This document shows positions 1 to 41,732 of a DNA stretch of 41,732 nucleotides, piece after piece. The notes under the pieces are model-generated. The model saw only the letters and a program-made list of their open reading frames with translations. It was not told the DNA's origin and did no database searches. The DNA comes from Acidothermaceae bacterium (lineage in GTDB: Bacteria; Actinomycetota; Actinomycetes; Acidothermales; Acidothermaceae). Position numbers and translations under genes: made by a program. Within the stretch, counting starts at the first letter, position 1; each line of letters starts with the position of its first letter. The stretch is from NCBI GenBank assembly GCA_035653855.1, contig DASRZB010000223.1:1-41732 (forward strand). The letters run 5' to 3'.

Positions 1-1093
1 CGTGGCAGTAGGTCCACAACGTGTGCTGTCCAGCGGGTGCGCGGGTTGGATCTACCACGCCGGCCTGGACGACAAGGACGTAGGGCCGCTCAGGGTGGCG
101 GCCCGATGCCACGTCGTCCTCGCTTTGCGCGACATCCTCGAACGTGCCGCCGACGTGCACGGTACCGGCACGCAGGCACGGCTCCGCCGTCCATGGCACT
201 GGCGCCGACAAGGCGAAGTCGACCTTGCATACCCCTGCCCCGTAACGGAAATTCCCAAGTGCGCGTCGGTACGCCGACGACAGGCGGTCGCTGCCGAGCT
301 CGATGAGCGACCGCGGTGTGACGTCGAGTAGCACCGCACCTGCCGGCGGCAACTCGTCGAGCGACGTCACCCATTGCTCGGTGAAGACAGCGCCACCGGC
401 ATCCTCGATGGATTTGACCATTGCTGCGATCAAGTTGCTCGATCCACCCTCGATGACCGGCCAGCCGACCGAGTGTCCGAGGATCGTCAGCAGCAGCGCG
501 ACCGCACCGCTCGGCGGCCGGCTCAGCTTCAACATCGAGTGCGCGGCGACACCTGCGAGCAGGCCGCGCGCTTCGTCGGTGCCAAAGTGCCGTGCCATGA
601 GGGACGCCGGTTGCAACGCCGCGAGCCCGAATCCGGCGACTCGCAGCGGATGTCGAGGTGGATGGCGCAGGTTCGACAACACGGTGTCGACGATGTCATC
701 GGCGTTGTGTACCGAGCGAGTGCACCAGCGGCGATAAGCGGCCGCGTCGGCACCGAGAGCGTCTGCGGTCTCGTCGACTGAGCGCACCACGTAGCCGGCC
801 CGACCGCCGTCGAGTGGGTGCGCGAACTGCACCTCGGGCTCGAGTATCCGGACCCCGTGCGACTGCAAGTTGAATCGACGAAAGAACGGTGAGGCGAGCG
901 CTAATGGGTGTGCCGCTGAGCACACGTCATGCCGAAATCCGGGCAGTGTCAGTTCTTCCGTTCGTGCGCCACCGCCGGGCGCAGCTGCACCTTCGTAGAC
1001 GTGCACCCGCAGGCCCGCGTCCGCAAGGGTGACAGCAGCAGCGAGGCCGTTTGGCCCCGACCCGACGACGATCGCGTCCGGAGCATCACCCAT
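1..1093 (-). CDS. NAD(P)/FAD-dependent oxidoreductase, phytoene-desaturase-like (CrtI/COG1233 type); C-terminal end lies beyond the left window edge
   Basis: Not in the ORF track because it runs off the edge. Manual minus-strand translation from ATG (1093-1091) reads MGDAPDAIVVGSGPNGLAAAVTLADAGLRVHVYEGAAAPGGGART..., a GxGxxG FAD/NAD fold. It stays open to base 1 (...HVGGTFEDVAQSE...RPYVLVVQAGVVDPTRAPAGQHTLWTYCH). The start overlaps the stop of the upstream ORF by 8 nt. Confidence 0.8.
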   Translation of the reverse strand, partial: MGDAPDAIVVGSGPNGLAAAVTLADAGLRVHVYEGAAAPGGGARTEELTLPGFRHDVCSAAHPLALASPFFRRFNLQSHGVRILEPEVQFAHPLDGGRAGYVVRSVDETADALGADAAAYRRWCTRSVHNADDIVDTVLSNLRHPPRHPLRVAGFGLAALQPASLMARHFGTDEARGLLAGVAAHSMLKLSRPPSGAVALLLTILGHSVGWPVIEGGSSNLIAAMVKSIEDAGGAVFTEQWVTSLDELPPAGAVLLDVTPRSLIELGSDRLSSAYRRALGNFRYGAGVCKVDFALSAPVPWTAEPCLRAGTVHVGGTFEDVAQSEDDVASGRHPERPYVLVVQAGVVDPTRAPAGQHTLWTYCH

Positions 1094-1901
1094 GCGGTCT
1101 GGCGCGCAACCGCCGGAACGGTGCTGTCACGATGCGTACTCCCGACTGGAACAGGCTGCGGATTGCTGCGTTGTGCCACACGTTAGTCCAGTGCCGCCAC
1201 TGTCGGCTGCTGTCGACACACACGACGTTAGCCTCAACCACCGGATCTGCGACCCCGAGGTGCCGCGCCACCGATGTCAGTGTGTGTTCCCAGAACTTGT
1301 TCTCCTTGCGATGGCCGCCGAAGATCAGCGCGAGCTCGTAGATCGGATCGTTTGCCCGCAGCAATACCTGCGCCTGCAAATTCGTCGTGCCCGTTGCTGT
1401 CCCCTCGGCACTAAACGTGATCCAGCCGGCGAACATGTGACCTTGAGGGGTCATGAACGTGAACGACTGCTCGTCGGCGTAGAGCACCATCACACCCGTG
1501 GACAGGCGTGGCGCGCCCGGTGCAAGAGACATGTCGATCAGAGCCACGTCGCCGGGATTAAGACCGGCCAAGCCACCCGCGAAACGGTTACCCTTCGGCC
1601 AGAAGTCGGCGAAGTGCGCACGCCATTCGCTGATCGCGTGTTCCGGAGTCACGTCACGTCCAAGCGACGTCACATAGGTCTTCTGCCACATCTTCCCGAA
1701 CCCCTGGATCGGTCCGGTGAGTCGGCGGCCCGCGACATTCGTGCCGCGCACGCCGTCGTGCTTCTCGACACTGAGCCGCTGTACGTTGGCCGCCCAGTTC
1801 TGGTGGTCGCTCCTCGGAGCGAGCGCACCTGGGGCTGCTGTTGATTCGACGGGGGTGCCCTTGGCGTCGGCGGATTTGAGGTCTGGCCTCTGCGTGTTCA
1901 T
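1086..1901 (-). CDS. conserved hypothetical protein, family not recognised (271 aa)
   Basis: Track ORF 1086..1952. I prefer ATG 1901-1899 (MNTQRPDLKS...) because GAGGA lies 5 nt upstream and it leaves a 10-nt gap to the STAS gene. Strong GC3 bias. The stop overlaps the start of the oxidoreductase gene. I could not assign any motif with confidence. Confidence 0.6.
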   Translation of the reverse strand: MNTQRPDLKSADAKGTPVESTAAPGALAPRSDHQNWAANVQRLSVEKHDGVRGTNVAGRRLTGPIQGFGKMWQKTYVTSLGRDVTPEHAISEWRAHFADFWPKGNRFAGGLAGLNPGDVALIDMSLAPGAPRLSTGVMVLYADEQSFTFMTPQGHMFAGWITFSAEGTATGTTNLQAQVLLRANDPIYELALIFGGHRKENKFWEHTLTSVARHLGVADPVVEANVVCVDSSRQWRHWTNVWHNAAIRSLFQSGVRIVTAPFRRLRARPHG

Positions 1902-1911
1902 GTCTTCCTCT

Positions 1912-2271
1912 TCACCTGGTGGTGAGGGCCGCGAGTGCGGCCGTTTCGTCATCGAAGATGGTGATGGCCTCGTCGAGCCGGGTCAGTTCGAAGATCTGCC
2001 TATAGTGCGGCGACAAGCCGTATGCCGAGAGTTGCTGCCGTTGCCGGTTCGTGCGTACAAGTAACGTCACGAGCATCCCGATCCCACCGCTGTTCATGTA
2101 TTCGAGGTCGGTGAAGTTGAGGACGACACGTTGCGTCTCGTTGCCGCTGACCTGCTGATATGCCGACATCAGAATCGGCTCGCATGCGGCGGTCACCTCA
2201 CCGGCAATGTCGACAACCGCAGTGCCGGTCGCTATGTGGCGTACATCCATGCTCACTGTTGGTGCTTCCAT
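1912..2271 (-). CDS. STAS-domain anti-sigma-factor antagonist (RsbV/SpoIIAA-like), paralogue B
   Basis: Track ORF 1912..2301 uses a TTG start. I prefer ATG 2271-2269 (MEAPTVSMDV...), which has GAGGGG 7 nt upstream. The stretch VVLNFTDLEYMNSGGIGMLV...GLSPHYRQIFELTRLDE is STAS-like and keeps the Ser at the usual phosphorylation position (NSGG). Confidence 0.85.
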   Translation of the reverse strand: MEAPTVSMDVRHIATGTAVVDIAGEVTAACEPILMSAYQQVSGNETQRVVLNFTDLEYMNSGGIGMLVTLLVRTNRQRQQLSAYGLSPHYRQIFELTRLDEAITIFDDETAALAALTTR

Positions 2272-2310
2272 GGTCTTGCCCCTCACGACGGAGACCGTCA
2301 AGTAAGTTGA

Positions 2311-2661
2311 TTAAGTGGTGATGGCGATGGCGTCGTCGACGTCTGCGAACATCTGGATGAAGTCGGACAGCCGGGTGATCTCGAAGATCTGGCGATAGTG
2401 CTCGGACAGTCCACTGGCGGCGACCGTGCGGTGTTCAGCGCGGGCCTGCGCAAGGATGCCCACGATCAAGGCAATACCGGTCGAGTTCATGTAGTCGACC
2501 GCGGTGAAGTCAAGGACGACACGACTTGCCATGTCAGGACCGAGCGTCCCTGCGTAGGCTGACTGCAGCGGTTGCGACGCGTTTGCATTGATCTCGCCGC
2601 GGATGACCAGGACGACGGTGTCCGGAAGCCGTCGAACATCTACTTCACAGTTGCTCGGCAT
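2311..2661 (-). CDS. STAS-domain anti-sigma-factor antagonist (RsbV/SpoIIAA-like), paralogue A
   Basis: 116-aa ORF. The stretch VVLDFTAVDYMNSTGIALIVG...GLSEHYRQIFEITRLSD is STAS-like with a conserved Ser (NSTG). The start overlaps the RsbW-like stop by 17 nt. Confidence 0.85.
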   Translation of the reverse strand: MPSNCEVDVRRLPDTVVLVIRGEINANASQPLQSAYAGTLGPDMASRVVLDFTAVDYMNSTGIALIVGILAQARAEHRTVAASGLSEHYRQIFEITRLSDFIQMFADVDDAIAITT

Positions 2662-3133
2662 GTTGCTCTCCTTCGTTGCCGTCTCCGCCCGTGCGCATCG
2701 TCAACCGCACGGTATGTAAGGTGCCGTGCGTCGACACCTCCATGCCGTCGACCATGTTCTGCAAGAGGAACAAGCCCCAACCGCGTGGTCGCTGTTCACC
2801 GCGCAACTTCAACTCGCTGTCGGGCACCTCGCGCTCGACATGGTCGGCGCGATCCCCACCCCTGTCGGTGATTGTGACCGCGATGGCGTCGAGCGTTCGC
2901 ATCACGGAGATGTCGACCGGGATCTCCGCGCGGTTCTCGTTCCCGTGCTCGATTGCGTTCATCGTGGCTTCGGCGACTGCGGTCTTGAGCCGCTCCATCT
3001 GATCGGTCGTCAACCCGCAGTCGGCTGCTGCGGCAGCGACTTCGCGCAGTGCTACTCGCTCGTTTCCGGGCTCGCTCGCTACGGTGAATGCCGCGAGCAG
3101 TTGCGGCGTTTCCTCCGCCCGGTTGCTGGTCAT
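2645..3133 (-). CDS. RsbW/SpoIIAB-like anti-sigma regulatory Ser/Thr protein kinase (HATPase_c)
   Basis: Track ORF 2645..3250. I prefer ATG 3133-3131 (MTSNRAEETPQ...), which forms an ATGA overlap with the phosphatase stop. Motifs: AVAEATMNAIEHGN (N-box), ITDRGGD, GWGLFLLQNMVD (G-boxes). Confidence 0.85.
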   Translation of the reverse strand: MTSNRAEETPQLLAAFTVASEPGNERVALREVAAAAADCGLTTDQMERLKTAVAEATMNAIEHGNENRAEIPVDISVMRTLDAIAVTITDRGGDRADHVEREVPDSELKLRGEQRPRGWGLFLLQNMVDGMEVSTHGTLHTVRLTMRTGGDGNEGEQHAEQL

Positions 3134-4386
3134 GATCGATCCCCGAGATCGACGAACCGTGAACCGCCGGTGCGCTGAAGGCTGACCAGCGTGATGTCGT
3201 CTTCTTGCTCGTGTTCTGGCCCGGTGAACCGGTCGAGTTCGGACAGGCATAGATCGATGAGCGCCTCACCCGAGAGCCCGCGGCCGACCACTTCACCGAC
3301 GCGGGGAAAGCCGAACATCTCCCGGCTGGGACTGTGCGCCTCTGCGAGCCCGTCGCTGTGCAGCAGTAGGCAATCGCCGGTTTGCAGCTCGGCGGTCTTC
3401 TGCTCGTACTCCATGCCGGTCATGAGACCGAGCGGCATGCCTCGCGCCTTGAGTTCCACCACGCCGTCCGCCGTACGTAGGAACGGTAGGTCGTGGCCCG
3501 CGTTGGCGTATTCGATCGCGCCGCTCTTGGGATCGAGCAGCAGCGCGAGGCACGTCACGAACATCGCGTTGGGCATGTCGTGGCAGAGCAGGTCGTTGAC
3601 GTGGGCCAGCACGGCGCCCGGTGAGGTCAGCTCGGGTGCAGTCGATCGAAGAAGTGAGTGAGTACTGGCCATGACGAGGGCGGCAGGGACGCCCTTGTCG
3701 GTGACGTCGCCGACCACGACCATGACCCGGCCGTCGCGCAACGGGATGAAGTCATAGAAGTCGCCACCGACCTGGCGTGCGGGCCGGTAGAACGCGGCCA
3801 CCGTCCAGCTGGGCAAGTCAGGCAGTTCCTTGGGCAGGAACTGTTGCTGGATGAGCTGCGCGACCTTGAGTTCCTGCTCGATGCGCTCGCGCTGGCGGGC
3901 TTCGGCCTGCTGCTCGAGCACGAGTTGGCCGACCCGGATCGCCGGTGCCGCGTGCCCCGCGAGGGAGTCGAGGAGGTGCCGGTCGTCCGTTGAGTAGTCA
4001 CGCTCGGAAAGCCGGGGGCCTAGATGAAGTAGCCCAATCAATTCGCCGGACGAGACGAGCGGGACGACGAGGACCACGCCAGCTGCCCGCATGGCCGCAA
4101 GCCCGGGGGAGTCGAGGACGAGATCGGTGATGTCGACTGGCCCGTCGGCGCTCTGGCAGTAGCCGAGGATCGGATCGTTCTGGGCAATCTCGAACGACGG
4201 CCCAGCGTGAACCGGAGCGGCTGTGTCGGGCAGCAGCGTTGCTCCGGTGCGTCGCCGCAGGCGGGCTAGCCGAGAACGGCGGGCGTCCTGGTCGGGAAGC
4301 GGATCCAAAGCGCCCATGACGCTGACCTCTGTGAGATCACCCTCGGTGTCGGGCGCGGCGTGGTGCGACAGCAGGGACTCGGCCAT
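3130..4386 (-). CDS. PP2C-family (SpoIIE/RsbU-type) Ser/Thr phosphatase with N-terminal GAF-like sensor domain
   Basis: Track ORF 3130..4701. The C-terminal half has AQLIQQQFLP...GGDFYDFIPLRDGRVMVVVGDVTDKGVPAALVM...LLLHSDGLAEA (SpoIIE PP2C). It is preceded by a GAF-like stretch (VVPLVSSGELIGLLHLGPRLSERDYSTDDRHLLDSLAGHAAPAI). The start is uncertain. I chose ATG 4386-4384 (MAESLL...) because GC3 bias weakens upstream of it and this leaves a divergent promoter region. Starts at 4542 or 4584 remain possible. Confidence 0.8.
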   Translation of the reverse strand: MAESLLSHHAAPDTEGDLTEVSVMGALDPLPDQDARRSRLARLRRRTGATLLPDTAAPVHAGPSFEIAQNDPILGYCQSADGPVDITDLVLDSPGLAAMRAAGVVLVVPLVSSGELIGLLHLGPRLSERDYSTDDRHLLDSLAGHAAPAIRVGQLVLEQQAEARQRERIEQELKVAQLIQQQFLPKELPDLPSWTVAAFYRPARQVGGDFYDFIPLRDGRVMVVVGDVTDKGVPAALVMASTHSLLRSTAPELTSPGAVLAHVNDLLCHDMPNAMFVTCLALLLDPKSGAIEYANAGHDLPFLRTADGVVELKARGMPLGLMTGMEYEQKTAELQTGDCLLLHSDGLAEAHSPSREMFGFPRVGEVVGRGLSGEALIDLCLSELDRFTGPEHEQEDDITLVSLQRTGGSRFVDLGDRS

Positions 4387-4641
4387 CAGGACCCCACTCT
4401 GAAACTGCAGGGAGAGGGCAGTACGGAAGGCGACCAGCGTAGAACCGTGGGCGGCACATCTGCGCAGATCCGCTCCATCAGTTCCTCCCCGGCTGGGTCG
4501 GTTCTCCGTCACCGAGCCGGTACGTCCTATCGGCTCGTCCATGATTACTTTGGCGGCGCAGCGTTCCGAAAGCGTTACGGTCATCGCGAGATTCCGGACT
4601 ACCGTCACAGTCAGCCGTTGAAGGACCTCGGAGGGCGCCAG

Positions 4642-7461
4642 GTGCTGAGCGTGGCCCTGCTCGGGCCGCCACACATCGAGTACGACGGTCGCCCGGTCCA
4701 TTTCGACACGCGGAAGGCCGTCGCTCTCCTGGCGCTTGTCTCGATGGCCGAGCAGCCACTCAGCCGGGATCGGTTGGCCGTGATGTTGTGGCCGGACTCT
4801 GACGACGAGCGGGCGCGGGGCGCGTTGCGGCGCACCGTCTCGGTGACGGCGGCGGGCGTGGGCGACGCACTCGTCGTCAGCCGCACCACGATCGCCTTGG
4901 ACGAAAGCTTGGTAAACGTGGATGCCGTGGAGTTCCGGCGGCTCCTCACAGCCGGTGATGTCGGTGCTTTAGGCAAGGCGTGTGCGTTGTACCGCGGCGA
5001 CTTCCTGACCGGGTTCGCCGTGCGCGACAGCCCGGACTTCGACGACTGGCAGAACTCGACCGCTGATGATTTGAGACAGCGCCTGAGCACCGCGCTCGAG
5101 GTACTTGTCAGGGCACGGGTCGCGGACGGCGAACTGGACGAGGCGCTGGAACTCGCGCGTCGCTGGGTGGCGCTCGATGTGCTTCATGAGCCTGCCCAGC
5201 AGGCGACCATTCGCATACTTGCCATGACCGGTCAGCGGGCGGCGGCACTTCGTCAGTACCGCGAGTGCGTGCGAGCACTTGCGGACGAACTCGGGGTGGC
5301 ACCGCTGCGCGAGACCACCGCGCTGTATGACGACATCCGCTCGGGTCGACTTGCAGGGTCGATGAAACCGGCACCGCTCGCCGTCCGACCCACTGTTGCT
5401 GCGTTGCCCCCGTCTGAGGTGGCCGACGACTTCGTCGGAAGGGCTACTCAGCTGGCGGCGTTCGAGTCGGCCCTGCTGACTGAAGGCGCGAAGGGTCGGT
5501 TCATTGCCCTTGTTGGGGAAACAGGTTCGGGTAAGACGCGTCTTGTCGCCGAGTTGGCCGCGCGGGCCAGTCGAGTCGACACGCAGGCCTTCGTCGTTCG
5601 GGCACACCAGGGCGAGGCGAACCTGCCATTCACCGTGCTTACGGACCTTCTTGTGCAGGTCCTTCGTCGCCAGCCGGCAATCGCCGACAGCCTCCCGCCG
5701 CACGTCGCGCTCGAGGTTGCCCGGCTCGTTCCGGGCTTCTCCTTAGGGGCGCCGGACCCGGTAGAGGCTGTCACGAGTACGGCCGGCTTGACCAGGCTGT
5801 TCAGCGCTGTGGCGACCATGCTCGTTGCCGCCACGCCTCCGCCGGGCCGCCCGGCTGTGTTCGTTATCGATGACACGCACTGGGCAGACGATGCGACCTT
5901 GAGCGTGCTCGGCTATCTCATCAATCGGCTGGCTGAGTTGCCGATCCGCCTCGCGCTGACGTGGGCGCCGGAAAATGCGGGACGCCTGGCTGGTCTGCGC
6001 GCCACCGTCGCGGACGCGGTTACCGATGGCGTCGCATCCGTTATTCCGATCGAGCCGTTTGGGGTTACCGAGATCGCAGCACTGCTGGCGTCGTCGTCGA
6101 CGCAACTCGACTCGGCACGCCTCCTTGCTGAGACGCGGGGCTTGCCGTTGCTCGTCGTGGAGTACATCCGGGCAGCCCAAGACGGCATGGTCGACAGTCC
6201 GCCTGCTGGCGTTCGTGGCCTGCTCGAAAGCCGCATCGATGCTGTGCAAGAGACCACGGTTCAGGTCGTGTCGGCGGCGGCCGTGCTGCAGGGCAGGTTC
6301 GACGCCGACCTGGTTCGGTCGGTGAGTGGACGCAGTGACGCCGAAACCTCGGATGCGCTCGACGAGGCGATCCGCTACCGGTTGCTCGAAGAGAGCTCAG
6401 CTGGGGCCGAAGGCGTTGCTTACGACTTTCCGTTCGAGGCCCTGCGTCGCGTAGTTTTCGAACGGACGACGTTTGCGCGACGTCGGTTGCTGCACGGCCG
6501 CGCCGCCGATATGTTGTCGCGCCGTCACGACCGAGACTCTTCGGCGTCCGTCTCGGCGGCAGTGGTCGCGCATCATTTCGAGCAATCCGGACGGGACGCC
6601 GAAGCTGCTACCTGGTGGTGGCGTGCGGCTGCGCGATCGCGTGCGCTTTATGCGCACGAGCAGGCGTACTCCGACCTCGCACGCGCGCTCGCGTTGGGCT
6701 ATTCACCGGCGGATGTCTGGGCGTCGACCGGTGATGTGCTTGTTGCGCTCGGCCGCTACACAGAAGCAATCGGTGCGTACGAGAGCGCCGCGGGCTTGGC
6801 CTCTGATGCCTCGTTCAGTGCCGGTGTCGAGCACAAGCTCGCGGAAGTGCATCACCGCCTGGGCGACTGGGCGGTTGCTGATGACCACCTGCGCGCGGCG
6901 CTCGAGCTGCTGTCCGAGGACGCGCCCGTGGAATCGGGTGCGCTACTGGCCAGGATCAGCGCGGACCGCGCACTGCTCGCCTACCGGCGCGGCGATGTCG
7001 TGGCTGCCCGCGAGCTCGCCTCCGGCGCCGTGACGATGGCCGAGCCTGTTCAGGACGCAATGGCGACTGCCCAGGCCCTCGACGTCCTTGGCATGGTGGC
7101 AGCGGCAACCGGTGACCTTGTTACTGCCGAATCCAGTTTGCGAGGCAGCATCGAGCAGGCGCGCACGTTGCTCGACTCCGGGGTTGCGGTGGCGGCGTTG
7201 AACAACCTCGCGCGGGTGCTTGCCGACCTCGGTCGACGCGACGAGGCGTTGGACACGGCGCACGAGGCGCTTCGTCTCGGAGCCGAGCGGGCCGACCAGC
7301 ACCGGCTCGCCGCGCTGCACACCAATCTTGCCGACTTGCTCCACGTCGCTGGTGATGAGGATGCGGCACTCGAGCACCTCAAGGAAGCCGCTCGGCTGTT
7401 CGCTGCCGTCGACACCGGAGGCGAACCGAGAGCCGAGGTGTGGACGCTCGTCGAGTGGTGA
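4642..7461 (+). CDS. SARP-family (AfsR-like) transcriptional regulator: winged-helix + BTAD + P-loop NTPase + TPR-like repeats
   Basis: LLGPPHIEYDGRPVHFDTRKAVALLALV... (OmpR-type wHTH). ALYRGDFLTGF...RQYRECVRALADELGVAPLRETTALY (BTAD). GETGSGKT (Walker A). The C-terminus is Ala/Leu-rich and TPR-like. I moved the start from the track's 4360 to GTG 4642, which has GGAGGG 6 nt upstream and removes the overlap with the divergent phosphatase gene. Confidence 0.85.
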   Translation: MLSVALLGPPHIEYDGRPVHFDTRKAVALLALVSMAEQPLSRDRLAVMLWPDSDDERARGALRRTVSVTAAGVGDALVVSRTTIALDESLVNVDAVEFRRLLTAGDVGALGKACALYRGDFLTGFAVRDSPDFDDWQNSTADDLRQRLSTALEVLVRARVADGELDEALELARRWVALDVLHEPAQQATIRILAMTGQRAAALRQYRECVRALADELGVAPLRETTALYDDIRSGRLAGSMKPAPLAVRPTVAALPPSEVADDFVGRATQLAAFESALLTEGAKGRFIALVGETGSGKTRLVAELAARASRVDTQAFVVRAHQGEANLPFTVLTDLLVQVLRRQPAIADSLPPHVALEVARLVPGFSLGAPDPVEAVTSTAGLTRLFSAVATMLVAATPPPGRPAVFVIDDTHWADDATLSVLGYLINRLAELPIRLALTWAPENAGRLAGLRATVADAVTDGVASVIPIEPFGVTEIAALLASSSTQLDSARLLAETRGLPLLVVEYIRAAQDGMVDSPPAGVRGLLESRIDAVQETTVQVVSAAAVLQGRFDADLVRSVSGRSDAETSDALDEAIRYRLLEESSAGAEGVAYDFPFEALRRVVFERTTFARRRLLHGRAADMLSRRHDRDSSASVSAAVVAHHFEQSGRDAEAATWWWRAAARSRALYAHEQAYSDLARALALGYSPADVWASTGDVLVALGRYTEAIGAYESAAGLASDASFSAGVEHKLAEVHHRLGDWAVADDHLRAALELLSEDAPVESGALLARISADRALLAYRRGDVVAARELASGAVTMAEPVQDAMATAQALDVLGMVAAATGDLVTAESSLRGSIEQARTLLDSGVAVAALNNLARVLADLGRRDEALDTAHEALRLGAERADQHRLAALHTNLADLLHVAGDEDAALEHLKEAARLFAAVDTGGEPRAEVWTLVEW

Positions 7462-7467
7462 GGGTCC

Positions 7468-8073
7468 TCAGCGAACGACGCGGTACCGGACGTGTGTCGC
7501 GTGCGGCGAGTACGTGACATCCACCTGCGTGAACTCGGGATCGTCGACGCCGTCGAACAAACGCTCCCCGCTGCCGAGCAATGCTGGCCCGATGTCGAGC
7601 GTGATCTCGTCGATGGCACCCGCGGCGAACGCCTGCCGGATCGTCGACGCGCCGCCGGCGATCCGGATGTCGGCGCCCGCAGCGGCGTCCTTCGCTTGGT
7701 CGAGGGCAGCAGCGAATCCGCCCGTGGCGAAGTAGAACGTGGTGCCGCCGTCCATCTCGATTGGCTCGTGCGGGTAGTGGGTGAGAACGAACACCGGTGA
7801 GTGGTACGGCGGGTCGTTTCCCCACCAGCCTCGCCAATCGGCATCCCACTCACCGCGGATCGGGCCGTACATGTTGCGGCCCATGATGACCGCCCCGAGC
7901 GTCCGCATCAGGTCATCGCGCGCGGCGACGTCGCCCTCATGGGTCGGACCGTCCCCGAAGTGCCACTGATGCAGCTTGAGACCACCCACACCGATCGGGT
8001 TCTCAAGACTCTGGTCCGGTCCGGCGATGAAGCCGTCGAGGGAGATCGACACGTGACAGGTAACAAGGCTCAT
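7468..8073 (-). CDS. dihydrofolate-reductase-like (RibD C-terminal domain) family protein
   Basis: 201-aa ORF: MSLVTCHVSISLDGFIAGPD...VIMGRNMY...IRIAGGASTIRQAFAAGAIDEITLDIGPALLGSGERLF. This is the typical RibD_C/DHFR-like pattern. It converges on the SARP gene with only 6 nt between the stop codons. Confidence 0.8.
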   Translation of the reverse strand: MSLVTCHVSISLDGFIAGPDQSLENPIGVGGLKLHQWHFGDGPTHEGDVAARDDLMRTLGAVIMGRNMYGPIRGEWDADWRGWWGNDPPYHSPVFVLTHYPHEPIEMDGGTTFYFATGGFAAALDQAKDAAAGADIRIAGGASTIRQAFAAGAIDEITLDIGPALLGSGERLFDGVDDPEFTQVDVTYSPHATHVRYRVVR

Positions 8074-8335
8074 AGACGTTCAGACTACGGAGGCGGCTCG
8101 AACTCATCGGTCCGCGGCATTCGCCTCTACGGGTGTACCGCCTCTCCCGGCTGGCATCCAGATCCGAGCAAGCGCAACTCGCACTCCGTCACGGCGATCG
8201 GTGTCATCCCCGTCATGCTGTCGATTCGCGCGATCAAGGCCAAGGAGACTTTGGCGCCGGCCGCCGTGGCTGCGGCGGTCATCGCTGTGCTGGTCGCTTT
8301 CGTAGCGCTCCACTGACAACCCGTAGGCTGTCTCG

Positions 8336-9127
8336 ATGGCAGCCCGATTGGCGGTAGTGACCGGCGCGAGTCGCGGTATCGGACGCGCGTTAACGGAGCG
8401 GCTTGCTTCGGCCGGCCAGACCGTGGCGGCGATCGCGCGGTCCGCTGCTGACCTCGAGGACCTGGCTGCTGCGACCGGCGCCATTCCCTTCCCGCTGGAC
8501 GTCAGTGACCCGGCCGGTGTTGAGGACGTCTTCACGCGCATTCTCGCCGAGCTCGGCGTTCCCGATCTGGTGGTGAACAACGCGGCGATCTCCGGCGGCA
8601 GCGGTCTGACCTGGGAACTGCCCGAGCAGGACTGGTGGCGCGTCTTGGAGATCAACGTTCGGGGCACCTATCTATGCACACGCGCAGTTCTGCCGGCCAT
8701 GATGGCCCGCGGTAGCGGCCGGATCGTGAACGTGTCATCTGGTGCGGCGACGTATCCAGTAGGCCTCGACAATGACGGTCAACTGACCTCGGCCTACATG
8801 GCAAGCAAGGCCGCAGTGAACCGCTTCACCGAAGCCGTCGCGGGGGAGTGCTTTAGTGCTGGAGTACGGGTGTTCTCGATGTCGCCAGGAATGGTCAAGA
8901 CAGACATGACCGCCGAGGTGTACCCCGAGATCTGGGACGCCGAAGACGACTGGACGCCGATCGACTTGCCCGTCGACCTGATCGTGGATCTCGACGCCGG
9001 AATGCTCGACGCCCTGTCGGGCCGCTACTTCCGTGCCGCCGTCGATGACTGGCGCTCGTTGGCCGCTCGAGCAGCCGCCGTCATCGACCTCGATACCCAC
9101 GCGCTTCGCGTGCGTGCGCTGCCCTAG
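8336..9127 (+). CDS. short-chain dehydrogenase/reductase (SDR)
   Basis: MAARLAVVTGASRGIGRA (TGxxxGIG), NNAAI, and YMASKAAV (the YxxxK catalytic motif). Confidence 0.9.
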   Translation: MAARLAVVTGASRGIGRALTERLASAGQTVAAIARSAADLEDLAAATGAIPFPLDVSDPAGVEDVFTRILAELGVPDLVVNNAAISGGSGLTWELPEQDWWRVLEINVRGTYLCTRAVLPAMMARGSGRIVNVSSGAATYPVGLDNDGQLTSAYMASKAAVNRFTEAVAGECFSAGVRVFSMSPGMVKTDMTAEVYPEIWDAEDDWTPIDLPVDLIVDLDAGMLDALSGRYFRAAVDDWRSLAARAAAVIDLDTHALRVRALP

Positions 9128-9177
9128 CAGGGATCGCTCAAGCCTTTCATTGCAATGTTGCTAATTGCCGCCGTACC

Positions 9178-9213
9178 CTCTAGCCGTTGAGGTCCTATAA
9201 CGGCTATTCTCCC
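9178..9213 (+). promoter_or_regulatory. 36-bp conserved operator-like element, copy A (TAGCCGTT-N10-AACGGCTA dyad overlapping a TATTCT -10-like hexamer)
   Basis: The sequence CTCTAGCCGTTGAGGTCCTATAACGGCTATTCTCCC is 33/36 identical to 21312-21347. The arms at 9181-9188 and 9199-9206 are perfectly complementary. It lies in the non-coding gap upstream of the ABC importer genes. Confidence 0.6.
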
Positions 9214-9341
9214 AAACCTGGATGCCGGTGCTCCGTTCAGCTCTGGCGGCAGGACGCGCCTAACGGCGTGGCCAAGGCACGAGGTAAGCCGTGGAGGCGG
9301 ACTCCCCTGGTAGATCGAACCGGACTGAAAGGAACGGATTT

Positions 9342-10760
9342 ATGAATCGACGCTTCTTAACGGCAGCCGTCGCGGCCGCGGCCGCGTTGGGGCTTGCCGC
9401 GTGCTGGAGCAGTTCAAGCAATAAGAGCGCACCCAGCAGCGCGGGTACGACAACTGCCGCCAGTTCGGCGGCGGCCGCTAGCTCTGCCGCGGCCCCCAGC
9501 ACCGCCCCAGCTAGCTCGGCCCCGGCCGCCAGTTCAGCTCCGGCCGCGAGTACGCCCCAGAGTCTGACGGTCCAGACCACTGCCTACTACGAACCGCTGG
9601 AAAGGGCCGTCGGCACGCAACTTGAGGCGCAGAACCCGGGCCTCAAGATCACCTACCAACAGGTCAGTGCCCAGCAGGAGACCAGCACGAACCTGCAGGT
9701 CGTGACGTCAAGCTCCGCCCCCGACGTGGCCGACACGCCGATCAACGGCAACGTCTACCCGCAGCTGATCAAGTCCAACCAGCTGCTCCCGCTGGACGAC
9801 GTCTGGACTGCCGACAGCCTGCAAGAAGGCTACGGCGCATCCGTCGCCAACTCCTTGAAGGTGAACGGAACGGCGTACGTCGTCGACTTCAGCAACGTCT
9901 ACTACGGTTTCGCGTGGTACGACAAGGACATCTTCGCGAAGCTAGGCATCCCCGACCCGGTCAACCACTCGATTGCCACGATGGCTGACCTGAAGAAGAT
10001 CACGGACGCGTTGCGCAAGGGTGGCGACCAGCCGTTGCTGATCCCCGGCGGCGGAGAGCAGTACTGGAACTGGATGACGGACGCATTCCTGCCAACGTCG
10101 GCAACGACGGACCAGTTCAACAACTACATTACGAACTTCAACCCCAACGTGCCGGTGACGGTCAGCTACGCGGATCCCGAATTCGCCGCCACGTTCGACC
10201 GGTTGAAGGAGATGTACAACGACAAGATGTTCCAAGACGGTGTGCTCGGCATGAACAACGCGTCGACCCAGGCGCTGTTCGCGTCCGGCAAGGCTGGCAT
10301 GATCATGGGACATGCACTGACTCCCAACGCCGTCGACAAGCTCGCAAACAAGACGTTGAATCTCGATTGGGTGCTGCTGCCCCCGATCAACGCCAACCAG
10401 CCGTCGTTGCCCATCGTCTACAACGGAAACACGTTCTCGATTCCGAAGAACGCGAAGAACCCTGACATGGCGAAGAAGTACCTCGAGCTTCTTCTGAGTC
10501 CTGGTATCCAGCAGCAGATTCCGACCCTGGTGTCTGGCGCAATGCCCGCCACGAAGGTGTCAGGCACTGTCCAGGACCCGTACGGGCTGCTCAAGTACGT
10601 TGCTGACAATGGAGATTACGTAGGCTGGGCAGCGGTCACGCCCGGTGACCTCAACCAGATCGACTCCAAAGTTCAGGCGGTCCTGACCGGCCAGGCGACT
10701 TCCAAGCAGGTTGGCCAGCAACTCGACGCCGTCGTGAAGAAGCTCCGCGCAGGTTCGTAA
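9342..10760 (+). CDS. ABC transporter substrate-binding lipoprotein (family 1 / CUT1 carbohydrate type)
   Basis: Track ORF starts at 9291. I prefer ATG 9342 (MNRRFLTAAVAAAAALGLAAC...), which has AAAGGAA upstream, a signal peptide and a LAAC lipobox. An Ala/Ser/Pro linker follows. Overall length and the two downstream permease genes fit a CUT1 system. Confidence 0.85.
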   Translation: MNRRFLTAAVAAAAALGLAACWSSSSNKSAPSSAGTTTAASSAAAASSAAAPSTAPASSAPAASSAPAASTPQSLTVQTTAYYEPLERAVGTQLEAQNPGLKITYQQVSAQQETSTNLQVVTSSSAPDVADTPINGNVYPQLIKSNQLLPLDDVWTADSLQEGYGASVANSLKVNGTAYVVDFSNVYYGFAWYDKDIFAKLGIPDPVNHSIATMADLKKITDALRKGGDQPLLIPGGGEQYWNWMTDAFLPTSATTDQFNNYITNFNPNVPVTVSYADPEFAATFDRLKEMYNDKMFQDGVLGMNNASTQALFASGKAGMIMGHALTPNAVDKLANKTLNLDWVLLPPINANQPSLPIVYNGNTFSIPKNAKNPDMAKKYLELLLSPGIQQQIPTLVSGAMPATKVSGTVQDPYGLLKYVADNGDYVGWAAVTPGDLNQIDSKVQAVLTGQATSKQVGQQLDAVVKKLRAGS

Positions 10761-10773
10761 CCCACATCGCGAA

Positions 10774-10804
10774 GTCGCCGGTGGTCCAACGGGCCACCGG
10801 CGAC
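10774..10804 (+). promoter_or_regulatory. intercistronic GC-rich stem-loop between the binding-protein and permease genes
   Basis: GTCGCCGGTGG (10774-10784) pairs perfectly with CCACCGGCGAC (10794-10804) across a 9-nt loop. No U-tract follows, so it is more likely an mRNA-stabilising or attenuating hairpin than a full terminator. Confidence 0.5.
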
Positions 10805-10829
10805 ACGCCGAGCAAGGGCACATCAAACT

Positions 10830-11738
10830 GTGACATCCACGAAGGTAATCCGGCCCGAGGGTGGCCGGCGGAACAAGCTGACTTCGCCGTTGGCGATACT
10901 GCTCAGTCTTCCCGCAATCGTGGGGATCGTTGTGGTGTATCTCGTGCCGTTCATCGGCACGATCCGGATTTCGTTCTCGAACTGGGCCGGCGTTGGCCGA
11001 CTCAAGCCGGCCGGCACGGCGAACTATCGCGGCCTGCTCTCGGACTCCACCTTCTACTACTCCCTGCGTATCACGCTGCTGTTCGCGGTGGTGATCACAG
11101 TCGGAGTCATGGTGCTCGCTACTGGCACGGCGATGGCGGTGCGGAACGGACGCGTAGCAAACGTGCTGCGAGTGATCTGGTTCCTGCCGGCGATCGCGCC
11201 ACCCACGGCGATCGCCGTGTATTGGGGCTTTAGCTTCCAGCCGATCTCGGGAGCCGTCAACGGGGTTCTCGGCAAGCTCGGTCTCGGCAGCGGACACGCC
11301 TGGCTGGCCTCGCTTAACGAGGCCCGTTGGGCGGTCATGGGCGTGGCGATCTGGGCGGGCGTGGCGTTTCCGTTCCTGGTGCTCGTCGGTGCGATTGCTC
11401 GGATTTCACCGAATCTGTATGAAGCCGCCGACCTCGACGGTGCTCAGAGATGGCGGCAGGCCTGGCACATCACGCTGCCGATGATCCAACCCGTGCTGGT
11501 GATGATCACCGTGCTGGAACTGATATGGAACTTCAACTCCTTCACGTTCATCTGGGCGATGACCAGGGGCGGCCCGGTGTCGAGTACGTCCACGCTGCCG
11601 GTGCGCCTGTACTCCGATGCGTTCGTACACTTCGATTTCGGCGAGGCGTCGGCAATCGGAGTGATGGCCAGCGTGGTGCTGGTTGCTGCGGGACTTATCG
11701 GTCTTCGCTTCGCTAACTCTCGCAGCGATACCGCATGA
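10830..11738 (+). CDS. ABC transporter permease (MalF/CUT1-type)
   Basis: 302-aa multi-TM protein with a binding-protein-dependent transport signature region (AADLDGAQRWRQAWHITLPMIQP). GTG start. Confidence 0.85.
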   Translation: MTSTKVIRPEGGRRNKLTSPLAILLSLPAIVGIVVVYLVPFIGTIRISFSNWAGVGRLKPAGTANYRGLLSDSTFYYSLRITLLFAVVITVGVMVLATGTAMAVRNGRVANVLRVIWFLPAIAPPTAIAVYWGFSFQPISGAVNGVLGKLGLGSGHAWLASLNEARWAVMGVAIWAGVAFPFLVLVGAIARISPNLYEAADLDGAQRWRQAWHITLPMIQPVLVMITVLELIWNFNSFTFIWAMTRGGPVSSTSTLPVRLYSDAFVHFDFGEASAIGVMASVVLVAAGLIGLRFANSRSDTA

Positions 11739-12574
11739 AACTCCGTTCCTTGCCCGGCGCTGGCAGCTCCGCGCTCGTCAAGCTCGTGTGGACCCTCATC
11801 ATCCTGGTCCCGTTCATCTCGATGATCCTGCTGGCGTTCCGATCGCTTGCAGCCCTTTACAACGACCCGCTCGGCCTTTCCGGCGCCTGGGTTCCAGGGA
11901 ACTTTCGAGAGGCATGGGATGGCCCCCAGGGTGGATCGGGGTTTTCCATCTACGCGCGCAACTCGGTGATCGTCGCGGTCGAGGCGGTGGCGATATCCGC
12001 GGCCTTAGGGTCGTTCGCTGCGTACTTCACGGCGACGCTTGCCCCGAAGTGGCGTCGCCGCGCGATGATCCCAGCTCTAATCGCCCAGACCGTTCCCGGC
12101 ATCGCCTTGGTGATCCCGTTCTTCCAGGCCTTCAACGCGCTCGGCACGCTCAGCAGCCCGGTCGCGCTCGGCGTCCTCTATGGCCTTCTGTGTCTGCCGA
12201 CGACGGTGCTGATCCTCCACGCGTTCTTCGTCGATTTCCCCAGCGACGTACGGGAGGCAGCGGCGATCGACGGCCTCGGCCCGGTCGGGACATTCCTTCG
12301 CATTGTCCTGCCGCTCTCGATCGGATCGTTGGGAACCGTGTCCCTGCTGAACTTGATCTGGGTGTGGGGCGAGACGCTCATCGGCTTGGCCTTGCTTGAG
12401 AACTCGGCTTCTCAGACCATTTCGATCGGGCTGCTCTCGTTCCAAGACAAGTGGCTCGCGAATCCCGGGGCTTTGTTTGCGGGGTTGGCGATGGCGACCG
12501 TTCCCATCACCCTCATCTACCTGATTTTCCACCGTTCGATCAACAGCGGTGTGTCGCTCGGTAACATCCGCTGA
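11735..12574 (+). CDS. ABC transporter permease (MalG/CUT1-type)
   Basis: 279-aa multi-TM protein with EAAAIDGLGPVGTFLRIVLPL (EAA loop). ATGA overlap with the upstream permease gene. No ATPase gene follows. Confidence 0.85.
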   Translation: MKLRSLPGAGSSALVKLVWTLIILVPFISMILLAFRSLAALYNDPLGLSGAWVPGNFREAWDGPQGGSGFSIYARNSVIVAVEAVAISAALGSFAAYFTATLAPKWRRRAMIPALIAQTVPGIALVIPFFQAFNALGTLSSPVALGVLYGLLCLPTTVLILHAFFVDFPSDVREAAAIDGLGPVGTFLRIVLPLSIGSLGTVSLLNLIWVWGETLIGLALLENSASQTISIGLLSFQDKWLANPGALFAGLAMATVPITLIYLIFHRSINSGVSLGNIR

Positions 12575-12577
12575 TCG

Positions 12578-13798
12578 CTACGAGCGCGGAGCGGGTCGAT
12601 CAATTCCCGTATCCGTAACCGGAACTGCCGTGTAACTCAAAGACAGGTACGGAGTTGGAACAGTCCGACGCTCGCGTCGCGCACGCAAGGCTGCCTCCAT
12701 GACGCCGGTTGTTAGCAACGTCCTGGCAATCGGGTAAGGACTGCGGCCGGTCAGCATCAGGCTCTCGATCTGTCGGGTCAAGAAGGTGAAATTGCCGTGT
12801 GCGGGATCGCCGAGCCAGGCTTCCATCGCGATGGTCGTTTCGGGTCCGCGGACAGCGCCGGCGACACGGTGACTCGCCGGCAAGTCGAGGTTGACAACTG
12901 TGAGAGTGGTGCCGTCCAAGTAGTCGACAAGGAAGAGGTCGTCAGCGTTGCTGCCGATGAACGAGATCGGGTCATCGGTCTTGATGGCCAGCGCCTCCAA
13001 TGCCTTCACCAGCAGCTCGGCGTCACGGGGCACGGCTGCAAGCGATGCCGCGATCTTCGATCCGGTGATGGCAGTGACCGCTGCCACGCCGGTCTCGCCG
13101 CCACGCCGACGCTCCAAGAGAGCTTGGACAAATTCAAGGTTGTGGAACCCGCTCATTTCGGTAGGCCGGCAGCCCGGTTCCGATGCCGCGATGCTCACGA
13201 CTGCTGCGCCGGTTACCGGTGAGCCCATCGGCCAGTCGGCACCCTGTGGTATGCGCCACGTCAGCGGCACAGACGAGCCTGCCGACAGCGGAACTCCTAG
13301 GCGGTCGGCATCGGAAACCATGCTGGCCGCATCGATGAAGCTCCAGGCGAGATGCTTGTCAACAAAGACGGGCACCTTCCGGCCTGCGGCGACCATCGCG
13401 GCCACGCTTGCGTCGAACATGCGCCGCCGTGGATAAAGCTTTTGCTCGAACTCACCCCAGCCGTAGTCCCCGTGTTCGCCGATGATCACCACGCCATCGA
13501 CATTCACTCCCGTACCGCCGAGCGAGAGCGCCTCGCCCACGGAGCCGAACAAGGGAATCCCGTGTGAAGTCAGCGTTCTCACGCCTATGTCGATGCACGA
13601 GGTGGGCTCGTTGTCGCTCGAACCGAGTTGCTCGAGATAGACCGATGCGACCTCGATCCGCGCCTGCTGGTGCACGCCGTCCCAGGTATAACCGTCGAGT
13701 AGCCGACCGAGGATGACATCGGCGTGCGACCCCGCGAAGTACACCGAGCACAGCACAGCGACTCGAGGGCGCTCGCCGACGCTAGCGGACATTGACAT
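12578..13798 (-). CDS. hypothetical protein (406 aa); Gfo/Idh/MocA-like layout but no GxGxxG motif
   Basis: Strong GC3 bias. It is the last gene of the minus-strand SDR-mutarotase-dehydratase-M24 unit. The N-terminus (RVAVLCSVYFAGSHADVILGRL...GIPLFGSVGEAL...VDGVVIIGEHGDY) is arranged like a Rossmann-type sugar oxidoreductase, but I see no dinucleotide-binding glycine motif. Function unknown. Confidence 0.6.
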   Translation of the reverse strand: MSMSASVGERPRVAVLCSVYFAGSHADVILGRLLDGYTWDGVHQQARIEVASVYLEQLGSSDNEPTSCIDIGVRTLTSHGIPLFGSVGEALSLGGTGVNVDGVVIIGEHGDYGWGEFEQKLYPRRRMFDASVAAMVAAGRKVPVFVDKHLAWSFIDAASMVSDADRLGVPLSAGSSVPLTWRIPQGADWPMGSPVTGAAVVSIAASEPGCRPTEMSGFHNLEFVQALLERRRGGETGVAAVTAITGSKIAASLAAVPRDAELLVKALEALAIKTDDPISFIGSNADDLFLVDYLDGTTLTVVNLDLPASHRVAGAVRGPETTIAMEAWLGDPAHGNFTFLTRQIESLMLTGRSPYPIARTLLTTGVMEAALRARRERRTVPTPYLSLSYTAVPVTDTGIDRPAPRS

Positions 13799-13852
13799 GA
13801 CTCCTCTTTGATTCGTTCGTCGAATGACGCTGGTTGACCGACAGGACGCCGA

Positions 13853-15025
13853 TCACGTGGCTCGCGGATACTGCATGAACTCCCGCGGGAACTGAGTCAG
13901 GGCCTCGCAGCCGTCGGCCGTGATGAGCACGGTTTCTGAGATGGCGACACCAGCGACGTCTGGGATGAGCACGTTCGGAACCAAGTGAAAGACCATGCCT
14001 GCTTCCAATGGACGCGTCTCCAGATCCTGCAAGCTGTAGATGTGCCCTTCGCCCCAGTCCGGTGGGTAACTAACACCAATGGAGTAGCCGCTTCGGTTGC
14101 GGTGGACATCGCCCCAGCCGGCGGCCTTGATGGCCGCTCGACCAACCTGGTGTACCTGTGCGCCGGTGATGCCGGGTCGGATGGCCGCCATTAGCGCCTC
14201 AAGAGTCTCGGTAACGACGCCCAGCGCCCGTTCAATTATTGGTCGATTCTCGGCGGGAGGCTCGCTCACCGCGCCGATCCGGATGAGGCCAGACCCGTAG
14301 CGGCCAGCGCTGCCGCCGGTCTCGAACCACAGCATGTCGCCTGGTTGCAGCACGCGGCCGCTCCAGGTTTGGTGGGGCATGAATGTACGCGGCCCACTCG
14401 ACACGAACTGCGCAAGACTCGGATACGTCGACCCTGCCGAGATCATGCGGTGGTAGATCGCCGCTGCCACGTCGTCCTCGGTCGCGCCGGGAACCGATGC
14501 TTCGAACGCGGCAGTCATCGCCGCCTCCGTGTATCGGCACGACTGCCGGATCAGGCCGATCTCGGCCGAAGACTTCACCAGCCGCAGTGTTTCCACCAGC
14601 CCGTCTAGCGGAGCCACTCTGTCTCCAAGCCGATCGGCGACGTGGGTAGCAATCGCTGGTGAGACCGCCCACGTCTGCGATTCCGTCCCGATCCGAGTTC
14701 CGAACTTGGCAGCTACGCCCGCGACGACTTCCGCGACGTCTTCGTGATCGAGATATCCAACGGAGTTGGTCACCCATGTCTGAGCCGCAACGTTGGGGGA
14801 CTCAAAGTGCCGGACAACCAGCGCCGGGTCGGAATCAACGGATGCGATCAAACATTGCGGATAGTAGTAGCCGAGGGTGTCGTAGCCCGTCATGTAATAG
14901 ATGTTCTCGGGCGCCCAGCTCAGCAAGGTGTCGATCCCTGCATCGGCCATCGCTGCCTGCAACCTGCGATACCTGTCGCGGTGCTCATCATGTGATATCT
15001 CGAAGTGCATGACTCGGCTGACCAT
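13853..15025 (-). CDS. M24-family metallopeptidase (creatinase / Xaa-Pro aminopeptidase-like)
   Basis: The N-terminal domain resembles the creatinase/prolidase N domain (RYRRLQAAMADAGIDTLLSWAPENIYYMTGYDT). The C-terminal part resembles a pita-bread fold (GDMLWFETGGSAGRYGSGLIR...HRNRSGYSIGV...MVFHLVP). I chose the ATG at 15025 because GAGGA lies 4 nt upstream. ATG 15010 is also possible. Confidence 0.8.
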   Translation of the reverse strand: MVSRVMHFEISHDEHRDRYRRLQAAMADAGIDTLLSWAPENIYYMTGYDTLGYYYPQCLIASVDSDPALVVRHFESPNVAAQTWVTNSVGYLDHEDVAEVVAGVAAKFGTRIGTESQTWAVSPAIATHVADRLGDRVAPLDGLVETLRLVKSSAEIGLIRQSCRYTEAAMTAAFEASVPGATEDDVAAAIYHRMISAGSTYPSLAQFVSSGPRTFMPHQTWSGRVLQPGDMLWFETGGSAGRYGSGLIRIGAVSEPPAENRPIIERALGVVTETLEALMAAIRPGITGAQVHQVGRAAIKAAGWGDVHRNRSGYSIGVSYPPDWGEGHIYSLQDLETRPLEAGMVFHLVPNVLIPDVAGVAISETVLITADGCEALTQFPREFMQYPRAT

Positions 15026-15032
15026 CCAATCC

Positions 15033-16163
15033 TCAGAGAGCGAACGCGACGGAACCGTCGGCTCGCAGCGGAACTTCGTCATGCAGTTCGTCCCCTATGA
15101 ACCCGATGTGCTCGGGAAGCTTGTCGAAGTCGACACGTACGCCCAAACCAGGAGCGGATGAGACCGTCATGTGCCCGTCGTCGACCTTCCAGTCGGTCAC
15201 GAACGAATCGCCGAACAGTGCCTGCATCTCGGGGCAGTGCTCGTGCGTCAAGAGGTTGGGGATGGCCGCGTCGACGCTCAGCGTTGCGGCGTCCGACACG
15301 GGGCCGAGATAGTTGTGCCAGCTCACTTGGGCGTGATGCGCTTCGGCAATGGCCGCGATCTTTCGGCCGGCCGAGATCCCGCCGGACATGTTGACATCAG
15401 CGCGCACGACAAACGGGCCGTGCCTCGACAACGCTTCCCGCACTTCCCACATCGACTGCCAGCGCTCGCCCAACCCCAGCGGGACGCCGAGAGGTATAAG
15501 CCCGGTCTGAACGTCGATCGTGTCGATCTGGATCGGATCCTCAATGAACAGCGGACGAAATGGGCGCAGCGCATCAACGAGAGCGGGAAGCTGATGCGGG
15601 CTCAGCGATCGATGTACTTCAGCGATCATGTCGACTGCGCCGCCGGTCGCGTCTCGGATTGCCGTCAGTCGCGTGACGGCCACATCGACAAGCTGTGGCA
15701 ACGAGTGATCCCGTGCCGCCGAACCGAGCGGGTCGAACTTGACCGCCGTGAAGCCCTCATCGGCCACCGATCGCGCCGCCTGCGCCAGCGACTCGGCATC
15801 GTCGCCCTCGATCATTCGGTGCAACCTAATCCGGTCGCGGAACGGCCCACCGAGCAACTCATGGACCGGCACCTCGAGTCGTTGGCCCAACAAGTCCCAC
15901 AACGCGACGTCGATCGCGCTCACAGCGGAGGCGATCACGGCCCCGCGAAACGGGCCCATCCGCCACATCATGTGCCAGTGGTGTTCGATCTTCCGGGGGT
16001 CCTTACCGACCAGATAGCGAGCAAATGTCTGCACCGTTGCTTCGACGCTCGCAGGGAAGGCCCAACAGACCGACTCGCCCAAGCCGGTCAAGCCGTCATT
16101 GGTATCCACTGCAACCAGCAGCGCATCTCCGGCGCGGTGGGTGCGAATCTCGGTGATCTTCAA
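15033..16163 (-). CDS. enolase-superfamily enzyme (mandelate racemase/muconate-lactonizing family; acid-sugar dehydratase-like)
   Basis: LKITEIRTH...GLTGLGE...HHWHMMWRMGPFRGAVIASAVSAIDVALWDLLGQRLEVPVHELLGG resembles the D-galactonate/mannonate dehydratase subgroup. I moved the start to TTG 16163, which has GAGGAA 9 nt upstream and lies just after the mutarotase stop. Confidence 0.85.
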   Translation of the reverse strand: MKITEIRTHRAGDALLVAVDTNDGLTGLGESVCWAFPASVEATVQTFARYLVGKDPRKIEHHWHMMWRMGPFRGAVIASAVSAIDVALWDLLGQRLEVPVHELLGGPFRDRIRLHRMIEGDDAESLAQAARSVADEGFTAVKFDPLGSAARDHSLPQLVDVAVTRLTAIRDATGGAVDMIAEVHRSLSPHQLPALVDALRPFRPLFIEDPIQIDTIDVQTGLIPLGVPLGLGERWQSMWEVREALSRHGPFVVRADVNMSGGISAGRKIAAIAEAHHAQVSWHNYLGPVSDAATLSVDAAIPNLLTHEHCPEMQALFGDSFVTDWKVDDGHMTVSSAPGLGVRVDFDKLPEHIGFIGDELHDEVPLRADGSVAFAL

Positions 16164-16176
16164 GGGTGTCGGTTCC

Positions 16177-16518
16177 TCACAGCCGAAAGACTCGCGCTGC
16201 GAACAACGGTTGGTTGTGCTCGTCCTGGTACGCCACAAACAGCGGCTCCATAAGAACGTCCCACTCGTAGACCCGCTGCCGAATCTCTGGACTCAGATCG
16301 GGCTCGGGCGCGGCAATGTCACGAGTCCAGACGGAAATCACCAGGTCACCGCGCCGGTATATCGAATAGTCGGAGATGCCCGAGGCGTGCAGCGATTCCA
16401 ATACCTCTGGCCATACGTTGGCGTGGTATTCGTCGTACAGCGGACCTTGACCGGGGACGAGTTGGTAGATGAAGCACTCCGTGCGCACAGTGGAGTTCGC
16501 GGCCGAGGCTTCGCTCAT
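16177..16518 (-). CDS. L-rhamnose mutarotase-like (RhaM/YiiL, DUF718) protein
   Basis: 113 aa. YDEYHANVWPEVLESLHASGISDYSIYRRGDL matches the RhaM pattern Y..H...WPE....L...G...Y.IY. ATGA overlap with the upstream SDR gene. Confidence 0.75.
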   Translation of the reverse strand: MSEASAANSTVRTECFIYQLVPGQGPLYDEYHANVWPEVLESLHASGISDYSIYRRGDLVISVWTRDIAAPEPDLSPEIRQRVYEWDVLMEPLFVAYQDEHNQPLFAARVFRL

Positions 16519-17225
16519 CGGGTGATCACGTTGCCAATCATCGCGTCGGCGTCGGCGCTGGCAAGCAGACTCAAAACGCGACCTACGCTGGCCGGATCGG
16601 TCAGGCCGCTCCGCGCACGCGCCGTGCTTTCCGCATCGGCGCCGTTGCTCAACGCCTCGTCATAAGATCCCTGAACCAGTGGCGTATCGACGGTGCCAGG
16701 CATGAAGTTGTGTACCCGAAAGCCGTGCGGGGTCAGGTGCGCGGCGAGTGTCATCGCGAGCCCGTTCACGCCGCCCTTGCTGGCTCCGTAGGGGATCGAC
16801 CCACTCGGCGCCGTCGTACCAGCACCCGATCCGACCAAGATGATCACCCCACCTCCATTTGGTGCCATCACGCGGACCGCCTCGCGCGCGACCAAGAACG
16901 AACCCGTGAGGTTGACCGACATCACGGACTGCCAAGACTCCAGGGTGATCTCGCGAATGTCGCGGTTTTGTTCTCGCGTGATCCCAGCGCAGTTGATCAC
17001 GACGTCTAGGCCATGCAGCGCCTCGAGGGCCGCTGCGAACGCGCTCGCCACGTCGGTTTCCGACGTGACGTCCATGACGATGCGAGCGACCGGCAGTTCC
17101 GAAAGCGAGGGATCGAACCGCACGTCTGCAGCGGCGACGTGAGCGCCGCCCTCGTTTAGGGCTCGGACCGCGGCGAGGCCGATTCCGCTACCGCCCCCGG
17201 TCACCAGTACGCGTCGTGATGTCAC
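16515..17225 (-). CDS. short-chain dehydrogenase/reductase (SDR)
   Basis: RRVLVTGGGSGIGLAA (TGxxxGIG), NCAGI, and YGASKGGV (YxxxK). Confidence 0.9.
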   Translation of the reverse strand: MTSRRVLVTGGGSGIGLAAVRALNEGGAHVAAADVRFDPSLSELPVARIVMDVTSETDVASAFAAALEALHGLDVVINCAGITREQNRDIREITLESWQSVMSVNLTGSFLVAREAVRVMAPNGGGVIILVGSGAGTTAPSGSIPYGASKGGVNGLAMTLAAHLTPHGFRVHNFMPGTVDTPLVQGSYDEALSNGADAESTARARSGLTDPASVGRVLSLLASADADAMIGNVITR

Positions 17226-17238
17226 GCGCGCCCTCCCA

Positions 17239-17275
17239 AATACGGTTCCATTACGGCTATATTACGAGGTACGAT
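17239..17275 (+). promoter_or_regulatory. operator-like element, degenerate copy B, with three 11-bp-phased TACGG/TACGA repeats
   Basis: GGTTCCATTACGGCTAT is identical at 14 of 18 ungapped positions to GGTCCTATAACGGCTAT of copy A. TACGG lies at 17241 and 17252, and TACGA at 17263. It sits in the divergent promoter gap between the SDR operon and the SelA-like operon. Confidence 0.4.
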
Positions 17276-17396
17276 TCCCCAGCAACAAGGGGCCCGCGCC
17301 GGACACCTCGGAAAATCCCGAACGCGCCCAGTCTCGACCGAGCAGCCTTGAGTTGCATAGCCAGACCCCGACCAACGCACTGAAGCGGAAGGGCTT

Positions 17397-18566
17397 ATGT
17401 CCTACGGCGAGCTAGGTCTACGCCCCGTGCTGAACGGCCTTGGTCCAGTGACGCGGCTTGGTGGGCTGCCGATGTCCGACACGGTTCTCGATGCGATGCG
17501 CTGGGCGGTCGCGACGAATGTGCGCATGGACGAACTGCAGGAGGCCGCCGGGATCGAGCTGGCACGGCTGCTCAATATCCCGGCGGCGCATGTCACGAGC
17601 GGGGCCTATGCCGGCCTCACATTGGCCGCAGCCGTCTGCGCAGTCGGGGGAGACTCGCGGGGAGTCGATGAGTTGCCGCTCGTCGGAGAACGATCTCGTG
17701 TTGTCATCCAGATGGCGCACCGCGACCCGTACGACCACGCGATCACCTCAGTGGGTTTGCGCCTGACCGAGATCGGCTATCCGTATTCGACGCGGTCACA
17801 CGAGCTTGCTCGCGAACTCGACGGCACTGTCGCGGCGGTCCTGCATCGCATCGGCGGGAACGGGGACATGCTGCCGCTGCGGATAGTTGCTGAGTTGAGC
17901 CATGCCGCCGGCGTTCCGGTGATCGTGGACGCTGCAGACTCGGTGCCGCCAGTGGCCCGCCTTCGTGCGTTGTATGACGACGGCGCGGACCTCATCGCGA
18001 TCTCCGGAGGCAAGGCTTTTCGCGGCCCACAGGCGTCCGGGATCCTGTGCGGGAAGGCCGACCTGATTCGCCACGTGGCTCTACATCACCTAGACATGGA
18101 CCTGCGCGACGCGACCTGGAACGCCTCGGACATCACGGGATACTGGCCGACCGGCGGCCGTGAAGGCATCGGTCGAGGAATGAAGGTTGGCCGCGAGCAA
18201 ATTGTCGGACTCCTCACTGCCGTCAAGGAGTTCGTGAGCGACCCTGGGCGGTGGGCGCAGCATTATCTGGCGGAACTCGCAGCGTGTGAGCGTGCGTTGG
18301 CAGCCAGCCGAGTGGTCCACGTATCGGCAGGTCACGATCACGTCATGAATGTGCCGACGCTCGTATTCGACTTCGCTGAGGCGTCGATGACTGCCGATGA
18401 CGTGTCGCGCCAACTCGATCGACGTACTCCGCGCGTCCAACTGAGCGAAGCAGAGGCATGGCGAAATCGGCTGATCCTCAATCCAATGGCACTGGCAACG
18501 GGCGACGGAGCCCAGATCGGCCAGCAAATCCTGGCTGTTCTCGAGGCGGGCCCGGATGACAAGTAG
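17397..18566 (+). CDS. SelA-like PLP-dependent enzyme (DgaE / D-glucosaminate-6-phosphate ammonia-lyase-like family)
   Basis: 389 aa. DLIAISGGKAFRGPQASGILCG matches the SelA/DgaE Lys-PLP motif S-G-x-K-x-x-x-G-P-Q. GGAAGGG RBS upstream of the ATG. Confidence 0.7.
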   Translation: MSYGELGLRPVLNGLGPVTRLGGLPMSDTVLDAMRWAVATNVRMDELQEAAGIELARLLNIPAAHVTSGAYAGLTLAAAVCAVGGDSRGVDELPLVGERSRVVIQMAHRDPYDHAITSVGLRLTEIGYPYSTRSHELARELDGTVAAVLHRIGGNGDMLPLRIVAELSHAAGVPVIVDAADSVPPVARLRALYDDGADLIAISGGKAFRGPQASGILCGKADLIRHVALHHLDMDLRDATWNASDITGYWPTGGREGIGRGMKVGREQIVGLLTAVKEFVSDPGRWAQHYLAELAACERALAASRVVHVSAGHDHVMNVPTLVFDFAEASMTADDVSRQLDRRTPRVQLSEAEAWRNRLILNPMALATGDGAQIGQQILAVLEAGPDDK

Positions 18567-20032
18567 TGGCGACGCACCCATCGCTGTTTAGCGGTCCGTA
18601 CCGGCTTGTCAGCTGGAGTGTCTGTGCGCTCGTCTCGCTTTACGCGTTCGAAGAGATGGGTGTGGTAGCGGCACTACCCACCGCAGTCGGCAAGCTCGGT
18701 GGACTCGCCTATTTCGGCTGGGTGTACACGGGCTTTCTCGCCGCGAGCGTGATCGGCATGGTGTATTCGGCACACGTCTGCGATCAGTACGGTCCTCGCG
18801 TTCCGGCGCTCGCGGCCTCGACGTTGTTTGTTGCTGGGCTGACTCTTGCGGGCACCGCTACTCAAATGGCGCCGCTGGTGGCGGGCCGGGTCATCCAGGG
18901 TGTCGCCGGCGGGGGACTGATGACCGCGGTCTACGTGATCATCGGCACGTTCGTTCCCGAGGCGATACGACCCAGGCTGTTCGCGGTTGTCTCGTTCTGC
19001 TGGGTGGTTCCTGGTGTCATCGGTCCAACCGCAGCGGGTGCGATTACCGAACACGTGGGTTGGCGCTGGGTCTTCCTTGGCTTGGTGCCGCTGACGATTG
19101 CCGCGGCGGCTCCGCTGGTGGTCGCTCTGCCATCTGCAGTCGGCGTTACAAGGCAAACGGACGTTGGTCGCAAGCCATGGCCGGCCCGTGTGGCGGCGCC
19201 TCGAATCTGGAGCGCCGTCGTTGCGGCCGCCGGTATCGCGGCGATCCAGGCCGGAGCCGAGCGCGCCACCGCATCTTCTGCTGCCGTTGTGGCCTGCGGT
19301 GCCGCAGCCGTGGTTTGGGCATTGCGAGGGCTTCTCCCGCGTGGAACCGTGTTGGCGCGCTCCGCAGTTGGGAGCCCGGTCGCACTCCGCGCGATCACGG
19401 CTGGCGCACTCTTCGGAGTCGAATCAGTCATTCCGCTGATGATGGCGACCCAACACGGGCTGGGGCCTCTCCAAGCGTCTATTCCCTTGGCCTGCGCGGG
19501 CCTACCGTGCGCGATCTCATCGTGGTGGGTCGGCCGACTTGGTGGTGAGGACGCAGTCGACAGGCGGACGTCCCTCGCACGACTTGGCTTCGGGCTGCTG
19601 TGCGTCGCCGATGCGTCATTCATCTGGCTCAGTCGACCGGCGACTCCGAGTTGGCTCATGAGCCCGGCGTGGGTGTTGGCCGGCTTCGGGATTGGCCTTG
19701 TGGTCCCGACCGCAAACGTGCTCGTACTTGCGCGGACGACGGACGCGAACCGCTCGGCGGACGCCTCCGCGCTGCAGATTGCAAGTACGACTGCCAGTTG
19801 CGTCACGACCGGCTTCGCTGGCGTACTCGTCGGATCCGCCAGCCGTGGTTCGCTCGGATACACGACGGCCTTCGGCATCATCGGTGTCTCGATGGCGGCC
19901 GTCGCATTGCTCGGCGTCCTGGCAGCAGGTCGACTGAGGCTTGACGTGTCACGCTCAGGAAACAATTATGTCCGTAGTGAGACCGAAATCCAGTCTGCAA
20001 CAGGAGCTGTGAATGCCCGCGACGACCGGTGA
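18566..20032 (+). CDS. MFS transporter
   Basis: 488-aa hydrophobic multi-TM protein. The GTG start overlaps the upstream stop. Contains an MFS-like loop (GRVIQGVAGGGLM). Confidence 0.8.
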   Translation: MATHPSLFSGPYRLVSWSVCALVSLYAFEEMGVVAALPTAVGKLGGLAYFGWVYTGFLAASVIGMVYSAHVCDQYGPRVPALAASTLFVAGLTLAGTATQMAPLVAGRVIQGVAGGGLMTAVYVIIGTFVPEAIRPRLFAVVSFCWVVPGVIGPTAAGAITEHVGWRWVFLGLVPLTIAAAAPLVVALPSAVGVTRQTDVGRKPWPARVAAPRIWSAVVAAAGIAAIQAGAERATASSAAVVACGAAAVVWALRGLLPRGTVLARSAVGSPVALRAITAGALFGVESVIPLMMATQHGLGPLQASIPLACAGLPCAISSWWVGRLGGEDAVDRRTSLARLGFGLLCVADASFIWLSRPATPSWLMSPAWVLAGFGIGLVVPTANVLVLARTTDANRSADASALQIASTTASCVTTGFAGVLVGSASRGSLGYTTAFGIIGVSMAAVALLGVLAAGRLRLDVSRSGNNYVRSETEIQSATGAVNARDDR

Positions 20033-20933
20033 CGCGAACAGGTGGTCCCGCCCGTTCGCTTTGGGAATGGCGAACGGGGACGTTCCCAGCGACCCAACAG
20101 GCTTCTCCGTCGGACTTGCGAGGTCGTGGCGTACGCGGGGGCTCGCTCGCGTGGCGGTCGGCTTCTCACGACCTGCGGCCGAAATCAGCGTTGAACTCAT
20201 GCGCGACGTCCGCGCGATGCTCAGCGACGAGGGTATCCGCGTGTCCGAATTCGCTGGCGTCAACGCGAACTTGGTTCACGCGGACCCAGCCGTGCGGGAG
20301 CAGGCGGTCGAACGGGTCCGGGCCGCGGTCGGCCCAGCTTCGGCGGTCGGTGCGGCGTGCATGAACTCCGGGCCCGGGAGCTGCAGCGATTCTTGGCGCA
20401 CGTCGTTCTACCGACCCGATGCTGAAAATTTCACACCACAGGCTGAAGATCGCGCAGTCGATACGCTTACTCGCATCGCGCGGGTGATCGACGACACCGA
20501 CCTGATCTACACAGTCGAATGTCACCAGCTCACGACGATGCGTTCGGCCGCGATCATCCGCAGGGTGCTTGATCGCGTCGACCATCCCCGTATCCGCGCG
20601 AACTTCGACCCGATCAACTTGCTCGACACCGCGTACGCAGCGTTCACCAATGCCGAGCGCATTGGTGAAATCGTCGACACGGTGGGGCCGCGATATGCCC
20701 ACACCTGCCACGTCAAAGATGTGGTTGTGACCGACGAAATGCCCTTCGAGAGTCACGAGGCCCCTCCGGGCCAAGGGTTGGTCCGGATCGAGACGATCTT
20801 TGCCGCGGCGCAGCGGTTGCCGGGCGAGCAGCCCGTTGACCTGATCGTCGAGCACTTAGACCCAGAGAACGCCGAGGCCTCGGTGGAGCTCGTCCGCCAG
20901 CGCGCCGTCGAGGCAGGCATCACCCTCGTCTAA
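20013..20933 (+). CDS. sugar-phosphate isomerase/epimerase (xylose-isomerase-like TIM barrel)
   Basis: The pattern ...VECHQ...RANFDPINLL...HVKD...EHL... fits the AP-endonuclease-2/xylose-isomerase-like barrel. The start is uncertain (20013 or ATG 20067). Confidence 0.65.
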   Translation: MPATTGDANRWSRPFALGMANGDVPSDPTGFSVGLARSWRTRGLARVAVGFSRPAAEISVELMRDVRAMLSDEGIRVSEFAGVNANLVHADPAVREQAVERVRAAVGPASAVGAACMNSGPGSCSDSWRTSFYRPDAENFTPQAEDRAVDTLTRIARVIDDTDLIYTVECHQLTTMRSAAIIRRVLDRVDHPRIRANFDPINLLDTAYAAFTNAERIGEIVDTVGPRYAHTCHVKDVVVTDEMPFESHEAPPGQGLVRIETIFAAAQRLPGEQPVDLIVEHLDPENAEASVELVRQRAVEAGITLV

Positions 20934-20987
20934 CTTGTGCCCCTGCCTGCCGCGCATGAGGGACGGTGGCTTAAAGGACTGTGGTGG

Positions 20988-21272
20988 TTAAAGCCCTGTG
21001 GTGCTCAAGGGATGGGTTGCCAGCGCCTGCACCGTGATGTCCATCCATGGCCATGCCGGCAGCGAAGTGAGTGAACGATGCAGATCGTCGGCGTCCTCGC
21101 ACGACCAGATGGCGATGTTCGCCTGTCGGCCGGGCACCCGCCAGATGTGCACGAGCCTTCCGGTACCCACCAGGTGGATGCCAGCTTGCTCCTCGCGCTC
21201 GTCGAGGTCCGCGCGTTCGGCTGCGGTCATCGTGCTCGGGAGCCGGGTCTCGGCGTGGATGAGGTAGTACAT
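20988..21272 (-). CDS. muconolactone delta-isomerase-like small protein (94 aa)
   Basis: Only the C-terminal 94 aa of track ORF 20988..22247 look real. MYYLIHAETRLPSTMTAAERADLDEREEQAGIHLVGTGRLVHIWRVPGRQANIAIWSCEDADDLHRSLTSLPAWPWMDITVQALATHPL follows the CatC-type pattern (...W R . . G . . A N . . . . D . . . . . . L . . L P . . P . M D I . V . . L . . H P). Confidence 0.7.
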   Translation of the reverse strand: MYYLIHAETRLPSTMTAAERADLDEREEQAGIHLVGTGRLVHIWRVPGRQANIAIWSCEDADDLHRSLTSLPAWPWMDITVQALATHPLSTTGL

Positions 21273-21311
21273 GGTGTCTCCGGGCGCAGGGGGGCTATTG
21301 GCCGCGCACCA

Positions 21312-21347
21312 CTCTAGCGGTTTAGGTCTTATAACGGCTATTCTCCC
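21312..21347 (+). promoter_or_regulatory. 36-bp conserved operator-like element, copy C
   Basis: CTCTAGCGGTTTAGGTCTTATAACGGCTATTCTCCC is 33/36 identical to copy A. It lies in the 78-bp divergent gap between the muconolactone-isomerase-like gene and the M20D operon. The TATTCT hexamer ends 7 nt before GTG 21351. Confidence 0.6.
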
Positions 21348-21350
21348 CTG

Positions 21351-22544
21351 GTGCAGAACGTATCTGGGTCGGCGTCGGCGGTGGATCTGTCGTTGGTGGC
21401 GTTTCGACGTGACTTGCATGCCCATCCTGAGTTGCGTTTCGAGGAGGTGTGGACGGCGCAGCGTATCGCCGCCGAGATTGAGTCGGATGTCGATGAACTT
21501 GTCACCGGAATTGGTGGGACCGGTGTGCTTGCGCGGGTGGATGGAGTTGAGTCCGGTGGTCGGGTTCTTGTGCGCGCGGACATTGACGCCTATCCAGTTC
21601 CTGATTTGAAGGAGGTTGGTTATCGGTCGCAGAACGTGGGCGTCACGCATGCGTGTGGGCATGACGTGCATGCGGCGGTCGGTGTCGGGGTTTTGCGTCG
21701 GTTCGCCCGGGAGCGTCCAAAGCGCGGAAGTGTCTCGGTGATATTCCAACCGGCTGAGGAGATTCCGTTTGGGTGTCCGAGTGGAGCCGCTACTGTTCTG
21801 GAGCATCCAGCTGTGGCTGGTCTGCGCCCGGACGCAGTGCTGGGATTGCATTGTTGGCCGCAGTTGGAGGCCGGGCAGATCGGGATCGACCCGAGCATCG
21901 CCATGGCGGCCAAGGACGCATTCGAGATCGTTGTGAGCGGCACGTCGGCCCATGCTGCGACTCCCGCGCAGGGCCGTGACGCGATTCTTGCCGCTGCGTT
22001 CTTTGTCACGGCTGTCCACGCTGCGGTTGCGCGTCGGCGTGATCCAAGTGAACTGGTGGCTTTGAACGTCGGGACGATTTCGGGGGGGTTTTCCCAAAGT
22101 GTGTTGGCCAGTGAGGTACGCCTGACGGGCACCCTGCGGACCCGAGACGAAGAGCTGCGTCGACGCTTGCGGACCGTGATCGGCGCAGTGGCCGACGGGG
22201 TGGGCGTTCAGTTCGACACGACACTCCAGCTGCGTTGGGCAGATCAAATGCCCGCGGTGCGAAATGATGGTGCGCTGGTCGCACTGGCCCGGGGCACTCT
22301 TGCACGTGTTGCAGATGTCGTGACGTTAGAGGTGGGCTCGATGACCTCCGACGATTTCGCGCTGTACTCGGCGCTGGGGCCGACGCTGTATCTCAAGCTC
22401 GGCGTCGCGTCACCTGGACGCGGTCCGGCGGCCCCGCTGCATTCAGGTCAGTTCGATGTGGACGAGAGTTGCATCCACGTCGGCGTGACCGCGCTCGCCA
22501 CACTGTGTCTAGACGTTCTCGCCCGCTCGACAGGAGGCTCCTGA
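21351..22544 (+). CDS. M20D-family amidohydrolase (hippurate hydrolase / N-acyl-amino-acid amidohydrolase-like)
   Basis: FRRDLHAHPELRFEE...HACGHDVH...IFQPAEE is the canonical M20D pattern. The start is either GTG 21351 (possibly leaderless) or GTG 21381. Confidence 0.85.
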   Translation: MQNVSGSASAVDLSLVAFRRDLHAHPELRFEEVWTAQRIAAEIESDVDELVTGIGGTGVLARVDGVESGGRVLVRADIDAYPVPDLKEVGYRSQNVGVTHACGHDVHAAVGVGVLRRFARERPKRGSVSVIFQPAEEIPFGCPSGAATVLEHPAVAGLRPDAVLGLHCWPQLEAGQIGIDPSIAMAAKDAFEIVVSGTSAHAATPAQGRDAILAAAFFVTAVHAAVARRRDPSELVALNVGTISGGFSQSVLASEVRLTGTLRTRDEELRRRLRTVIGAVADGVGVQFDTTLQLRWADQMPAVRNDGALVALARGTLARVADVVTLEVGSMTSDDFALYSALGPTLYLKLGVASPGRGPAAPLHSGQFDVDESCIHVGVTALATLCLDVLARSTGGS

Positions 22545-22549
22545 ACCTG

Positions 22550-23485
22550 ATGGACACCTTCGACTGCTATCGGCAGATGCGCAGAATCCGTCGCCTTGAG
22601 GAAACACTTGTCGACCTCAAGAACGCCGGAGAAATCCTGGGCTCCGTGCACCCCTGCAACGGGCAGGAAGCGGTACCAGTCGGGGCCGCCACAGCCTTGC
22701 GCTCCGACGACTACATCACTGCCACCTACCGGGGGCATGGGTGGGCTGTCGTCGCCGGGATCGCGTTAGTCGACATCTTTGCGGAGGTGCTGGGTCGCGC
22801 CTCCAACCTCAACGGTGGCCGGGGCGCTTCCCCGTATTTCAGCAGTCCCGGTGTCAACTTCATCGGCGAAAACTCGATTGTCGGAGCGGGATTGCCGATT
22901 GCGTGCGGCGCAGCACTCAGCGCCATGCGCGACGGACGCGCGCAGGTCAGCTTGGTGTCCATTGGCGACGGGGCGACCAACCAAGGCGCCGTACATGAGG
23001 CTTTGAATCTCGCCGCGGTCATGACACTGCCGCTCGTGGTCGTGGTGGAGAACAACGTGTACTCGGAGATGTCTCCTATCGCGGAGATGACGAGAGTGGT
23101 CCAGCTGGCCGAACGAGGCGCTGCGTACGGTATTCCGGCGACAATCGTCGACGGAAACGACGCGGCTGAAGTCGCCGCCGCGGTGGACGCGGCGGTGGCT
23201 CGTGCACGCGGTGGGGGCGGACCGACCATGGTCGAGGCGATGACGCAACGATACGTCGGGCACCACAGTGGCGACGTTCAGCACTATCGGCCGACCGGCG
23301 AGGTGGAGCGGGCGCGGGCGGACGAGCCGTTGGCCAGGCTGCGGGCCGCGGCGGACGATGACACCCTCGTGAAGTACAGCGCCGTCGACATCGAGGTTGA
23401 CGCCGAGATAGACAACGCTCTGACAGTCGCTCGCACGATCCCGGAACCCGACCCTGGCACAGTGTTGGAACACATCTATGTCTGA
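22550..23485 (+). CDS. TPP-dependent 2-oxoacid/acetoin-type dehydrogenase E1 component, alpha subunit
   Basis: ATG 22550 has AGGAGG 12 nt upstream. YRQMRRIRRLEE..., and SIGDGATNQGAVHEALNLAAVMTLPLVVVVENN (the GDG...NN TPP-binding motif). Confidence 0.85.
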   Translation: MDTFDCYRQMRRIRRLEETLVDLKNAGEILGSVHPCNGQEAVPVGAATALRSDDYITATYRGHGWAVVAGIALVDIFAEVLGRASNLNGGRGASPYFSSPGVNFIGENSIVGAGLPIACGAALSAMRDGRAQVSLVSIGDGATNQGAVHEALNLAAVMTLPLVVVVENNVYSEMSPIAEMTRVVQLAERGAAYGIPATIVDGNDAAEVAAAVDAAVARARGGGGPTMVEAMTQRYVGHHSGDVQHYRPTGEVERARADEPLARLRAAADDDTLVKYSAVDIEVDAEIDNALTVARTIPEPDPGTVLEHIYV

Positions 23486-24479
23486 GCCTTCGGGTTCGCC
23501 CGCGACCTCGCTCCGCTACATCCAGGCCGTCCAAGCGGCGCTGCGATGGGCGCTAGAGTCTCGAGACGATACGGTGATCTTCGGAGAGGATGTCGCGAAG
23601 CCAGGTGGGGTCTTCGGCGCGACGAAGGGTCTCTACGAGACTTTCGGCGACAAGCGCATCTTCGACACGCCGATTTCCGAAACGGCCATGCTGGGCATGG
23701 CATTAGGCACAGCGATGACTGGCGGTCGTCCGATTGTCGAAATCATGTACGCGGACTTCATGTTCGTTGCGATGGACCAACTTGTGAACCAAATCGCGAA
23801 CACAAGGTACGTCTCCGAGGGACGCTGGACTGCGCCACTTGTCGTTCGCACCCAACAGGGTTACTCGCCGGGGGCGTGCGCCCAGCACTCGCATTCCATC
23901 GAGGCTTACCTTGCGCACACCCCTGGGCTGCGAGTCGCGGCACCTTCGACCGCAGGCGACGCGTACCAGATGCTCAGGACAGCCATAATCGTCGACGATC
24001 CAGTTGTTGTGGTGGAGGCACGCATGCTCTACCCGACACGAGGCGATGTTCTGCTCGACTCGGAGGTCGAAGAGATGGGCGGCGCTAGGATCCTCAAGGC
24101 CGGCCGCGACGTCACCATAGTCTCGTGGTCGAGCGCCGTTCCTACTTGTCTCGCAGCTGCCGATCAGCTCGCGCGCGAGGGTGTCGATGCGGAGGTAGTC
24201 GACATGAGGTGGCTTAACCCGCTCGACCACAGCACGGTGTCCGAGTCGATTGCCAAGACGCGGCGCGGGGTTGTGGTCCATGAGGCGAACCTGACTGCTG
24301 GTCTGGGTGCCGAGGTGGTGGCGCGTGCTACGGAATCCCTCTTCGGGGTTCTCCAGGCACCGATACTTCGGGTCGCGGCTCCCGACGTCCCGATGCCCGC
24401 AGCTCCTAGTCTCCAGGCCGCGGTGGTCCCGAATGTCGACCGCGTGGTGTCGGCAGTACACGCCACGCTTGGCTATTAG
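23478..24479 (+). CDS. TPP-dependent dehydrogenase E1 component, beta subunit (transketolase-like)
   Basis: VIFGEDVAKPGGVFGATKGLYETFGDKRIFDTPISE...IVEIMYADF...GYSPGACAQHSHS is the typical E1-beta pattern. Its start overlaps the alpha-subunit stop. Confidence 0.9.
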   Translation: MSEPSGSPATSLRYIQAVQAALRWALESRDDTVIFGEDVAKPGGVFGATKGLYETFGDKRIFDTPISETAMLGMALGTAMTGGRPIVEIMYADFMFVAMDQLVNQIANTRYVSEGRWTAPLVVRTQQGYSPGACAQHSHSIEAYLAHTPGLRVAAPSTAGDAYQMLRTAIIVDDPVVVVEARMLYPTRGDVLLDSEVEEMGGARILKAGRDVTIVSWSSAVPTCLAAADQLAREGVDAEVVDMRWLNPLDHSTVSESIAKTRRGVVVHEANLTAGLGAEVVARATESLFGVLQAPILRVAAPDVPMPAAPSLQAAVVPNVDRVVSAVHATLGY

Positions 24480-24509
24480 AGCCTCCAAACCCAAGCGGAG
24501 CGTGCCAAC

Positions 24510-25883
24510 GTGATCGGGATTCTCGGGCCCCGCGACTCCGTCGCCCTCGCCCAACAGGTCGCCGAGAAGCTTGGGCGTTCGGCGGACATGTTGACGCTGG
24601 CGTACCAGCACGTCGACGAAGCAATCGACCTCGCCCGCTCGCTCGAGCCGATGTGTGAGGTGCTGCTGTTCACCGGTGCCGTGCCTTTCGAAAGCGCCAA
24701 GCGGGCCGGAACGTGGCAGTGCGAGCTGGATGTCATCCGGCACTCGCAGGCAGACCTCTATCGCATGATCGGCTTGATCCTCAAGGAGACCGGCGGCAAG
24801 TTCCCGCGGGTCAGCGTCGACAGCCTGGACTTCGACGCTGTCCATCGGGTATTCGCGGACATGGATCTCCCGATCCCCGAGGTCATCATCCCGGTCGTCG
24901 ACGAGGAAGGCGCCTTCGTCTTCGAAGACGTCGAAGGCACCGCTCGCGCCCACTTGGCTGCGCTCGAACGCGGAGATGTTGACGCCGTATTGACGTGTCT
25001 CGACGGCACGCGTCGGTTACTGGTCGCTGCAGGCGCAACCACGTGGCGTATCGACCACGCGTGGGTCACCATCGTCGAGGCGCTTCGGCGCGCGTGGCTC
25101 GCATCCGAAGTCAAGAAGACCAAGGGTAGTTCGATCGCCATCGCCTTGCTGAAGTCGGAGGTAGCTGCGGGGCGTGGCAAATCGAGTGCGACGCGGGCAT
25201 CGATCGATCGGGCAGTCGCCACGCACGCGCGTCGCATGGGGTCACGATTTGTGGTCGACGACGGCCGCTACCTGGTCATGACGACTCAGGCGGCCATCGA
25301 GAAGATGCTCGATCAATACCGCAACGGCCAGAAGTCGCTCGTCGACTTGGCCACCAAGCCGCCGGCCGGCATGACGACGATCCTGGGCGTCGGCTTCGGT
25401 GATACCTTCGCCACTGCTCTCGACTCTGCTGAGAAGGCGTTCCAGATTTCGGGGAGCTCTCACCAACCTGCTTTGGTCCGCGGAAACGGCACCGTGGAGT
25501 CGTTCGTCGATGGGGCTCAGCCCGGGATCAGTTTGCAGGAAACGTCGGACGCGATTCTCAAGCTCGCCGCCCAGACCGGACTTGGGCCACTGTCGCTGCG
25601 CCGATTGATTGCGGCGCTCGGCCGGACTGACTACACCGCTGTCACGGCGCAGCAACTGGCCGAGTTCTACGGAGTCATGCCGAGATCTGCACGAAGGATG
25701 CTGGGTCGGCTGGCCGCGGCCGGATACGCACGCGAAGCTGGTATCCGCGGCTCGGTCGGCGCAGGGCGTCCGCACGTCCTGTATGACGTCGACCTGCCGA
25801 GACTCGGTCAGATCATCGCATCTAACGCCACCGGGGCCCGGCCGCAGAAACCAGACAGACCATCTGGCGGACGTACGCGGTGA
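24510..25883 (+). CDS. putative transcriptional regulator with unassigned N-terminal/middle domains and a C-terminal winged-helix HTH (457 aa)
   Basis: The C-terminal stretch LSLRRLIAALGRTDYTAVTAQQLAEFYGVMPRSARRMLGRLAAAGYAREAG...RPHVLYDV looks like a MarR/IclR-type wHTH. The N-terminal ~300 aa (MIGILGPRDSVALAQQ...LLFTGAVPF...; ...ILGVGFGDTFATALDSAEKAF) match nothing I can name. The middle part is faintly like the GGDEF-like sensor domain of PucR/CdaR regulators. GTG start 30 nt after E1-beta; GTGA overlap with the downstream aminotransferase gene. Confidence 0.55.
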   Translation: MIGILGPRDSVALAQQVAEKLGRSADMLTLAYQHVDEAIDLARSLEPMCEVLLFTGAVPFESAKRAGTWQCELDVIRHSQADLYRMIGLILKETGGKFPRVSVDSLDFDAVHRVFADMDLPIPEVIIPVVDEEGAFVFEDVEGTARAHLAALERGDVDAVLTCLDGTRRLLVAAGATTWRIDHAWVTIVEALRRAWLASEVKKTKGSSIAIALLKSEVAAGRGKSSATRASIDRAVATHARRMGSRFVVDDGRYLVMTTQAAIEKMLDQYRNGQKSLVDLATKPPAGMTTILGVGFGDTFATALDSAEKAFQISGSSHQPALVRGNGTVESFVDGAQPGISLQETSDAILKLAAQTGLGPLSLRRLIAALGRTDYTAVTAQQLAEFYGVMPRSARRMLGRLAAAGYAREAGIRGSVGAGRPHVLYDVDLPRLGQIIASNATGARPQKPDRPSGGRTR

Positions 25884-27259
25884 GCAGCGAGTCTGATGGG
25901 CACGCGGCTCGTCGTGATTTTGGAGCAGCACCAGTCGAGGCGCGCTGGGCTCGATCGGCGCAGGCTTGGGAACGTGCGAAGGCGGTCTTGGGTGGGGGAG
26001 TCAGCACCGGTCTTCGCGCGTCGATGCGGCCACATCCGCTCTTCTTCGAGCGAGGTGAGGGTTCTCGAATTTGGGACGTTGACGGTCACTCGTACCTCGA
26101 CTATGTGCTTGGTTGGGGCCCGCTCATCCTCGGGCACTCCCACCCGAGTCTCGTGGCGGCGGTCGGTCGCCAACTAAGACTTGGGCAGACCTTCGGTGCG
26201 GGTCATCGCGCAGAGTACGAGGTGGCTGAGCAACTTTGCGCGGCGATACCTGGTGCCGAGAAGGTTCTCTGGTCGAATACCGGATCGGAAGCGAACCAGA
26301 TTGCGTTGCGTCTCGCGCGAGCAGCGACGGGGCGGGTGCGGTTCATTAAGTTTTGGGGTCACTACCACGGGTGGTCTGACTCGATGCTCTTCGGCTACCG
26401 CCCGAGCGCGGATGGCTCGTTGGAAGGACTAGCGTCCAAGGGGCAGCATCCAGGTGGACTGGACGATGTGATCTTAGTTCCGTGGAACGATCTCGATGCT
26501 GTGCGCGCGGCGCTTGCTGCAGGGTCAGATTCCATCGCGGCAATCTTTGCGGAACCAGTGCTATGCAATTCGGGCGTCATCGCGCCGGCACCGGGCTTTC
26601 TAGATGGTTTGCGCAAGTTGTGCGATTCCTACGGCGCATTACTCGTTTTCGATGAGGTGATCACCGGGTTCCGAGTTGCCTACGGCGGGGGAAGTGAACG
26701 TTATGGCGTGCCCGCTGACTTGGTGGTGCTCGCCAAGGCGATTGGCGCTGGGTTGCCTCTTGCAGCTGTTGCCGGGCGTGCCGACCTGATCGACCTCACC
26801 ACGAAGGGTGTGGTGCACGCAGGAACTCACAATGGCGGCCCACTGGTGCTCGCCGCAGCTTCAGTGACGCTCACTGAACTTGCACGCCCGGGCATCTACT
26901 CAACTTTCGAACAGCGAGCCGCACGCTTGGTATCAGGGATCCGCGACAGTTTCGAGCGGCACGGCGTCCTAGGCGCCGCCCACCATGTCGGGCCCGTGGT
27001 GCAGGTTGCGCCGGGCATTGCCAGTGTCGGGTCTTTCTCGGACTACTTGTGCGCCGACTGGGATTGGTATGACGCACTGACGATTCAGCTGCTTCAGCGC
27101 GGAGTATTCAACCTGCCGGGTGGGCGTTGGTACATCTCGACGGCACACACCGCCGAACAGATCGACGAAACGGTTGAAGCGTTCGACGACGCCGTTGAAG
27201 CGACAACTAACGGAGTCGGCCTGCCTCAGGCGAGTCCATTGCGCGGCGCACGGTTCTAA
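25880..27259 (+). CDS. class-III PLP aminotransferase (glutamate-1-semialdehyde aminomutase-like subgroup)
   Basis: GGVSTGLRA...HPLFFERGEGSRIWDVDGHSYLDYVLGWGPLILGHSHP...FDEVITGFR...LAKAIGAGLP is the typical GSA-AM/class-III pattern. Confidence 0.85.
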   Translation: MSSESDGHAARRDFGAAPVEARWARSAQAWERAKAVLGGGVSTGLRASMRPHPLFFERGEGSRIWDVDGHSYLDYVLGWGPLILGHSHPSLVAAVGRQLRLGQTFGAGHRAEYEVAEQLCAAIPGAEKVLWSNTGSEANQIALRLARAATGRVRFIKFWGHYHGWSDSMLFGYRPSADGSLEGLASKGQHPGGLDDVILVPWNDLDAVRAALAAGSDSIAAIFAEPVLCNSGVIAPAPGFLDGLRKLCDSYGALLVFDEVITGFRVAYGGGSERYGVPADLVVLAKAIGAGLPLAAVAGRADLIDLTTKGVVHAGTHNGGPLVLAAASVTLTELARPGIYSTFEQRAARLVSGIRDSFERHGVLGAAHHVGPVVQVAPGIASVGSFSDYLCADWDWYDALTIQLLQRGVFNLPGGRWYISTAHTAEQIDETVEAFDDAVEATTNGVGLPQASPLRGARF

Positions 27260-27282
27260 GGGACGACGATAAGGAGCATCCT

Positions 27283-28746
27283 GTGCGGTTCGCCATCGCG
27301 GGCATTCACCATGAATCGAACACGTTCGCTCCGTCAGTCACAGGCGCTGGTGCCTTCGTGAGCCAATGGGGCGATGACATCCGGCTGGCGCACGAGGGAG
27401 CTCAGTCGACCATCGCCGGGTACCTGGCGGAGTGTCGCGCGAACGCCGTTGACGCCGTACCTCTCGTGTTCGCCCAGGCAACCCCGAGTGGCACCATAAC
27501 TGCGGATGCCTTCGAGTTGATGTTGGGTCAACTGGTCGACCTGCTGACCGCCGATGAATGGCACGGTGTCCTCCTAGCACTCCATGGGGCAGCAGTGTCG
27601 GAAGACTTTCCCGATGCTGATGGCGAGATCCTGCGCCGGGTCCGCGAGGCGGTTGGGCCAACGACGCCCGTGGTTGCTGCGCTCGATATGCATGCCAACG
27701 TCAGTCGCGCGATGCTAGAAGCCTCAACTGCCCTCGTGACTTACCGCACGAACCCACACGTTGACGCGGCGGCTCGGGCGGCAGAAGCGGCTCATATAGC
27801 GATCGCGGCTGCTCAAGGCTTTGTTCAGCCGATGCAAAGCCTCGTCATGATCCCGATAGCCCTGAACATCCTTCGACAAAACACGTCCCAGGAGCCTTTG
27901 CATTCGCTACTCCAGCGCCTCGACGATGTTCTTACGCGGCCCGGCATCTTGTCGGCGAGTATCGCGGAGGGTTACCCATACGCGGACGTCCCAGAGATGG
28001 GCATGTCGGTAGTGGTGGTAGCAGATGGCGATCAGGATCTCGCATCGGCCACTGCGGACGAACTCGCCGCGCACGTATGGTCAAGGCGAGGGGAACTCGA
28101 CGCGGTGGCGGTTTCGGTGCGTGCCGCGTTGGTCGGCCTGATGGATGGGAAGGGCGGTCCCGTTCTGCTCCTAGATGTCGGTGACAACATCGGCGGGGGA
28201 GCGCCTGGCGACTCGGTAGTGATCTTGCATGAAGCCTTGCGCTTAGGCTTCGCCGGCCTCTTCATGGTCCTATTTGCCCCTGACGCCGTGCGGGTGTGCG
28301 AACAGGCGGGGCCAGGGGTGACGGTCACACTCCGGATGGGTGCCGCCACCGATCCCTCGATCGGACCGCCGCTGACCGTCGACGCAACGGTGCTGTCGTT
28401 GAACGATGGTCAATTCGAAGACTCCACCCCTACGCACGGCGGACAACGGTACTTCGATGCCGGTCGGACCGCCGTGGTTGAACTCCAAGGCGGCATCACA
28501 TTAGCCCTTACGAGCCGCGCAATCATTCCCGCGAGTCGTGTACAGATGACTAGTCTCGGACTGGATCCATCGCGCTTTCGAGCAATCGTCGCGAAGGGCG
28601 TTAACTCACCGTTGGCCGGTTATTCATCGATCGCCGCGGAGGTACTCGTGCTCGATACACCTGGCTGCGCGGCTGCCGACCTGTCTCGCCTCCGCTACCA
28701 GCACCGTCGCGTGCCTATGCATCCGCTCGATGCCGTCGCGGAGTAG
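27283..28746 (+). CDS. M81-family metallopeptidase (MlrC / microcystinase C-like, DUF1485 N-terminal domain)
   Basis: MRFAIAGIHHESNTFAP...LHGA..., 487 aa, is the typical MlrC N-terminal signature. AAGGAG lies 6 nt upstream of GTG 27283. Confidence 0.75.
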   Translation: MRFAIAGIHHESNTFAPSVTGAGAFVSQWGDDIRLAHEGAQSTIAGYLAECRANAVDAVPLVFAQATPSGTITADAFELMLGQLVDLLTADEWHGVLLALHGAAVSEDFPDADGEILRRVREAVGPTTPVVAALDMHANVSRAMLEASTALVTYRTNPHVDAAARAAEAAHIAIAAAQGFVQPMQSLVMIPIALNILRQNTSQEPLHSLLQRLDDVLTRPGILSASIAEGYPYADVPEMGMSVVVVADGDQDLASATADELAAHVWSRRGELDAVAVSVRAALVGLMDGKGGPVLLLDVGDNIGGGAPGDSVVILHEALRLGFAGLFMVLFAPDAVRVCEQAGPGVTVTLRMGAATDPSIGPPLTVDATVLSLNDGQFEDSTPTHGGQRYFDAGRTAVVELQGGITLALTSRAIIPASRVQMTSLGLDPSRFRAIVAKGVNSPLAGYSSIAAEVLVLDTPGCAAADLSRLRYQHRRVPMHPLDAVAE

Positions 28747-28859
28747 TTGCTTGCTGCAGGCGCCTAAACGGCCCCAACTAGGTCAGCCCCTTGACGGCAT
28801 TGCAGTTGTCCCCGTCATGTATTTGCCCGAGCACTGCTGCCCAAGGTTGGCGACGGTTC

Positions 28860-30155
28860 TCAGTAGGTCTTGCGGCCTTTCAGGAATACCCTTTGGGGCC
28901 GCCGGAGCGTGGTGATGTCCAGGCCGGGATTGCCTACTGTCAGAAGGAAACTCGCCTCGGCGCCAACCGCGATCGAAGCGACGAAGCCGGCATTGCCAAG
29001 CGCCTCGGCCGCGCCCTGTGTGGCGGCGTAGATCGCTTCGCTGCCGGTCATTCCCGACTGCATCAGCAGTTCGAGTTCGCGGACGATTGTCAGTCCGCCG
29101 AACGGCATGTCGGTGCCGACGACGACCTTGCCACCACGTGCCCTGAATCGCCGGATCCATTCCAGCCGGCTCTCGATCGAGCGTGCCATGTCAATGCGGG
29201 TCTGCTCGGCCCAGCCGTCTTCTATGAGTGCTCGAAACGCCTTGTAGGCCAGCAGGTCGGACTCATCAAACCAAGATTCCCACCGTGGATCCCTGCGAAC
29301 GATGTCCTCTCCGTAGCCGGCTTGGAACTCGTGGGCCACCAGGGTGGGGCAATACGTCACGCCGTTGTCGACCATCGCGTCGAGGATTCGTTCTGTGCTC
29401 GGCCAATCGACGTCCGCCCAGGCACGAGCCCAGGTGGCCAGTCGCTCACCTACCGACTTGTACGCCAGCATCTCTTCTTGCGAAACCGTTCGGCTGGCAA
29501 ACACGCGTGAACTGTTGTCGAGCTGGTCGATCCCTGCCAGCGACGCTTCGATGCCGTCGGCCGCCCAGACCTGGCCCACCACTGGAAGGCCAGCCGCGTG
29601 TGCCTCGTTCACGATTGCGGATATGAAGCTCTGCGGAGCGCCCTGGGTGACGATGAGAGCGTCGACCTCGCCGGAGGAGATGAGTGAACGCGCCGCATCG
29701 GCCGCTTCACGGGGTGACCGGACGACCGTCGTCCACTCGGGATACGCGGGCTCGACGCTGTCAAGCATCGGACCGCAGCTCGAGATACCCAGCGGCCATG
29801 CAGAATCGACGGTCGTCTGTGCGCGCGCCGTACGGACCGTCGCTACATCGAGGCCGGCGAAGCGAATGTGCCGGATGCCCGCCTTCGCGTAGGCCGCGAT
29901 GTCGCTTTCCCGGGCGCTGTGGACGTGGATGTCGACGAGTGAGGGCACCGCGACGAGGCCAGTCGCGTCGAGAATCTCGGTGCCAGGCACCGGCTCCAGC
30001 GCTTGATCGATGTCGGAAATGACGCCGTCCGCGACGGCGATATCGACGACCGGGCCTAGCTCACCTGAGGTATCGAAGATTCGCACACCGCGCACCAGCC
30101 ATGAACTCGTTCCATCGTTCGCCACGTCAGTCGTGACCGACTGCCAGCCCGCCAT
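28860..30155 (-). CDS. amidohydrolase-superfamily metal-dependent hydrolase
   Basis: WLVRGVRIFD...AVPSLVDIHVHS (HxH metal motif) ...VVGTDMPFGG.... The start is uncertain: ATG 30155, TTG 30164 or GTG 30125, the last lying 1 nt after the SDR stop. Confidence 0.75.
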   Translation of the reverse strand: MAGWQSVTTDVANDGTSSWLVRGVRIFDTSGELGPVVDIAVADGVISDIDQALEPVPGTEILDATGLVAVPSLVDIHVHSARESDIAAYAKAGIRHIRFAGLDVATVRTARAQTTVDSAWPLGISSCGPMLDSVEPAYPEWTTVVRSPREAADAARSLISSGEVDALIVTQGAPQSFISAIVNEAHAAGLPVVGQVWAADGIEASLAGIDQLDNSSRVFASRTVSQEEMLAYKSVGERLATWARAWADVDWPSTERILDAMVDNGVTYCPTLVAHEFQAGYGEDIVRRDPRWESWFDESDLLAYKAFRALIEDGWAEQTRIDMARSIESRLEWIRRFRARGGKVVVGTDMPFGGLTIVRELELLMQSGMTGSEAIYAATQGAAEALGNAGFVASIAVGAEASFLLTVGNPGLDITTLRRPQRVFLKGRKTY

Positions 30156-30882
30156 CGACGACAAGTTGCACGCCGGTGATGTACGAGGCTTCGTCGGATA
30201 GCAAGAACGCCGCGGCGGCCGCGACTTCGGACGCGAGGCCGATACGCCGTGCGGGAATCGTCGCGGAGATCTCGTCCCACTCTTCAGGCCGCTCGAGTTG
30301 GCTACGGAACAGTGGCGTATCGACGATCCCCGGCAGGATGGTGTTGACGCGAACCCCTGACGCTGCGACTTCCTGCGAAAAACTGGTCATAGCGGCGTGC
30401 AGCGCAGCCTTTGACGACGCATAAATGGCGTCACGTGGTTCGGGACGAAGACCCGCGACGCTGCCGATAGCCACCAGCGAGCCTCGACCAGCCGCACGGA
30501 ATCGAGAGAGCATCAGGGCTGCCAACAGCGTTGCACCGTGCACGTTGACGGCGTGGATCTCCTCCATGAGCTCGGCGGTCACATCGCCCATCGCGACCAA
30601 GCCCGGATGGACGCCGGCCACGATGCAGATTGCCTCTGGCTGACCCCAGTCATCGATGCGCCCGACCAGACGCTCGACAGACCGCGAGTCGCCCTGCTCA
30701 TACGTCTCAAGTGCCAAGGTCTGCGCGCTAGCGAAGGCGGCGGTCGACTGCCGAAGCAGTACTTCATCACGATCGGCCAGAAGCAGGATCGCGCCGTCCG
30801 CGTCAAGCCGCTCCGCTACCGCCGCGCCGATCCCACGGGAGGCGCCGCACACGACAATGCGCCGACCTTCGATCCCTCTCAT
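30127..30882 (-). CDS. short-chain dehydrogenase/reductase (SDR)
   Basis: I prefer ATG 30882-30880 (MRGIEGRRIVVCGASRGIGAA), which forms an ATGA overlap with the CGNR gene stop. Contains YASSKAAL (YxxxK). Confidence 0.85.
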   Translation of the reverse strand: MRGIEGRRIVVCGASRGIGAAVAERLDADGAILLLADRDEVLLRQSTAAFASAQTLALETYEQGDSRSVERLVGRIDDWGQPEAICIVAGVHPGLVAMGDVTAELMEEIHAVNVHGATLLAALMLSRFRAAGRGSLVAIGSVAGLRPEPRDAIYASSKAALHAAMTSFSQEVAASGVRVNTILPGIVDTPLFRSQLERPEEWDEISATIPARRIGLASEVAAAAAFLLSDEASYITGVQLVVDGGLAVGHD

Positions 30883-31445
30883 CGACTGGCCATCTCTTCG
30901 GCACGCTGTCGGTCGCGGTAAGCGGCGGCGTGTACTCGATTGCCGCATGTGCGGCTGTCGCAATAGGCCCGGGAGCGGTTCTTCGAGTTGTCCACCATGA
31001 CGCGATTGCAGTTGGGAGCACCGCAGATCCGTAGCCGATTCGCCTCACCGGAGGCTAACAACACGGCGAGCGCCATCGCGCAGTCGGCATTGATGTGTTC
31101 GGACAGCGATGCATACGGCGGGAAGAAGTGAAAATGAATACCGAAGCCATCGTGGACGACGAGCCGCGGCTCAATCGATGCCGACGCCAGTGTTTGGTTG
31201 ACGAGCGCAATCTTGGTCTCCTCATCGGGAGCAGCGAAGATGGCGAAGAGTCGGCGGCGCACGGTGTGGAGGGTGGCGAGGTCCGCTTGCGTCGGTGGAC
31301 CGACCTCCGTGATCGACCGACTCTCGACGAATGCTCGAACCGCATCGACGGTGCCGAGCTCCTCGGTGGACGCGATGTGTGGGCTGGTATTGATCAGGGC
31401 CGTCAGGGTGCTCAAGATCTGGTCAAGGTGATGCAGCGGACCCAT
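30879..31445 (-). CDS. CGNR zinc-finger (ABATE + zf-CGNR) putative regulatory protein
   Basis: The C-terminus is RICGAPNCNRVMVDNSKNRSRAYCDSRTCGNRVHAAAYRDRQ, the CGNR signature. I prefer ATG 31445 (MGPLHHLDQ..., 188 aa), 16 nt after the creatininase-family stop. Confidence 0.8.
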   Translation of the reverse strand: MGPLHHLDQILSTLTALINTSPHIASTEELGTVDAVRAFVESRSITEVGPPTQADLATLHTVRRRLFAIFAAPDEETKIALVNQTLASASIEPRLVVHDGFGIHFHFFPPYASLSEHINADCAMALAVLLASGEANRLRICGAPNCNRVMVDNSKNRSRAYCDSRTCGNRVHAAAYRDRQRAEEMASR

Positions 31446-31461
31446 CGTCAGGTCACTTCCT

Positions 31462-32238
31462 TCAGGCCGACCGATGAAACGCAATGATGAAGTCCGCAAC
31501 GCTCTCAACGACGCCGGCAAGTACGCGGCTTCCGAGCTCGGCGTCGGCCAGCCGAGCATCGTCTGTACGACCGTCGCTGGATTCCCACAGATCCGGACGA
31601 CGGATGTGCGCTCCGGGGTGCTCCGCAACGCCGAGAGGGGTGGTGGGTTCGGCGTCGGCTGCTCGTTCATCGAGGCGAACCATCTCGGGGAAGAGTGCCA
31701 ACATGATCGATGTTTCGAAATGGCCTGCGTGGCCCGGCATGAGCCCGGGTGGCAGATCGACGGTCTCGAGAAAACTCGCGGCCAACGTCCAATACGAGCC
31801 CACGGCGACATGGACATCGAGCTGCAGCTCATAGCCAAGGCGGTCGGCAGCCAACCGTGCGGCGGCTTCGTTTCCACCGTGTCCGTTCAAGAGAACGACG
31901 CGCCGGAATCCCTCGACAGACAACGTGGTCACAATGTCGGTCAGTACGTTCAGGTACGTCGTCGAGCTGAGGCTTATGGTGCCGCCGAACGGAACGTGAT
32001 GGTGGGCGAATCCAAAAGGCAGGGTTGGCGCCAGCAGGACTGGCTCATGTGCTGCCGCGAGCTCGACGGCTCGCTCCGCGATAGCGGTGACGATTGCGGC
32101 ATCGGTACGAACCGGTAGGTGGTGCGCATGCTGCTCAGTCGAGCCGAGCGGGACCACGACGGTCGCTACGGAGGCGAGCTGGCGAAGGTTGTCGCGCGTC
32201 AGTGAGTCGAAGCGCCAGACGTGATCGGCTATCGCCAC
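31462..32238 (-). CDS. creatininase-family amidohydrolase (creatinine amidohydrolase / MftE-like fold)
   Basis: VVVPLGSTEQHAHHLPVRTDA...VLLNGHGGN... is the creatininase-family pattern. GTG start with GGGGG about 7 nt upstream. Confidence 0.8.
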   Translation of the reverse strand: MAIADHVWRFDSLTRDNLRQLASVATVVVPLGSTEQHAHHLPVRTDAAIVTAIAERAVELAAAHEPVLLAPTLPFGFAHHHVPFGGTISLSSTTYLNVLTDIVTTLSVEGFRRVVLLNGHGGNEAAARLAADRLGYELQLDVHVAVGSYWTLAASFLETVDLPPGLMPGHAGHFETSIMLALFPEMVRLDERAADAEPTTPLGVAEHPGAHIRRPDLWESSDGRTDDARLADAELGSRVLAGVVESVADFIIAFHRSA

Positions 32239-32254
32239 GGGTTACCCCCAATCC

Positions 32255-32299
32255 TGGATATCGCCGTTATGGATATCGACCTCATGGATATCGCCGGAA
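32255..32299 (-). promoter_or_regulatory. three 15-bp-period direct repeats (TGGATATCGnC) carrying operator core copy D
   Basis: The units are TGGATATCGCCGTTA, TGGATATCGACCTCA and TGGATATCGCCGGAA. Read on the minus strand the block is ...TGAGGTCGATATCCATAACGGCGATATCCA. It shares TGAGGTC and ATAACGGC(G/T)AT with the 36-bp element, in the same order. It lies 17 nt upstream of the creatininase-family start codon. Confidence 0.55.
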
Positions 32300-32586
32300 A
32301 CTACGTGCGTCAGGACCAACGCCCGTGATCGCTCCGACACTGTAGGAGCCGCAGTCACTATCGTCAAGGAAGACGCTAAGCGTCGTCTGAACCTGGATTC
32401 GATAACGAACCGAGCACGGATCTACGAGACCGGCTCTGAACGCTTGACGGCCGCGGCTCTCGACTTCTACCGTCTGCGCAGGTGCATAGCCCCTTATGCC
32501 CCTGATGCGGTCGGGCGTCAATGGTGCCCTCTCATCACCGCAGAGCCGCTGTATCCCGACTACTGGACTCAGCTGAAAGGCTGCAC

Positions 32587-33339
32587 GTGTCGTATCGAGC
32601 GGAACTCCATCGGACGGGTACCTACCGTTACCTACCGGCGATCCCTGCCTACTCCGCCGGTGTCGCCGCCGAGCCCGGCTATCTGATCACCGGGCTTCGG
32701 TTTGCGGTGCCTTCGCCCGTCGGTGCGGCGTTCGAACTTCTTGACCGTGAGCTCGAGTCGCGTAGGCTCGATCCATCAGCGATCGTCGGCTTCGAGCTTC
32801 GATCTGCCACGCCGTTCGGCTTCGACAGCTTCAGCGACTTCAACGACGAGTATCGGAAGCTGCTGATAGAGCGTGATCTCCTCGACGGCGATCACAATCC
32901 CGTGGCCCGTACGAACATCTGCCCCGTGCATGGTGCGCCGGCCGAACCGGTGATCCTGTCCGCGTTCGTCGTCCGGCCCGCAGATGATCGGCGTCCTGGC
33001 GACTTCGTCATCGCCGGTTGTGGCGAGGTCGACGGCGCGTTGGCTCCCGAGAACATCGTCGCCTTCCGCGATCTCAGCCAGGACGGGCTGCTCCAGAAAG
33101 CAGAGTTCGTGCTCGGCGAGATCGTTGCGCGGATCGAGGCGCTGGGTGGGACGGCAGATGACCCGAACATCATCAACGAGTACTCGGCGCACGCCATCGA
33201 CGGACTGGCCGAGCTGATCGAGCGCCGCTTACCTGCCGCAAGCCATTCAGGCTATGTGCACTGGTCAGCGCGTCCCCCCGTCGCGGACATTGAGTTCGAG
33301 ATGGATTGCCGCCACATCAGCGAATGGGAAGTGGTGTGA
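32587..33339 (+). CDS. hypothetical protein, possibly a RidA/YjgF-like (CnbZ-type) deaminase fold
   Basis: Track ORF 32521..33339. I prefer GTG 32587, which has GAAAGG 7 nt upstream. The C-terminal SARPPVADIEFEMD resembles the RidA C-terminal PARS.V...VEIE motif. The N-terminal YRYLPAIPAYSAGVAAEPGY reminds me of proteins annotated as 2-amino-5-chloromuconate deaminase. This is a recollection, not a verified match. Confidence 0.45.
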   Translation: MSYRAELHRTGTYRYLPAIPAYSAGVAAEPGYLITGLRFAVPSPVGAAFELLDRELESRRLDPSAIVGFELRSATPFGFDSFSDFNDEYRKLLIERDLLDGDHNPVARTNICPVHGAPAEPVILSAFVVRPADDRRPGDFVIAGCGEVDGALAPENIVAFRDLSQDGLLQKAEFVLGEIVARIEALGGTADDPNIINEYSAHAIDGLAELIERRLPAASHSGYVHWSARPPVADIEFEMDCRHISEWEVV

Positions 33340-33363
33340 GGTGACGCGATCCGGGGAGGCGGC

Positions 33364-34515
33364 GTGACGCGACAATCACCGCTCATGCCTGTCGAGGAGG
33401 TGCCAGTCGCTGCCGCCAAGGTCTGGCTCTACACGGGCGCCGAGGGTCCGCCGCTCGCGGCCCACGAAGCAGCGCTGACCCGCTATCTCGCGAATCGCGC
33501 AAACGCATCAGCCGGACGAGACGCGAATGCCGATGTCGAAGCCAGGCTTCGCGAGCGGCTGGCGAGCCTGCTCGGCATGGACACAGGTGACATCGCGCTG
33601 GTCTCTAACTCCAGTGAAGCGATGAACATCGTTGCAGGCACGATTGCCCTGCAGCCCGGCGACAACATCGTGCTGAACGATCTGGAGTTTCCCTCGGTTG
33701 TCCAGCCCTGGTTGCGACTGGCAGGCGAAGGCGTCGTCGACATCAGGTTGGCGGCCCACGTCGGTACCGATTTGCCGACGGAGACGGTGACGTCGCTCAT
33801 CGACGACCGCACGCGGGTCGTCGCGTTCAGTCACGTCAGCTTCAAGTCGGGTTGGCGCCACGACGTGCGCGCGCTGTCGGAGGCGGCCGACAGAGTCGGG
33901 GCGCTGGTGTTGCTCGATGCGACCCAGTCACTGGGTGTGATACCGGTGCCCGCGGACCTCGTCGACGTCGTGGTCTGCAGTTCGTACAAGTGGTTGCTCG
34001 GTGGGCATGGTGTTGGGGTGTTGGCGTGGAATCGACGTCGCCGGCCGTTGCCCGATCCGCCTGCTGTCGGCTGGCGCTCGGTGCCAGACATTTTCACTCG
34101 TGACCGGTTCGAGACGTATCACCTTCACGACGATGCACGACGTTTCGAAACCGGCTTTCCGTCGTTTCCGACCATCTACCTTCTCGACACGTCACTCGGA
34201 ACACTTGGCCGGTACGAGGCGACGGCGGTTCGCGACCACGTGCTCGCCCTGAGCGGCAGGCTGGTGCAAGAACTGTCGACGCGAGGCTGGGAGCTCCTGA
34301 CCCCGGCGGCGCCCGAGCACCGCGCAGGCAACGTCGCAGTCTCCACGCCCAACGGCTCGGAGCTTGCAGGTTTGCTTGCGGAACAGGGGATCCACTGCTG
34401 GGGTGGCGACGGGCGACTGCGGGCTTCCGTGCACTTGTTCAACGGCGACGACGACATCGACAGACTGCTCGCCGCACTCGACGAACTGCCACCGCACCTG
34501 CGTCCGGGCGGGTAG
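33364..34515 (+). CDS. class-V aminotransferase-fold PLP enzyme (cysteine desulfurase / selenocysteine lyase-like)
   Basis: LDATQSLGVIPV...VVCSSYKWLLGGHGVGVL (Lys-PLP in SxxKW). GGGGAGG RBS upstream of GTG 33364. Confidence 0.8.
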   Translation: MTRQSPLMPVEEVPVAAAKVWLYTGAEGPPLAAHEAALTRYLANRANASAGRDANADVEARLRERLASLLGMDTGDIALVSNSSEAMNIVAGTIALQPGDNIVLNDLEFPSVVQPWLRLAGEGVVDIRLAAHVGTDLPTETVTSLIDDRTRVVAFSHVSFKSGWRHDVRALSEAADRVGALVLLDATQSLGVIPVPADLVDVVVCSSYKWLLGGHGVGVLAWNRRRRPLPDPPAVGWRSVPDIFTRDRFETYHLHDDARRFETGFPSFPTIYLLDTSLGTLGRYEATAVRDHVLALSGRLVQELSTRGWELLTPAAPEHRAGNVAVSTPNGSELAGLLAEQGIHCWGGDGRLRASVHLFNGDDDIDRLLAALDELPPHLRPGG

Positions 34516-34531
34516 CGTCGTGCCGAGTCAG

Positions 34532-35605
34532 ATGCGGGTCAGTCTTCGGCCGGTGAAATTCACCGATGCCGAGACCGTCCTTGCGAGCCACGAAGGGCTG
34601 ACGGCCTCGGTGTTCCGTTACCCGACAGGGGTGAAAGGGCTCCGTATTTCCAACGAGTTGGGACACATCTCGGTGTTGCCATTTCAGGGGCAGCAGATCT
34701 GGGATGCCACCTTCGCCGGCCGGTTGCTCACGATGGCTTCGATATTCGCCGGGCCGTATCCGACGCAGGACTACCTCAGTACCTACGGCGCCTTCTTCCT
34801 CCACTGCGGTGTCCTAGGCATGGGCAACCCGGGCCCTTCAGATGTGCACCCATTGAACGGCGAGTTGCCGAACGCACCATATGACGAGGCCTCGCTGCTC
34901 GTCGGCGACGATGAGTCAGGGCCTTACATGGCGCTCACCGGCAACTATCGATATGCCAAAGCCTTCAGCCACCACTACCTCGCTCACCCGACCGTCACGC
35001 TGCACGCCGCGAGCAGTCGCGTGCGCCTCGACATGACGATTCGCAATCTGAGCCGGAAGCACATGGACTTCATGTACTTGGCCCACATCAACTTCAGACC
35101 AGTCGACGGCTCAGTACTGCTTGACACTGCAGGAAAGGGCGGCGAGTCCGTGCGGGTGATCGACGAGGATCTCGACGCGGCGACGCTGGCCAGGATTCGG
35201 ACGGATCCGACGCGCCACAGATTCATCGATTCCGGGACTCGCTACGACCCGGAACTGGTGCTCGGGTTGGAATTGCTCGCAGGCTCGGACGGGCTCGCCC
35301 ACGCGATGCAACTGCACCCGTCCGGCACCGCGGACTTCGTGAGCTACCGCCCAGAGCAGTTCGACCACGCTGTCCGCTGGATCAGCAGAAGTGATGACCG
35401 CGATGCGCTTGGTTTGCTCTTGCCCGCTACTGCGGAGCCCGACGGTTACCTCGCCGAGAAGGCCAAGGGCAACGTCAAAAGCCTTCCCGCGTATGCGGAG
35501 GTGAACTTCTCACTTGAGTTCGGCGCACTGGACACGCATGACGCGACCGGGTTGAAAGACACCATCACTGAGCTCGTCGGAGAGATGACGTCCTATGGCC
35601 GGTGA
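34532..35605 (+). CDS. aldose-1-epimerase-like protein (DUF4432-type)
   Basis: I moved the start to ATG 34532 (or GTG 34520), just after the upstream stop. A beta-rich sequence with ...LHCGVLGMGNPGP...HPLNGELPN..., as in galactose-mutarotase-like domains. The assignment is moderate. Confidence 0.55.
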   Translation: MRVSLRPVKFTDAETVLASHEGLTASVFRYPTGVKGLRISNELGHISVLPFQGQQIWDATFAGRLLTMASIFAGPYPTQDYLSTYGAFFLHCGVLGMGNPGPSDVHPLNGELPNAPYDEASLLVGDDESGPYMALTGNYRYAKAFSHHYLAHPTVTLHAASSRVRLDMTIRNLSRKHMDFMYLAHINFRPVDGSVLLDTAGKGGESVRVIDEDLDAATLARIRTDPTRHRFIDSGTRYDPELVLGLELLAGSDGLAHAMQLHPSGTADFVSYRPEQFDHAVRWISRSDDRDALGLLLPATAEPDGYLAEKAKGNVKSLPAYAEVNFSLEFGALDTHDATGLKDTITELVGEMTSYGR

Positions 35606-36854
35606 AGTGATAGCGGGCGCGCGGGCAATCGAACTCGTGGAATCCATTCTTCACCGGGAACGTGCCGACCTCGAAGATCTAGTGACTGACCTCGTAGGCA
35701 TAGACAGTCAGATTCCGCCGCATGCCGACGAACGCGCGATCGTGCGGTTCGTGTCCGAGACTGCGCTAGCGCTCGGGCTGCCGACGGGCGAGGTGGTCTC
35801 GCGGCACTCGACGCGGCCGAACTTGATCATTCGAATTCCGGGCGTAGGTGGCGGGCCGACGCTCATTCTGAACGGGCACCTCGATACCAAGCCGGTCGGT
35901 GATGCACGGGAGCTGTGGCGAACGCCCCCACTCTCCGCGACTCGCGTCGGTGAGAACATCTTCGGTCTCGGAGTCAGCGACATGAAAGCGGCGGTCGCGT
36001 GCATGGTGTACGCCGCCCACGCCGTCATCGCGTCGGGCACGGCCCTCAGAGGGGATCTGATCCTCGCCCTCGTTGCGGACGAAGAGGCCGGCGCGACCTA
36101 CGGATCCCGATTTGTCGCACCGCTGCTCGCAGGTGTGGCCGACGCGTGCCTCATCGGCGAGCCGTCGGGGTGGGAGCGTGACTGGCAGGGCATGCATCTG
36201 GTGTCCAGAGGCCTCTGCGCATTCCAGGTCCACGTGCAAGGAACGCAGATGCACAGCAGCCTTTCCGATCGGATGCCCTCGGTCAACGCGAATATCGAGA
36301 TGGCCAAGCTGATCCTTCGGCTTAAGCGCGACTTCGACGAAGCCTTCCCGTTGCACGATCCGGCGCCCACTCTCAACGTTGCGGTCACTGCGAGGGGCGG
36401 CGTGTTTTACGGTGTCGTACCCGGTGATGCGGCGTTCGGCTGCGACCTTCGGACTGTCCCGGGCATGGCAGAGGCCGATGTTCACGCGTTCTTCGACGGG
36501 TGGGCTCGCGACCGGAGCGACGAAGTGGGCGGCGCGTCCGTGCGGATCCTGTACGACGACGTTCTCAGCTGGATCCCGAGCTCGGAGATCTCGGCGAAGA
36601 GCGATCTGGTTTCTGCTGTGGAGCAAGCAAGTGCAGCGGTGCTGGGCGCCGCCCCGCCTCCATCGGTCTTTCCGGGCGCGACCGACGCGCCGTGGTTCGA
36701 CGCGGCAGGAATACCGACCCTTGCCTCGTTCGGGCCCGGAATTCTGACGTACTGCCACGGCCCCAACGAGTTCGTGCGAGTGGAAGCCATCCATCAGGCC
36801 GCGCGCATCTATGCGCGAACAGTGCTCGGCTACTGCGGCGTAGGTGCGACGTAG
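35595..36854 (+). CDS. M20A-family metallopeptidase (ArgE/DapE/CPG2-like deacylase)
   Basis: LILNGHLDTKPVGD...GLGVSDMKAAVA...LVADEEAGATYGS...GATDA.... These are the canonical M20 metal ligands and catalytic D/E residues. Confidence 0.85.
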   Translation: MAGEVIAGARAIELVESILHRERADLEDLVTDLVGIDSQIPPHADERAIVRFVSETALALGLPTGEVVSRHSTRPNLIIRIPGVGGGPTLILNGHLDTKPVGDARELWRTPPLSATRVGENIFGLGVSDMKAAVACMVYAAHAVIASGTALRGDLILALVADEEAGATYGSRFVAPLLAGVADACLIGEPSGWERDWQGMHLVSRGLCAFQVHVQGTQMHSSLSDRMPSVNANIEMAKLILRLKRDFDEAFPLHDPAPTLNVAVTARGGVFYGVVPGDAAFGCDLRTVPGMAEADVHAFFDGWARDRSDEVGGASVRILYDDVLSWIPSSEISAKSDLVSAVEQASAAVLGAAPPPSVFPGATDAPWFDAAGIPTLASFGPGILTYCHGPNEFVRVEAIHQAARIYARTVLGYCGVGAT

Positions 36855-37685
36855 GTGGACCAGTTCGCCGACGCGCACCTCCATCTGTTCACCAACGGCT
36901 TTCGCGGGCGGGGCGGAAGCAGCCCGGCCGGGCGCGGTCGCGAGGTCGACGCGTACGAGGTGCTCGCCCGGCGGCATGGCATCGTCGCGGGCCTTGTCAT
37001 CGGATACGAAGGCGAGGGAATCGATCCCGACAACAACTCTTACATCCGATCCCTCGCTGCGACACACCCGTGGATGTCGACAGTGGCGGACGTGTCGGCG
37101 GATGCCGCGCCCGATCCGATTCGGCTCGACCGACTCCTCAGCCTCGGTCACCGAGGGATCGCGTTGTACGTCGCGGATGCCGAGTCCGCGGCCGCTGTCA
37201 GCTCGTGGCCGACGGAGAACTGGCGTGTCTTGGAAGCGCGCAACGCGATCGTGTCAGTAAACGCCGGGCCGGGCGGGATACGCGGGCTGGTCAACGTCGT
37301 CGAGCGAGCATCTGGATGCACGTTCCTCTTTTCCCATCTCGGCGATCCCGGTCGCTTCGCCCAGCCGCCAAGTGCTGACGACGCCGCCCATCGAATCGGT
37401 GCGCTGTTACGGCTGGCCCGAAACGACAACGTGTACGTGAAAGTCTCGGGTTTGTACGCCATCAGCGATCCAGCGAATGCCTACCCGCACGAAGCGGCTT
37501 GGCCCTTCATCGACGTAGTCCTTCAGAAATTCGGACCAGATCACTGCCTGTGGGGTTCGGACTTCAGCCCGTGCCTGGACGACGTCTCGTTCGAGCAGGT
37601 GATCCGCAACCCCGTGCTCGAAGGACTTCCGGCCGCCGACTACGACCGAGTCATGGGCGGCAATCTGATAAGCCTGCTGCGCTAA
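36855..37685 (+). CDS. amidohydrolase_2-type TIM-barrel metal-dependent hydrolase
   Basis: FADAHLHLF (HxH) ... FSHLG ... CLWGSDFSP (the terminal WGSD motif). GTG start directly after the upstream TAG. Confidence 0.75.
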   Translation: MDQFADAHLHLFTNGFRGRGGSSPAGRGREVDAYEVLARRHGIVAGLVIGYEGEGIDPDNNSYIRSLAATHPWMSTVADVSADAAPDPIRLDRLLSLGHRGIALYVADAESAAAVSSWPTENWRVLEARNAIVSVNAGPGGIRGLVNVVERASGCTFLFSHLGDPGRFAQPPSADDAAHRIGALLRLARNDNVYVKVSGLYAISDPANAYPHEAAWPFIDVVLQKFGPDHCLWGSDFSPCLDDVSFEQVIRNPVLEGLPAADYDRVMGGNLISLLR

Positions 37686-37902
37686 GCAGGGAGCGTTATG
37701 GCCGACCTGAGCTACGTGTCGAACCCGGCTATGACGGACTATTCGAGGCCTCACGCACTAGCGACTTCCTGGTGGGAGGTGCGGGACTCGCGGCGCGGGG
37801 ACGCCGGTCCGCCAGCGGTGTCGTGTACCGCTGCCTTCCGCGAGTGGCTAAGAACCGATGAGTTTGCGCCTGCTGGTCCGTCTCAACTACCGGAGGTGTG
37901 GA

Positions 37903-38439
37903 GTGCGAAAGATTGTCGCGTATGAGTTGTTGTCCCTGGACGGCGTTGCCCAGGACCCGGACACGTTCTTTACTGACTGGGACGACGCGATGGAGGCCAA
38001 CCTCGCCGCTGTAATCGCAGCGCAAGACGCCGTCATCCTCGGCCGACGCAGCTACGACGAGTGGGCCGGGTTCTGGCCGGGCAACGAGATCGAGCCCTTC
38101 GCGACGTTCATCAACGGGGTCACAAAGTACGTTGCGACATCCGCACAACTCGACCGCGGATGGGCCAACTCGACTGCCGTCGACGGCGGGCTCGTCGAGT
38201 TCGTTCAGGACCTGAAGGACCAGCCCGGAGGCGACGTCGGCGTCCACGCCAGCATTTCCGTCGTCCAGACGCTACTCGCTGCAGACGTCGTCGACGAACT
38301 CAGGCTCGTGATCGCGCCGAAGGTCGTCGGTAGCGGACGAAGGCTCCTCGAAGGATTGCCGCCGATTCGCCTCGAGTCGATCCAAAGCGCGATGTCACCG
38401 ACTGGCTATCTGCTCGCCGGCTACCGCGTCATCCGGTAG
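37903..38439 (+). CDS. dihydrofolate-reductase-like (RibD C-terminal domain) family protein
   Basis: I prefer GTG 37903 (VRKIVAYELLSLDGVAQDP...), which has GGAGG 6 nt upstream. ...VILGRRSYDEW...YVATS...LRLVIAPKVVGSGRRLLE. Confidence 0.75.
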   Translation: MRKIVAYELLSLDGVAQDPDTFFTDWDDAMEANLAAVIAAQDAVILGRRSYDEWAGFWPGNEIEPFATFINGVTKYVATSAQLDRGWANSTAVDGGLVEFVQDLKDQPGGDVGVHASISVVQTLLAADVVDELRLVIAPKVVGSGRRLLEGLPPIRLESIQSAMSPTGYLLAGYRVIR

Positions 38440-38453
38440 CTATCTCGCAATCA

Positions 38454-38712
38454 TCAGACGAACGTCACGCGGGTCGCGGGATCCTGGCCTGCCAGGTCCG
38501 CACCCGGGAATCTGCGCAGGCCCTCGAACTGACCTGCGCGCAGCTTGCCGTGACCGCGTGTCGACCAGTTCGACGCCGGAGTCGCGGTCGGGTTCTGTCC
38601 GATCGGTCGAACCGGCGCGGATAGGACCGAGGCCGCCAATTCGGGGCCCGTCGTCGTCCGGCGGCTCGTCATAGACGCGGCGAAACCGCACGGTCACCTT
38701 CTTGATCATCGG
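38454..38712 (-). pseudogene. frameshifted/truncated remnant of a DUF488 (YeaO-like) gene
   Basis: From ATG 38712 the frame reads MIKKVTVRFRRVYDEPPDDDGPRI. This matches the YeaO-type start (RVYDxPxxxDGxR). Family-like sequence and GC3 bias are then lost. Both resume in another frame (...KLRAGQFEGLRRFPGADLAGQDPATRVTFV*), which resembles the F.EFRRRY.AEL...PVTLLY region. It is much shorter than intact family members. Confidence 0.4.
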
Positions 38713-38878
38713 CATCCGCCTCTTGTCCGGACACTGGTGTGGGCGGCCGGCGGTTCCCGTCCAATGATCGGGTTGTCCGGTCGGCTGGAACTCGCTCCTC
38801 GTGCGGATGTGCTGGTGCTTCCTTGTCTCGGTGTACAGACGCCGCACTAGGCGTAGTCGGCACCGTGCGCGCGGTGCG

Positions 38879-41732
38879 TCAGTAGCCGAGTGCCGCGTTC
38901 ACCTCGTCTTGTACATGGCTCGACAAGGCATCTGGGCCGCCAAATATTGAGCTGGTGAGAACCGATGACTTGGTTGTCTGTAGGTACTCGGTTGTCGACG
39001 TTGGCAACGAGTCTGGTGCCGAAAGCACGATCGGGCCACCGTCGTGAGCTTCGAGAGCACCTCCGGTCAGTGCGTCCGGGTAGGTGACGCCGCTGGCGAC
39101 GCCGAGCACAGTCGGTGTGTCGAACAGTTTGGTCGCAACCTGCGCCGCCGTGGTGTAACGGTCAGCTCCCGAAATCGGCACGGCTGCCGGGTCTGCCGCG
39201 ATGGCCGGACCGCCGATTGCGTATACCGTCGTCGCGTGTGCGCTGAGGTACGCCGCCACGGACGGCGGCAAGGCGCCGTCGTCGGTCAGCAGCACCGCGC
39301 CGCCGACGTGGCTCGCGGCCGGACCGGCTGCCAGTGCGTCGGGGAAGTTCATCCCGGTTGCCAGCAGGACCGTACTCGGGTCGCCCAATGCGTGGGCCAC
39401 AGCCAGTGCCGTGCCGAATCGGTCGACGCCTGCGTAGCGCACCGGAACGTATCCAAGCGCGGTCACCTGGCTCGCGACACTCGCCGGGATGGCGGCCGTG
39501 CCACCGAGCAGATACACCGTGCCGCCAGGAACCAACACCCGCTCGATCTCTGCGGTTGTCGTGTCGTCGAGCGCCCCACCTTGCACGAGCAGCAGCGGGG
39601 CGTCCTTGGCCTTGGCGAGAGGGATGCCGACCAACGCGTCGGGGTAGTTGTCAGCCCGCGCCAAGACCACCGCGCCGGCGCTGTGCTTCGTGGGTAACTC
39701 GGCGAGCGAGGTGGCCACGGCAGTCGCGAGGCGGTTCACCCCGGCAATCCTTGCCGGTGGGGCGGGCACCGGCGCGACACCACCGGCGCGAACCCTCATG
39801 GGCGTCGTGGCAGGCGAGGCCGCCGAGTCGAGGCCGGTCCCGACCGCGTTCACCGCGGCCACCGTGAAGGTGTACGGCGTGCCGTTGGTCAGGCCCGCCA
39901 GGGCGTAAGTGGTGACATCGCCGACAGCGATCGGCGAACCGGGCGATGGCGTGATGACGTAGCCCGTGAGTGGCGAGCCGCCGTCATCGACCGGTGCGAT
40001 CCAACGGAGGACGACTTGCCCGTCACCCGCACTGGCGGTCACCGCGGTCGGCGCGTCGGGGACCACAGGAGATGGCGTCGCCGCTGCCGAGACGACCGAC
40101 ACAGCGCCAGCGCCGACCGCGTTCACCGCGGCCACGGTGAAGGTGTACGGCGTGCCATTCGTCAACCCTGTCACGGCGTAGCTGGTCACGTCACCGAGCG
40201 GGACCTGCGAGCCCGACGACGAAGTCAGGAGGTACCCGATGATCGGAGAACCCCCGTCATCGGTGGGCCCCGTCCAGGTCAACGTGACGGTGCCGTTGCC
40301 CGGTGACGCGGTGGTGATCGTCGGGGCGTCGGGGACGGTTGGCTCCGGGGTGACAGATCCGGAGGCTACCGAAGCGGCGCCGATGCCCACGACGTTGATC
40401 GCGGCCACGGTGACCGTGCACGACGTGCCGTTGGTCAACCCGGTCACGACGCCGCTCGTAACGTTGCCGACCGTCATCGGCGAGCCGCACGACGGGGTGA
40501 TGAGGTAGCCGGTGACTGGCGAGCCGCCAGCGTCCGTCGGCGCGGTCCAGTCCAGATTGACCTGGCCGTTGCCGGCCGTCGCCGAGGTGATGGTTGGCGC
40601 ATCGGGCACCGTCGCGGGCGTCACAGCGGCGGACGCCGCACTGGCGGGGCCGGTGCCGTTTCCGTTCACCGCGTACACCTCAAACGTGTAAGGGATGCCG
40701 TTGGTCAAGCCGGTCACGACGGCGGTCGTCGCGGTGGAAACCCCGTCGTTGAACTGTGTGTAGGTGGTGTCGTCGGTGGAGTAATAGACGGTGTAGTCGG
40801 CGATCGCGCTGGCGCCGGTGCTACCGGCAGTCCAGGTCAGCGTGACCCGCGAGTCGGCGGCTGCCCCGGCCACGTTCGACACGGCCCCCGGCAGCAACGA
40901 CGGCGTCGCGGCGACGCGGTCGGAGCGTGGGCCTAAGCCGGCCGCATTCTGCGCTTCCACCGAGATGTAATAGGTAGTGCCATTCGTCAGGCCGCTGAGT
41001 GTGCAGCTGAGCGAGCTGGCGTTGCACGTCGTGACCTGAGTACCGCCGACTGCCTGGTTGAACGCCGTCGCACTGTAGCTGGTGATGGCCGAGCCGTTGC
41101 CGTTCGCGGCCGCCCAGCTCACCACGATGCCGTTGTTCTCCGCGTTGGCGACGATCGTCGATGCGTCGGGAGCGTCCGGGAAGCCATACGGCGTTGCGGT
41201 CACGACGTTCGAGGCAGCGCCTGCTCCAGCGGCGCTGATCGCCCGCACGGCGACGCCGTAGCTGGTGCCATTAGTTAGGCCGCTGATGTTGATCGGGCTC
41301 GTCGTGCCGACCGCGGTCTGCCACGCGCCGCCGTTGAGCTGGAACTCGTAGCCGGTGATCGGGTCAGAGCCGGCACCTCCGGCGGTGAACGCAACGGTCA
41401 GGTACGTGTCGTGCGCGACGATCGACGACAGAGTCGGGGCACCGGGCCGCGCCAGCGGGGTCACCTGTATGCGCGAGGACTCCGCGCTCGAACCGACCAC
41501 GTTTTGTGCCACTACCGACACGTAGTACGTCGCGGTGTTCGTCAAGCCTAAGATCGTGCAAGACGTCGTCGCAGCAGTGCAGGTCGCGGTCGCGCTGGTA
41601 CCCGAGATAGACGTGTACGCACTGGTGAGGTAGCCAGTGATCGGCGATCCGCCGTTGTCGACCGGCGCCGTCCAGGACACGCCGACCGTCGCGTCGCCGG
41701 ACGCGGCCGCGATGCCGGTCGGCGCAGCGGGA
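38879..41732 (-). CDS. large cell-surface protein: at least 7 fibronectin type III repeats plus 3 C-terminal cell-wall-binding repeat 2 (CWB2) modules; N-terminus lies beyond the right window edge
   Basis: Track ORF 38879..41680 begins at an internal GTG. The frame stays open to 41732 (...PAAPTGIAAASGDATVGVSWTAPVDNGGSPITGY). There are seven W-T-x-P...GGSPITGY...GLTNGT.Y.F.V units. The C-terminal ~290 aa hold three units of GxDR(F/Y/L)xTA...xxYPDAL...P(L/I/V)LL...LP...YL...VYxxGG, the PF04122-like pattern. Confidence 0.85.
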   Translation of the reverse strand, partial: PAAPTGIAAASGDATVGVSWTAPVDNGGSPITGYLTSAYTSISGTSATATCTAATTSCTILGLTNTATYYVSVVAQNVVGSSAESSRIQVTPLARPGAPTLSSIVAHDTYLTVAFTAGGAGSDPITGYEFQLNGGAWQTAVGTTSPINISGLTNGTSYGVAVRAISAAGAGAASNVVTATPYGFPDAPDASTIVANAENNGIVVSWAAANGNGSAITSYSATAFNQAVGGTQVTTCNASSLSCTLSGLTNGTTYYISVEAQNAAGLGPRSDRVAATPSLLPGAVSNVAGAAADSRVTLTWTAGSTGASAIADYTVYYSTDDTTYTQFNDGVSTATTAVVTGLTNGIPYTFEVYAVNGNGTGPASAASAAVTPATVPDAPTITSATAGNGQVNLDWTAPTDAGGSPVTGYLITPSCGSPMTVGNVTSGVVTGLTNGTSCTVTVAAINVVGIGAASVASGSVTPEPTVPDAPTITTASPGNGTVTLTWTGPTDDGGSPIIGYLLTSSSGSQVPLGDVTSYAVTGLTNGTPYTFTVAAVNAVGAGAVSVVSAAATPSPVVPDAPTAVTASAGDGQVVLRWIAPVDDGGSPLTGYVITPSPGSPIAVGDVTTYALAGLTNGTPYTFTVAAVNAVGTGLDSAASPATTPMRVRAGGVAPVPAPPARIAGVNRLATAVATSLAELPTKHSAGAVVLARADNYPDALVGIPLAKAKDAPLLLVQGGALDDTTTAEIERVLVPGGTVYLLGGTAAIPASVASQVTALGYVPVRYAGVDRFGTALAVAHALGDPSTVLLATGMNFPDALAAGPAASHVGGAVLLTDDGALPPSVAAYLSAHATTVYAIGGPAIAADPAAVPISGADRYTTAAQVATKLFDTPTVLGVASGVTYPDALTGGALEAHDGGPIVLSAPDSLPTSTTEYLQTTKSSVLTSSIFGGPDALSSHVQDEVNAALGY
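39799..40617 (-). repeat. three tandem 273-bp (91-codon) coding repeats (short FN3 variants)
   Basis: The stretch GACCGCGTTCACCGCGGCCAC(C/G)GTGAAGGTGTACGGCGTGCC recurs at 39842 and 40115 (offset 273). A more diverged copy has GCGGCCACGGTGA at 40401 versus 40128 (offset 273). Confidence 0.8.

Follow-up and report, generated by a model that had tools for sequence, protein, structure and literature searches.

The window analyzed here is a 41,732-nt stretch from an Acidothermaceae bacterium (GCA_035653855.1 DASRZB010000223.1:1-41732). Positions 8336 to 37685 hold 28 tightly packed genes with very short or overlapping junctions (ORF listing and Pfam) in 7 to 8 strand-defined transcription units, in keeping with the original prediction of about 28 packed genes in seven units. 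The genes, four copies of a 29-bp cis-element and a tandem repeat are as follows.

8336-9127, +, SDR oxidoreductase (Pfam adh_short, 169 bits)
9184-9212, +, cis-element site 1, upstream of the ABC importer operon (PWM 34.0 bits)
9342-10760, +, CUT1-type solute-binding lipoprotein (PF01547, 108 bits; lipobox LAAC in the sequence)
10830-11738 and 11735-12574, +, two ABC permeases (both PF00528)
12578-13798, -, G5, divergent Gfo/Idh/MocA-fold protein (AlphaFold and Foldseek)
13853-15010, -, M24 creatinase/prolidase/ectoine-hydrolase-like hydrolase (PF00557 and PF01321; start refined)
15033-16163, -, enolase-superfamily acid-sugar dehydratase (MR_MLE_N/C; start refined)
16177-16518, -, RhaM-family mutarotase (PF05336, 61 bits)
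16515-17225, -, SDR, candidate sugar 1-dehydrogenase (adh_short, 152 bits)
17237-17265, +, cis-element site 2, variant AATACGGTnnnATTACGGCTATATTA, in the divergent SDR/DgaE-like promoter region (PWM 33.7 bits)
17397-18566, +, SelA/DgaE-like PLP enzyme (TIGR01437 DgaE family, 131 against a cut-off of 385)
18566-20032, +, DHA2-like MFS transporter (PF07690)
19963-19991, -, cis-element site 3, inside the MFS 3' end just upstream of the TIM-barrel gene (PWM 24.6 bits)
20013-20933, +, xylose-isomerase-like TIM barrel (AP_endonuc_2, PF01261, 82 bits)
20988-21272, -, muconolactone-isomerase-family (MIase-like) small protein (PF02426, 95 bits)
21318-21346, +, cis-element site 4, upstream of M20D (PWM 35.5 bits)
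21351-22544, +, M20D N-acyl-amino-acid amidohydrolase (TIGR01891, 266 against a cut-off of 154)
22550-23485 and 23478-24479, +, orphan TPP-dependent E1 alpha and E1 beta (E1_dh, 230 bits; Transket_pyr/Transketolase_C)
24510-25883, +, G15, three-domain transcription regulator (PrpR_N-like sensor, GGDEF-like domain and winged HTH in the predicted structure)
25880-27259, +, class III aminotransferase/aminomutase-like PLP enzyme, AT3 (PF00202, 196 bits)
27283-28746, +, M81 (MlrC-like) metallopeptidase (PF07364 (DUF1485) and PF07171 (MlrC_C))
28860-30164, -, amidohydrolase-superfamily enzyme, Amidohydro_1 (PF01979, a weak 35 bits)
30127-30882, -, SDR (adh_short_C2, 155 bits)
30879-31445, -, ABATE/zf-CGNR putative regulator (PF11706 and PF07336)
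31462-32238, -, Creatininase-family hydrolase (PF02633, 202 bits)
32255-32296, no strand, 15-bp tandem repeat, 2.8 copies, in the divergent creatininase/CnbZ-like region (TRF score 63)
32587-33339, +, CnbZ-like (2-aminomuconate-type) deaminase (NCBIfam CnbZ, 222.4 against a cut-off of 220)
33364-34515, +, class V PLP enzyme (PF00266, 128 bits)
34520-35605, +, DUF4432 (aldose-epimerase-like) protein (PF14486, 61 bits)
35595-36854, +, M20A ArgE/DapE-type deacylase (PF01546; TIGR01910, 187 against a cut-off of 218)
36855-37685, +, Amidohydro_2, COG3618-type (PF04909, 71 bits)

Pfam recovers the families named in the original prediction: three PLP enzymes, an E1 alpha/beta pair with neither E2 nor E3 in the window, an MR_MLE dehydratase, a RhaM mutarotase, an epimerase-like DUF4432 protein, an AP_endonuc_2 isomerase-type TIM barrel, an MFS transporter, and a CUT1-type importer (SBP_bac_1 and two permeases) that no ABC ATPase gene accompanies. 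That inventory had omitted the MIase-like gene and the CGNR regulator, and it counted three SDRs where we find four (those at 8336, 16515 and 30127 plus a flank-side one). The gene at 32587-33339 had been called RidA-like; no RidA signal is detectable, and the protein is instead CnbZ-like, with no Pfam or PDB sequence match even by profile search. Members of all the families behind the seven proposed C-N hydrolases are present (M24, M20D, M20A, M81, Creatininase, Amidohydro_2 and, weakly, Amidohydro_1), but the Amidohydro_2 protein, whose sole NCBIfam match is L-fucono-1,5-lactonase at 29 bits, is probably a lactonase (candidate sugar lactonase) rather than a C-N hydrolase. Because of this, and because the creatininase family includes the C-C hydrolase IolN, several of these enzymes may cleave something other than peptide bonds.

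Nearly all NCBIfam scores of island genes fall far below equivalog cut-offs. The exceptions are TIGR01891, a broad amidohydrolase subfamily clearly passed by M20D (closest PDB match YxeP, 1ysj), and the CnbZ model, passed by 2 bits. Below their cut-offs lie the binding protein (top match NgcE, 41 bits against 400), the M24 enzyme (DoeA_2, 258 against 575), the MR_MLE dehydratase (galactonate dehydratase, 261 against 311; closest PDB match 3rr1), AT3 (GSA-aminomutase subfamily, 369 against 398), M81 (MlrC, 119 against 999) and the creatininase-family protein (MftE 123/172, creatininase 108/235, IolN 77/245). The TIM barrel has no match in NCBIfam or, by sequence, in the PDB, and the E1 sequence shows a GDG...NN TPP motif. 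Judged by these scores, none of the island's genes stands out clearly enough for a specific function to be assigned; the DgaE-like protein is a candidate amino-aldonate ammonia-lyase and the CnbZ-like protein a candidate enamine/imine deaminase. We found no complete known pathway within the island, and no unit maps cleanly onto a characterized one; units belonging to separate known routes would each have been expected to do so.

Two genes without a Pfam family were characterized through predicted structures. G5, which has no sequence match in Pfam, NCBIfam or the PDB and more than 2100 homologues, gave a model (pLDDT 88, pTM 0.89) matched in Foldseek by GenD2, KanD2, GFOR and inositol dehydrogenases, with E down to 1.6e-16. 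G15, likewise unmatched in Pfam and NCBIfam, belongs to a family of 1176 cluster representatives at E<=1e-10; its predicted structure (pLDDT 86.6) matched the PrpR N-domain (2pju, TM 0.73-0.75), PleD and Rv2242, followed by TFE/MarR/ArsR winged HTH domains.

Many unrelated contigs and genomes share this gene set, so that the island is a non-chance neighborhood of soil Actinobacteria and, in part, Chloroflexota. The proposal that it forms one linked system gains from relatives' loci L003/L004 and L018, where about 20 of the 28 genes co-occur in shuffled order with a G15 65-69% identical to that of the window (tblastn), while subsets recur in Agromyces, a Propionibacteriaceae genome, Dactylosporangium, Jiangella, Asanoa and Chloroflexota MAGs. 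The island is a composite of two recurrent gene sets. Set A comprises G15, M20D, the orphan E1 alpha/beta, the TIM barrel, RhaM, two SDRs, the COG3618-type lactonase, the enolase-superfamily dehydratase, the carbohydrate-type ABC importer and the small MIase-like protein; set B comprises the creatininase-like, CGNR, CnbZ-like, G5, DgaE-like, MFS, class V PLP, Amidohydro_1, DUF4432 and M20A genes.

Set A was surveyed across 22 non-redundant G15 loci, each at least 7 kb long. M20D, the core enzyme of the system, adjoins G15 in 19 of them, and a Bacillus cereus plasmid carries the pair as well. E1 alpha and SDR genes each occur at 13 loci, Amidohydro_2 and the TIM barrel at 9 (the latter including Chloroflexota), MR_MLE at 8 and RhaM at 7, with the MIase-like gene divergent from M20D in 6. 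A counterpart of the SDR at 16515-17225 adjoins RhaM and is divergent from Amidohydro_2 in L001, L003, L015, L016 and L018; in L003 and L018 this Amidohydro_2 is 51-54% identical to ours, with the cis-element between it and the SDR-RhaM operon. The SDR at 30127-30882, 40-45% identical to the one between RhaM and MR_MLE in L001, L003, L015 and L018, is a homologue of the second SDR in that sugar operon. The first SDR (8336-9127) is not kept beside the system in relatives and precedes site 1; it is peripheral, and its membership in the island is doubtful. The permeases share 72-79% identity with those of L003 and L018 and 64-68% with those of Dactylosporangium L017. L016 has D-aminoacylase-like and D-Ser-dehydratase-like genes next to its set A, and L007 encodes a D-Ser-dehydratase domain.

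Among set B genes, the DgaE-like enzyme is 76-78% identical to homologues in L003 and L017, in both of which the MFS gene again follows it; the CnbZ-like gene adjoins it in L003, has only G5 between itself and the DgaE-like gene in L017, and is also present in L046. The CGNR genes of L017, L019 and L046 (Dactylosporangium, Jiangella and Asanoa) have creatininase-like, G5 or DgaE-like neighbors, and M24 adjoins G5 in L003 and L018. L017 also encodes homologues of the class V PLP enzyme (62% identity) and DUF4432 protein (46%), and Jiangella a fusion of Aminotran_5 with Amidohydro_2. M20A-like genes occur in L019, L026 and L027, and Amidohydro_1 genes in L017, in L027 and, at 86% identity, directly 3' of G15 in L021. 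AT3 is found in L003, L007 and L046, and M81 accompanies set B genes in L046.

The shared cis-element proposed earlier is real and conserved in relatives, but covers units 2-6 only (9184-28746). A PWM for the element (consensus ~TTnRGGTCCTATAACGGYTATTCT) built from relatives' loci, with the window left out, finds exactly four sites in the window, all at promoters and scoring 24.6-35.5 bits, against at most 6 bits in the rest of the window and a top score of 15.6 bits among 100 simulated windows. Site 1 has orthologues upstream of SBP genes in L001, L003, L015 and L018, site 2 in the Amidohydro_2/SDR region, and site 3 upstream of the TIM gene with orientation kept (L003, 30.6 bits; L021, 23.1 bits). 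The site 4 position is also occupied in L001, L003, L015, L016, L018 and L021, and the placement of its TATTCT, ending 6 nt short of the M20D GTG, suggests a leaderless M20D mRNA. Orthologous sites also precede a different transporter type (SBP_bac_5, among the site 1 cases), a Pel9A-like protein and a GH31 operon, and in Agromyces and Chloroflexota the G15 genes have weaker sites (16-24 bits) next to them. The element tracks the G15 gene across phyla, a co-occurrence which suggests that G15 binds it, and we infer that the island's left two-thirds are controlled by a G15-type regulator with a site conserved across phyla.

The island may instead host two related but separable pathways. Neither right-hand operon carries a G15 element; AT3 and M81, both missing from L021, form a 3-kb indel when compared with that close relative, which has a 91% identical regulator; and set B occurs without set A nearby in Dactylosporangium, as in Jiangella and Asanoa. 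The repeat at 32255-32296, a region with no G15-type site and no motif shared with other CGNR loci, is possibly the operator of another regulator. Against separability, the two sets are interleaved at operon level in the window, directly visible in the sequence, and L025 and L027 (G15 35-37% identical) combine E1 alpha/beta, G15, Amidohydro_2 and M20D, with MR_MLE in L027, with set-B-type genes (creatininase-like and G5-like in L025; M20A and two Amidohydro_1 in L027). The originally proposed substrate, a conjugate of a sugar with peptide-linked amino compounds, is not established; the island lacks enzymes typical of Amadori or opine breakdown.

We favor a narrower reading, in which an N-acylated amino (deoxy)sugar is oxidized to an N-acyl-amino-aldonate: the island most likely imports and oxidatively degrades an N-acylated amino sugar-like compound, a substrate class proposed from gene-content logic. 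The substrate would be an amino sugar, probably a deoxy one, that carries an N-acyl group, or else a small glycan from which such a sugar is released, and G15 would turn on the importer and enzymes upon sensing the substrate or an N-acyl-amino-acid-like intermediate. The upper module of set A (RhaM, SDR, COG3618-type lactonase, enolase-superfamily dehydratase, second SDR) resembles a non-phosphorylative 6-deoxyhexose-like oxidation. After mutarotation by RhaM and SDR oxidation at C1, Amidohydro_2 would open the lactone to a 2-acylamido-aldonate, chemically an N-acyl-alpha-amino acid, which M20D, or alternatively M20A or Amidohydro_1, could deacylate; the latter two might instead remove a second acyl group. 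DgaE-like PLP alpha,beta-elimination, or dehydration by the enolase-superfamily enzyme, would follow, and the CnbZ-like protein would hydrolyze the enamine/imine to a 2-keto-3-deoxy acid and ammonia. The second SDR would then oxidize this product, and E1 alpha/beta would decarboxylate or cleave it with TPP, taking the place of an aldolase or FAH hydrolase, neither of which is present. M24, M81 and AT3 may be lineage-specific accessories; roles for M24 and M81, as for the TIM barrel, MIase-like, Gfo-like and creatininase-like proteins, are guesses. Against this scheme, E1 lacks an E2 partner, and no precedent can be cited for the reaction proposed for it; were the amine at C2, it would also be unexplained why a PLP lyase is needed alongside the enolase-superfamily dehydratase. 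Taken whole, the explanation (composite island, G15 control, N-acyl amino (deoxy)sugar oxidation) is tentative, and we place it slightly short of an even chance of being right.

Known pathways offer precedents for parts of this chemistry. The GlcNAc1A pathway processes an N-acetyl-amino-aldonate with an aminoacylase, a PLP deaminase and a RidA protein (PMC9537276), a parallel for the proposed N-acyl-amino-aldonate deacylation and PLP deamination. The non-phosphorylating L-fucose/L-rhamnose route, with its mutarotase, 1-dehydrogenase, lactonase, dehydratase and SDR (PMC11199699), provides the same kind of parallel for the island's mutarotase-SDR-lactonase-dehydratase-SDR module.

The island at positions 8336-37685 lies on a soil-metagenome contig of 41.7 kb with ∼64% GC and holds 28 genes, whose junctions are short or overlapping in the ORF listing and several of whose starts were refined by comparison with homologues. 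Pfam searches confirmed every family named in the original prediction except for the gene at 32587-33339 (+), which had been called RidA-like and for which we found no RidA Pfam match and no PDB match even with a profile. This protein matches the NCBIfam model for CnbZ (2-amino-5-chloromuconate deaminase) over the full model length, exceeding the cut-off by a small margin only (222.4 versus 220), and because aromatic ring-cleavage genes are absent from its context it is unlikely to act on the same substrate. The inventory further includes a muconolactone-isomerase-family (MIase) gene at 20988-21272 (-), previously missed, and an added ABATE/zf-CGNR regulator at 30879-31445 (-). Two genes, G5 (12578-13798, -) and G15 (24510-25883, +), are without a Pfam family.

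Almost every enzyme of the island scores well under any NCBIfam equivalog cut-off, and an HMM check against NCBIfam and Pfam agrees with the earlier claim that no unit fits a characterised pathway. Only one broad model, the M20D amidohydrolase subfamily TIGR01891, is clearly passed (266.5 versus a cut-off of 153.75), and the closest solved structure to the M20D enzyme is YxeP (1ysj). The M81 enzyme reaches 119 against the cut-off of 999 for NCBIfam MlrC and is a member of M81 by Pfam only, while the creatininase-like enzyme scores 77 bits versus a cut-off of 245 for IolN, a C-C hydrolase that also belongs to the creatininase family. The equivalog scores of the E1 alpha and beta proteins are likewise under their cut-offs (263 versus 394 and 305 versus 321), and the GDG...NN thiamine pyrophosphate (TPP) motif of E1 alpha is intact. 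PDB sequence searches gave no useful match for G5, the CnbZ-like protein (as a single sequence and as a four-sequence profile), or the TIM barrel protein, and literature searches on DUF4432, CGNR with creatininase, CnbZ, and DgaE returned nothing relevant to this gene set. Among sequencing runs, the locus was present in four soil-metagenome DNA runs only and in no RNA run.

The predicted structure of G5 (pLDDT 88, pTM 0.89) has a Gfo/Idh/MocA-type fold, with matches to GenD2, KanD2, GFOR, and inositol dehydrogenases at E values down to 1.6e-16; the canonical glycine-rich dinucleotide motif was not seen in its sequence. All of its more than 2,100 homologues are annotated as hypothetical. For the window, the nearest named protein relative, 85% identical, comes from a Galbitalea sp. 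MAG (Microbacteriaceae).

We compared the window, by tblastn and precomputed Pfam annotation, with the contexts of G15 homologues and of more distant G15 relatives from genome and metagenome collections, as well as with the contexts of G5 and M81 homologues. Two recurrent gene sets emerge. Set A, which travels with G15, consists of M20D, E1 alpha/beta, the TIM barrel gene, the mutarotase gene RhaM, two SDRs, a COG3618-type lactonase (Amidohydro_2), an enolase-superfamily dehydratase (MR_MLE), and the ABC importer.

Genes found beside G15 in 22 nonredundant G15 loci of at least 7 kb each
M20D amidohydrolase: 19 of 22
E1 alpha: 13 of 22
SDR of the 16515 type: 13 of 22
TIM barrel: 9 of 22
Amidohydro_2: 9 of 22
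MR_MLE: 8 of 22
RhaM: 7 of 22
Second SDR: 7 of 22
MIase: 6 of 22
ABC permeases: 6 of 22

The invariant partner of G15 is M20D, an N-acyl-amino-acid amidohydrolase, and many G15 loci have just G15 and M20D. The commonest fuller layout (loci L001, L015, L016, and L018) has a block Amidohydro_2 / SDR-RhaM-SDR-MR_MLE, a block MIase / M20D-E1a-E1b-G15, and an ABC importer. A Propionibacteriaceae genome (L008) carries a minimal form, Amidohydro_2, SDR / TIM, M20D, E1a, E1b, G15, and Chloroflexota MAGs (L011, L014) have the arrangement M20D / G15, TIM, permeases, SBP, SDR. On a Bacillus cereus plasmid (CP009368.1; L048, 8992-13345), a distant G15-like "hypothetical protein" precedes an M20D amidohydrolase 29% identical to that of the window, with a small ORF and a 495-aa membrane protein next, so that the regulator-M20D pair extends to Bacillota.

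Set B (the creatininase-like enzyme, CGNR, CnbZ-like, G5, DgaE-like, MFS, class V PLP enzyme, Amidohydro_1, DUF4432, and M20A) occurs by itself at loci in three actinobacterial genomes, of Dactylosporangium, Jiangella, and Asanoa. Dactylosporangium sp. AC04546 has one block of DUF4432, Amidohydro_1, class V PLP enzyme, permeases, and SBP, and a divergent block of creatininase-like, CGNR, CnbZ-like, G5, DgaE-like, MFS, and SDR genes, with 41 to 78% identity to the window proteins. Jiangella gansuensis combines M20, an Amidohydro_2-Aminotran_5 fusion, G5, creatininase-like, GFO_IDH, DgaE-like, and CGNR genes; the fusion is a single 664-aa gene (L019, 6983-8977) joining Amidohydro_2 to a class V PLP enzyme, which are separate genes of the same operon in the window. 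In the Asanoa sp. locus, set B is joined by a class III PLP enzyme and by M81, 64% and 52% identical, respectively.

In the window the two sets are interleaved: G5 and M24 come after MR_MLE and RhaM, a G15 site governs the DgaE-like and MFS genes that stand in front of the TIM barrel gene, set A's second SDR lies within the creatininase-CGNR-Amidohydro_1 operon, and the set A lactonase lies within the operon running from the CnbZ-like gene to M20A. Loci L003/L004 and L018 share ∼20 of the island's 28 genes with the window but arrange them differently, and mixing recurs where G15 is more divergent, with set A genes accompanied by creatininase-like and G5-like genes in L025 (G15 37% identical) and by M20A, two Amidohydro_1, and GFO_IDH in L027 (G15 35% identical). 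The proposal that the island is one system is supported by gene neighbourhoods, its units co-occurring in relatives in shuffled order. Conserved content in shuffled order, together with a gene fusion, favours functional coupling over chance, and we hold with considerable confidence that the island is a catabolic system whose parts are conserved and functionally linked and which includes a G15 regulon.

The island is also plastic. In a close relative (L021) whose G15 is 91% identical, ∼35 bp (6884-6918) replaces ∼3.0 kb of the window (25824-28863) that holds the class III PLP enzyme and M81, with the DNA ∼84% identical on both sides of the indel. M24 is confined to the closest lineages (3 of the 22 G15 loci), the SDR at 8336 does not travel with the system, and D-Ser-dehydratase-domain genes occur only in the relatives L007 and L016. 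In these two unrelated loci (L007, 16594-19245; L016, 1-2106), Ceramidase_alk (neutral ceramidase-like) and D-Ser-dehydratase-like domains adjoin set A, and the L016 region also has an Amidohydro_3 D-aminoacylase-like gene. A long-read-type contig, L018, carries the window gene set at 11900-21100 with G15, E1 alpha, TIM barrel, MIase, permeases, and RhaM fragmented; these splits are probably frameshift sequencing errors and not pseudogenes.

Outside the island we observed the following features.

1912-4701 (-): partner-switching module of two STAS-domain proteins, an HATPase_c_2 anti-sigma-factor-type kinase, and a GAF-SpoIIE/PP2C phosphatase
4360-7461 (+): large SARP-type regulator (BTAD + AAA_16 + TPR), directly upstream of the island
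7468-8073 (-): RibD_C (dihydrofolate-reductase-like) gene
37858-38439 (+): RibD_C (dihydrofolate-reductase-like) gene
38879-41680 (-): 933-aa protein with seven fibronectin type III and three CWB2 cell-wall-binding repeats, probably a surface protein; its ORF starts at 41680, ∼50 bp short of the contig end

The two RibD_C genes flank the island on either side and are only 26% identical to each other, which led us to reject the pair as a mark of recent duplication or insertion.

G15 is matched by neither a Pfam nor an NCBIfam model. Its predicted structure (pLDDT 86.6) has three domains: an N-terminal domain superposable on the N-terminal sensor of PrpR (2pju, TM 0.73 to 0.75), a GGDEF/cyclase-like middle domain (matching PleD and the PucR-like Rv2242 fragment 9f80), and a C-terminal winged helix (matching TFE-alpha, MarR, and ArsR). 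Because of these fold matches and the hits from a profile search of the PDB, which were weak and to winged helices only, the structural model identifies G15 as a predicted ligand-sensing transcription factor. G15 resembles ligand-sensing activators of the PrpR, PucR, and CdaR type in its PrpR-like sensor fold and in a GGDEF-like middle domain such as PucR-type regulators have; unlike PrpR sigma-54 activators, however, G15 lacks an AAA+ module and ends in a winged helix rather than a Fis-type HTH, and the HTH of PucR-type regulators was not detected in it. A library of 1.84 billion cluster representatives contains 1,176 members of the family at E ≤ 1e-10. Close homologues are few and all metagenomic, and a scan of genome collections returned only distant relatives at 33 to 36% identity.

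The candidate operator of this regulator is a 29-bp element. Two near-identical 26-bp sequences stand upstream of the SBP gene and of M20D, and relatives carry the element at orthologous places. A weight matrix built from 13 sites, drawn only from L001, L003, L015, and L016, recovers the sites below; the top score among 100 Markov-simulated windows was 15.6 bits, and the rest of the window holds no further match above 6 bits.

Matches to the 29-bp element in the window
9184-9212 (+): 34.0 bits, upstream of the SBP gene
17237-17265 (+): 33.7 bits, between the SDR and DgaE-like genes
19963-19991 (-): 24.6 bits, upstream of the TIM barrel gene
21318-21346 (+): 35.5 bits, between the MIase and M20D genes

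The element has half-sites GGTC and ACGGC ∼11 bp apart and a 3' end resembling a -10 hexamer (TATTCT or TATATT). The hexamer at M20D stops 6 nt short of the GTG start codon in the window and 6 to 8 nt short of it in relatives, which suggests a leaderless M20D transcript. Weaker matches of 16 to 24 bits occur in intergenic DNA beside G15 in Agromyces, Chloroflexota, and other distant loci. Since sites adjoin G15 in its relatives, including these distant loci, the element tracks G15 across phyla, and from this sequence association we infer that G15 binds it. We considered the SARP/BTAD regulator (4360-7461, +) as the binder and rejected it, its gene not being kept beside the system, whereas G15 is. 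By operon structure, the predicted G15 regulon in the window spans 9184-28746.

The element also precedes a peptide-type SBP_bac_5 importer in L001 and L015. Elsewhere, a G15-type element precedes a gene for a Pel9A-like beta-helix protein in L016 (11456-11484) and, in L001 (16857-16885), an operon that encodes two uncharacterised proteins of 748 and 393 aa and then a GH31 glycosidase; such genes hint that the substrate is released from a glycan.

A scan of the window with the matrix found no G15-type site at the two right-hand operons. Between the divergent creatininase-like and CnbZ-like genes there is instead a 15-bp tandem repeat (32255-32296; 2.8 copies, consensus TGGATATCGCCGTCA), a possible operator for a different regulator, for example the CGNR protein. 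By eye this repeat shares GCCGTTAT and GACCTCA with the G15 element, but it scores below 6 bits with the matrix and was rejected as a G15 site. No counterpart of the repeat was found in other loci, and comparison of window positions 32239-32520 with CGNR-adjacent intergenic DNA of the Dactylosporangium (L017), Jiangella (L019), and Asanoa (L046) loci for a shared CGNR operator returned GC-rich 9-mers only.

The chemistry that we propose is our reading of what the analysis established directly, namely the gene families, their conservation, the regulator fold, and the element. We tentatively suggest that the substrate class is an N-acylated amino sugar, probably a 6-deoxy sugar; taken together with the linked catabolic system and its G15 regulon, the combined statement is plausible at a level just short of probable. 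The sugar would be imported, oxidised, and delactonised, such that oxidation of a 2-acylamido sugar at C1 would give a 2-acylamido-aldonate, which is an N-acyl-alpha-amino acid. Deacylation could then fall to M20D, M20A, or Amidohydro_1, and deamination by the DgaE-like PLP lyase with the CnbZ-like deaminase would yield a 2-keto-3-deoxy acid, to be processed by the second SDR and the orphan E1 alpha/beta. This route is suggested by the upper 6-deoxyhexose module, the M20D partner of G15, the logic of oxidised-chitin (GlcNAc1A) catabolism, the analogous functions within the island, and the D-aminoacylase-like (L016) and D-Ser-dehydratase-like (L016, L007) genes beside set A. The CnbZ namesake hydrolyses a 2-amino-2-enoate. 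In L003 the CnbZ-like gene is the direct neighbour of the DgaE-like gene, and in L017 G5 alone stands between them. Sugars with an L-amino-acid-like C2 (L-FucNAc, L-QuiNAc, D-ManNAc) would suit an M20D of the L-aminoacylase type. Roles for the TIM barrel, MIase-like, G5, creatininase-like, M24, and M81 proteins are guesses.

A fully detailed version of this proposal is an undescribed nonphosphorylative pathway for N-acyl-6-deoxy-amino sugars, such as L-FucNAc- or QuiNAc-type residues of bacterial glycans. Here the M20D aminoacylase would treat the oxidised sugar as an N-acyl-L-amino acid, the orphan TPP-dependent E1 alpha/beta would cleave the keto-deoxy acid in place of an aldolase or FAH hydrolase, and control would lie with a new PrpR-N/GGDEF-like/winged-helix regulator family and its phylum-spanning operator. 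With every one of these parts included, we regard it as unlikely.

A rival in line with the original prediction takes the substrate to be a sugar or sugar acid conjugated to amino acids that are peptide-linked or N-alkylated (glyco-amino acids, Amadori or opine compounds, and muropeptide or glycopeptide fragments being examples), with metallopeptidases trimming the peptide and the sugar module consuming the glycone. M24, M20A, and M81 are peptidase families, and M20D enzymes, which hydrolyse N-acyl-L-amino acids, would also cut lactyl-L-Ala-type bonds. The importer behind the same element is of the carbohydrate SBP_bac_1 type in the window, L003, and L018 and of the peptide/opine SBP_bac_5 type with Opp-like ATPases in L001 and L015, and in Asanoa M81 lies in an Opp-type operon after the creatininase-like gene, adjoining set B. 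Against this, Pfam searches of the window found no FAD amadoriase or opine oxidase, no fructosamine kinase or deglycase, and no MurQ-type etherase, glycoside hydrolase, or N-acetylmuramoyl-L-alanine amidase. M24 is found in the closest lineages only, M81 and the class III PLP enzyme are absent from L021, and the universal core is a single M20D and not a peptidase set. We consider such a conjugate rather unlikely.

It is distinctly unlikely, in our view, that the island is a flexible assembly of independent pathways, with plain 6-deoxyhexose-type oxidation beside separate N-acyl-amino-acid, cyclic-amide, or amino-acid pathways (set B, M24, M81). Such independence would fit the Dactylosporangium set B, which has no set A within 20 kb, the many loci with G15 and M20D alone, the indel that removes the class III PLP enzyme and M81, and the right-hand operons with their own CGNR regulator and a different repeat in place of the G15 element. 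However, genes of both sets share operons in the window, the mixing recurs in L003, L018, L025, and L027, the Jiangella fusion joins Amidohydro_2 to Aminotran_5, and the sugar operon and the hydrolase/E1 operon stand behind one cis-element. The sugar module is, moreover, incomplete on its own because a terminal aldolase or hydrolase is missing.

A very improbable alternative is degradation of an ectoine-, creatinine-, or hydantoin-like cyclic amidine, guanidine, or ureide by the M24 ring hydrolase, M20D, the class III transaminase, and the creatininase-like and Amidohydro_1 enzymes, the sugar genes being incidental: Creatininase and Amidohydro_1 are cyclic-amide hydrolase families and the top named NCBIfam matches are the ectoine hydrolase DoeA_2 (M24, 258 bits) and DoeB2 (M20D, 200 bits), but neither score reaches half of its cut-off (575 and 550), M24 occurs in just 3 of 22 G15 loci, there is no aspartate-semialdehyde dehydrogenase, the importer is of the CUT1 type, and M20D shares its cis-element with the sugar-oxidation genes. 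That the genes instead make an amino-sugar-containing natural product is extremely improbable, for although G5 has its best fold matches in GenD2 and KanD2, dehydrogenases of aminoglycoside pathways, the class III enzyme reaches 328 bits with the guanitoxin transaminase GntE, and a SARP-type regulator lies just upstream, Pfam detects no glycosyltransferase, NDP-sugar enzyme, NRPS, PKS, or resistance gene, an importer with a lipoprotein binding protein is under the shared operator, the mutarotase, lactonase, and acid-sugar dehydratase are catabolic hallmarks, and the SARP gene is not conserved beside the system.

If the N-acylated amino sugar model holds, it shows abundant soil Actinobacteria and Chloroflexota recycling N-acylated amino (deoxy)sugars without phosphorylation, a carbon and nitrogen pool derived from bacterial cell envelopes. 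It would also provide first functions for G15 regulators (∼1,200 clusters at 50% identity), the Gfo-like G5 family (>2,000 homologues), DUF4432, the orphan E1 alpha/beta, and CnbZ-like proteins outside aromatic pathways. The regulator-operator pair is a concrete, testable regulon definition that can be used to predict members, such as the Pel9A-like and GH31 genes in relatives, and these would narrow down the substrate. We regard the regulon as solid and infer the substrate and the unusual steps.

One of the closest known systems is the nonphosphorylating pathway for L-fucose and L-rhamnose (FucM/A/B/C/F/G; LRA1-6), whose upper route uses a mutarotase, an SDR 1-dehydrogenase, a COG3618 Amidohydro_2 lactonase, an enolase-superfamily dehydratase, and a second SDR (PMC11199699). 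By family, the island has a candidate for each of these five upper steps, and in its relatives the five genes form one divergent block (Amidohydro_2 / SDR-RhaM-SDR-MR_MLE). RhaM (16177-16518, -) passes PF05336 (61.4 bits versus a cut-off of 23.4), as expected of a sugar mutarotase, and Amidohydro_2 passes PF04909 (71 bits) and scores 29 against the cut-off of 400 for L-fucono-1,5-lactonase. The SDRs match generic SDR models alone (Lra1, 116 versus 400). The dehydratase is not a fuconate or rhamnonate equivalog, with 78 versus 393 for L-rhamnonate dehydratase and a best score, for galactonate dehydratase, that is still under the cut-off (261 versus 311). No FAA_hydrolase or aldolase Pfam match for a terminal KDF/KDR aldolase or FAH-family hydrolase was found among the 28 genes, and the intergenic gaps of the island leave no space for an additional gene. 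The L-fucose/L-rhamnose pathway, for its part, lacks the M20D amidohydrolase, orphan E1 alpha/beta, and TIM barrel with which the island module is coregulated. Where 2-oxo-acid dehydrogenase complexes comprise E1, E2, and E3, the island has E1 alpha and beta alone among its genes by Pfam, and no E2 was seen in the precomputed Pfam gene lists of related loci.

The proposed lower steps would resemble GlcNAc1A catabolism in Pseudoalteromonas (OngB/OngC/OngD/KdgK), where a D-aminoacylase, a PLP deaminase, and a RidA protein are proven to convert GlcNAc1A to KDG (PMC9537276). By analogy, the island too would treat an N-acyl-amino-aldonate as an N-acyl amino acid, with deacylation and then PLP-dependent deamination, aided by an enamine/imine deaminase-type protein, giving a 2-keto-3-deoxy acid; M20D/M20A would stand for the D-aminoacylase, the DgaE-like enzyme for OngC, and the CnbZ-like protein for RidA. 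The island would add oxidation steps from the free sugar, and its regulator is G15 rather than MurR/RpiR. No D-aminoacylase model, as expected for an OngB-type enzyme, matches in the island, the Amidohydro_1 protein giving only weak hits (35 bits), and Pfam finds no PfkB or other kinase family that could supply a KDG kinase.

Two other systems also have features in common with the island. The island shares with the Salmonella D-glucosaminate operon, dgaABCDEF, a SelA-related PLP enzyme of the DgaE family in an amino-sugar-acid context, DgaE itself being D-glucosaminate-6-phosphate ammonia-lyase. The DgaE-like protein scores 92 versus 600 for NF047797 and 131 versus 385 for TIGR01437, with only the N-terminal ∼230 residues aligned, and the island has no PTS, kinase, or KDPG aldolase as dga-type partners, so that its substrate is presumably not phosphorylated. 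M24 and M20D are of the same families as the ectoine enzymes DoeA2 and DoeB2 (compare DoeA/DoeB, NF038259 and NF038260), at 258 versus 575 for DoeA_2, 156 versus 613 for EutD, and 200 versus 550 for DoeB2; DoeC and DoeD have no equivalents in the island, and M24 lies outside the conserved core.

Overall, the island works partly like the nonphosphorylating 6-deoxyhexose pathway and, by analogy, may work partly like the GlcNAc1A pathway. It misses defining features of both, with no terminal hydrolase or aldolase, no KDG kinase, and other enzyme families, and we would class it among regulated gene clusters for sugar or amino-sugar catabolism. What is new in it is an unnamed regulator family with a defined operator, a core of M20D and orphan E1, and several uncharacterised families.

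Follow-up and report, generated by a model that had tools for sequence, protein, structure and literature searches.

A conserved, probable promoter-operator element shared by the uptake and breakdown operons of an actinobacterial gene island and its likely regulator

The 36-bp element which occurs at two places in the window (the whole stretch of DNA analysed, 41,732 nucleotides from an Acidothermaceae bacterium) is an ordinary kind of thing, namely a promoter-operator, and judged from sequence features its two copies, A and B, are the core promoters of the uptake and the breakdown operon, respectively (Table 1). We consider it rather probable that the element combines a core promoter with a built-in operator whose cognate regulator is a protein of 457 amino acids acting as a repressor by occlusion. 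If this regulon holds, a single predicted regulon would span four promoter regions and take in two transporters as well as about 20 enzymes, and a protein family which is named in no database would gain a testable operator, a regulon and a domain model.

The genes from 21351 to 28746, which are separated by gaps of at most 30 nt, appear to make up a single operon. The gene set suggests that the pathway substrate may be an N-acylated or amino sugar-acid-like compound. The MIase gene was also found syntenic in loci L003 to L008 and L013.

Table 1. Genes, promoter elements and predicted operator sites in the window
Feature	Position	Strand	Remarks
SARP-like BTAD-AAA-TPR protein	4360-7461		1.7 kb upstream of copy A
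SDR	8336-9127		Pfam/NCBIfam
Copy A, 36-bp element	9178..9213	+	ABC-importer core promoter with embedded predicted operator; ortholog-site PWM score 40.8
-35-like hexamer TAGCCG	9181..9186	+	left arm of the initial annotation; 18 nt upstream of -10 box
Copy A operator core, tandem 11-mers AATAGCCGTTA then TAGGACCTCAA	9187..9208	-	tandem score 14.2, rank 4 of ~83,000 positions
-10 hexamer TATTCT, importer promoter	9205..9210	+	same hexamer and register as copy B; (near-)invariant in five SBP-type sites
Target operon 1: SBP_bac_1 lipoprotein and two permeases	9342..12574	+	Pfam; start ATG 9342
SDR, enolase-superfamily, M24/creatinase-like, unknown 406-aa protein	17225 down to 12578	-	Pfam/NCBIfam
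Type-2-like operator, 2-3 units: GTACCTCGTAA, TATAGCCGTAA, TGGAACCGTAT	17240..17272	-	17261 score 25.7, rank 2
DgaE-like PLP lyase and MFS transporter	17397-20032		Pfam/NCBIfam
Promoter TTGACG-17-AATTAT of AP_endonuc_2 (ATG 20013)	19941..19969	+	found independently by consensus scan
Type-2 operator TATGTCCGTAG then TGAGACCGAAA	19967..19988	+	-10 box to ~+15 of AP_endonuc_2 promoter; top score 26.4
AP_endonuc_2	20013-20933	+	Pfam/NCBIfam
MIase (muconolactone-isomerase-like)	20988..21272	-	PF02426, E 1.5e-27; start 21272; divergent from M20
TAGAGT, divergent MIase -10 box	21311..21316	-	overlaps left arm of the initial annotation; TANNNT fit
Copy B, 36-bp element	21312..21347	+	bidirectional promoter region, MIase (minus strand) / M20 (plus strand)
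Copy B operator core AATAGCCGTTA then TAAGACCTAAA	21321..21342	-	tandem score 16.2, rank 3 in window
-10 hexamer TATTCT, M20 promoter	21339..21344	+	last T 7 nt before GTG 21351
Target operon 2: M20 amidohydrolase, E1 alpha, E1 beta, 457-aa regulator, class-III aminotransferase, MlrC/M81	21351..28746	+	Pfam
457-aa candidate regulator	24510..25883	+	PrpR-N-like sensor, degenerate GGDEF-like domain, C-terminal winged HTH
ABATE/CGNR protein	30879-31445	-	within island
Amidohydrolase-SDR-ABATE/CGNR-creatininase block	ends 32238	-	Pfam/NCBIfam

The initial annotation described a 36-bp element repeated 33/36 at a second operon, and both its coordinates and its mismatch count were borne out: the 36-mers of copy A and copy B differ at exactly three positions, and two matches with three or fewer mismatches were found in the window in comparison to 0.00 expected from 100 dinucleotide-preserving shuffles. 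Two further statements did not survive. The flanks had been called unrelated, but the 18 nt on the 5' side are identical at 13 of 18 positions, which extends the repeat to about 54 nt; this similarity, together with the decay to TAGAGG in copy A, suggests that copy A may be derived from a B-like promoter. The heptamer ACGGCTA, which had been reported to occur nowhere else in the window, is present four times in comparison to 2.6 expected and is thus uninformative by itself; the composition of the window is 60% to 70% G+C. The scan of the motif covered the 41.7-kb window and related loci. No plasmid relatives were matched by megablast of positions 9000-29000, and Rfam gave 0 matches over the whole window. 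The 17-base pattern GGNCNNATAACGGCTATTCT, searched in 596 Gb of genomes (the source lineage is absent from the GTDB representatives), matched 26 genomes once each, with the matches scattered and most of these genomes belonging to unrelated lineages, and showed no sign of enrichment; the sole match in an Actinomycetes MAG (L031) falls where an unrelated gene begins.

A TANNNT box which occupies -12 to -7 and immediately precedes the start codon is, in Actinobacteria, the mark of a leaderless mRNA, and TATTCT was therefore taken as the -10 box, which places the conserved block at about -10 to -35. The earlier remark that the element overlaps a TANNNT-type hexamer was correct. The 7-nt distance from TATTCT to GTG was observed in six of the eight lineages compared (the window, L001, L003, L004, L005 and L013, based on gene-caller starts), and copy B falls within the spacing of leaderless actinobacterial promoters, in which TANNNT lies 6 to 8 nt before ATG or GTG and no Shine-Dalgarno sequence is present; L008 has an M20 leader with the Shine-Dalgarno sequence GAGGGAGG instead. 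The M20 mRNA is probably leaderless, its transcription start being placed at 21351 by promoter geometry, while transcription of the importer operon is predicted to start near 9217, which would give a 5' UTR of about 125 nt up to ATG 9342. For the other two promoters with an operator of this class, the predicted starts are about 19976 and, on the minus strand, about 17252. The right end of the element is, by its sequence, a housekeeping-type -10 box (GC-TATTCT) and the left end a weak -35 hexamer: the -35 hexamers are poor at both copy A (TAGCCG) and copy B (TAGCGG), and the orthologous SBP sites carry TTGTTT, TTGAGT or TGGCTA at this position, 17 to 18 nt from the -10 box. On the MIase side, the minus-strand hexamers in the alignment fit TANNNT in five lineages (TAGAGT, TACAGT, TAGGGT, TACTTT and TAGGGT), and copy A, which lacks a divergent gene, reads TAGAGG at the same position. 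The aCTCTAGC retained at the M20 sites is GCTAGAGT on the minus strand, where the MIase -10 box is expected.

The homologues of the M20 and the 457-aa proteins led to eight distinct metagenomic lineages with an M20 identity of 99% to 61%. The arrangement of MIase divergent from M20-E1 alpha-E1 beta-regulator was kept in all eight, and the block TTTRGGTCCWATAACGGCTATTCT was found nearly invariant upstream of the M20 operon in all eight and, in five of them, also before the neighbouring ABC transporter. L008 and L013 have a transporter of an unrelated Opp type (SBP_bac_5) in comparison to SBP_bac_1 in the window, and the block is still present; such a non-orthologous replacement of the transporter with the promoter-operator kept represents a natural experiment which supports co-regulation. 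A PWM built from the orthologous sites scored 34 to 42 at the sites and gave nothing between 14 and 34 in 451 kb of related loci, and the 13 distinct sites in the eight lineages were all upstream of M20 or transporter genes. MAFFT alignment of the M20-type sites showed 24 invariant columns over the eight lineages, all in or immediately flanking the element, and the remaining flanks were unconserved in the alignments of both M20-type and SBP-type sites. The best conserved columns were the spacer bases, which are not read by sigma, in lineages with 61% to 86% protein identity; that ACGGC, between the operator and the -10 box, hardly varies at all is accounted for only in part by the promoter-operator model. 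The element is conserved before orthologous operons and absent from the coding DNA of the same loci, which is the distribution of a local-regulon operator. Conservation upstream of orthologous operons was one of the tests which the initial annotation had set for itself, and it was passed for the M20 operon in eight lineages and for the transporter in five. A dedicated cis-regulatory site common to the uptake and breakdown operons is thus supported by footprinting in independent lineages, and the sequence comparisons likewise support the idea of a regulon tying uptake to breakdown.

The predicted operator comprises the conserved spacer and the start of the -10 box (TTGAGGTCCTATAACGGCTATT), and the class of operators to which it would belong has a putative unit consensus of about TAKGACCGTAA, with units arranged head-to-tail one helical turn apart. 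To score this class, an 11-mer PWM was trained on the type-2 sites of non-window loci only, with no window sequence and no type-1 site (the copy A/B kind) in the training, and pairs 11 nt apart were scored; the training units were picked by eye after a regular expression had been designed with TAGGWCC already seen, which makes for some circularity. Among about 83,000 positions in the window, the top four were 19967 (plus strand, 26.4), 17261 (minus strand, 25.7), 21342 (minus strand, 16.2) and 9208 (minus strand, 14.2), and the next independent tandem match scored 9.3. The fourth-best score is 14.2 in the window and never rose above 11.4 in 200 block shuffles. Scores of at least 14.2 arose in shuffles at a per-position rate of 2e-6, and the same four sites headed the window when the nearest relatives were left out of the training. 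In seven other close-group loci the known type-1 and type-2 sites also came out on top, and the scores below them usually fell off sharply. An initial PWM for the 23-bp core had placed the 17240 site below 14, while the tandem model ranks it second. The class as a whole shows two or more similar units in the same orientation, with the 10-11 bp period of tandem direct-repeat operators; the two units of the copy A/B element are only 4/11 alike, and the score of unit A is weak (5.1).

The type-2 site at 19967 has orthologous sites upstream of AP_endonuc_2 in L001, L004, L005, L006 and L008, and in L004 it reads TATGACCGTAG followed by TAGGACCGTAA, two units which are 9/11 identical. The 17240-17272 site, which faces the DgaE-like/MFS operon, overlaps TAATAT, the minus-strand -10 box (17264-17259) of the SDR-enolase-M24 operon; its sequence is identical in L001, and analogous sites are located at L005 8126 and L013 3459. 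Similar tandems adjoin distant regulator homologues in L010, L047 to L049, L052, L053 and L055, and three to four tandem units were found in L057 and L059. These results modify the earlier picture, in which two weaker relatives of the element had been listed and all four promoter-bearing gaps were said to carry it. The relative at 17249-17260 is real but forms part of the minus-strand tandem of two to three units at 17240-17272, whereas the one at 32258-32269 belongs to a different element, a threefold 15-bp tandem repeat at 32255-32296 in which the operator model finds no match. Three of the gaps therefore carry the element and the fourth does not, and the site at 19967-19988 had been missed. 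Simpler searches were of little use: a loose regular expression for the unit gave 39 matches in comparison to 34 expected, so that only the PWM tandem model discriminated, and an unbiased enrichment of 7-mers and 8-mers in intergenic versus coding DNA was too weak, with some promoters swallowed by the ORF masking. A repeat search on ten distant loci returned GC-rich noise only. The top 8-mer in the distant set resembled, by eye, part of a tRNA gene.

The 457-aa protein gave no match in Pfam or NCBIfam (E <= 0.001-0.01), and its profile gave nothing below E 0.1 against the PDB. Its AF2 model has a pLDDT of 85.8, and Foldseek searches with the model matched residues 1-205 to the PrpR N-domain (TM 0.73 to 0.75 at 12% to 15% sequence identity), the middle to GGDEF/cyclase domains and the MabR C-terminal fragment 9f80, and residues 345-437 to MarR/ArsR/TFE winged helices. 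From the model, the PrpR-N-like domain probably binds a small-molecule ligand, and the cyclase-like domain might add nucleotide sensing. Across 22 sequences, R392, S393, R395 and R396 in the recognition helix (PRSARR) and G419, R420 and P421 in the wing (GRP) are invariant. A word-indexed search found only 26 to 30 relatives, none of them named, while an exhaustive search with the profile yielded 1,187 representatives of clusters (E <= 1e-10), most of them full length, which include proteins from Bacillota MAGs and are labelled "hypothetical" or, once, "GTP cyclohydrolase IIa".

Among the regulators, the 457-aa protein is the only one present in every motif-bearing locus. In addition, 17 loci which were not used in training and which encode distant homologues (25% to 37% identity) were scored, and in eight of them the best tandem match exceeded the 95th percentile of the shuffles in comparison to about 0.85 expected; these eight matches fall within the promoter region of the operon that holds the regulator, or close to it, as read by eye against rough ORF calls, and the other nine loci had no significant tandem site. 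The 457-aa protein is thus the likely binder of the element on sequence grounds and remains the best of the candidates. The initial annotation had proposed it along with the CGNR protein, which is not supported, being present in only two of the eight lineages (the window and L003). A wider proposal, which we put forward tentatively and at slightly less than an even chance, is that the 457-aa protein founds an undescribed one-component family which reads head-to-tail 11-bp repeats (about TAKGACCGTAA) over the -10 box, and that the 36-mer of copies A and B is a specialised version for bidirectional promoters. Such a family would comprise about 1,200 clusters at 50% identity, from uncultured high-GC (actinobacterium-like) lineages and Bacillota MAGs. 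MarR/ArsR-like winged helices usually bind inverted repeats and not direct ones.

The proposed mechanism is as follows. Without ligand, the 457-aa protein would occupy the 11-bp units through its C-terminal winged helix, and would thereby shut RNA polymerase out of the four promoter regions. Binding of an intermediate of the pathway to the N-terminal PrpR-like sensor would then cause release from the operators, leading to a joint switch-on of the ABC and MFS transporters, the hydrolase, the TPP-enzyme, the aminotransferase and the sugar-acid enzymes. Because the regulator gene lies inside the M20 operon, autoregulation is also proposed, and the regulator would control its own synthesis via this operon. 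In this scheme we infer the binder, the direction of control, the head-to-tail binding and the ligand. The type-2 operators span -10 to about +15 of a good sigma-70-type promoter, and at copies A and B the operator spans -10 to -31 of the forward promoter and, at copy B, also the -35 side of the divergent one; repression by occlusion is favoured by these positions over the promoters. A point against repression is that an activator, too, would fit the poor -35 hexamers of copies A and B.

An activator role at promoters with a weak -35 region is accordingly the main alternative, although we hold it to be unlikely: at copies A and B the same protein on the same site would stand in for the absent -35 contact in the manner of PhoB, GlnR and SARP, and it may repress at the type-2 sites. 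The tandem units with an 11-bp period fit this reading, as do the poor hexamers TAGCCG and TAGCGG in comparison to TTGACG at the type-2 promoter, whose operator is downstream of the -10 box. However, 4 nt at the start of the -10 hexamer lie within unit A, where a bound protein should clash with sigma, the 457-aa protein has no Trans_reg_C domain, and actinobacterial promoters are often without a good -35 hexamer. A smaller chance is given to the reading that the binder is a different protein, either the SARP-like protein, the ABATE/CGNR protein or some global regulator whose gene lies elsewhere. Direct repeats spaced by 11 bp are bound by SARPs, the SARP-like gene is located 1.7 kb upstream of copy A, and the CGNR gene lies inside the island; both genes nevertheless rank lower as candidates because the motif is conserved without them. 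The orthologous loci do not share the SARP-like gene at 4360-7461, there is no BTAD/Trans_reg_C gene within 8-10 kb of the motif in L004, L006, L008 and L013, and CGNR is confined to the two lineages named above, whereas the operator class tracks the distant 457-aa homologues in unrelated gene contexts.

The reading from which the element was first noticed, that the inverted repeat TAGCCGTT-N10-AACGGCTA is the functional unit and is bound by a symmetric HTH dimer, is now regarded as very improbable. The 8+8 dyad with its 10-nt spacer is paired at 8/8 positions in copy A and 7/8 in copy B, the arm complementarity in the window's clade is 8, 7, 7 and 7 of 8 (the relatives at 85% to 86% have 7/8), and TAGC is kept at most M20-type sites. 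Outside the clade, however, the arms pair at only 5 to 6 of 8 positions at the other M20 sites and at 2 to 4 of 8 at the other SBP/transporter sites, where 2 is expected by chance, and the spacer is 9 nt and not 10 nt in L004 and L005, so that arms and spacing are not conserved together as they would be in the operator of a symmetric dimer. The left arm corresponds to the -35 region and, at the M20 sites, to the divergent MIase -10 box, and the symmetry is therefore, as far as the sequence can be read, largely that of two back-to-back GCTAnnnT boxes; the retained TAGC is accounted for as the GCTAnnnT of the MIase box, which has become TAGAGG in copy A without a divergent gene. It serves as a caution that a perfect dyad in one genome appears to have arisen from two back-to-back -10 boxes and not from a symmetric binding site. 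Most improbable of all, in our estimate, is that there is no dedicated regulator and that the copies represent a duplicated strong promoter, a small repeat of mobile or REP-like type, or an RNA structure (hairpin or terminator). The roughly 54-nt stretch of similarity within the window, which points to a B-like promoter as the source of copy A, and the hairpin of copy A (-11.2 kcal/mol, z = -2.2) are in line with it; yet the spacer bases unread by sigma are the best conserved columns, the hairpin is insignificant in copy B and the L004 sites (z of -0.4 to -1.6) with the T-run absent, and the empty Rfam search and the scattered genome matches given above do not describe a repeat family. No terminator was called at either copy and the stem is unconserved, and the hairpin/terminator reading was rejected.

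The preferred reading, repression by the 457-aa protein from an operator within the core promoter, can be compared with several known systems. As promoters, the copies resemble leaderless, -10-only actinobacterial promoters, with TANNNT, a G at -14 and a distance of 7 nt to the GTG, and nothing is unusual here. The palindromic operators of TetR, MarR and GntR regulators in actinobacterial catabolic islands (e.g., TnnAACnnGTTnnA of KstR) similarly overlap the promoter of a catabolic regulon, and the core ATAAC-G-GTTAT is a perfect 11-13 bp palindrome in L006 and L008; in contrast to these operators, the long dyad is unconserved here and the family-wide signal is that of direct 11-mers. No TetR, MarR or GntR gene was found linked to the element. 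Motifs of the AmtR, KstR and DasR type were also compared by eye, with only half-site resemblance, and such regulators are not linked.

The sites of PhoB/OmpR, GlnR and SARP (AfsR) regulators share the 11-bp tandem direct repeats next to the -10 box and the reading by a winged helix, which is predicted here. These regulators carry Trans_reg_C and activate from -35, whereas the 457-aa protein is without such a domain, its wHTH matching MarR, ArsR and TFE by fold and placing it outside both the OmpR/PhoB and the SARP families, and the units here overlap the -10 box (type 1) or span -10 to +15 (type 2), as repressor sites typically do. At the sensor end, residues 1-205 have the fold of the N-domain of PrpR, the sigma-54 activator of propionate catabolism (PDB 2pju and 2q5c), but the AAA+ sigma-54 module and the Fis-type HTH of PrpR are absent from the 457-aa protein.

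On the basis of the structure model, PucR/CdaR regulators such as MabR appear to be the closest protein analogues. Several characterised PucR members are activators. The PucR/CdaR proteins, among them MabR (Rv2242) of M. tuberculosis and GabR of C. glutamicum, share with the 457-aa protein a layout in three parts, with a sensor at the N-terminus, a degenerate GGDEF-like domain in the middle and a DNA-binding domain at the C-terminus, and their genes also lie in or adjoin the catabolic operon which they control, a control that is predicted here; the architecture of MabR has been described (PMC11617747). The 457-aa protein differs in its N-terminal domain, which is PrpR-N-like and not globin-like or PucR-N, and in its DNA-binding domain, which is a MarR/ArsR-like winged helix and not the all-alpha PucR HTH, so that by sequence (HTH_30 and GGDEF_2) it falls outside PucR/CdaR and only the fold of the middle domain is common to the two.

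The two copies of the 36-bp element, copy A in the ABC-importer promoter (9178-9213) and copy B between the MIase and M20 genes (21312-21347), were also found to resemble each other beyond the element itself, with 13 of 18 positions identical in the 18 nt immediately upstream (9160-9177 in comparison to 21294-21311). Since the copy B stretch is the 5' leader of the MIase gene, this identity suggests that copy A was copied from a bidirectional promoter like that of copy B. In transporter-type sites, which precede an adjacent transporter gene, a GC-rich palindrome was observed that precedes the element by about 10 nt, and GCGCGC is present at a similar position in M20-type sites, which precede the M20 gene.

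Consecutive 11-mers, three or four in number, were found before the operons of distant homologues of the 457-aa regulator in two loci, L057 (3648-3692, minus strand) and L059 (about 3675-3717, minus strand), as exemplified by TGCGACCGTAA, TACGACCAGAA, CCAGACCGTAT and TGCGACCGTAA, and these arrays hint at binding by the predicted regulators as higher-order oligomers. The 15-bp repeat listed in the table lies immediately upstream of the minus-strand creatininase-CGNR-SDR-amidohydrolase block and may be the operator of the ABATE/CGNR protein. It was not detected in the window scan by the tandem-11-mer model, and in an 85% relative (L003) two 11-bp units, TGGATAGCGCC and TGGATAGCGTC, take its place at about 8363-8384.

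Features of the window and of two related metagenomic loci
Feature	Position	Strand	Remark
Partner-switching module	1912-4701	-	two STAS, HATPase_c_2 anti-sigma-type kinase, GAF-SpoIIE phosphatase
Large SARP/AfsR-like regulator	4360-7461	+	BTAD, AAA_16, TPR; 1.7 kb upstream of copy A
406-aa protein	12578-13798	-	
Muconolactone-isomerase-like protein (MIase)	20988-21272	-	
Three tandem 15-bp units	32255-32296		consensus TGGATATCGCCGTCA
CnbZ-like 2-amino-5-chloromuconate deaminase	32521-33339	+	222 bits, cutoff 220
933-aa surface protein	38879-41680	-	seven fibronectin-III, three CWB2 cell-wall-binding repeats
GC-rich palindrome GTCGCGAC	L004, 14629-14636		transporter-type site
GC-rich palindrome TCGCGA	L013, ~11422-11430		transporter-type site

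The SARP/AfsR-like gene is not conserved among the orthologous loci; no Trans_reg_C domain was detected in the N-terminus of its product, and its ORF start is probably over-extended. The name 'GTP cyclohydrolase IIa', given in the source to one regulator-family protein from a Bacillota MAG (P0301, MEW6227733.1), is probably erroneous and due to the cyclase-like middle domain. The CnbZ-like and muconolactone-isomerase-like proteins are encoded in an island that is otherwise rich in amidohydrolases and sugar-acid enzymes, a combination that would be unusual within one pathway. The 406-aa protein had no match in Pfam or NCBIfam; L004 and L006 each encode a possible counterpart (410 and 420 aa, respectively) that is alike in size and position, likewise has no Pfam match, and is flanked by creatininase-like and M24/creatinase-like genes.

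As listed, the MFS ORF (18566-20032) reads through the AP_endonuc_2 promoter and operator (19941-19988), while the MFS gene of the related locus L001 ends just before TTGACG; the 3' end in the window may be shifted or mis-called. The ABC importer (9342-12574), which is replaced in L008 and L013 by an Opp-type system with its own ATPases, comprises a substrate-binding protein (SBP) and two permeases with no ATPase gene, consistent with CUT1-type systems, which use a borrowed, shared ATPase.
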